From Octopus bimaculoides (lineage: Eukaryota), in assembly GCF_001194135.2 (NCBI RefSeq), contig NC_068985.1:65731088-65780036 (forward strand): a stretch of 48,949 bases of DNA, given 5' to 3'. The translations under genes were made by a program, and so were the position numbers. Below the pieces are notes generated by a model that did not search any database, was not told the origin of the DNA, and saw only the letters and a program-made list of their open reading frames with translations. Of this stretch, positions 1 to 48,949 are shown one piece after another. Position 1 is the first letter of the stretch. Each line of letters opens with the position of its first letter.

Positions 1-207
1 GTGGCCGTTTTCGTGCGGGTGACACGTAAAAGCACCCACTACACTCTCTGAGTGGTTGGCGTTAGGAAGGGCATCCAGCTGTAGAAACTCTGCCAAATCA
101 GACTGGAGCCTGGTGTTGCCATCCGGTTTCACCAGTCCTCAGTCAAATCGTCCAACCCATGCTAGCATGGAAAGCGGACGTTAAACGATGATGATGATGA
201 TGATGAT
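1..207 (+). mobile_element. 3' part of a SINE ending in a (GAT)n tail
   Basis: Non-coding GC-richer block ending ...GCTAGCATGGAAAGCGGACGTTAAAC(GAT)7; resembles an abundant octopus SINE as I recall it. Confidence 0.7.
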
Positions 208-1888
208 CACATACTCCCTCCCTTAGCCACTCACTTCCTCTGTTAGACACACAATTCATTATGCTTATTCATTGATTCACTGACTGACTGCCCCATTCAC
301 TCAGTCTTCCACACTCAAACACACTTTTTTGAATAACTTACAAACTCACAGATTTAGTAACATACCCACTCATTCTAACTTTCACTTATTCTTTCTCTCA
401 TACACACATTCACTTACTGACTTAGTGATTTCTGACTTAGTCACTTATTCATTTATTCACTAAATTTCTTAATCAATCTTTCATTCATTTCCTCACTCAT
501 TCACTCACACATTTACTTACTTATTCCTTCACTTTATCAAATACTTATTCAAACTTTCAATTACCCACTCGCTTAATTACTAACTTACTCAATTAGATAA
601 TTAATTACTTAATTGCTCACTCAGTCACACACAAACTCATTAGCTCACACACACTTGCTCACTCACTCATTTACTCACACACTCACTCACTCATACATAT
701 ACTCACATAATCACTGAAGTACTCACTTATTGATAACATCCTCACTTATTCACTCAGTGACTAGGTCAATTACTGGGCCATTCATTTCCTCATTTACTTA
801 ATTACTCTCTAAATCAGTTAATTACAAACACATTGTCTTGCCTACTTGCTTGGTTGCTCACTCAATCATTCATTCAGTTAACTCACATACTTACAAAATT
901 AATTTGCTTCCTAGTTCACTTATTCCCTAATTTAATTACTTAATTATTTACTTGACCATATGGTTTATATGGATTATATGGTGGTTCACATACATGGTTT
1001 ATATGGATTATATAGTGGTTTACTCAGCCACTCACTCAATTACTAACATATATACTTATTAGATTAATAACTTACTCTCTTAATTAACCACTTATTCAAT
1101 TATTTACTCACAAACTCATTTACTTAATTATTCTCTCACATGTACAGTCATTCATTATTGGATCCGATCATTTAATCACTCACCCAATCAGACATTAAAA
1201 CTTACTCACACAATTACTCACTTATCTAATTCCATATTATACGAGTCCAATTAATTACTCAAACACACATTCACATATTCATTCAATCATTCATTCATCT
1301 ACTAACACACTTGCTCATTTACTCACTCACCCATTTACTTACTCAATCACTAAGTTTCTCACTTATTCACTCACTTTCTCACACACTTACTCCCTTACTC
1401 AATTACTGGCTCATTCATTCACTCAGCTCACAGATCATCATGTTACTGATGTAATTATATACTTGCTCAGTCACTCTCTCAATTAATTAATCACTCATTA
1501 ACTCACTCACGAGCTCAGTTGCTAACTTAGCCCCTTACATACCTACTAAATTGACTACTCACACATTAACTCAATTAATTACTTACAGAAGTATTTATTC
1601 CATTAAAAAAACTCAATTAATTACTTACAGAAGTATTTATTCCATTAAAAAAACTCACTCAATTTACAACTCATTTATTCATTCACTTACTCAGGCACTC
1701 ATTCACAAATGCTCACACTCATTCATTCATTTAATCACTCACACATTCACTGAGTAACTTACTTATTCACCCACCCAGTCACTCATGTACTTACTGGCTT
1801 ACTTAGTCACACTCTTGTCTACTCCACCACTCACTAACTCACGCTTTCCTTTAATCAGTCACTCACTCATTCACAAACCCATTCATTG
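208..1888 (+). repeat. Degenerate (CACT/CATT)n low-complexity tract
   Basis: Continuous ACTC/ATTC/TCAC words; ORFs here are T/H/S/L low-complexity artefacts. Confidence 0.9.
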
Positions 1889-4680
1889 TGAGAGAGTATG
1901 ATTGGTTTAGAGAATGAATGAATGGATGAATGAATGAGTGTGAGAGATAGTATGTGTGAGGAAATAGATGAAAAGCAATTGAGTGAGTGAATGACTAACT
2001 AAAATAGTGAGGGAATGGAATAAGTGTTTGAATAAGTGAGTGAGGAAATAGGTGACTGAGTTTGTCAGTGAGGGAATAGAAAAAGGCTAGATTTAATGAG
2101 AGTGTGAGAATGAGTAAGAAAGTGAGTGTGTGAAAGGGTTTGTCTGAGTGGATGCATGAGTGAGCAAATGAGAGTAGGAGTTGGTGGTGACTAAGTGATT
2201 CAGTGAATGAGAAAACGAACGAGTAATTGAGTGAGTGAGTGAGAGTAAACAAGTGTATATTTGAGTGAAAGTTGTGTAGGTGAGTCAGATGGAATAAGTT
2301 AGTATTTGAAGGCCATGAGAATTAGTGACTGAATGAATAAATATGTCAGTGCAAGACTGGACAAATGTGAATGGATCAATGAGTAACAGAGTGTATCTGA
2401 ATAAGAGAGTGTGTGAGAATGTGATCATTCACTCTGAGTGACTGTCACTCAACCATACACTCCTTCACAAATTCAGAGTGGATGAGTAAGTAAATATGTT
2501 AGCAAGTGAGCAATTTATTAAGTAAGTCAAGGAGTAATTAAGTGAGTGAGTGATAGAGAGATTCAGTATGTATGAGAAAATGAACGTGTAGGTCAATTAA
2601 TAAATAAATGAATAAATAAGAAAAAGAGTAAGTAAATAATAATTTTTTCTTCAATAGGCACAGGGCCTGAAATTTGGAGGAAGGGGGCTAGTCGATTACA
2701 TTGGTCCCCAGCATTCAACTGGTACTTATTTCATCGACCCCCAAAAGGATGAAAGACAAAGTTGACCTCAGTGGCATTTGAGTAAGTAAATAACAATGCC
2801 AGTGAGTGAATGAAAATGTGAGCAAGTGTCTGACTGAGTGAGTAACTGAGTGAATGCACAAATGAGGGCTTGTATGAGTGTGACTAAGGAAGTGAGTGAG
2901 AAAGTTATCCATTAATTGAGTGAAAGTATGATTGAGCAAATGAGTGTGAAAGTTAATGGGTGGATGAGTGCATGAGTGATTGCCTGAATGTATAATTGAG
3001 TAGGTATGTAAGTAAGTTATTCAGTAACTGAGTATGTGAATGAATAAAAGGATGTGTTAGTGAGTAGGTGGATGAATGAATGAATTAGTGAGTGATTGAG
3101 TGAGTGATTAGTGAGTCAATGAGTACATTGCTGATTGTATGCTAGGTAAGTGCATGCATGAGGGAGTAATTGAGTGTGTGATGAGTAATAAGTGAATAAA
3201 TTAGTGATTGAATCAGTATTTAGTAATTGAGTGACTTGGTTGGTGGGTGAATGAGTGAGATATTGAGTGAATATATGAGTTGTAAATGAGTGAGAGAATG
3301 AAGGAATTAGTGTATGTGTGAGTGAGTGCATCAGTGAATGAGTTAATGATTGTGTATGACAGTGAATGAGAGAGTGAATGATGGAATGAGTAAGTAAGTG
3401 AAAAAGTAGGTCAGAAAGTAAATGAGTAATTGAAAAAATGAGTGAGTGAGAGTGTGAGAGAATGAGTGTGTTAATGAATAAGTCAATGAATGAGTGTGTA
3501 AATAAGCAAGTAAATAAGTGATTAATAGATTGAGTGAGTGGATAAATGAATGAATGATGGTGTAATTGAGTGCATGCATGGAGAAATAATGTGCTTCAGT
3601 GAAAGGCTTAGTAGTAAAGAAGTAAATTGGTGAGTAAGTAAATAAGTTAGCAAATTTGTGAGTGTGGGTGAGTGAATGAGTGACTGAGTGTGTGTGAGTG
3701 AGTGAGTATAAATAAGAACGGATTTAAGTGAATAAGTAAGCATATGAGTATGTTAAGATGTGTCAAAGAGTGACTGAGTGAAATATTCTGTGAGTAGATA
3801 AGTGAGTGAATATATTAGCAAGAGAGTGATGGAATGAATGATGTCAGTAAGTAAATCAGTGAGTGTATAAGCTAATGAGTAATAAAGTGAGTGAATAAAT
3901 GATTGAGTCTGTAAGTAGGTCAGTGAATGAATTATTTAGTGAGTGAGTAAGGTAGAGTGTAAGTGAGTAGAAAAGTGAGTAAAGGACTTACTGAATGAAG
4001 GCATGAGTAAGTAAAAGAATAAGTAAGTGATTGAGTATTTAATGGATGAGTAAAAGAGTAAGTATGTAAATAAGTGAATGGGTAGAGGTTTAAGTTTGCA
4101 ATTGAATAAGTGACTGAGTGAGAAAGTAAGTGGCTGAATGGGTGCATGAGCGAGTGAGCTAGTAAAGAAGTGTGTATGCATGAGAGAGGAAGTGAGTAAT
4201 TTTATGAGTGAGTGAGTGAGTGTGAAAGTATCTAAGCAGAAGGAATGATTAAGAATTTGGGTGTGTGAGTGAGTAAGTGAACGAGGAAGTACTTGATTGA
4301 ATAAGTCAGTGAATGTATGAGTGAATGAGTTTATATTAAGAGTGTAAGTCATTGTTTTTGTATGTGTAAGTGAGAATGTAAATGATTGAGTGGGTAAGTG
4401 AGTAGGTAATGAATAAATGAGAATGTAAGTAAATAAATAAATCATTGAATAAATAAAGAAGTGAGTACTAAGTGACTTAGCGATCAAGTTACTAAAGATT
4501 GAAATAAATGAGTGTGTGAGTGAGTGAATGAATGAGGGATTGATTATATAGATAGATTAGTGAGTGAGTGGGTGAATAAGGGAGTGAATGAGTAATTTGG
4601 TAACTGAGTGGGTCATTGAGTATGCAATTGGTTCTGTAAGTGACTGCATAAATCAGTGAATAATTCAGTAAGTGAGTGAA
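1889..4680 (-). repeat. Same degenerate tract in opposite orientation, (GAGT/GAAT)n on +
   Basis: Abrupt switch to GAGT/GAAT words at ~1889; interrupted by a SINE at ~2648-2781. Confidence 0.9.
2648..2781 (-). mobile_element. Short SINE family, partial copy
   Basis: Shares GGCCTGAAATTT / AACTGGTACTT / AGGATGAAAG..AAAGT.GACCTC blocks with copies at 26.7, 40.0, 40.3, 45.2 and 48.6 kb. Confidence 0.8.
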
Positions 4681-4999
4681 TGCTTGAGTGTGAAAGTAAA
4701 TGGGCTTGGGAACAAGCAAGAACAGCCTTCCTGATCAAGTCTACCTTCGACGTTCTACCCTCACTGGCGAACTTAGTTCGATGGAACATAAAAACAACCG
4801 ATGAATGTGGATGCGGGGAGAAAGCGACGGTGAGACACGTTCTGTCAAACTGCAGACTAGCACTGGAAAGGTATACATTGCGCCATAATCAAGTCCTTGG
4901 CATCATAAGTGCAGCACTCAAGGAGAAGATCGAGGGATACAACAGAGGAGAGTACCCCAAAGTGGAAAAGCGCAGGAAAATATACTTCCAGAAGGAGGG
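4681..4999 (+). mobile_element. HERO-like (RLE-type) non-LTR retrotransposon fragment, zinc-knuckle region
   Basis: FLIKSTFDVLPSLANLVRW...CGCGEKATVRHVLSNC..ALERYTLRHNQVL matches the CCHC/RHN motif that precedes restriction-like endonucleases; the FLIKS..D.LP...NL..W prefix is HERO-like (recalled). Confidence 0.75.
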
Positions 5000-5990
5000 N
5001 NNNNNNNNNNNNNNNNNNNNNNNNNNNNNNNNNNNNNNNNNNNNNNNNNNNNNNNNNNNNNNNNNNNNNNNNNNNNNNNNNNNNNNNNNNNNNNNNNNNN
5101 NNNNNNNNNNNNNNNNNNNNNNNNNNNNNNNNNNNNNNNNNNNNNNNNNNNNNNNNNNNNNNNNNNNNNNNNNNNNNNNNNNNNNNNNNNNNNNNNNNNN
5201 NNNNNNNNNNNNNNNNNNNNNNNNNNNNNNNNNNNNNNNNNNNNNNNNNNNNNNNNNNNNNNNNNNNNNNNNNNNNNNNNNNNNNNNNNNNNNNNNNNNN
5301 NNNNNNNNNNNNNNNNNNNNNNNNNNNNNNNNNNNNNNNNNNNNNNNNNNNNNNNNNNNNNNNNNNNNNNNNNNNNNNNNNNNNNNNNNNNNNNNNNNNN
5401 NNNNNNNNNNNNNNNNNNNNNNNNNNNNNNNNNNNNNNNNNNNNNNNNNNNNNNNNNNNNNNNNNNNNNNNNNNNNNNNNNNNNNNNNNNNNNNNNNNNN
5501 NNNNNNNNNNNNNNNNNNNNNNNNNNNNNNNNNNNNNNNNNNNNNNNNNNNNNNNNNNNNNNNNNNNNNNNNNNNNNNNNNNNNNNNNNNNNNNNNNNNN
5601 NNNNNNNNNNNNNNNNNNNNNNNNNNNNNNNNNNNNNNNNNNNNNNNNNNNNNNNNNNNNNNNNNNNNNNNNNNNNNNNNNNNNNNNNNNNNNNNNNNNN
5701 NNNNNNNNNNNNNNNNNNNNNNNNNNNNNNNNNNNNNNNNNNNNNNNNNNNNNNNNNNNNNNNNNNNNNNNNNNNNNNNNNNNNNNNNNNNNNNNNNNNN
5801 NNNNNNNNNNNNNNNNNNNNNNNNNNNNNNNNNNNNNNNNNNNNNNNNNNNNNNNNNNNNNNNNNNNNNNNNNNNNNNNNNNNNNNNNNNNNNNNNNNNN
5901 NNNNNNNNNNNNNNNNNNNNNNNNNNNNNNNNNNNNNNNNNNNNNNNNNNNNNNNNNNNNNNNNNNNNNNNNNNNNNNNNNNNNNNNNNT

Positions 5991-6328
5991 AACTGGATCC
6001 TAATCCACCAAGGGAAGGTATGTCAGAAGAAAGTAATTCAACAACGCGGGTTGATGAACCATAAGACGTGTGGCCAGAACCTCCTGGAAAATAACCATAG
6101 CGAGGGACATTCCACAGTTGAATTAGAACAGTCACAAACAGTGAAAGAAGACATGCACCCAACACCAGAGCTGAAGACACCTCCGAAAGGAGGGGCCCCG
6201 CCACGTCAAAACGGTAGAGGAGTAGGGGCCGAAACCGGACGTGGTTCCTCCTGATGATGTCTTCAGCTAACTGGATCCTATAAAGGAGCTGTTGTGGTAG
6301 CAGACCACGAAACATGGTTGAAATTCCT
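5991..6328 (+). mobile_element. Second HERO-like segment after the gap, with a GC-rich structured end
   Basis: LIHQGKVC..QQR..HKT..ENNHS resembles a HERO N-terminal segment, followed by a CCGAAAC...GGTT..CTGATGATGT motif. Confidence 0.5.
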
Positions 6329-6480
6329 CAGTGAATGAATATATAAAGGAATACACTCCCTCTTTCATGAATGAGTTAGTGAGTGAGTGAATGAACGAGT
6401 GAATAAATGAATAAGTGTGTAAGCAAGTAGGTAGGTGAGAAAGTAAGTAATAAATACATAAGTTGTGAGTAATGATGTAA
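6329..6480 (-). repeat. Resumption of the (GAGT/GAAT)n tract
   Basis: GTGAATGAAT..GAGTGAGTGAATGAACGAGT words after the retroelement. Confidence 0.75.
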
Positions 6481-6544
6481 GCTAGTATATTTTATCATTT
6501 TCCAAAATAGCATAATCAAATTGAATGTTTGAACATTTCTTGAT

Positions 6545-7450
6545 GATTAATCATTCTCAAATCCAGAACACATAACTCCTATTGTAGGCAGACAATTGAG
6601 CAGGTATAATATTGACATAGCTACACTCTCTGAAGCCCATCTTATTGATAAAAGTCACCTTTTAGTAAGGGGTACTGGCTACATTTTCTTCTGAAAAGGG
6701 AATCCAAATAGGGAGAGAAGAAGATTTGTGGGGTGTTTGCAGTCCCAACAGAGATCACTAAACAGCTGGAGCAAACATGGTGTATTGGTGACTAAATAAT
6801 GCATTTGAGAGTTCTTCTGTTAAAGAGATATTTCATGAATGTCATTTCAGTGTATACTCCTATTCTGGGTACTAACTAGTAATCAATTATGGCTTTTTTA
6901 CCAAGAGCTACAAGGGTCTGTACATTGATTCTACATGAAAATAAGATCTTGCTGCTTGGAGATTTCAGTGCATGTGTAAGGAGTGATCACAATACCTGGA
7001 GTGCTTTTGGGTGTCATGGTACGGGTAAGATGGGTACTAATGGTCTTCTTCTGCAACTTACGCACTGAGTTAGTCATGTACAATACTTTCAACAAAAGGA
7101 TATTTATAAAGCAGCATGGACATATCTTGGATTATATTATTACCAGAGAGACCTCCAGGATATTTGTTCTGTAAGAGTAATGTGTGGTGCAGTACCTACT
7201 ACAGACCACAAATTTGTACATGATAAGATAAAAATATAGATCAGACATCAAAGTGTCAAAATGCAAAGAAATATTAGTTGCTTTTCATAATACACTTGAC
7301 AACATTGTCTTTGATGAAACTTGGGATCAGTTCAAAACACAAGTTTACAATGCTAGGGATGATGTACTTGGTTTCAAGAAGACTCAGTATTGAGACTGGT
7401 TAGATGATAATGATATTGCAATCATCATGTTCATTGAAAAGAAGAACTAG
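6545..7450 (+). mobile_element. RTE-like LINE, decayed APE endonuclease region
   Basis: Fragmentary frames read RQLSRYNIDIATLSEAHL, VYTP and HILDYIITR, typical RTE endonuclease motifs; many stops and frameshifts. Confidence 0.7.
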
Positions 7451-7589
7451 GCCATTTTTCAACCCAGTGTCAAACTTGCCTTGGTATAAGGTTTTATTCA
7501 AGAGTATTCCTTTTTCCCATGCTTTCACTGGTATGTATGTATGGATGTATGGATGGATGCATGCTAGAAAACTACTTGGCTTGGTCTAG

Positions 7590-7880
7590 ATCCCAAGATG
7601 GCATTTCGCTATCCATGCGAGTAGGATGCAGTGATTCTCCATCTTCAATGTCTTGAATTGATATGTTTCCTCTATTTTTTTGCAGGTGCACTTGGGAATG
7701 CAGCTAGTTTCTCAAGAGAGACATCTGTTTCTGCTTCTTCATGAGCTTCTAGGTTTCCCTTTTTTGAAGCAAAGAAAAGTTTCGCAAGGTGTTGTATCTT
7801 TGCTAATACAGTAGAATTTTTTCACATCTTTCTTTAGAAATTGTGTTGGGGACAGCTGAATATTGCGTGGTATAATGGAT
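7590..7880 (-). mobile_element. Possible highly decayed LINE 3' fragment
   Basis: Weak resemblance only to RTE C-terminal regions. Confidence 0.25.
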
Positions 7881-8820
7881 ATTCCATGTGAAAATATAAT
7901 CTGAATAAAACCAAAAGGAAAATTGTCTCTAAAACAAAATAGGAGCTGACATCAGCCATGTAAACTCACTTCATTTAATCTAGTCATAGGCATACTAAGC
8001 CAGGCAGTTTACACGTATTTATGTTGCTCTTATGTCTGGGGTAGATAAGTAAACCTGCAACCATAGTAAAACAAATGTTAATAGAAAAGAGTTCAAGCGA
8101 TTACAGACTAAGGACTTCGTTTCCATTAAACTACTTTTCTTCAAAATTACGATTCACTTTCATGGATCTCCGGAAATGATGAAGTACCATAAATGCTTCA
8201 GAAAGATGATAGGTTTGAAAAGGAATTGTATATTTCGTGGGTCACTCTAGATTTCAAACAATCATGTGACGGTATTTGAGCTTATAGCCAAAGTTTTACT
8301 TTGCTAAAAAAATGGCGTCTGCAGATGTAACAGTTCAAATCATTTTGTGAGGGAAGAGGGTATTTCGGATTGCATTTAACGGATTGTTAGTGACGTCATA
8401 GAGTCTATTTTTATGTTTTGACATGCTTTTCTGACTTTTTAAATATTCACTTATTTACGACTAGAAGCTTATAATTGTTGACATATGCTGAAATAAGAAC
8501 TAATGTTCAACAGAGATAGCTGAAAGCTGGTGATCAGAAACAAATTGAAAAATAAAGTTGAAGAATAGTACTGGCAACAGTGACAGGTCACTATTACCTG
8601 TAAAATTTTTTTTTGCGAACGAAACACGAAAATAACAATAACAACAAACTGATAGAGTAGTAATGATGAAAAATATAGAAAAATGAATAAAGAGAAAGAA
8701 TAGGTTTAATGGAACACGAAAATTTCAAAAGCTTTTTTCTTTATATTTATAAAACTATTGGTTTATATAGATTTATACAGGATGAGTACGTTTCTGTATA
8801 TGTGTAAACGTGCACGAATG

Positions 8821-8941
<121 letters not shown>

Positions 8942-9234
8942 CCAGGAGGAGATATGAGAGGTGAATGGTGAACAAATATTTATTTAACCTCGTGGCTTCT
9001 TTAGGTTTACGGCTGCTTCGCAACCGTCTTCTTGCAGTATGAATTTCAATATGGAAGAAATTATACAAACATGTTTGTATTAATATATCAGACAATTATA
9101 TATCCACAAATTAATGCAAATAAAGAGAGCGACCTCATCAGATCACCAAAACATCATTGTTACACCAACAATTCAACTCATATTCACATCTCCGCTTCAT
9201 GGTCTCGACAGTTACATCTAGGAGTGGCTTGTGA

Positions 9235-9380
9235 GTGAAAATGTCCTTCATATTGGGGAAGCAGCTGTATGAAGCTTACCCACTTGATCAAGACTGTTTG
9301 CTAAACTCAGTCGTTTATAAAGCTGAAGTTACGGCAGTGCTCCAAAATAAGGTAACCGAAAAGAAAATTTACGTCGATTT
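9235..9380 (+). mobile_element. Penelope-like fragment, start of GIY-YIG region
   Basis: PLDQDCLLNSVVYKAEV...KKIY resembles the PLE CPL..CL...VVYKA.V...K.YIG motif. Confidence 0.55.
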
Positions 9381-9990
9381 TCTTTTTTTTACTGTAACTC
9401 ATAATTCCTTTGAAAAAGATACAAATGTAACAGCGTTTCTTCTCTCTTCTCTAAATAAGAAAATTTATCAAAAGAAAAGAAAAGAAATAAACATATAGAA
9501 GAATAACCAACGGTATTTTTAAAGATAGATTTTATTAAGTTTTCTGTGTTAGTTGTTGTAAACAGATTGAAATATTTTACGTTGTTTGTAAAGAAACTTA
9601 CTAAGCAAATGGTAATGGTGTTTTTTGTAAAAAAAGAATGAAATATAAAGAGCATTAACGCTTAACCGCTCTAGAAAAATGTTTAATTGTTGAAGAATAA
9701 ATAGTCAATACTGTGAATGCCTAATTAATTCAGATTTGATAAATATCAGACGATGAGCATTTTGCAGAGACAACGATCAATAATTAGAAGTAGAAAATTT
9801 GTATGTGGAGTAAATCAGTGCCAGGACAGACATTGCATCAAATAGTTTTAGTGAATGTTCAAAAGGTTCTAGTTGGCATAGATATTATATGTGAAGAGAG
9901 CAGTAGTTTTGAAATGAAACAATTTTTTAAAAAACGAATAAAAAGTTGGTTAATATAAATTTCCAGGTTAATGATTTTAATAATTGGAGT

Positions 9991-9996
9991 TTTATT
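9991..9996 (-). promoter_or_regulatory. Candidate AATAAA poly(A) signal of the host gene
   Basis: TTTATT on +, ~235 nt downstream of the stop at 10231; AT-rich context makes chance occurrence likely. Confidence 0.3.
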
Positions 9997-10068
9997 TTCT
10001 CAAATATTGTTAATCTGAAAATGTCAGATGTGTTTTTTTTTTACACTAAGAATTATAGCATGAATGTT

Positions 10069-10101
<33 letters not shown>

Positions 10102-10230
10102 CTTAAAATCTACAGTTTAGATATATCTGCTAACTTGAACGAGACTGAGATAACAGATAATCTAATGTCAATTATATGGATCAATTCCTTAGACCTAAAC
10201 TGGTTTCAATTAAACATTTTTTAAATCCTG

Positions 10231-10879
10231 TTACACGGCCAAATTGAATCCTTTCGTCCATTCTAAAACATCTGAGTCATGCATGCTGCCACTACTATTA
10301 CTTTTTGGAACCAAGGTAGTATTGTCACTTAGAAAACCACTCTTAGATGTGCGAGTATCCTTTTTTACTAGAGCGTAGTCATCTCCATTGACATAAAAAT
10401 GCTGAAGGTCACGAAATACGTCATCGTCACCTTTGCTTTCCTGGCTGTCCTTTCTTGTTAAAATGTCGGCATCAGAATTCTTCCGACCAGTGAAAGTATT
10501 ATCACCAATTTTCATGGTGCCCATGTCAGGATATTTATTCTTTTCCTGAGTTGAATAGTCACTTTCTGGAAATTCGTCACCAGTTTTAGAAAACTGAAAA
10601 ACATTGTCGTCCTTGCTAGTTGCAGAATCCATTGTCTTACCAGACTCATTTCCTGATGAAATTAAAGAACTTTTCTTTTTAATCTGCTTTGAATTGGAAC
10701 CAGTCTTTGAATCGTCGAGCAGATTATTTTCACTGTTCTTTGACCGACCATTCAGTGTTTCATTGTCTCCTTCACCAAAATTTTCTTTCAGGTACTGGAA
10801 TGATGCTAAGGGTTCGTTTATGGCTTCACTGCTAGAGCGTTCTTCTCTCTCTGTATTCGCAGCCAGGCATCGTCGACGT
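10231..10879 (-). CDS. Host gene terminal coding exon: cytoplasmic tail of a type I membrane protein
   Basis: Acceptor CCTAAACTTCACCTTTTGTAG|A (phase 2) continues the TM exon as R-RRRCLAANTEREERSSSE...FYVNGDDYALVKK...KGFNLAV*; 649 nt, stop TAA at 10233-10231; includes ORF-track entry 10231..10632. Confidence 0.85.
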
Positions 10880-11291
10880 CTACAAAAGGTGAAGTTTAGG
10901 CATAAGACAGGATCAGAAATTTTCAGTTGTTGCTAGGAGGCGGTTTTGAAGTTCCACATACAATCGCATTGGAAGTATTTCTGCAAAGATAGAGGACTTT
11001 CTAAGATTCAAGGAAGGAAATTTAATCGCAGTAAATCATTGCTCTGCACCATTGCAATAGTTCATGATACTCTGAAAGATCAGAACTGTATGAAACCATC
11101 AGTAATTTTTGACTAAATCCCTTTTTCTTCTTTTCTTCTTTTATTTTTATTTTTCATTTTTACTTTACTTTACCTAGAAATATTCATTTTAGTGGCACTG
11201 AAAACAAGAGGTAAACTTATGATTAAGTTGAGAATATGCATCAATTGCAAGGTGATTATGTTTCACAGTTTACTAGTAGTATTCTAATATC

Positions 11292-11463
11292 CAGTTCTAT
11301 ATTTAAGAGATGAGGAATTATGTACATTATTTACATTTGACGGATATTTGTCCTCATCGTGTTTGTTGTTTACACAACGTTTTGGCTGATATACCCTCCA
11401 GCCTTCATCAGGTGTTTTGGAGAAATTTCGAACCTGGGTTCTCATTCCTAAGGTATTTTTCGA
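11292..11463 (-). mobile_element. Penelope-type terminal repeat fragment with a mutated hammerhead
   Basis: Reverse complement of 11601-11739; core reads ACAC-CTGATGA-AGGCTG..CAGCC-AAAAC-GTT-GTGT (GAAAC changed to AAAAC). Confidence 0.7.
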
Positions 11464-11568
11464 TGCTGCTGCTGCCGCTGTTGTTGTTGTTGTTGTTATT
11501 ATTATTATCATTCAGATCACTGCCTGGAATCGAACTCGGAATCTTAGNNNNNNNNNNTAATAATAATG

Positions 11569-11600
<32 letters not shown>

Positions 11601-11739
11601 ATCGAAAAATACCTTAGGAATGAGAACCCAGGTTCGAAATTTCCCCAAGACACCTGATGAAGGCTGGAGGATAAATTAGCCGAAACGTTGTGTTAGCAAC
11701 AAATAAGATGAGGACAAATATCCGTCAAATGTAAATAAT
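11601..11739 (+). mobile_element. Penelope-type terminal repeat fragment carrying a hammerhead
   Basis: Homologous to 11292-11463 and 39275-39327; flanked by (AAT)n. Confidence 0.7.
11649..11694 (+). ncRNA. Minimal type I hammerhead ribozyme with intact core
   Basis: GACAC (stem I) CTGATGA A GGCT..AGCC (stem II) GAAAC GTT (palindromic stem III) GTGTT (stem I). Confidence 0.75.
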
Positions 11740-11968
11740 CTATTCTAATATTATTGAGAAAAGCATAAATGTCACAGGAATCCATTTATCTTACTCTTAA
11801 CAGTTTTGATCAAGCTAAATTATAATTGACTGCATGTCTATGTGTTTTGTAATTATATATAATGGTTAGTCGTATTGTGTATCACACAATACACAGAGAG
11901 TGCATGCTATATGTGGCTTATGTGCAATTTTTGTAGGAGTGTACGTTTTTTACTCGTCCTACTATTTC

Positions 11969-13333
11969 TGTAGTTCCGTTTGGTAGCTAATTTCCTTCCA
12001 CTCACATTCCTAACTGCAAATCTACTCCCAATAATATATTTTTATCTACAAACTTCTTGGATTAACTTTTGCCGTAGTAGACCACCATTTTCCTTGGATG
12101 CCAAATTTACTTTACTATACTATATATTGCAGTCTCTCTATCTTACTATATGTCTAACTTAAAGCTATTGACCTATTTACTTAGGATTTACACCACAAAC
12201 ACTTTCCCTTTTCTAACCTGCCATTATATACACTTCCTCAGCCTGAGATTCTGTTGCCACATCATTGATCATGGTTTTAGTCTTCTCACTCTTGTATGCA
12301 ACTCGCTTTCGATACGCGACTGTATGCGTTCCATGTACTTCAAATGACTCAGTTTGCCAACCCAAAGTTACCCATTTTAATAAGCTGTCCATCACCTGAC
12401 TGACTTTTATTTACGCGGCAATTGTCTCCACTCCATTGCCGTCAGGACGCAAACTGACCAACCGTAGCCCCTAATAAGGTCACGTGAGAGTGTTTCTTCT
12501 AATGCTTTCCTGGAGCCCCTATTTTCCTATAAATAGCCTAAATTATACCCGCCAATTCGTCGCGCCTCAGATCTCCTAGATCTGGCCGCTGACCACACAC
12601 GCGTAACACAGCCAGCCAGTTCCAGCGACGACATCAACAACACCATCGTTCAACTACGAACTACAAGCATCGCCCCGACATCGCCAGCAGCAACACGACT
12701 CTACGACTACCAGCATCGCCGCCAGCGTCAACATGACTCTACACGTACACAAGCTACCAACAGCTAACCGCAGCTTCTCTTCTCGACCCTGTTTGTGTGA
12801 TTTCTGGACCACGAAAATAACAACCAGAATCCGACACCTGCGAAGAACATCTGTATTTAAGAACCCGGCCTGGCATAGAAGCCCTAACATCACGATGAGT
12901 GATCGCTCTGCCCTAACGCTTTAACTTCTTACATACAGACACTTACTACTGTGTACTCTAATTAAGAACTGGTAAATTATACGTGTTACTGACTCTTATC
13001 AATACTATGTATCTCTCGCATTCACATACATGTATTACTCGCACACACTCTTTTGTTTACATGATGGACTGTCTTATATTGTGTTTCATTATGTCGCATT
13101 CACTCACACACAGACATACAGTTTAATGCTCCAATAAATCTTACTGTTATTCATCTCTATCGGTTGTGTCAATATCGTTTTCTTTACTGGCATTTCTAAG
13201 TTCTCTATGTTATAGAATTATAACATATTTATAATTTTATATTTTTGTGTTCGACCGTGTAACGCGTTTAATAAAGGAACCTGTTTTCCATTCGTCACCA
13301 TTTCTCCTTTTGGTTCGCACGGTCGTTCTTACA
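11969..13333 (+). mobile_element. Probable solo LTR
   Basis: TGTAG...TTACA ends, CACGTG (12481), TATAAATA (12528), AATAAA (13270), CpG-rich repeated interior, no real ORF. The left boundary is a guess and the TSD is imperfect (ATTTC/ATCTT). Confidence 0.55.
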
Positions 13334-13339
13334 ATCTTA

Positions 13340-13818
13340 ACCGACAAGATTTCGATTTCTTTAATAACACCAAAACACACAAACTCCAAGAATTTGCTCC
13401 GATCACTTCACACTGCTTTATGCTGTAATCTCTTTACTTAGCAACTTATACATCTCTGGCTCGAAACTTTGCAGGGGTCTCCTCTTGTTTCATTCACATA
13501 CACTGTAGACGCGCCGAGACCGAGTGCAAGTTCAACACTTTCTCTTGTAACATGCTACGCGGTTCCCAGAATTTGTACTGTTTCAAGGATTTCAATCAGC
13601 ATCATTCAAACTGGGCAACTCACTTGCAGACGGTTTCCCCTCCATCCCACCTCTATCTGCCAGCATTACTACTTGGAGTGTTCCATAATTCATCTGTAAT
13701 TTTTCAACCATGGTATGAAATCTGTACTCTTCCTCTTAGAAGAATAGTACAAGTGTCTGAAACGCCTGGCAGGAAGTTAACTCACTGAAATATTTTTTAC
13801 GGAGTGAATCCGTTACCA
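13340..13818 (-). mobile_element. Decayed LTR-retrotransposon gag remnant with possible PBS
   Basis: Minus frame LLPGVSDT...LKQYKFW...LQEKVLNL...LQCM*MKQEETPAKFRARD with stops; TGGTAACGGATTCA at 13818-13805 is PBS-like. Confidence 0.55.
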
Positions 13819-15972
13819 TGGAAAGGGACCAACAGCAAAGGCGGATTGGTTAGTGTTGAGTGCATAAACACTAATAGAAACGGAAATTATGTCAATATCT
13901 ATGTCTAAACTAAAGGATACACCACAATGTTCATCCTGATCTTGCAGAACAGGATGCATATATGGAAAATTGAAATTAAAAGCATTTTCGCCAATTAGTT
14001 TGTACCTTTGATTGGATACGCATGTAGTGATGTTTTTAAGGTAAACAAAGCAAAAACTTCTGAAAGGTAATGGGGTCTTCGGAGTTGGATTAAGTTGTCA
14101 TTCAATAAATGATCAGAAGTTAATTTTTGTTGCTCCAGTCGAAATTGGATCCTTTCTTACTCGAAAGTGATACTGAAGTAAAAGCTATTGCTAGTTAAGG
14201 TAATCGGTTATATGCTACCTTGCTTTTACTGGAGTTCATGACGATGTGATGTGTAGTCCAATAATTTGATTTGGTAGGCAATATATCTTCTGTGAATTTT
14301 CAACTTACATTTTTCTGTTAAAAAATAATATTCATTAATATGTTACGGTCATAAAAAATTATACGACTCATTTGAAACGTTCTAATATTTATGAATTTAA
14401 CAATACTAAAGCGACTCTCTAAAAATATTATTCTGGTATCCAGTTTTTAGATTAAACCAGATTGACAGAGGTTGAGGGAAAGTGATATACTTTTCATCCT
14501 TTTCCATCGATAAAACGAAGATTATTGTTGTTTAGTCCGAGGTCCTGAAAGAACAACTATGATCAAAGACGCTTCGACCAGGAGAATCCCGGCTAAAATG
14601 TCCTTTTTCTTTTGACATATAGGACATATATTTCTTGAAAAATCAAGTAACCGCAAAGAAAGTCCTGCTTTGGCCTAAATGTCGTGTAATAATATGAATA
14701 CATGATTTTAACAGCTTACAATAAAATTTGACAACTGTGAATAATTGTATTTTCTAATTTTAAACTTTTAAATCAGATGATCTTCAAATATGTTTTATGT
14801 AGGCAAGCCTATCAATAAGGATGATAGGTAGTGAACGACCAGTGGTGTTTTGACGATGACCAAAATACTTAACTTAACTCAACTGCCGAGTCATTAACTA
14901 CGAATCTACTGACTGTAAGGAACAGTTTTAAACGTTTTTCTGTGTACAAACTAATAGCGTAGACCAGTTTCCTATCTTGGGAAAATTTACCTTTCATTTT
15001 TTCAAAGGCATTGAGAAAGACTCAAGTTCAGAGAGAGAATGGAGAATGATAACGTTTATGTCTTTTCAAAGGTAAGTCGTGATATAAATAAAGTAAATTA
15101 GCAGAGCAGTTTTAATGCCTTGCGGTATTTTGCAATGTTTCGATTTGAAATCTAGTTTAGAGTCTTAATAGTAATAGTACCAACCTAATACTGAGGTCGA
15201 TATAATTGACTGATCCCTCCCTCACCAAATGTTTAACTTCGTGCCTCTATTAGAAATAAAATGATAATTTAAAAATATCACATGGACGTGCAATTCGTTT
15301 CAATTATGTTTATGTCTTCTAAAGAACAGTGTAATAAATTGAATTCGCTTATGGAAAGGATTAGAAACTGGGCTGCTTACTTGGAACCTCTTACATTGTC
15401 CACATATTTACAAATAAGGGTATATAGAGTGTAAATAAAGGTATAAATAAGGGTGTATGCTAATAGTCTCCTTAGCTAATCTTGAATGCATTTACTCTTT
15501 CAAAATTCTATCATGTAATTCATTAATTCTTTCAAAATTCTTTCAATTTTGGAACCTTATTCTGAAAACACTAGTTGTAGCAAAGACCTAAAAATGGTTC
15601 CCACAGGTTAACTGGTATTCTCGTTTCTTCACTTTCTTGCACTTCCATCATTCTTTAATGAACTCTAGTAGTATTTTTATTCTCTAATTCTTTCTTATCT
15701 CTGTATTTTCTTACACGAGTTTTTTTCTATTTGTTAAACATTTCTTATAAACTGTCATGAGTTTGTTATTCATACGAACTTCAACTGTTCGATTTTGATT
15801 GCAAATCGATCATTCAACAATGACAATTCAATTTTACTGTACCTAAGTTCAAGCCTCTTCCAGTATTCATTAAAAACTAACCTGCTCTAGATTATCTTCA
15901 TATGTTTACATTCTTTTTACACAATGGTCCGCAAGATACGGTCTTGTAATGGAAAGAAATTAAAAGAAGACT

Positions 15973-16100
15973 GGTGTGGTGGTGTGGTGTGGTGGTGTGG
16001 TGTGGTGGTGTGGTGTGGTGGTGTGGTGTGGTGGTGTGGTGTGGTGGTGTGGTGTGGTGGTGTGGTGTGGTGGTGTGGTGTGGGGTGGTGTGGGATGTGG
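15973..16100. repeat. (GGTGT/GGT)n G-rich tandem repeat
   Basis: Direct reading. Confidence 0.95.
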
Positions 16101-16139
16101 GGTGTTGTTGGTGTGTGGGGCAGGTGTGGCTAAGCACAA

Positions 16140-16470
16140 GTGTGGCTGTGTGATAAGCTTGCTTCATAACCACATAGTTCCAGGTTCAGTTCCACTGCGT
16201 GGCACCTTGGGCAAGTATCTTCCACTATAGCCTCGTGTCGACCAAAGTCTTGTGAGTGGATTTGGTAGACAGAAACTGAAAGAAGCCCATCGTGTATATG
16301 TGTGTGTGTTTGTGTTTGCCTCCTACTATTGCTTGAAGTGTTGATTTGTTTACGTCCCAGAAACTTAGCAGTTCGGCAAAAGTATTGTAAGTACTGGGGT
16401 CGAATCATTCAACTAAAAATTCTTCAAGACGGTACCCCAGCTTGGCTGCAGTCTAATGACTGAAAGAAGT
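16140..16470 (+). mobile_element. Long tRNA-head SINE
   Basis: GTGGCTGTGTG..GGTTCAGTTCCACTGCGTGGCACCTTGGGCAAG head; homologous to the minus-strand copy at 44341-44757. Confidence 0.75.
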
Positions 16471-16499
16471 GGGACAGAAAGCTTAAACAATCCTTAGCA

Positions 16500-17330
16500 G
16501 AACAATCCACAACTGTTTTGCTTTACTGTAGGTATGTGGATAACATTAATATTCTAGTTAGGACAAACTCTATTAACTGTAATGTAGAAACCGAGAGGAG
16601 CCTAAAGGAGAGCATCCAGCATGTAGCTAATTCCATCCACCAAAGTATCAAGGTAACTATAGATTATCCCACTAGGCACCTTAACAATAGACTCCCTGTC
16701 CTTGATACTGAACTTTGATTAGAGACTGTGAACAACAGAGTGCAACTCCCCCACTCCTATCACATGAAACCTATAGTTTCTAAATATTTTGTTCACAAGA
16801 ACTCAGTTTTGTCACACAACATGAAAATCAACATACTGACAGCAGACTTAGTTAGGATAATGAATAACGTGTTCCCACTATGCAAACCCTATAAAACAAA
16901 GAAACATGTACAGAACTTCATGCACCACATGCAATTCTCTGGATATGATCAGAAAGATAGGGTTTGGGTATACAGGGGAGCTAGAAAGAAGTTAGATAGC
17001 ATTATGTGTAATGAAACCAGTGGCACCTGCCTTAGATATAGAAATAAAGACTGGAATAGGATACAAAGAGTTTGTGACAAAGCAAACAAGGTAAACACAT
17101 GGTACAAGGCCGACAAATATCAAAGAGTGATATTTGTAGAGGCCACAACCCATGGAGAACTAGCTTGAAGATATAGGAAAGCTCTGAAGGAGGTTCAACT
17201 CAACATTAAGATCGTTGAAAAGCTAGGAGGCTCCATTAGATCACGACTATACAACAAAAAAAATGATTAAGTAAATGAGTGGAAATCAAACCGGTGAGTG
17301 TATTAAATAATAAGGTACTAAAAGAGAATG
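16500..17330 (+). mobile_element. Penelope-like element, RT C-terminal/thumb region, pseudogenised
   Basis: RYVDN, IDYPTRH..RLPVLD, KP..SK..V.KNS, MQFSGY..R, YRNKDW, VIFVEAT.HGELA motifs with in-frame stops. Confidence 0.75.
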
Positions 17331-17353
17331 ACTCCCCGCAGACACAATAAAAA

Positions 17354-17355
<2 letters not shown>

Positions 17356-17412
<57 letters not shown>
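17356..17412. repeat. (CA)n microsatellite running into a gap
   Basis: Direct reading. Confidence 0.95.
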
Positions 17413-17875
17413 NNNNNNNNNNNNNNNNNNNNNNNNNNNNNNNNNNNNNNNNNNNNNNNNNNNNNNNNNNNNNNNNNNNNNNNNNNNNNNNNNNNNNNNN
17501 NNNNNNNNNNNNNNNNNNNNNNNNNNNNNNNNNNNNNNNNNNNNNNNNNNNNNNNNNNNNNNNNNNNNNNNNNNNNNNNNNNNNNNNNNNNNNNNNNNNN
17601 NNNNNNNNNNNNNNNNNNNNNNNNNNNNNNNNNNNNNNNNNNNNNNNNNNNNNNNNNNNNNNNNNNNNNNNNNNNNNNNNNNNNNNNNNNNNNNNNNNNN
17701 NNNNNNNNNNNNNNNNNNNNNNNNNNATATATATATATATATATATATAAAGTTAAAACTTACTTGCAAATGGACGCGTGGCATTCGATAATATAATAAT
17801 ACAAATGATATGTGAGCATATGCATATATATATACATACATATATGTACATACCAACAGAATGAACATATAGGAA

Positions 17876-18007
17876 AACAGACAAGCCACGTATGGAACTT
17901 TTCCTTCATTAGCTGCCTCTATTCTAAACTAGGCGTTTCGAAGATGAGGTCTTAGAATAGCTCTTCCCGCAAAGCAATTTAAACCTGCTATACGTGGCTT
18001 GTCTGTT
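17876..18007. repeat. 132-bp element bounded by perfect 18-bp inverted repeats
   Basis: AACAGACAAGCCACGTAT (17876-17893) / ATACGTGGCTTGTCTGTT (17990-18007). Confidence 0.75.
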
Positions 18008-18114
18008 CTATGTGTTCATTCTGTTGTCCGTAAAAAAAGTCTGTTTTTTTTGTGCTTTGTTTATGTTCCCATTCCTTTTTTGTCCACATTTTTTTGACGT
18101 TTGTACCAGGATAT

Positions 18115-18345
18115 GCATCTATATATACTTGTAGATGTAGGTATGTACATATATGTATGTATATATACATATGCTCACATATCATTTGCATTATTATATA
18201 TACATATACAGTATATAATATATATGTATATATGTGTGCGTATATATGTGTATGCCTATATGTCTATATATATATGTATGTGTATATATGTATGTATGTA
18301 TATATATATATATATATATATTATTATTATTATTATATGTATTTA
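18115..18345. repeat. Degenerate (TA/TG)n low complexity
   Basis: Direct reading; similar tract at 19394-19560. Confidence 0.85.
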
Positions 18346-19393
18346 TTTTCTCTTAATTAATAAATAACTCGGACAAAATAAATTGGTTAATAGATACCAG
18401 GGTAGCAAAGATCACAGAATGACTGTGGTGTAACTCCTGTTTATGAGGTAGAAACTCCTTGTTATTTTGGGTACTTGAGTATATATAAAATTAATGAATG
18501 GAGTAAAACGCATATGTTAACTGCATACTTTTATTTCCAACATATGTTTCGAAGATTACAAATTATACNNNNNNNNNNNNNNNNNNNNNNNNNNNNNNNN
18601 NNNNNNNNNNNNNNNNNNNNNNNNNNNNNNNNNNNNNNNNNNNNNNNNNNNNNNNNNNNNNNNNNNNNNNNNNNNNNNNNNNNNNNNNNNNNNNNNNNNN
18701 NNNNNNNNNNNNNNNNNNNNNNNNNNNNNNNNNNNNNNNNNNNNNNNNNNNNNNNNNNNNNNNNNNNNNNNNNNNNNNNNNNNNNNNNNNNNNNNNNNNN
18801 NNNNNNNNNNNNNNNNNNNNNNNNNNNNNNNNNNNNNNNNNNNNNNNNNNNNNNNNNNNNNNNNNNNNNNNNNNNNNNNNNNNNNNNNNNNNNNNNNNNN
18901 NNNNNNNNNNNNNNNNNNNNNNNNNNNNNNNNNNNNNNNNNNNNNNNNNNNNNNNNNNNNNNNNNNNNNNNNNNNNNNNNNNNNNNNNNNNNNNNNNNNN
19001 NNNNNNNNNNNNNNNNNNNNNNNNNNNNNNNNNNNNNNNNNNNNNNNNNNNNNNNNNNNNNNNNNNNNNNNNNNNNNNNNNNNNNNNNNNNNNNNNNNNN
19101 NNNNNNNNNNNNNNNNNNNNNNNNNNNNNNNNNNNNNNNNNNNNNNNNNNNNNNNNNNNNNNNNNNNNNNNNNNNNNNNNNNNNNNNNNNNNNNNNNNNN
19201 NNNNNNNNNNNNNNNNNNNNNNNNNNNNNNNNNNNNNNNNNNNNNNNNNNNNNNNNNNNNNNNNNNNNNNNNNNNNNNNNNNNNNNNNNNNNNNNNNNNN
19301 NNNNNNNNNNNNNNNNNNNNNNNNNNNNNNNNNNNNNNNNNNNNNNNNNNNNNNNNNNNNNNNNNNNNNNNNNNNNNNNNNNNNNNNNNNNNN

Positions 19394-19434
<41 letters not shown>

Positions 19435-19636
19435 CATACATACATACATACACAGTATATAATATATATATGTGTGTGTATATATGTGTATGCATATATG
19501 TGTATATATACGTGTATGTATGTGTATATATGGGGTAGTGTATATATGTATATACGCAGGCGCAGTCAAAACACGCGCATGCACGCACACATGTACGCAC
19601 ATGCATTGTTTTTTAAAACATTATCTTCCGCTTTTA

Positions 19637-19814
19637 TCTTTTACCTGTTTCAGCCATTTGACTGCTGCCATGCCGGAGCATGAATTTAAAGGGTTTTACT
19701 CAATAAAATCGACCCCGGGACTTAATTTTTTTAAAACCTAGTACTTGTTCTATCGGTCTCTGTTACATTTCTCAGACGTAAACACAGCAGCACCGGTTGT
19801 CAAGCGATGGTTGG

Positions 19815-19815
<1 letters not shown>
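19637..19815 (-). mobile_element. Long SINE, 3' part
   Basis: Homologous to the 3' half of 16140-16470 and to 44341-44530; followed by (CA)n to ~19915. Confidence 0.7.
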
Positions 19816-19846
<31 letters not shown>

Positions 19847-20619
19847 ACACACACACACACATACACATACACACACACAGAGACACAGACACACGCACAC
19901 ACACACACGCACATATGTAGTGAGTTCTAGAATGGAGGTGATGAGATTAAATTTACTCCTTTACGATTGTTTTAACAATACATAGTTCAGGCATATGATG
20001 AATATAAATGATTGTGTAATATTACAATATTTTACATGTGATCAATGGTCATCTCGTTAGACAAATGACACTCAGAAATTTATGATGCATAGTTGCTAGG
20101 ACCACAGAAGAAGTGAATCTTCTGATATGCAAATGAGAAATAGGCTAGAATGTTATTGAGAATAGAGATTAATTTAATAGCACTAAATTAGGTTAGTAGA
20201 AAATCTTGACTCTTTATTTTATAGTACCAGATGTCTGTCGGAAAAGAAGAGTGCAATAATAAAACTTGAGTATCATCATAAAAGGAGCCATAAATGTGCT
20301 AAGGTGGATAAATCTTCAAAGAACAATGATGACAATGGATCAAGTAAAGGAATTTAAAGAAAATAAAAGAACATGTAAAAGAAAAGAAATAAATATACAA
20401 GGAAAAAAGGGCTGACTGTTAGTTACAACCAAATTTACATGTATATGTAGAACAGTGTAATGAAGAATTGTGTAGCAAATATGATTGATAAGCAGAACTT
20501 ATATTTTAGTAAAAAAGAAATAGTATTTGATATATAAGAATTAATAATATTGAAAGAATGAATAAGAACCGTTTTATTCTGCAGTTTCTGTTTTTGGTTG
20601 TACAATGCTGCAAACGAAA

Positions 20620-20945
20620 GCAGGTGGCAAAAGAACTCTCTGGTTTAACAAGAAAGTTTAAAATGTTACCCAAGCAAAGAATACTTACGAAGCTTGACTT
20701 GGAAACAAGTCCCTTTTGCACACAGCAAAGACAGCAAAAACGTCCAAGGCTAAGTCATGGAAGGACTTTGGGGTAACCTCAGCTCTGACTTTAGATTGGC
20801 CAAAAAGTATTCTGGTAGACCATCCACTGACTTCGTAACAAGAAGCCTTCCACACCTGCCATTAAGAACTCGGCTGGGGCTCTTCTGTCTACAGTGAAGA
20901 GCATCTTTGAGAGTTGGAGAAAATGCCCCGTTGATCTAAATCCCA
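20620..20945 (+). mobile_element. RTE-like LINE linker fragment
   Basis: WFNKKV...AKTSKAKSWKDFG..L.SDFRLAKK resembles the WW..EVK...AK...WEEFG..LE.DF region between EN and RT. Confidence 0.5.
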
Positions 20946-21019
20946 AAATAGGAGAGGTGGGTAAAAAAAGCCAATCATGCTATTTTTAATAATAGTTTCA
21001 AATTTTGACTCAAAGCCAG

Positions 21020-21385
21020 CGATTTTGGGGGATAGGGTAAGTTAATTATATTGACTCAGTACTTGACAGGTACTTTTTGATCGATTCTGAAAGGATGAAA
21101 GGCAAAACTGAATTCATCAGTGTTTGAGCTCAGAACGTAGAGAACCGGAAGAAATATCGTATATCATAGTGTTAAATGCTATAACGACTCTGATAATTTA
21201 TCACCAAATAATAATAACAATTCTTCTATAGTTATGGGACCAGAAATTTAGAGGATGGGATCCGGTGGTTATATTGATGTCTGTACTTAATTGGTACTTT
21301 GTTTATCAACATTGGAAAGATGAAAACTCAGAAGATAAAACGGCATAACTAAATATCGTAAGACAAATTTCTAACGCTTCAACGA
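21020..21385 (-). mobile_element. Two tandem, strongly decayed copies of the short SINE
   Basis: GGTACTT..ATC...AAAG.ATGAAA and AACGA.TCTG blocks recur twice (~21020-21192, ~21225-21385). Confidence 0.55.
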
Positions 21386-22535
21386 TATCTGTCGGTTGCA
21401 CACTCACATTTTATATCAGCATATGTATTTTTATATGATGATATTTCAGTTTACACTTTTGAGTATTATTTTTTAAATAATTTATTGTAATATGCTTTTT
21501 TTTTATTTCGCTAACTGTTATTTAAAAAAAACATTAAAGAATATATTAGACGCAACAATAGTACTAATAGTAGTTGTAGTTTTAATAAGAAGTAGTACTG
21601 GTGTTATATCTTAATTTCTAACACTGGTGTTCAATATTATGGATACTATATAATCTATATGAAAATAATGTAAAATAAAATAAATAGTATACTTAATATT
21701 GCCAGACTTTGAAAAGAAAAAAAAAAAAACAACGTAAAGGTAGCTATGTTAAAAATTAAGGAATAACCAGAAATAAGTGCTAAAATAGCAAGCAACAACA
21801 ATGGTTGCTTAGTTTTAAGATGTTCAGACCACTTGAGCAGTACTTCGAGCAAGTATTTTCCACCATAAGTTGTAAATATAATTTAGCAGAAAGAAAATTT
21901 ATTCAGCAACGCATGTCATCTTTAAGCATCGGCAAGAGAAAGCGGTATATCGGTGCTTTCGAGCAAAGACGTTTTGCGTTATGGATTCTGATGGATTCAC
22001 AGTTGTTCGCTTTCCGTTTTCGCCATATAAATTTGATGGACTAGTGAATGAACTTTTGGAAACCTATCATCACGACGCTGTTATGATAAAGAAATTTAAC
22101 TGCAACAGTTTAATAATGGCTATTTTTAGAGTTTTTCGTTTTTATACTATTTCTATTTATAAGAAAAAAAGTTATGTTATAGAACTTATCTATATAACTA
22201 ATTGCATATTTGTTAAACTGTTGCTGCATTGCTATATATAATTACTGTAAGCAATGGAGTTTATTTGACGTAGGTGCATGATCTGCCAGAAATAGCAAGC
22301 ATCTCTTTTGCGCAAGCTTTTACATCATAAAAAAGGAAACACATAGTGGCTAATATAGCCTACGCTTGAAAGTGGTTGGGATGATCAGAACTGGAACGCC
22401 ATTGAGGTCTGTTCATTGAAGGTCTTCCCGCGATTAAACAATAACGATGACAATAACATGCAATATTACAACTTTACTTCCGAAATACTGATTATCAGGG
22501 CTGCATCACTAGAACAGCACTCCGTTGACACTTAC

Positions 22536-22611
22536 CGCTTCATGCTGGCAATCAGTGCTGTCAACAAAATTATCACGAGACATGCGAGAATTACAATTCC
22601 AGCTATCAGTC
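22536..22611 (-). CDS. Host gene transmembrane exon
   Basis: TTTTTCAG|GA CTG ATA...AAG CG|GTAAGT; 76 nt, phase 1 to 2; GLIAGIVILACLVIILLTALIASMKR. Confidence 0.9.
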
Positions 22612-22719
22612 CTGAAAAATAAAATAAAAATATATGAGTTTAAAAATTTTCATAGCATTAAAAAAAATAAATGGATGTGGTAATTTTATCCCAAACTATT
22701 ACTTTTAAGAAATCTATAG

Positions 22720-24070
22720 AAATGATATTGATATCCACTGTCAGACCTTCATTTCAGTAAAAATATAAGGCATGGAATTTGGCATAGATAAATGTGCATC
22801 ATTAGTCACAAAAAAAAGGAGCAGGTAGTCGCCAGTGAAGGCATCCAATTACCAGATGAACAGACATTAATAATATCACTGAAAGAAGGAGAGAGTTATA
22901 AGTATCAAGGAGTGTTAGAATCTGACAGAGTACTAACTATGAAAATGAAAACAAAGATTGAGGAATACATTAGAAGGGTGAGGAAGCTAATGAAGTCAAA
23001 GCTAAATGGTCCAGATCTAGTGAAGGCTGTAAATACTTGAGCAGTATCGTAACTTAGATATTCAGCAGCTTTTGTAGATTGGACCACATATGAGTTAGCA
23101 AAAGTAGACAAAAGAACTAGGAAGGAATTCAGTATGAATGGAGGACTCCATCCAAGAGCAGGAGTAGCAAGATTATACTTACCTAGAAAGGAAGGTGGGA
23201 GAGGGTTAATATCAGTAGAAGACTGTGTGGAATTAACTAGAATAGATACAGGCTCCTAAGTAGGTAATAGTGAAGAAAGTTTAAGAGCTGCTAGAGTCAC
23301 AACAGGACATAGGGAATCAAAAAAAGCCAAATGAAGTTAAAAATCAGAAAAAAGAACAAAAGTTATCTGACTGGTAAGAAGAAGGCTTTGCATAGTAGAT
23401 TCCTAAAGACAGCTACAGGAAATTGTAATAAGACATGGTTATGGCTACAGAAAGGAAGGCTGAAAAGTGAGACAGAAAGTTTGTTAGCAGCATAAGATGA
23501 AACATTAAGGACTAATTGAATACAAGCCAAGATAGACAAAAGACCAATTCGATTCCCAGTGTAGGTTATGCAAATCAAAAAAGGAAAGTGTTGCTAATAT
23601 AGTAAGTGAATGTAGTATGCTGGCACAAAAAGAATACCAGAAAAGACATGACAACCTTGGGAAAGTAATCCACTAGAAGTTATGTAGAAAGCTAGGATTT
23701 GATCATATTGATAAATGTTAATACTAGAATGTAAGAAATATAAGATATTGTAGGACTTTGACCTTCAGACAGACAGAGTAATAGAAACTAGAAGGCCTGA
23801 TTTAGTAGTAGTAGATAAAAAGAATAGAAAGTACCAGATAATTGACTTTACAGTACCAAATGATGAGAAAGTCAATATGAAAAGTTTAAAGTACCAGGGT
23901 CTAGCCATTGAATTACAGAGACTAAGGAAAGTGAGGGTAAAATGAATCCCTGTAGTTATAGGTGCACTGGGAACTATTCCTAAAGACTTGAACAAATGGA
24001 TAGAGGAAATAGTCTTAAAACCCAGTTTAGTACAGCTCCAGAAAACAGTGTTGTTAGGGAACATACTGGC
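22720..24070 (+). mobile_element. R4/Dong-like non-LTR retrotransposon, 3' half, decayed
   Basis: GMEFGIDKC, YKYQG, SKLNG, LHPRAGVARLYLPRKEGGRGL, SEC.MLAQKEY.KRHD, RRPDLVVVD, IPVVIGALG. Confidence 0.85.
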
Positions 24071-24074
24071 TAGC

Positions 24075-24627
24075 GTTTGCGTGAACTGGCAGCAGAATGG
24101 GTTTATTCCCAGATCTGTTCGCCGGAGAGTTGTAACGCTGGTCAGGAAGGACCTGGACAAGGGGGATAATATAGATAATTTCAGGCCCGTCACTCTGCTG
24201 AACTCAGAGATGAAGATTTTGGCCAAAGTGTTGGCAAAAAGATTGACGTGTGTCGCGGATGGCCTGATCGGAGGGGCACAAACCTGTGCAGTCCCCGGTA
24301 GAACCATCCAGGATAATCTTCATCTTATACGCTACACTGTAGAAGGGTATGGAAAAAAAATCTGGTAAAGGCGGGGCACTGGTCCATTTAGACCAAGCTA
24401 AAGCATTCGATAGGGTGGACCATCGGTACCTGGTTTCTGTTCTCGCGCGGTTCAGACTGGGTCTTGGTTTCCTCAAGTGGATCATACAGTTGTACGATAA
24501 CATCGACTCGATCGTTCAAGTGAATGGCTTTTTCTCGAAGTCGTTCTGCATCAAACGGTCGGTTCACCAAGGGTGTCCGCTCTCTCCGCTTTTGTACATG
24601 ATGGCCCTGGAGCCATTACTTAGAAAG
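24075..24627 (+). mobile_element. L1/Tx1-like RT fragment
   Basis: NFRPVTLLNSEMKILAKVLAKRL, QTCAVPGRTIQDN, LDQAKAFDRVDH, VHQGCPLSPLLY..ALEPLL; one frameshift. Confidence 0.85.
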
Positions 24628-24629
24628 TG

Positions 24630-26285
24630 CGTGCCAGTTGTAATTTTGTGTTGGTGATTTTTTGAAATTTTTTTTGTGCTGCTTTGCAGCGGTTTGGGTG
24701 TTTATGTGTGTTTTGTTTGTGCTTTCTCTCCTCGTAAGAGAAGAGACAGCTGGTTGAAGAATGTCTGAAGACAGTTATAGTTACTCAGACATATCATCAT
24801 CCGAGAAGGAGTTGTTGGAGGCAGTTAAGACAATGGACCAGAAACTGATAAAAGAGAAGAGGAATTTTGCTGATGCAGCAAGGTGTAAGGAAACAGAAGT
24901 GGATATCGAGGAATTAGGAAGACACAAAGAAGAAATGAACTGAGATGGGTTCGAAGTGAAGCTGTCGCCCCCGCAAGAGGTTAAAAACGGAATGAGGGAA
25001 AAGACGATAATCAATCGAACCTTTTTGATAAATAAAGGAAGAATAGACGTCGTCACGACAGAACAAATAGAAAAGGCGTTAAAGCAGATTTGGGAAGACA
25101 TAAGAGGTTCAACATTTGGAACAGTAGAAGTGAAGTTTCGTAATGCAGCAGCAGCAAGGACACATGCAGCATCGACAATTCGGAGCGAAGAAGTGGTGCT
25201 GTTGCCCATGTATAGAGGCATGAGAGCATAAAGGGTCACCGTTGAAAGAATCCCACTGGAGATTGATGTGACCTGGGTGGCAGATGCGGCCCTCTTTGGC
25301 AATGAGGACAACATAGTGGTGCTCCAGGCCAAGAAAAAGAGTGCGTCAACTTGAGAGGTCAATCAGTGGAGTCCAGGGTTCAAAAGAAACGTTGGAAAAG
25401 ATTACGGAAACAATAATTATGGAAGAAACAATTATGACTGTCAGGGTGGAAGGAAGAGTTCCACGCTGCTTTAAATGTGGCCAGAAGGGACACATAAGAG
25501 CAGAAAGTACATCAAAGCCAAGAAAACCAGAGGAAAAGGGACCAGAAAATACGGAAGAGAAGATAGAAGAGAGCCACAGAAAGGAAGTAACCGAAAAAGA
25601 AAAGAAAGTAGGGGAAATAAATGGGAAAATAAATGGGAAAATGTGACAGGAAAAAAACGAAAAAAGGCAAGTGAACTAAACTGCAAACCCCATTCTACAC
25701 CCATCCCACCCACACCCTCTCAGACCCACCCACTCCCTGCAGACACTAGGCCTATCCATTCCCATCTGACACAAAAACAAGAGGCAAATAAATACAAAGA
25801 AACCCAAAACTCCTCCCCCGAGTCAAAAAAGAGAAGGAAAAAGTGTAGGATTTATATGTTGCTTAGCGACGAACTGTTAAGGGATTTGGCGGAATGGGAC
25901 ATAAAGTGTATTGGAACTGCGGGGTATGATAACGTGGAGGAACATCACTTGTGTGTAATACCAGATAAGAAGCAAGAGGAAAAAATACAAGAGTATATGG
26001 CTGGATTTTATTTTTGGGAGGTGGACTGCAGCTGGAGCTCATTCCCAGACTTTACGACGCACGATGGGTGGTTGGAGGAAACAGGTATCGATGTGTTAGA
26101 GGGGTCAGGATTTAAAAGGTAGAAAATGGGGCCGCTCGTGGGTGGGGCGAGTGGTTCCATTTCCATTTTAACATTTTCATTTCTTCATACATTATAACAT
26201 TCATTTCTATTTTTTATATATGTTTTATGTCCCACATGTTTTGTTTTGTCACCTCTATGTTAGCCCGCATGGGTAATAAAAAAAC
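24630..26285 (+). mobile_element. L1/Tx1-like 5'UTR + ORF1 (CCHC knuckle) + 3'UTR/poly(A), no ORF2
   Basis: T/G-rich leader, ATG at 24761, PRCFKCGQKGHIRAE knuckle, E/K-rich tail, T-rich 3' region ending AATAAAAAA; frameshifted. Confidence 0.65.
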
Positions 26286-26450
26286 AAATCCCAAAATTTA
26301 ATCAGTTCGTGCCAGTCACGAGACCAAACCTCTCTGAAAGTTTCATCCAAATCCTTCCAGCGGTTCTTGAGATATCTTGTCCACGGACAAACAAACAAAC
26401 GCGACTGAATACAATACCTTTGCTTTCGCTAAGGTGGAAGTAAAAACTAA
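26286..26450 (+). mobile_element. Possible Helentron-associated (HINE/DINE-1-like) 3' end
   Basis: AAAGTTTCATCCAAATCC..CAGCGGTTCTTGAGATATC, an (ACAA)n microsatellite, then terminal hairpin ACCTT..GC-TTTC-GC..AAGGT (26416-26435). Confidence 0.45.
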
Positions 26451-26540
26451 AAACTTACATAAACCAAAACTATAGAAATGACAACAAAAATATATACCAG
26501 ACAGCTAACATACAGTAATTATTCTTTCTAATTTCAGAAA

Positions 26541-26890
26541 AAGGCTAGCGATTACATTGACCTCAGTATTCAACTGGTACTTAATTTTATCGACCCGAAA
26601 AGATGAAAGGCAAAGTCAATCGGCGAAATTTGAACTTAGCCAAAAGAAATGCCATTAAGATTTTTGTCCGGTGGGGGTAGATAATGATTCTGTCACCTCG
26701 ATAGAAACAGTAATAATATTCCTTTCTACTGAAGGCACAAAACCAGTGTTTACTGGTACTTAATTTATCGATCCCGAAAAGATGAAAGGCAAAGTCGACC
26801 TCGGTGGAATTTGAACTCAGAACGTGGAAACAGACGAAATACTGCTATGCATTTCACGCAGAGTGCTAACGATTCTGTCAGCTCGCCGCC
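26541..26890 (-). mobile_element. Two tandem copies of the short SINE
   Basis: ~26541-26700 and ~26720-26890; the second ends GATTCTGTCAGCTCGCCGCC. Confidence 0.8.
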
Positions 26891-27219
26891 TTATAAACAG
26901 TAATAATATTAACTATACACGATTACTGACGTTCTGTTACTCAAATTACCGGTGCACCAGCAGTGCTTTTTGTCATACCAGAGATTACTTTGAGGTATCC
27001 TCAAAGATTTTGGCCGTCACTGTATTGATAAATTTATCAAATACATTAAATAGATTAACTAGATACATGGAACAGTTTTAAAGGTCTTTCACGTTTATTT
27101 TACCTTGCCGTCGTTTCTAGTTTAGCAACCTTCAAGAATACTCGTAATTGCAATTTGATGACAAATACTGCGAGCGATAAAAATAGAAGGTAAACCGAAA
27201 TAGTAAGTTTCCACTTTAC

Positions 27220-27270
27220 CTGTGATAATTTCTTTGCCAAACATTCCAGTCTGCGAAGATACACTTGTGT
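27220..27270 (-). CDS. Host gene 51-nt juxtamembrane stalk exon
   Basis: TTTTTTCAG|AC ACA AGT...ACA G|GTAAAG; phase 1-1; (H)TSVSSQTGMFGKEIIT(G), in frame with the TM exon. Confidence 0.8.
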
Positions 27271-28300
27271 CTGAAAAAAGTGGGGAAAAAAATCAACATT
27301 ATGAAACAATGTGTTAAGTAAGATCGATACAGAGAAGATAATTAGCTTGGAAGAAAAACGGCTACTTTCCCAATCTCATGAACTACAAAGAGTAGCTAGT
27401 TACAAGAATTTTCCTTCTTACATATACATTTTGAGGACCAAAATTCGACTATTTTCCACTCTAATAATTCAGCCAACCTCAAATAATTCGAGCAAGGGTA
27501 TAGACATCAGTTTGCTAGAAGTATTAGACAAATCTCCCTCAAATCCCATAATACTGCCTTGAGTTGTGGTTATACCTTACTAAAAACAAGATAAGCGTGG
27601 CTTAAACACCTTAATTATAGGTCTGCTCAATCAAGGCTGACCTGTGCCTAAATGATAACAATAACTTTGCACGCATCAACAACACAGTAGGACAAAACTA
27701 AAAATATCATCTTAAAATATTAATTCCCCTACCAGATCAAAGTAACTAATGTGAAACTCATAATTATGTCCACATAGAAACAGCACAGATTGTCACAAAT
27801 AATCCAAAGCACAGTGGACTCAAGTAAATTCTAAAAAATCAAAGCTGAATATATAGAAGATGTAATATTTTTTAAATGCTCTATTGTCATACTGAAAAAA
27901 TGCGCAAAATTGTTTCAGGGCAAATTGAAGTATGGAGTATATATATGATGTAAAATCTATGGTTTGTGTGCAAGAGTTCTCTTGGTTCCCACTGTTCCTC
28001 ATTATCTCTCTCTGCCTCACAAATTCTCGTTCTCTTTCTCTCAACCTATATTTATATTAATATTTTCTATGCAACTACCTATTCGGCAATCTCAGTATTT
28101 CTATCCTTTTCCGATGCCACTGTTCTATAAATCAACAGAGTTGCTTCAATCAAATAAACCATACTCTTTCTTAGAGGGGAAGTTGAATTTTGAACGAAAC
28201 TAAATAATAATTAGTACATTATACTTGATGGTAAATTGAATATTTTGATACTCATTCCTTTCTAAACAATATCAGTGTCATAATTAAAATTAAAAAATAT

Positions 28301-28470
28301 TGGTTTGTTTACGTCTTCATAACTTAGCAGCTCAGTAAAAGGTACCGATAGAATAAGTACCAGACCTAACAAATAAGTACTGGGGTTGATTCATTTGACT
28401 AAAATTCTTCAAGGTGGTCTCCCTAAATAGCAGCAATGAATGAATGACAGAAGCAAGAAAAGGATAAAAT
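28301..28470 (+). mobile_element. Long SINE, 3' part
   Basis: GTTTACGTC..AACTTAGC...AATAAGTAC...TGGGGTTGAT homologous to 16340-16470. Confidence 0.65.
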
Positions 28471-28558
28471 GAGCCATTGGGTTTCATCCGAAACAATGGA
28501 TTTTACTAACTTGTGTTTACAGTTAATGTAGATTTCAAAGAAGGGAATATTATTATCG

Positions 28559-28775
28559 GGGCGGTGAGCTGGTAGAATCGATAGCATGCCGGATAAAATG
28601 TTTAGTGGCATTTCTTCCGGCTTTACGTTTTGTATTCAAATTCCGATGAGGTCAACTTTGCTTTTCATCCTTTGTGTGTCTCTAAAATAAATATCAGTGA
28701 AGTAATGGAGTTGATGTAATCGACCAACTCTCTTCCCCTAAAATTGTTGGCTTTGTGCCAAAATTTGAAACATTA
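28559..28775 (+). mobile_element. Short SINE, the only plus-strand copy
   Basis: GGCGGTGAGCTGGTAGAATCG..TTCAAATTCCG tRNA-like head; reverse complement of the other copies. Confidence 0.8.
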
Positions 28776-28783
28776 CAATGTGA

Positions 28784-29050
28784 AGGTTGTGTTAGAACAC
28801 ACAATACTGCGTTATTTACCTTGAGAGAATCTCTCATAAGGACTCGTGAACCAAAAGATGTTCAATAGTGCGATAACAGCTGTTGGGACCCATGACAGGT
28901 TGAAATCACATGACCTGGTAGTTTTGGCGGCCGTGGCAGACGATTCTCATATGTCAACTACATAATTTCGTTTACTTTTGTGCACCATAAGTCCTTATGA
29001 GAGATTCTCTCAAGGTAAATAACGCAGAATTCTGTGTTCTAACACAACCT
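28784..29050. mobile_element. MITE-like element with ~61-bp terminal inverted repeats
   Basis: 28784-28844 versus 28990-29050, about 2 mismatches by eye; non-coding interior. Confidence 0.8.
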
Positions 29051-29603
29051 CCAATTACTTTTTAACATTAATACTCCTTCTGTTACTATTAATTAATTTT
29101 GTTATATTTGCATTTGAATGGATTTTTCAACTTACTTTTAAACTTCCTCCTTATATATGCGATCTTGTATCGATGTATGAAATTTTATTAATATCCCATA
29201 TGTTCCTCTCTTTTCCGAAAAACAAATTCTATCAAATCCCTTTCTAACGAATTCAACACTCGTTCTTTCTTAAAGAATATACAGTGGAGAACGTACAAAC
29301 ACAATTTAAATTTACTTTCACCTACTTCTGACTCTTATAACTCCTTGACATACAGTGGATATTTGTTGTGACCAAATTAACTATCCGTTTTGTAGTGAAA
29401 ACCCGTGCAAGAAAAATTATATTATGTTGAATGAGTTGTTGTTACATGATCGATCACATTATTGACTACTAAATCAAAGTACCAGTTAGCCTCACACAGT
29501 GATAGGAATTGAACTAAACATTCTGCTTATGGCCAGACATCGTATCAATTTCAGTATTGTGGATGCATAGACCGATATTACCAACTTTTATGCATATACT
29601 CAC

Positions 29604-29843
29604 GTCTTACGCTATTTTTCTCAGTGCTATCCATATCCCCAGTTTCATGATGTTTATTGGTTATAACTGCAACATGACTAGTTTCAGTGGTGCTAAATGT
29701 TACTTCCATCTTCCCGTCAGCGGCTGTTTTATGGGTCTTCAACTCTCTTTGGACTGGGGTTAGAGCAGGTACCATTCTTACAGTAGAATCGGTCACTTCA
29801 GTACTTTTAGAAAATATTTCAGACCTACGTGTTGGTGGTAAAT
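29604..29843 (-). CDS. Host gene Thr/Ser-rich stalk exon
   Basis: ATTCTAG|AT TTA CCA...AGA C|GTGAGT; 240 nt, phase 1-1; (D)LPPTRRSEIFSKSTEVTDST...STEKNSVR(H). Confidence 0.85.
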
Positions 29844-29979
29844 CTAGAATCATATCAGAAATGTAAAAACTACAAATTAAGAAGTAATATATAAGATAAA
29901 TAATATGAATAGTAGCTCCTAGTTACACACACACGCGCGCGCGCGTGCACAAGGCAGCTGCAGAAGTACTTAACCAAAA

Positions 29980-30096
29980 ATAAACCTCTGCACCTGGCTT
30001 TTGTTGACATAGAGAAAGCCTTTGACAGGGTCCCCCCACTCCCTTATCTGGTGGTCAATGCAGAAGCTAGGGATAGGTGAGTGGCTGGTGAGAGCA
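29980..30096 (+). mobile_element. LINE RT fragment (RTE-like)
   Basis: KPLHLAFVDIEKAFDRVPHSLIWWSMQKLGI. Confidence 0.75.
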
Positions 30097-30107
30097 TGTT
30101 TTGGTGT

Positions 30108-30360
30108 CGTTTAAGAGTGTGTACCCTACGGTGCTATCCGGTATTTTTCCTCGACAGAACTTTCCTCGGGGATAGACCAATGTGCATCAACTGTATATTG
30201 AGTGCCTCCTTGCGGATCGCATGTTGAATAGTTGTAGTTCTGTCGTCGATGTAGGTCAGTTTAATGAAGCACTTTTCTGACTTAGTGTTATGAACTTTCC
30301 TATATTGTTTACCCATTTTCGTGTTTTGTTGATGCAATCGTTTAACTAAACTCAATATTG
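30108..30360 (-). mobile_element. Penelope-like post-RT fragment
   Basis: FIKLTYIDDRTTTIQHAIRKEALNI resembles the PLE LPYI linker region. Confidence 0.5.
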
Positions 30361-30384
30361 CATCTAAAGATACTCACCCCACTC

Positions 30385-30630
30385 TTTCTATCACTTAGTG
30401 AAAACCCACAAAGCTGGACCCAGACTTAAAATTAAGCCTGTAGTCTCGGGAATTGACGGCCGCTTTATGAAATTTCTTGACTTCTCTCTAAACTCTTCAA
30501 ACCTCTCCTACATACATTTCCCGGACATGTCGACAGCTCCAAGGAGATTTTTAAAGGACTCAAGGACATTGAATCCACCGTACACAAGAAGCCTAGACGT
30601 CGTCTCTTTGTACACTTCTGTGTCCACTCT
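30385..30630 (+). mobile_element. Penelope-like RT N-terminal fragment
   Basis: LVKTHK...KPVVSG...SLDVVSLYTSV. Confidence 0.7.
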
Positions 30631-31878
30631 TCCGGCTGTCGATATCAATACTGACCGCATCCCAAAATTGTATCTTCTCCATTACCCAATTCTTCTCCTT
30701 TTCGTTCTTTTTTAAACATATTTAAATTGTTTATTTAATATTTGTTTCTTTTTGTCATTGAGGCGGTTGTGAGGTGTGCCAAAAATAACAGCTAAATAAG
30801 ATTTTTTGGATAAATCTTTTAAATTAAAGTTTATTTGCCAACATCTCGCTCAGAGATTTAAAACTAACTGTTTTTCTCTTTTAAATTAGCATAAACACTT
30901 ATTTACATGAAAGAAAATTACCGGAGAACTTTTGTGCTAAAAATAACAGCTAAATAAGATTTATTTACATGAATGAAAATTACCGGAGACATAACACGTG
31001 TTATTTACTAATATTGACAACACGTGCTATTTTCAGGATGTTGGCGACAAAATGTGCAGTCATGCACAAAATGACAGCTTCCAATTCCTGTTTCCTGACT
31101 GGGTGAAAACGATCAAACTTTAAACCATTATAACGTTTTAAAAACATTTTTCTGGAAAAAATGAAATAACTCCAGCAATTCACTTTGGGCAAGTGTATTA
31201 TTGTGCCAAATTTTAAGATTTTTGGTAAACTTTAATTTTTGGAGTCACTGGCAACTAAACCAAAAAGATCCACCTTAGGTTCTGACTGAGCTCGAAAAGT
31301 CTTTAAATCAGGATCAACCTCCTCAAGAACCTATAGCAAATCAAACCAGGGATATTCCTGAAACTGACACTCAGAATCAGCTACCAAACCTGTCTTAAAG
31401 AAATTGAAATACAAGACAGAAATGGACTAAGGAGGACTAAATCGAATTTATGCATGCTTATTATTATTCAACACTAAACCGAGAAACATAAACCACACAA
31501 AAAGATATCTACAATATCTGGAGGTGCAAAAACCTGCATGGCAGGCTGTATATGGACAGTAATAAACTAGCTGTAAGACGTGATATCTTAAAAAATAAAA
31601 GACTGAAAGCGAAATTTACAAAATAGTCAGATCAGTCAAGCGTCAGCTTAGTATAACACACTCACTTATACCCACAGGCAAAAAGCTCTGAAATCACTAA
31701 CTCAAACCAGCAAACTGGGTACACAATGAAGGTGTTGAAACTAAAAACACTATAAATGATCACGTCAGCAATGAACTGTTGGATGGAATACTAGAACAAT
31801 ATCTAATACAATTACATCAACCTTTCCACAAAACAGCACCACTTCCCAAAATTATAAATACTAAGAACAAAAAAGTAA

Positions 31879-32848
31879 CACTGGACAATAAAGATTTTCC
31901 TACTGGGGTAAAAGCATGTGTTTTAGATTAAATCGAGGATGCTGAATCCGCATTCAGAATTGTTCTAGCATGTCAGGATTTTGAGTTATGCACATGCGCA
32001 AGATTATAACTATACTTTCGATTAGATATAGGCCGTATTATAAAATTTACTAAAATGAAAGTTGTCTTAATTCAAAAAGTAAAATTTGGTGCAGAGAAAA
32101 GTGACGCAAAACTTAAAGCAGGCATTTTCATTGAACCCGAGATCAAAGAATTGATATCTGATAGCAAATTCGGAAGTAAACTAAGTCCAGTTAACCTGAC
32201 GGCATGGGATTCATTTGTATTAGTTGTACAGAACTTACTTGGAAAACATAGAGCTGAAAACTATGTTGGTTTAATAAACAACATGCTAACAGCGTATGAA
32301 AGAATGGGATGCCGAATGTCCCTTAAAATGCACTTCTTGCATTCTCATCTCGATTCTTTTCCAACAAATCTTGGTGCCGTTAGTGATGAGCATGGTGAGA
32401 GGTTCCATCAGGACATATCTGAGATGGAAATGCGGTATCATTGACGGTTCAATCCACGCTTGATGAGTGACTACCGCTGGTTCCTACAACGGGAGACCAG
32501 CACGACGCATAAGCGCAAGAGCAAGTGTCTCAAACATTTCTGAGATGAGCATATAAAAAATATAGTGAGTATTCCCTCAATATAAATATACTATGTACCA
32601 TTATATTATAATACTATTTGCGTTGAACATAAATTTACTATATACAGTACTAATACACTATTATAATAATTATTTAGCTTGAATTTAATTATTCCTGATT
32701 CTAATATAGTATTAATATATAATTATGCGCATAACTCAAAATCCCGACGTGCTATAGCAATTCTGAGTTCAGATTCGAAATCAGCGTACTCGATTTAGTT
32801 TAGTACAGCACCATTTGCAGACAATAAATCTTTTTTTGTTGCCCAGTG
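31879..32848 (+). mobile_element. Chapaev3-like (CMC) DNA transposon, internal-deletion derivative
   Basis: CACTGGACAA... / ...TTGCCCAGTG ends with extended subterminal inverted similarity (31930-31996 versus ~32710-32800); ORF 32055-32444 has SLKMHFLHSHLDSFPTNLGAVSDEHGERFHQDI. Family name from memory. Confidence 0.65.
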
Positions 32849-32851
32849 ATT

Positions 32852-34922
32852 ATAATGAAAGAAGTTGATCAAGCACTTGGAAAACTGATACAACTCCTTG
32901 AGAATAATAGAGAAAATGCCCTTGGAGTGATTAATCAACTCATTTACTTAGCTGCTTATGTTGTAACTCAGTGATCGGTATTAAAATTAGAGATAGATAA
33001 AAAAAAAAGTGCAATGTACACAAACAACCTGCATGGATGGAAAGAATAAACCGGAAAATAATTCAACTAAGAGCAGATATATCCTTTCTACTTGAAGCAA
33101 TCAAAGAGAAAACTAATAAACCCAACAAAATAATAAGAATAATAAGAATAAACATGACCTTTACATGAAAACAAATTGAAATCCTCAAACAAAAACTACG
33201 ATTAAAAACCAAATGACTGGCAAGATACAAAAAACGCTCAGCATTCCATAGACGAAGTATACTATTCAAGGAGAACACAAAAAATTCTACAGGGAACTGG
33301 GAAAAATATCATTATTGTGATGACATCTCCTTCCCAGCAGCAAACTGAAGATTTTTGGAAAAACATCTGGAGTAATCCAAAGGAGTTTAATCAGAATGCA
33401 CATTAGGTAAAGGACACAGAAGAGGCCAATGCCCACCTCAAATATGAAGAAGTGAAAGCAGCGCTCGTCAAGTCAAAGAAATGGAAATCCCCTGGTATAG
33501 ATAAGATTCCAAATTTTTGGCTAAACTTTTTAATGAGCACCAACCACAACTCAGCCGTAGGACTCAATGAAGTCATGTTCAACCCTACGAAAGCCCCAAA
33601 GTGGCTTACAGAAGGAATTACATATCTCTTACAAAAACAGAAGAAAATGATAACCCTCCCTCCCCCACCAAATACCGACCCATAACATGCCTTACCACCA
33701 CATATAAACTATTAACATCTATAATTGCGAATAGAGCATATGAATTTTGGGACAATAGGAAATTATTCTCAGTGGAAGAAAAGGGATGTAAAAGGAGTTC
33801 ATATGGATGTAAAGACCAATTACTGATTGATAAAATGGTCATTGAAAATTGCAAATCTAAACACAGAAACCTTAGCACCGCTTAAATATATTACAAGAAG
33901 GCTTTTGACAGTGTCCCCCAAGCATGGATCATCAAAGCCATGGAAATTTACAAGATAGCTCCAACATTTGTGAACTTTCTAAAAGTAATCATGAATTCGT
34001 GGAGAATCACCCTCATTTTAAACCATACACAAGGATACACCACCTCACCAGACATTAATATCGCTTGTGGTATCTTTCAAGCCAGCAATAATAGGTCTTG
34101 AAAGTACCTTAATACAAGAAGTGAAGTGCTCTTGCAAACTGCCCTGACGCATGAAGATTCCAAGCCAGCTTCAGTCATGAAGCTTAATCAGAAATTTAAA
34201 AAGTCACTTGGTCTACAAGTTAACAATAAGAATGACCAAAAACGTCCAAATACTGACAGACATGCCATTGCTTCTTCTGATTTAGAAATTAACAATCAGA
34301 AAGACCAAAGAGATTCAAATAGTGACAAACCTATCATTGATGCAAAAAACATCAAACAAAAAGCAAAAAAGGCTTGCATGAATAATATCGAAGACAACTA
34401 GAAAGGTACACTCCTGCATGGAAAATACCCTATCTGCTTATCCAAACCAGATACTGATAAAAATCTAACACACCAATCGCTACAACAGAGGAACTTGTCT
34501 GTTAATAGATATGTCTGTCCTGCAAGATCAAAATGTCTCAAGAAAGGAATGCGAAAAGCTTTCTCATTATAAAGATTTGCAAATTGAAATCATAAAAATG
34601 TGGAAGCTTAGTACCAGTAGTAATTGGTGCGTTGGAAATGATAAAGAATGGAGTTGAGAAGTATATTAAGCATCTCCCTGGTAACTCAAATCTCCGCAAA
34701 TTACAAAAGATAACCTTGATGGGTACAACCCATATACTACGGAAAGCACACTCCATCTAAAACAGAATAAATGTGGTGATAATTTTAGCATGCATTGCAA
34801 AACGAAAGTGCTCTTGCTATTCTTGGACTCTAGAGAATGCCCGGTATTAAGGCAGCTGAAATAAAGTTATAATGAAAAGAAACCATAAATGATGATGATG
34901 ATGATGATAATAATAATAATAA
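32852..34922 (+). mobile_element. R4/Dong-like element: RT N-half and RLE end, internally deleted
   Basis: KSPGIDKIPNFWL, KYRPITCLTTTYKLLT, GCKDQLLIDK, KKAFDSVP, then KYP..., KDLQIEI, VIGALE; (GAT)n(AAT)n tail. Confidence 0.85.
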
Positions 34923-34923
34923 T

Positions 34924-37900
34924 TGTGGCGAGAGTCGTTGGCACCCTGTGGGATTGGAAGAATGGACTAGCCGAACTCTTATAAAGAGTAGCGTATTGGT
35001 TGAGATGCAGAAGTCGTAGAGAGTTCATGGAAGTCGTAAGAAATCGGTGAGATCATTGAGAGTTTGTATTTACTGGAATAACACGTTTAGTGGAGTAATG
35101 TGAAGTACATCGATATGTGAAGTACAAAAATAGTTCAGGTTCGTTTTCGCCAGACGGCGTAGCAAACACAATTGTAGAATTTAGTTATAACCCAGAAGAA
35201 GGTATTACCTTTTCTGTATATTCCCGAAGATATGAAGAAATCTTCGAAGGAATGCAAAAATTGGACAGACAATGAAAAGGTACAACTACTTTTGAAAAAA
35301 ATTATCCCCTACAGAGCACGAAAAATACTGTAACTACATTCTCCTAAAAAAAAAAAAAGCAAAAAAAAAAAAAACGTGAAATTTATCGAAAATATTCAGT
35401 TGTGTCCATCCCCGCTTCGTGAAATCTGTACATCCAACGTATAAAAGGTTGCAAAAATGGCGTCGAGTTTATTCGAAGCTTACGTAGAATGTTAACATTT
35501 TCTGATACAAAATCAAAGAAAAATTAGCTGAAATGGAAGACCTATTAGCCTCCATGGTGCATTTGCAACAGTAACAGCAGCAACAGAAACAACAATTACA
35601 GCAGCAATTATAACAACAACAACAATGTTGAAGTCCAAAAATAGTTCAGGTTCGTTTTCGCCAGACGGCGTAGCAAACACAATTGTAGAATTTAGTTATA
35701 ACCCAGAAGGTATTACCTTTTCTGTATATTCCCGAAGATATGAAGAAATCTTCGAAGGAATGCAAAAATTGGACAGACAATGAAAAGGTACGACTACTTT
35801 TGAAAAAAATTATCCCCTTCAGAGCACGAAAAATACTGTAACTACATTCTCCTAAAAAAAAAAAAAGCAAAAAAAAAACAAAAAAAAACGTGAAATTTAT
35901 CGAAAATATTCAGTGAGAGAACTTCCGTATTCAATACACGCTGGGGGTGTTGGAATTTAGTAAAAGAATTGGATGTAAAAGCTCACATTGCAGAGCAGAA
36001 AAAGAAAGGTCGAACGAAAAAAATTCGGGAAAGGTTGTCTCAACAGAAAGTCTAGGCGAGCCTCACAAAAGCATGTTTGTGTACATAAAAATAATTAATA
36101 TGTAAGTGAAGCTACAGCTAGATACAGACAGTGATATTACAATTATTAACACTAACACATGGAAAAAATAAGAAAGCCTACATTAATGGAAACTTTAAAA
36201 ATTACGAAAGGTGTATCAGTAAAAAAAGGTTACATTTCGGAGTAAAACCTTGAAAGCAAAAGTTTTTGTGTTAAACAATGCAACAAACTTGTTCGGTACT
36301 GTTCTTTAAAAATATAAATGTTTTTTTTTTCCTCCAGTAAAAAACAAGTCGTCAGACGAATTGAAATAAAAAATATTTTTCCTGAAGTTCTGTCCGATAA
36401 ATTAGGTCTATGTACCAAGACAAAGGTGTGTTTTCAAATAAAGTAAAACGCCATACCAGTATATAAACCAAAACGAATGGTTCCCTTCGCAGCGATGAAG
36501 CAAGTCAGGAAGAGCTAGAGAGACTAGAAAAAATTGGAATAATCCAAAAAGTGGAATATTCTAAATGAGCAGCACCAACTGAGTATATTAAGATAAAAAA
36601 TAATAAACTCAGAGTGTGCATTGATTTTTTCCACTAGTTTAAATGAATGTGCCTCTATCCGCTACCTACTCCGGAGGATATTTTTGCGAAAATAAGCGAT
36701 GGAAAGATATTTTCCAAATTGGATCTCTCGGACGCGTACCTACAAATTAGAGTAGACGATGAATGCTCGAAATACTTAACAGTTAACATATATAAAGGAC
36801 TGTATAAGTACAACAGGTAACCACTTGGTTTAAAAGTCGCACCAGCAATTTTTCAACAGATTATGGATGCAATGTTAGCGGACTGTGAATTCGCAATTCC
36901 ATATCTGGATGATATACTGGGATCAGCACGTCGAGCACGTAAAATATGTATTTGAAAAAATTAAGGATGACGGCTTCAGTGAAGAAAAGTATGCATTTTC
37001 TTACTGGAAATAAGATATTTAGAACAAGTCATTGACAGAAATGGACGACGACCTGACCCGTCGAGGGCAGACACAATAAAAAATATGCCTCATCCGAATA
37101 ATATAGCATTACAAGCATTTTTAGGACTGGCAAATTATTACCAAAATTATATTCCAAATATGCATAAGGTTAGGGCTCCACTGAATAATTTGCTGAAAAA
37201 AGATATGAAATGGCATTGGTCAGAAAATTGCCAAAAGGCGTTTGATGACATTTAAAAATATATTAATATCTGATTTGTTATTAGCTTACTTTGATCCTGC
37301 AGCGGAGATTGTTGTAGCTTCAGACACTTCTGAGTACGGTGTAGGAATAGTAATGTTACATAAATATAAAGATGGCTCCATGAAGGTGGTGGTTCATGCC
37401 TCACGTTCTCTGATATCAACAGAGAAAACTTATAGTCAAATCGGAAATGAAGCTCTAGCGATCATTTTTGCCGTGAAAAAATTTCACAGATTTTTGCACG
37501 GTGAAAGTTTTTGGCTACAGACTGATCAACGATCATCATTATCGATGTTTGGGTCAAAAAAAGTAATTCCTACCTATATTGCTAATAGGTTGCAACGCTG
37601 GGTTACGATATTATTAAACTACGATTTCAAGATGGAGTACATACTATCCAAGAAATTAGGCCATGCGGATTGTCTATCAAAACTGATTAAAAAAAAAACA
37701 CGGAACTATTTGAAGATACTGTGATTGCCGCTTTGCGAGCGGAAAACGAAATTAAAAATGTTTTGTGTGACGTCATTCGTGAACTGCCAGTTGCGTTACC
37801 AGACATAAAATTAAAATCGGAGAACGATAAATTCATTATTAGAAAGAAAGAAACACTGAAGGCTAAAGGAAATAAAAATATGCACAACACAAATGCCAAC

Positions 37901-37960
37901 CATTTTTTACTGTGTGACAATGTGTTGACGTATGCACAAAGAATCGTAGTGCCACGGGTC
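34924..37960 (+). mobile_element. Ty3/gypsy LTR retrotransposon, decayed gag-pol
   Basis: PBS-like TGGCGTCGAG (35457), Q-rich gag start, RT (KLDLSDAYLQ, APAIFQQ, YLDD), RNase H (ASDTSEYGVG, EALAIIFAVKKFH, RLQRW, HADCLSK); integrase missing. Confidence 0.85.
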
Positions 37961-37964
37961 CCAC

Positions 37965-38410
37965 TAGTAGAGTGTAAATCAAGACATGACAACGGTGGCC
38001 AATATCTACACTGGTTAATAAGTCGGCATTATAAAATCAAAACTGCTGACAGATGGTGTAAGTACCACCCTGAGGTTGTAACTGAGGGAGAAAATGTAAC
38101 GTTTCTTTGGGACTTTCGATTACACACAGACAGAACCATCAAAACTTATAAACCGGATATTGTTGTGAAAGACCAAAACAATAAAGTCTGTTCATTGATC
38201 GACATGAATATTTCTTGCGATCATAATATCTCGGCAAAAGAATATGACAAGCTCAGAAAATATAAAAATTTGCTAATTGAAATCGAAAGAATATGGCATC
38301 TCAAGACGATTACAATACCAGTGATTGTACTTGTGCTAGGAATTATAAAAAAAGGAATTGAAGTTCATGCAAGAAGTGCAAAAGATTGTTTTAACTGGTA
38401 CGTAACACTG
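37965..38410 (+). mobile_element. R4/Dong-like RLE fragment
   Basis: SRHDN..YLHW, LWDFRLHTDRTIKTYKPDIVVKD, KYKNLLIEI. Confidence 0.85.
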
Positions 38411-38614
38411 TGAATTTTCTTTCCATTTTTCTGTTTTATTTTTTCCTTTTTCCTTTTTTCTTTTTTTCATTCTTTCTTCTTCCTTTTTTTTCTATCAAAT
38501 AAATTGACTTTGTAAATGAGCAATCTGGTGTTTTTATTTTAATGGCCTACCATTTATACAGTAATTTTCTTTGCCCTGGGTGTCGGGAAGACGCTCAGCA
38601 ATACATGGAAATAA

Positions 38615-38645
<31 letters not shown>

Positions 38646-38665
38646 GTAATAATAGTAATAATAAT

Positions 38666-39232
38666 AAATGCCCTGATGCAATACCAGACAGTGGATCTCT
38701 TGGCTTCTGATCTTAACTGATTGGAAGTGTTATCATGTACACTGTTTTGTCTTGGTATAAAAAGATGGGCTACAGTAAATATTCTGCTCAATACCGCAGA
38801 TTTGCTTGTCAGTTGTTTGACCTTAACCAGTTGAGTATGTCCTTTGGTGGCTGACGATATATGCATCTCTAATCACGAGCAGAAGTAGTGGGGGAGCATC
38901 ATAGCCATGTATTGAGAGGGATTCTTTGGGGTTTGAATAATTCACCTTTGGAAACATGGGTGTTTTGCTCAACATCCTTAAACAAACCTTATTCAGGGAC
39001 CTTTTGAGCGGGATGGGCTACTTGACATGAAGAAAATTCTAACTGGGCCCCACCTGCGAGGTCATGCGCCGTTTATCTTGATATGAGATTACCATGTTGT
39101 GATGAGACAACCATAGTTGTGATGCATGTGCCTGGTGTACCCTTATCAGACGGGTAGTCGTGATGGGTATACTGGGCTTCGTATATTTTACCCCAGTGTC
39201 ACTTTGATGGCATGCACTGCTCTCTCACTCAA
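38666..39232. repeat. ~570-bp non-coding interspersed repeat bounded by (TAA)n/(AATA)n
   Basis: Complex-sequence block between two A/T microsatellites; recalled as a common octopus repeat, not verified. Confidence 0.5.
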
Positions 39233-39274
39233 TAATAATAAATAAATAAATAAATAAATAAATTCATGAATGGA

Positions 39275-39327
39275 TGTTGTGTTAACAACAAACAAAATGA
39301 AAACAAATATCCGTCAAATGTAAATAA
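39275..39327 (+). mobile_element. Truncated third copy of the Penelope-type terminal repeat
   Basis: GTTGTGTTAACAACAAA...ACAAATATCCGTCAAATGTAAATAAT matches 11687-11739. Confidence 0.75.
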
Positions 39328-39329
39328 TA

Positions 39330-40043
39330 TATGGAGAGAATGTATCAGGAAAATGTTAACGTGTGGAACTTGGAACGAGACGGTCGCACACATTGTGACA
39401 GAATGCTCCAAGTTGGCACAGGAAGAATATAAGAAATGGAGGCATGATCAGATTGCAAAAGTTTTACACTGGAAATTGTGCCAGAAATGGGGATTTGAAG
39501 CTGGAATCACATGATATAATGACCAAATCGAAAGAGTACTGGAGTTGGAGAAATATAAGATTTTGTGGGACTTTCCTATTCAAACAGACAAGAAGTTAGA
39601 AAATAATAGACTGGATATAACGATTGTAGATAAGGAAAAGCAAAGTTGCTTACTTTATCGACCCATCATACCCGTTTGAATCCAAAATCGTAAAGAAAGG
39701 GGAAGAAAAAAAAATACGATCCCTTAAAGTTTGAAATAGGAAGAATTTGAAGCATGCGAACAGTAAAAGTCGTGCCTATAATAATTGGTATGTTGGGAAC
39801 AGTAAGTCAAGATATAGATAAATAGCTGAAAGAGATTGAAATAGAATGCATGGTAGGGCTCATACAAAAAGTTAGTCGCTTAGGGACAGTAAGGATTATC
39901 AGGAGAGTTCTAAACACTTGAAAGACTGCTGAAAATTTGTGGATACCTAAGGTTACAAGCAGTAACCTGCTATCCACATAATTCCTTGCAGGAATAAGAC
40001 CGAACCTGAGCTTTTAATTCCATAATAATAATAATAATAATAA
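39330..40043 (+). mobile_element. R4/Dong-like 3' fragment with (TAA)n tail
   Basis: CG..NETVAHIVTECSKLAQEEYKKWRHDQ, LWDFPIQTDKKL, VVPIIIGMLG; (TAA)n at 40022-40043. Confidence 0.85.
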
Positions 40044-40470
40044 TCCTTTCTACTATAGACACAAGGCCTGAAATTTTGGGAGGTGGGGTCCAGTCAATTA
40101 GATCGACCCCACTATGCAACTGGTACCTAATTTATCGATCCCGAATGATAAATTTGAATTCAGAACGTAGCGATGGGCGAAATACCGCTAAGCATTTCGT
40201 TCAACGTGCTAACGATTCTGCCAGCTCACTGCCTTATGTAATAGTAATCGTAATAATTATTTCTACTCGAGGCACAAAGTCTTGAAAATTTTGGGGGAAG
40301 GGGCTAGTCAATTACATCGACCCCAGCACTTAACTGGTACTTATTTCCTCGACCCCGAAAGGATGAATGGCAAAGTCGACCTCTGCAGAATTTGAACTTA
40401 GAAGGTAGCGGGAGACAAGATACGCTAAGCATTTCGCCCGGCGTGCTAACGATTCTGCCTACTCACCACC
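40044..40470 (-). mobile_element. Two tandem copies of the short SINE
   Basis: 40044-40233 and ~40260-40470. Confidence 0.85.
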
Positions 40471-40939
40471 TTAGTAGTAGTAGTAGTAGTACTTAACATA
40501 GACACACACAGGGATATACGCATGCGCAAATAAAGACACATACAATAGGAATACAAAATGGCAGATCTTTAGTGAGGAGAGACACACAAAAAAGAAAGAA
40601 AGCAAAAGACCACTGATGAGGTCACAGAAGTATGACGAAAGAACTCTATCCGAAATCTAATTAATATAAAAGCAAGTGAACACCAAATATATAGTGCGTG
40701 TGTTTTTATTGGGTAAAGTGGCAATATGACCATCCCCAAATACAACAATATCTGTTTCAACACACGAATTCACATCAAGAATCTTGCAAATNNNNNNNNN
40801 NNNNNNNNNNNNNNNNNNNNNNNNNNNNNNNNNNNNNNNNNNNNNNNNNNNNNNNNNNNNNNNNNNNNNNNNNNNNNNNNNNNNNNNNNNNNNNNNNNNN
40901 NNNNNNNNNNNNNNNNNNNNNNNNNNNNNNNNNNNNNNN

Positions 40940-40976
<37 letters not shown>

Positions 40977-41059
40977 TAGGAACCTACTTATGGATATACT
41001 ATCTTTTGGAGAGGCCTACCCAAGGGTCAGCGTAGAGAATATGGTGTTGAATTTGCTCT

Positions 41060-43920
41060 CAAGAATACATTAGTATCCTCCATTGCGGAGCTTCCAAGTG
41101 GTATATCTGAGCGGATCATGTCATGTCGTATTAAACTGACAAAAGGTAGGTTTCTTACCGTTGTCAGTGTTTATGCACCAACAATGTTCCATTCTGATGA
41201 AACTGTAGGACAGTTTTATGATGATATAGCACTACCAATTTCTGACAAACTGGTCATATTGGGAGATTTCAATGCAAGAGTTGGAAAGGAGTATGTTTCA
41301 TGACCTATTTTTGGTCGACATGGGATTGGAAAATGCAATAAAAATGGAGTAGCTCTTTTGACATTTTGTACTGAGAATAATCTGGTTGTTACCAATATTC
41401 TGTTTAAGCAGAAATACAAATATAAAACCACCTGGATGCACCCAAGATCTAAGTACTTGCATCCCGTAGATTATATTCTGATCAGAAAATGTGATATGAG
41501 AGACGTTTCTAGCGTTCGGGCCATGAGAGGAGCAGAAAGTTGGACGGACCATCATCTAGTGCGTGGAAAAATAGATTTTTCGATAATGCCTAAAAATCAA
41601 CAGTCTGGTCCTAAGGTACCCAAAAAGTTAAATGTTGTAAACTTTAAATTATCAAGCAACTTGCAAAGATTCCACGATGCTATAGAAAGTATCAATCTTG
41701 ACACAAACAATCTATGGGAAGATTTCAAAACAATAGTATTTCAGGCTGCAAGTTCGTCAGTGGGATTTAAATCACATAAGTCCAGTGACTGGTTCTCAGA
41801 GAGATCAGCAGGAATTCATAATCTACTTTTAGAAAAACAAAACTTAGGCAGTACACTTCTTTCTCAGTCCTTGAACCCCGGTTCAAACGAAGCTTACAGA
41901 AAGCTGAAAAGGAAAGTGCAGACGGCTCTAAGGAAAATTAAACAGGAATGGTGGAATGAGCAAAAGAGGCACAAGAAGCAGCTAATAGAAATGATGCCAA
42001 GGGTTTGTACTCTTATGTTAAGGAGGTATATGGCCCCAAATCTTCTTCAATAGCTCCAATGAGAACAGCAAATGAACGTTTTCTTCTGATTGACACCGCT
42101 TCTATTCATAAGCGTTGGGTAGAACATTTTTCCGCACTTCTGAATAGACTATCATCCGTTGACATGTGACGATAGAAAAATTGAACACCTTCCAGTTATA
42201 GAAAAGATGGCATTTGAACTAACTCTAAGTGACATTTATTTAGCTGTGAATAAGCTGAATAACAATAAGTCTCCAGGGTCTGATGGAATCTGTGCAAAAG
42301 TCTTGAAATATGTTTGAACTCTTAAATATATTAATTTGTCACTGTTGGAGAACTGAGAAAGTACCTCAAGACTTGATTGATGCCATTTTAGTCTCCTTGT
42401 ATAAATCGGGGCGAAAATCGCAATAAGTCTCCAGGGTCTGATGGAATCTGTGCAGAAGTCTTGAAATACGAGGGTGAAAAAATGTTGGAACTCTTAAATA
42501 TATTAATTTGTCACTGTCGGAGAATTGAGAAAGTGCCTGAAGTTGGTTTGATGCCATTTTAGTCTCCTTGTATAAATCGGGTCTGGGTCTCAGTGTGGTT
42601 TTCGTTCCTCCAGGAGCACAGCTGATTGTATCTTTACTGTCAGACAGTTACAAGAGAAGTGCATTGAACAGAATCGTACCCTATACCATTGATTTGTTGA
42701 TCTGAGCAAAGTATTCGATACTGTTAATCTGAATGCTCTGTGGCTAGTTCTAAGGAAAATAGGTTGCCCAGAAAAATTTGTAAACATGATTAGGGCTTTG
42801 CATCAAGATATGAAAGCTAGAGTTAACTTTGGTGGTAGGCTCTCTGAATCTATTGCTGTGGAAAATGGAATAAACCAAGGAGACCTTGATGCACTCACCC
42901 TCTTTGCAATATACTTTGCTGTTGTGTTGTCATATGCTTTTCAGAACTCTGAGGAGAGTATTTACATAGAATATCAAACAACAGAGAATGTTTTTAACCT
43001 GTCCAGACTGAAATTCAAAACGAAGGTTTTCATTCCTTCATTAGGGAACTTTTGTATGCTGACGATTGCGATCTTGTTAATCATTCTGAAACAGGTCTGC
43101 AGTCTCTTGTATCTGCATTTGACTCGGTTTGTGATGATTTTGGCTTGACCATCAACTTGAAAAAAAGAAACAGTTGTAATGCATCAACCTGCGTGTGGTG
43201 CTGTTTGTAACTCCACTAAAATTTTTGTAAAGGGTAAGTTACTTGAGGTTGTCGATTCGTTCGTCTGAAAGCTCTGTTCAAAATGATGGAAATCTTGATA
43301 CAGAAATACAGCTGCGAATTCAAAGGGGGGCAAAAGCATTTGATGGCTTGGAGTCATGTGTTTGCTGCCAGCGACATATAAATAAGAATACAAAGCTGGC
43401 TCTTTACAAATCATTTGTCTTACCATCTCTGTTGTATTCCTGTGAAACTTGGACTTATTATGAAAAGCATTTTAAATTGTTAGAAAAATTCCACCAAAAA
43501 TGTCTTCATCGCATTAAAAAAATTAAATGGAGTTCTTTTACTCCAAACACAGATGTCCTTGATTCTGCAGGCATCACCTCAATTAAAGCTATGATTTTGA
43601 GGAACCAGTTGAGATGGTGTGGCCATATTGTTCGAATGGCAGATGAATGCATGCCGAAACAGCTGTTTTATGATGAGCTTGCAGAGAGGAAAAATATCGG
43701 CGTAAACTTAAAAAAGAAAGTTTAAGGATGGCATAAGGACTACTATCAAGTCACTTGAAATGGTTCCAGAAGAAATAGAAACCCTCGCTTCAGATCGAGT
43801 TGGATGGCGAACAAAAGTGTGGAATGGAATGAAAGCGTTTGAAGAGGCCAAGATGACACAAGTAACACTCAAAAGAGATCTAAAGAAGAATGTAACGATC
43901 GAGGTGAATGACAATGACCT
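41060..43920 (+). mobile_element. RTE-like LINE, near-complete but decayed EN-RT ORF
   Basis: SVYAPT, LGDFNARVG, TTWMHPRSK, DYILIR, KSPGSDGI, KVFDTV, GINQGD, LRNQLRWCGHIVRM, LASDRVGWR; multiple stops and frameshifts. Confidence 0.9.
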
Positions 43921-44340
43921 TNNNNNNNNNNNNNNNNNNNNNNNNNNNNNNNNNNNNNNNNNNNNNNNNNNNNNNNNNNNNNNNNNNNNNNNNNNNNNNN
44001 NNNNNNNNNNNNNNNNNNNNNNNNNNNNNNNNNNNNNNNNNNNNNNNNNNNNNNNNNNNNNNNNNNNNNNNNNNNNNNNNNNNNNNNNNNNNNNNNNNNN
44101 NNNNNNNNNNNNNNNNNNNNNNNNNNNNNNNNNNNNNNNNNNNNNNNNNNNNNNNNNNNNNNNNNNNNNNNNNNNNNNNNNNNNNNNNNNNNNNNNNNNN
44201 NNNNNNNNNNNNNNNNNNNNNNNNNNNNNNNNNNNNNNNNNNNNNNNNNNNNNNNNNNNNNNNNNNNNNNNNNNNNNNNTATATATATATATCTGCATAT
44301 GTATGTGTGTGTGTGTGTGTGTGTACGCGCGTCTGTGCTT

Positions 44341-44757
44341 ATCTTTTTCTTGCTTCAGTCATTGAAATGCGGCATGCTGAGGCACTCATTTCAAGGATTT
44401 AGAACAAATCGATCCCAGTACTTATTTTTAAAGTTTGTTACTTATTCTATTGGTCTCTTTTGCTGAACTAATACCTTATAGGAACGTAAACAAACTAACA
44501 CCGGTTGCCAAACAGTGAGGTGTGTACAAACACAAACTCAAGGACAAAGACACATACATATATACACACAGATGTGTGTTTGTGTGTGTGAAAAACGGAT
44601 TTCCACAGTTGTTTCCGTCTACAAAATTCACTCACAAGGCATTGGTCGGTCGAAACTATTGCAGAAGACTCTTGCCCAATGTAACACACAGTTGGACTGA
44701 GCTTGAATTAGTGTGTTTTCAAAGCGAGCTTCCTAACCACACAACCATGCATGTGCT
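44341..44757 (-). mobile_element. Long SINE, near full length
   Basis: Reverse-complement homology to 16140-16470. Confidence 0.7.
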
Positions 44758-44858
44758 TAGACATTTACAATCACTAGAGACAATAATCTGAAAAATTAAT
44801 CGCATTAACATTCTGTTATCGTTATACTGTATTAATTATACAAGTTGAATCATCTCAC

Positions 44859-45023
44859 CTTTATTACTGACATCGCTTTTGGCAATTTCGTCTTTATTTA
44901 TTTCTGATGTTGTTTTGATTTTATCAGTTGTCTGAATTTGAGTTGTTTTCTTCTCAATTGTTTCCGGACACGTGTCTATCCACGGAAGCGCAGGTTTGCT
45001 GTGGACATCATCAGTTGTCAGCG
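44859..45023 (-). CDS. Host gene Thr-rich stalk exon, most 5' exon found
   Basis: TTTCAATTTCAG|CG CTG ACA...AAA G|GTGAGA; 165 nt, phase 1-1; LTTDDVHSKPALPWIDTCPETIEKKTTQIQTT...SDVSNK(D). Adjacency to the 29.8 kb exon is inferred from phase only. Confidence 0.75.
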
Positions 45024-45189
45024 CTGAAATTGAAATGAAATTTGTACGTATCCGTACACAAATACACTCGCGCGTGCATCGCGTAGACGTATATGTTGAT
45101 GCATGACATACAGCTGTATTCAAATAAATGAAAAGTACATACACAAACACACACATACATACAAAGAGAGTAATAATTATTTTGAATTT

Positions 45190-45380
45190 TTGCTACAAGG
45201 GCAGCTTGGGGATGAGTTGATTACATCGAGCCCAGTGTTCAACTGGTACTTAATTTATCGACCCCGAAAAGATGAAAGGCAAAGTCGACCGTGTCAGAAT
45301 TTGAACTCAGGACGTAGTGACGGACGAAATACTGCTAAGCATTTCGTCCAGCGTGCTAGCGATTCTGACAGCTTGCCACC
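45190..45380 (-). mobile_element. Short SINE copy
   Basis: Same family blocks. Confidence 0.8.
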
Positions 45381-45709
45381 TTAATGAAGGGTATAATAAT
45401 ATTCCCAAATATATATACCTTCTTATCTATCCAAATACCTATCAGCTGACCTACATACATGCTTGTATGTATGTAAGTCGAATCCTAAATAAGGAATACA
45501 AGCCTCGTAAAAAACATTGGATAAATGCAAAGAAATACTTTTGTGCAAGTCCTTATAGTAATGAAACAACGAAATCATGCTAAGTAACACGAATTATTAC
45601 TTTATTCATAGACTGGACATGTGAAGAGACCCGTATCTTGGCCCCCAAAACATGGATATATATGTATGTGTGAATGTGTGTGTATGTGTGCATCCATGTG
45701 TACGCTGGT

Positions 45710-45882
<173 letters not shown>

Positions 45883-46427
45883 GTATAGAAGCAGAAAAGC
45901 ATAAATTGCACGTAGAGTTCATAATATTATTGTGCTCAGTTGCTGTTTCATTAAGATAAACATCGCGAAATGTATAATTACATAACTATGATACGCAATT
46001 AAATTGAATTTAATTAATTTAGATAAATTTAAGTGGTATGTCTATCCAAATCATCAGGAATGTTGCGCTATGTTAGTCAGAAAGCCGTTACCAGTTTAAA
46101 TACATTGAGATAGAGATGAACATCGAGAAGAAGAGGGAGAAGAAAATTAGGTACAAAAAAGAAAGAATAAAACAAAATATATGGATAAGTAAATATACAC
46201 ATATTTATATTAGAATTTATGTTTGAAGCAGCTTAAATAATGTAAACATTATTAATATGACATATTTAATGTACGTGCGTGATTAATCGTTGTGAAGGTG
46301 TACTATATGGATAGCTTATCTTTGCACTATAATCACATCTATTCTTCAAACAGCTGTAATAGACTGTACACCTTTTATACTTTCATGCTACTATATAACT
46401 GTATACATACATGCATATAGATATACT

Positions 46428-46467
<40 letters not shown>

Positions 46468-46487
46468 CATACATACANNNNNNNNNN

Positions 46488-46532
<45 letters not shown>

Positions 46533-46686
46533 ATATAATAAATGCAAAAACTAATTTCTGTGTGTCAGTGTGTCACACTTCACCCCCCCTCTCACTATTC
46601 ATGGACACTCCTACTATTGCTCATGTTGGGGTGAAGGTAATAGTAGGCATAGAGACAGTGTGGGAGGTGGCGAAGACAGAGAGAGG

Positions 46687-46718
<32 letters not shown>

Positions 46719-46750
46719 AAGAAGAAGAGAGGGAGAGAAAGAGAGACAAA
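46428..46750. repeat. (GT)n, (TA)n and (GA)n microsatellites
   Basis: Direct reading; includes a 10-N gap. Confidence 0.85.
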
Positions 46751-48218
46751 GAAATTAAGGGAGAGTTGATGATGTTTTTATTAAATGTAGTAGTATTGAA
46801 GGTGGCAGTGGAAGTAATAATTAAAGAGAGAAAGTGTGGGTACGTGAGAGAAAGAGAAACTGAATATTGAACATACTGAACACAATTCTTTTACACACAC
46901 ATTTAGCCTTTCTGTGATGGTAATGGGTGACAGTAATAGTATGAGCTGTAGTTGTGATAGAGGTGGAGGTGATGAAGGTGCTGGTGGTAGCGGAGGCGTT
47001 CAGGAATGACGGTGAGAGCAAATGATGTGAAAGACAGTGGTGATTGTGGTGGAGGGNNNNNNNNNNCAGGAATGACGGTGAGAGCAAATGATGTGAAAGA
47101 CAGTGGTGATTGTGGTGGAGGGGAAAGTGGCGAAGTCAATGATATTGATGGTGGTGGCGTCAGATGTCTGAATGGTGTGTGTATGGCAGATGTAGTGGTG
47201 ATGGTAGTGGTACTGTTGTTTATCATGCAGCTTTGCAATAAGTTCCAAGTCGATAAATTATATCATTCTTTTAATGAAATTTGTTCATTGCATGAAAAAT
47301 ATTGTTCAAGCTTGATAAAATTTAATATGTACTCAATGCATGAAGTGTCATTGTTGGGCTCAAGGCCTAATAAAGTACTCTCCCCAGGAGCTAGCTTAAA
47401 ANNNNNNNNNNNNNNNNNNNNNNNNNNNNNNNNNNNNNNNNNNNNNNNNNNNNNNNNNNNNNNNNNNNNNNNNNNNNNNNNNNNNNNNNNNNNNNNNNNN
47501 NNNNNNNNNNNNNNNNNNNNNNNNNNNNNNNNNNNNNNNNNNNNNNNNNNNNNNNNNNNNNNNNNNNNNNNNNNNNNNNNNNNNNNNNNNNNNNNNNNNN
47601 NNNNNNNNNNNNNNNNNNNNNNNNNNNNNNNNNNNNNNNNNNNNNNNNNNNNNNNNNNNNNNNNNNNNNNNNNNNNNNNNNNNNNNNNNNNNNNNNNNNN
47701 NNNNNNNNNNNNNNNNNNNNNNNNNNNNNNNNNNNNNNNNNNNNNNNATATATATATATATAGTTGAAAAATATCGTTATAGATATAAAAATACCATAAA
47801 GCAATTATAGAAAAATGGAGGAGAAAAAGATGTTGAATCAAAATTAGATTTAATACAAAATAGGATTCAATACATACGTGTGTTTCAAAGGACAATACAA
47901 ATATGTAAGAAAAAAATTATAACCATAGTAATTATAATTAAATTTATGCATTGTAATTTTCATTAGTGTGAAGAATTTTTGTAAGGACATCAAAAAAGGT
48001 TTAATAAAATAAAGTAAATTAAAATAAGATACAATAAGGGAGAATTCAAGTGGAGTAATAGGGAAAAAAATCGGATATTTGCAAGCAAGTTTTAAAAGGG
48101 GAAAAAAATAACAGTAATAATAATAGTTAGAGAGACGAAAGGGAAAAAAAGACATATATATCAATGTGTATGCACGTCTATATGTGCGGTAAACTATAAC
48201 ATAAAAATAAGGATGAAA

Positions 48219-48410
48219 AGCTAACGGGTATGTTTTAAAAAATGGTAACAGGTCGAGACAAAGTATAATAAACCGGGTCACGTTTGTATAGTAGAATATA
48301 ACGTAACAGGTGGACTAGTAGAAAAAAACCACAGATTAATATTGAAAAACGAAAGATATATTTTTAAAAACATACCCGTTAGCTAATTTTTTAAAAAACA
48401 TACCCGTTAC
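48219..48410. mobile_element. Small element with ~24-bp inverted repeats; right repeat duplicated
   Basis: AGCTAACGGGTATGTTTTAAAAAA (48219) versus TTTTTAAAAACATACCCGTTAGCT (48361-48384); a further partial copy at 48387-48410. Confidence 0.6.
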
Positions 48411-48411
48411 T

Positions 48412-48771
48412 AATTTTATCGACCCTGAAAGGATAAAAAGCAAAGTCGACCTCGGCGTAATTCGAACTCAAAACCCTATTGGCAGACGAAATACCGCTAA
48501 GCAATTCGCCCGGCTTGCTAACGATTCTGCCATCTCCCCGCCTTAATATAATGTAATAATATAATCTTTTCTACTCTAGGCACAAGGTTCGAAATTTTTG
48601 AGGAGGGGGCCAGTCGATTAGATCAACCCCAGTAAACAACTAGTACTTATTTTACTGACCCTGAAAGGATGAAAGGCAAAGTCGACCTCGTAGAAGTTGA
48701 ACTCAGAAAGACAGATGAAATACCGCTAAGCATTTCACCAGGCGTGCTAACGATTCTGCCAGCTCGCCGCC
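48412..48771 (-). mobile_element. Two tandem copies of the short SINE
   Basis: 48412-48542 and ~48563-48771. Confidence 0.85.
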
Positions 48772-48774
48772 TTA

Positions 48775-48949
48775 ATATAATATAAAATATAATATAAAAT
48801 ATAATATAATATAATATAATATAATATAATATAATATAATATAATATGATATGATATGATATGATATGATATGATATGATATGATATGATATGATATGAT
48901 ATGATATGATATGATATGATATGATATGATATGATATGATATGATATGA
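48775..48949. repeat. (AATAT)n grading into (GATAT)n
   Basis: Direct reading. Confidence 0.95.

Follow-up and report, generated by a model that had tools for sequence, protein, structure and literature searches.

Five coding exons on the minus strand lie in the window, by which we mean the whole stretch of 48,949 nucleotides of Octopus bimaculoides DNA that was analysed, and LOC106872169 is the source of all five. This gene is 126 kb long with 10 coding exons, and the span concerned is its 3' 35 kb, carrying coding exons 6-10:

44859..45023, minus strand: coding exon 6 (exon 1 of the earlier note), 165 nt, phase 1-1, borders atttcag/CG...AAAG/gtgag
29604..29843, minus strand: coding exon 7, 240 nt, phase 1-1, borders ttctag/AT...AGAC/gtgag
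27220..27270, minus strand: coding exon 8, 51 nt, phase 1-1, borders ttttcag/AC...ACAG/gtaaa
22536..22611, minus strand: coding exon 9, 76 nt, phase 1-2, borders ttttcag/GA...AGCG/gtaag
10231..10879, minus strand: coding exon 10 from its proximal acceptor, 649 nt including the TAA stop at 10231-10233, border ttttgtag/ACGT

Exon 6 corresponds to residues 344-398 of isoform X1 (P0007) with 100% identity and encodes a post-CUB linker, (T)LTTDDVHSKPALPWIDTCPE..., with an invariant tryptophan and cysteine, followed by the start of a Thr-rich stalk. The stalk continues through an 80-aa Ser/Thr-rich cassette in exon 7 (residues 399-478 of isoform X1, 100% identity) and the juxtamembrane segment HTSVSSQTGMFGKEIIT in exon 8, which is matched by isoform X1 in tblastn and has an orthologous exon in Argonauta. 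Exon 9 encodes the transmembrane helix GLIAGIVILACLVIILLTALIASMK(R) with a GxxxG motif inside it, and exon 10 encodes (R)RRRC and the long cytoplasmic tail ending in ...DSDVLEWTKGFNLAV (residues 521-736 of isoform X1, 100% identity); orthologous open reading frames of exon 10 are present in other cephalopods (P0001, P0002, P0003).

Identity of the gene

A tblastn search of the window with isoform X1 gave five collinear minus-strand blocks in the same order and strand as XP_014774538.1 ("uncharacterized protein LOC106872169 isoform X1"), whose residues ~344-736 equal the window translation with 100% identity. The earlier note had proposed five minus-strand exons with AG/GT borders, totalling 1181 nt with no in-frame stop and with phases 1-1, 1-1, 1-1, 1-2 and 2-stop. 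Rebuilt from the sequence, this model was exact to the base and its phases were the same, and the joined peptide is 100% identical to the corresponding part of the RefSeq protein. What has to be withdrawn is the description as a hidden five-exon gene: the exons are the last five of ten, and the same model is already present in RefSeq with five isoforms (XP_014774538.1 to XP_014774543.1) and in UniProt (A0A0L8HA04, "CUB domain-containing protein"), where the entries give no function. No unannotated gene was revealed, and the letters alone sufficed to recover a real gene's exon-intron structure exactly over 35 kb of gappy DNA rich in transposable elements. Used as protein queries, the tail and stalk peptides of the window matched only prokaryote-style open reading frame calls from other cephalopods, the RefSeq protein not being among the matches; its identity was reached via an ectodomain open reading frame on the transcript contig L003. 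The window contains no Rfam match, and a literature search using locus and accession brought up neither experiments nor expression data on LOC106872169.

Coding potential and connection of the exons

In comparison with Argonauta, dN/dS for exons 6-10 amounts, in this order, to 0.28, 0.42, 0.91 (exon 8, a value resting on only 16 codons), 0 and 0.19, and the blastn islands of nucleotide conservation are collinear and sit only at the exons. These dN/dS values and the confinement of the islands to the exons show that the exons are coding. They are assigned to one transcript because the gap-free Argonauta hians locus (L012) carries ten orthologous exons in the same order and orientation, and because the same segments are contiguous in spliced decapodiform transcripts, where the contigs L003 and L004, as well as the open reading frames P0029 and P0032 (724-727 aa), run continuously from the stalk through the transmembrane helix into the tail. 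The predicted octopus junctions are therefore supported by the RefSeq model, by orthologue transcripts and by conservation.

The introns of the span are full of retroelement remnants, and five runs of N (11548-11557, 17413-17726, 18569-19393, 40792-40939 and 43922-44279) interrupt it. All of them are intronic and at least ~350 nt away from any annotated exon, and no reading frame crosses a gap. These gaps and remnants, together with the shortness of three of the five exons, are what could be said for an artefact, that is, chance frames, fragments of transposable elements or loci mis-scaffolded across gaps, the N runs concealing true exons. However, exon order and orientation are the same in the gap-free Argonauta contig, with collinear islands; spliced orthologue mRNAs have no added residues at SNK/DLPP and ASMKR/RRRC, the two junctions that span gap-bearing introns; the four longer exons show dN/dS well below 1; and no exon resembles any family of transposable elements. 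We regard an artefact as essentially refuted already and its probability as negligible.

Alternative splicing

The following further features of the locus concern its splice variants and the regulation that may act on them:

10880..10980, minus strand: extension of exon 10 from a distal acceptor, 101 nt, ctttgcag/AAATAC, exon start at 10980
11170..11197, minus strand: alternative 3' exon annotated for isoform X4, encoding (R)ATKMNISR-stop
14305..14314, minus strand: putative beginning of the alternative 3' exon used by isoform X5 (P0017), by pattern only, (R)KM-stop
22435..22535, minus strand: conserved intron segment of ~100 nt directly downstream of the transmembrane exon, by blastn against Argonauta

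Skipping of exon 7, together with alternative 3' ends located in the window, accounts for isoforms X2-X5; this aspect of the gene (loss of the stalk exon, replacement of the long tail) is absent from the earlier note. The 240-nt exon 7 is a cassette that is skipped in isoform X2 (656 aa); the X2 sequences of O. bimaculoides, O. sinensis and O. vulgaris (P0019, P0008 and P0018) are devoid of exactly the exon 7 segment. The distal acceptor at 10980 lies 101 nt upstream of the proximal acceptor of the tail exon and shifts the frame, so that RNTSNAIVCGTSKPPPSNN is produced up to a stop at 10925-10923; this is the short-tail isoform X3 (P0014) with a tail of 18-19 residues. The 3' exon of isoform X4 is situated outside the block conserved with Argonauta (10165-11082), and the candidate for X5 is the sole match to AG/R-AAR-ATG-stop in that intron.

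Both the distal acceptor and the short-tail peptide are kept in Argonauta and in the decapodiform genomic contig L001, and in the transcripts L003 and L004 the transmembrane exon is joined directly to the distal-acceptor segment. To judge from these sequences, the choice between two acceptors has been maintained between octopus and cuttlefish-like species, whose transcripts make use of it; given the octopod-decapodiform split, its conservation presumably extends over an estimated >250 My. Retention of the last intron was considered for L003 and L004 and rejected: both transcripts are explained by isoform X3 with its conserved upstream acceptor, and in a decapodiform genome contig the 10 kb next to the tail exon do not include the transmembrane exon. 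The conserved stretch at 22435..22535 is part of a blastn island (22435-22622) that aligns to positions 46652-46838 of the Argonauta locus with 78% identity, and is a candidate splicing-regulatory sequence.

Orthologues and taxonomic distribution

Orthologues were found in Octopus sinensis and Argonauta hians (LOC115211776), in O. vulgaris (CAI9722334-7) and in Acanthosepion pharaonis (CAE1311499/501). The Acanthosepion model CAE1311499 contains the short-tail segment and then continues into the long tail, apparently through a faulty join of the two acceptors. An exhaustive profile search of 1.84 billion representatives placed the family in cephalopods only, apart from two weak and distant relatives, namely Lingula anatina LOC106154093 (XP_013383791.1) and a 635-aa protein (P0038), with E values of 2e-4 and 7e-4. 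Both share with the cephalopod protein the order of a lectin-like module, CUB domain, Thr-rich mucin-like stalk, transmembrane helix and tail, and both are likewise uncharacterised. They differ from it in having a single N-terminal module where the cephalopod protein has two, a CUB domain of canonical type with both disulfides, and unrelated tails.

Domain organisation and ectodomain

The product of LOC106872169 is a type I single-pass membrane protein, presumably glycosylated. Its full-length order is signal peptide, Cys-rich module 1, Thr-rich linker, Cys-rich module 2, divergent CUB domain, Ser/Thr-rich stalk, transmembrane helix, poly-Arg stop-transfer segment and a tail predicted to be disordered. 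The window codes for all that follows the last residue of the CUB domain, stop codon included, and the N-terminal half with the signal peptide, the two modules and the divergent CUB fold is encoded beyond it. The N-terminus, MRNYLLIIQIAGILTGVV..., reads as signal-peptide-like. The proposal of a stalked, single-pass, receptor-like type I protein, with its folded domains upstream of the window and probably restricted to one lineage, has thus been borne out: signal peptide and ectodomain are present at the N-terminus and RRRR follows the helix, the CUB fold stops one residue before the first window exon, tblastn found no coding exon of the gene within 45024-48949, and the profile search pointed to cephalopods. 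The description of the product was also apt as to the Thr/Ser-rich stalk, the hydrophobic helix, RRRRC and a tail of ~216 aa; the tail itself is only mildly acidic (D+E 38 vs K+R 33, pI 5.3).

The membrane-proximal domain is predicted to adopt a CUB fold. Residues 237-346 were modelled by AF2 with pLDDT 76-91 from an input alignment that included two proteins with canonical CUB domains; this second run is trustworthy for the CUB part only, and a preceding full-length run with a 7-sequence alignment was unusable (mean pLDDT 33). The best 50 Foldseek matches of the model in the PDB are all CUB domains (best E 3e-6, target TM-score ~0.6), all 7 matches of the family profile to PDB sequences are MASP or C1s CUB2 domains, weak as they are (best E 0.01), and hhalign to the Lingula protein carrying a Pfam CUB domain gave 94.8% probability. 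None of the 7 cephalopod orthologues is matched by Pfam CUB (PF00431) at E<=10, and the UniProt name must rest on a method other than Pfam. When aligned with the CUB domains of the Lingula protein and P0038, the first cysteine pair (C244-C273) is present and the second disulfide pair is absent. The 151-aa stalk contains 27.8% Ser+Thr and 4.6% Pro and has no predicted secondary structure. Searches of Pfam, PDB sequences and PDB profiles with the tail and with modules 1 and 2 returned nothing significant.

The two Cys-rich modules could be SUEL lectin domains, which bind rhamnose or galactose; the protein would then be an EVA-1/EVA1C-like co-receptor that binds carbohydrates and acts in guidance or adhesion. 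In the Lingula protein, the closest relative outside the cephalopods, a Pfam SUEL_Lectin match below threshold (26.8 bits, with the cut-off at 31.4) precedes CUB, stalk and transmembrane helix, and this match aligns to module 2 together with the CUB domain; both modules close with a ...(F/Y)(V/I)Y.C / Y(I/V)CM strand resembling the SUEL C-terminus; and the best PDB match of module 1, although weak (E 1.1), is Plasmodium P113, a protein with a rhamnose-binding-lectin-like N-terminal fold. Against this, hhalign with the Lingula SUEL segment gave only 33% probability for module 2 alone and 0.5% for module 1, Pfam SUEL_Lectin (PF02140) is unmatched in every cephalopod sequence, module 2 was not folded by AF2 (pLDDT below 50), and no EVA1/FAM176-type tail match was obtained. 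A keyword search of the literature for SUEL and CUB was uninformative. We consider a lectin co-receptor of this kind quite improbable.

Transmembrane helix and cytoplasmic tail

The hydrophobic segment GLIAGIVILACLVIILLTALIASM is one stretch of 24 aa with a GRAVY of 2.8, followed by K-RRRR-C, and AF2 predicts a helix across residues 490-530. All 24 of its residues are identical to Argonauta at a dS of 0.74, which gives a dN/dS of 0; the helix with its GxxxG motif is identical across all octopods compared, and it is 88% identical to the decapodiform orthologue vs 48% for the tail. AF2 predicts no secondary structure in the long tail, where the low pLDDT may be partly owed to the shallow 7-sequence alignment. 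Its 75 invariant columns in the orthologue alignment are grouped in three blocks: SFQYLK; DDVFxDxxHFYVNGDDYALV, which holds YxN and YxxPhi-type tyrosines; and the hydrophobic, PDZ-ligand-like C-terminus ...GFNLAV. Readings of these motifs as SH2, AP-2 and PDZ ligands are resemblances of pattern only.

Rather than an autonomous receptor, the protein might be an auxiliary or co-receptor subunit resembling NETO1/2, SOL-1 and LEV-10, which would tune trafficking or gating of a multi-pass channel or receptor, associating through its transmembrane helix and CUB domain and using the tail mainly for synaptic or PDZ anchoring. NETO has a PDZ-type anchor at its C-terminus. In favour of such a role, no part of the protein is better conserved than the helix with its GxxxG motif, the fold next to the membrane is a CUB, with the CUB of GluK2-Neto2 at rank 46 of the Foldseek matches, and the C-terminus resembles a PDZ ligand. 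However, an LDLa domain is lacking, sequence similarity to NETO, SOL or LEV-10 is absent, and a long tail with conserved tyrosine motifs suits an adaptor-docking receptor equally well. Pfam finds neither LDLa nor a second CUB in the cephalopod sequences, and the NETO, SOL-1 and LEV-10 families are not among the matches of the exhaustive profile search. An auxiliary subunit is in our view unlikely.

Discussion

Taken as a whole, the locus is very probably best explained as exons 6-10 of a gene for a type I CUB membrane protein, for which the mechanism outlined here is proposed. We assume that the CUB domain and the Cys-rich modules bind an extracellular partner. The stalk, presumably O-glycosylated, would keep this ectodomain away from the membrane, and its length would be set by the exon 7 cassette. 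The near-invariant helix may self-associate through GxxxG or associate with a partner in the membrane, and the tail would dock cytoplasmic adaptors through its three invariant short motifs. Acceptor choice would then yield either the signalling-competent long form or the form with an 18-19 aa tail, which may bind outside the cell without signalling or may signal differently. A bolder version, which we put forward as speculation and hold to be decidedly doubtful, is a cephalopod-restricted CUB receptor that its near-invariant GxxxG helix ties, as an obligate partner, to a second membrane protein, for example a lineage-specific channel or receptor, and whose signalling is switched on or off by the acceptor choice conserved for an estimated >250 My.

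Many surface proteins of cephalopods are lineage-restricted and uncharacterised, and this protein is one of them. A transmembrane helix conserved far above the ectodomain, a deeply conserved tandem-acceptor switch that removes the tail and three invariant linear motifs within this tail can guide anyone who studies it.

Among known systems, EVA-1/EVA1C (two SUEL lectin domains and a transmembrane helix, a Slit/Robo co-receptor) shares two Cys-rich N-terminal modules and one transmembrane helix with the octopus protein; unlike the latter it has no CUB domain, the tails are dissimilar, and the cephalopod modules are only putative SUEL domains. NETO1/2, SOL-1 and LEV-10 are likewise single-pass CUB proteins with a functionally important transmembrane and juxtamembrane region, whereas the product of LOC106872169 has only one CUB domain, no LDLa and no detectable homology to them. 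The Wnt/Dkk co-receptors Kremen1/2 (Kringle-WSC-CUB-stalk-TM-tail) show no sequence similarity to it outside the CUB fold, their tail is unrelated, and Pfam matches neither Kringle nor WSC in the cephalopod sequences. Yet Kremen CUB domains occupy Foldseek ranks 2, 4, 5 and 7 for the CUB model, and Kremen has the same type I layout of a single membrane-proximal CUB domain, a linker, a transmembrane helix and an unstructured tail.

Identity and exon structure of the gene

The terminal minus-strand open frame at 10234-10932 contains the sequence ...FC/RRRRCLAAN...GFNLAV-stop, in which the acceptor ttttgtag/A sets the start of the tail exon at 10879, in phase 2. A scan for hydrophobic stretches with CG or AG at the end followed by GT left one credible candidate for the transmembrane (TM) exon. 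Exons 7 and 8 were placed by homology before their AG/GT borders were read, and the acceptor atttcag/CG at 45023 forms the upper end of the span described in the earlier note.

Coding exons of LOC106872169 in the window
45023-44859, minus strand: exon 6, 165 nt, phase 1-1, end AAAG/gtgag
29843-29604, minus strand: exon 7, 240 nt, phase 1-1
27270-27220, minus strand: exon 8, 51 nt
22611-22536, minus strand: exon 9 (TM), 76 nt, encoding GLIAGIVILACLVIILLTALIASMK-R
from 10879, minus strand: exon 10 (long tail), 649 nt

Rebuilding the exons returned both the phases claimed previously and the total length (165+240+51+76+649 = 1181 nt). The first identity search used the TM-plus-tail peptide and matched three open reading frames (ORFs) of other cephalopods with 87, 53 and 48% identity. 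The contigs carrying the most distant of them are spliced transcripts; upstream they also carry a 514-aa ORF, whose product has a signal peptide, Cys-rich ectodomain and stalk in addition to the same TM helix. Used as query, this ORF matched annotated proteins including O. bimaculoides XP_014774538.1 (736 aa; A0A0L8HA04, "CUB domain-containing protein" in UniProt) and orthologues in O. sinensis, O. vulgaris, Argonauta hians and Acanthosepion pharaonis. XP_014774538.1 aligned by tblastn to the window in five collinear minus-strand blocks of 100% identity, covering residues ~344-736. As the gene extends over 126 kb in GCA_001194135.2, the window represents its 3' 35 kb; the gene is therefore not hidden, as had been assumed, but already annotated, and it has ten coding exons instead of five. 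No upstream coding exon was detected by tblastn within 45024-48949. The remaining interpretation of the earlier note, a stalked single-pass, possibly lineage-specific receptor-like protein with its folded domains upstream of the window, was supported. The product, a CUB-domain type I membrane protein restricted to cephalopods, is annotated but has no characterised function, and we found no literature on it.

Assembly gaps and gene continuity

The window is AT-rich (G+C about 36%) and contains nine N runs, five of them inside the gene span: two in the exon 6-7 intron and three in the exon 9-10 intron. All five are intronic and the smallest distance to an annotated exon is about 350 nt, so the reading frames cross none; the gaps probably contain only repeats. 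An undetected exon or a mis-join is disfavoured on three grounds. The order of the ten coding exons is shared with the Argonauta locus (52 kb, no N), the nucleotide similarity of that locus to the window is collinear, and the decapodiform transcript ORFs (724-727 aa) have no extra residues at either of the two junctions with gapped introns. Short repeat matches set aside, only three stretches are similar to Argonauta at the nucleotide level: exon 6, exon 9 together with ~100 nt of the next intron, and exon 10 plus ~200 nt on its upstream side. The dN/dS values against Argonauta were 0.28, 0.42, 0.91, 0 and 0.19 for exons 6, 7, 8, 9 and 10, the value for exon 8 being based on 16 codons only.

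Decayed retroelement ORFs lie on the opposite strand in the introns (23946-24654, 37209-37721 and 40980-43722, all plus strand), among them fragments of RVT_1, an RT-RNase H domain (E 4e-24) and a LINE-like endonuclease with RT behind it; other long plus-strand frames (32010-32441, 33571-33882, 37691-38410, 41304-42050, 16719-17165) gave no Pfam match. In the last intron, a 13-nt tandem repeat TGGTGTGGTGGTG (15972-16118, 11 copies) yields a minus-strand Thr/Pro/His-rich open frame that could pass for a stalk exon. With matches at several places in the Argonauta locus, the adjoining 16184-16298 looks like a dispersed repeat. The intron preceding exon 6 contains the microsatellites (CTAT)43 at 45712-45882 and (ATATG)30 at 48799-48949. 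On the 3' side of the gene, a long degenerate low-complexity tract at 1200-1750 (plus strand) and 2000-4900 consists of (ACTCACTCATTCA)-like units and then the reverse-complement type (GAGTGAATGAGTGA); its GC skew flips sharply from -0.44 to +0.65, and it gives rise to numerous spurious 'THSLTHS' open frames before stopping at a 990-nt gap.

Alternative splicing

The exons of the earlier gene model stood, but exon-7 skipping and alternative tail ends had not been seen. Isoform X2, found in three octopus species, skips exon 7 (240 nt, phase 1-1). The tail exon has a second acceptor, at 10980, which lies 101 nt upstream of 10879 and changes the frame so that RNTSNAIVCGTSKPPPSNN-stop is read, resulting in isoform X3. 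Argonauta and a decapodiform genome contig have conserved both this acceptor and the short-tail peptide. In decapodiform transcripts the TM exon is joined straight to the distal-acceptor segment. Intron retention was ruled out because the TM exon lies >10 kb from the tail exon in the decapodiform genome; these transcripts are thus products of splicing. Two further annotated short-tail ends are located outside the Argonauta-conserved blocks:

11197-11170, minus strand: X4 short-tail end
near 14314, minus strand: X5 short-tail end (candidate position)

The deposited cuttlefish (Acanthosepion pharaonis) model CAE1311499.1 (...ASMRRNPPNTIPCGTTKPPPPRNAAQLRRRSLAD...) has the long tail fused in frame to the short-tail segment, which transcript ORFs P0029 and P0032 contradict. 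The model was apparently misannotated at the tandem acceptors.

Stalk, transmembrane helix and tail

The stalk (151 aa, Ser+Thr 27.8%) has no predicted secondary structure. The TM helix, with a GxxxG motif at G496-G500, does not vary among the octopods compared (O. bimaculoides, O. sinensis, O. vulgaris, Argonauta); its identity in decapodiforms is 88%, compared with 34-41% for the remaining protein. The hydrophilic tail, previously described as acidic, is only mildly so (net charge -5, pI 5.3) and is variable outside three invariant islands, SFQYLK, DDVFxDxxHFYVNGDDYALVxK and the last 15 residues DSDVLEWTKGFNLAV, whose pattern suggests tyrosine-based and PDZ-type docking motifs. Within the tail exon, at 10300-10330, comparison with the cephalopod tail ORF P0001, with P0006 and with the decapodiform orthologues shows that O. 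bimaculoides and O. sinensis are missing a short stretch, ..SGIY(T/N).., which another octopod, Argonauta and all decapodiforms retain; the deletion removes a tail tyrosine conserved elsewhere. In the proposed mechanism, the ectodomain would bind a ligand, the TM helix may mediate association, the tail motifs, judged from sequence, could dock adaptors and the splice switch would take the tail away.

Ectodomain and relation to known proteins

No Pfam family matched the cephalopod orthologues. A profile of residues 237-346 against PDB sequences found only the CUB2 domains of MASP-1/3 and C1s, weakly (best E 0.01). In an AlphaFold model of residues 160-346 the CUB part (237-346) was confident (pLDDT 76-91), and the best 50 Foldseek matches in the PDB were all CUB domains (E down to 3e-6), including C1r, Kremen, PCPE-1, spermadhesins, TSG-6, neuropilins and cubilin. 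The octopus domain lacks the second canonical disulfide. The two N-terminal Cys-rich modules are candidate SUEL lectin folds. In comparison with SUEL, module 2 alone reached 33% probability and module 1 none, and AF2 gave no fold for module 2.

An exhaustive profile search over 1.84 billion representative proteins matched only cephalopod sequences, apart from two weak hits outside the cephalopods. One of these, a Lingula protein, aligned with the octopus family by hhalign at 94.8% probability across module 2 and the CUB domain. It combines a canonical Pfam CUB with a sub-threshold SUEL_Lectin match, and also has a Thr-rich stalk and a TM helix.
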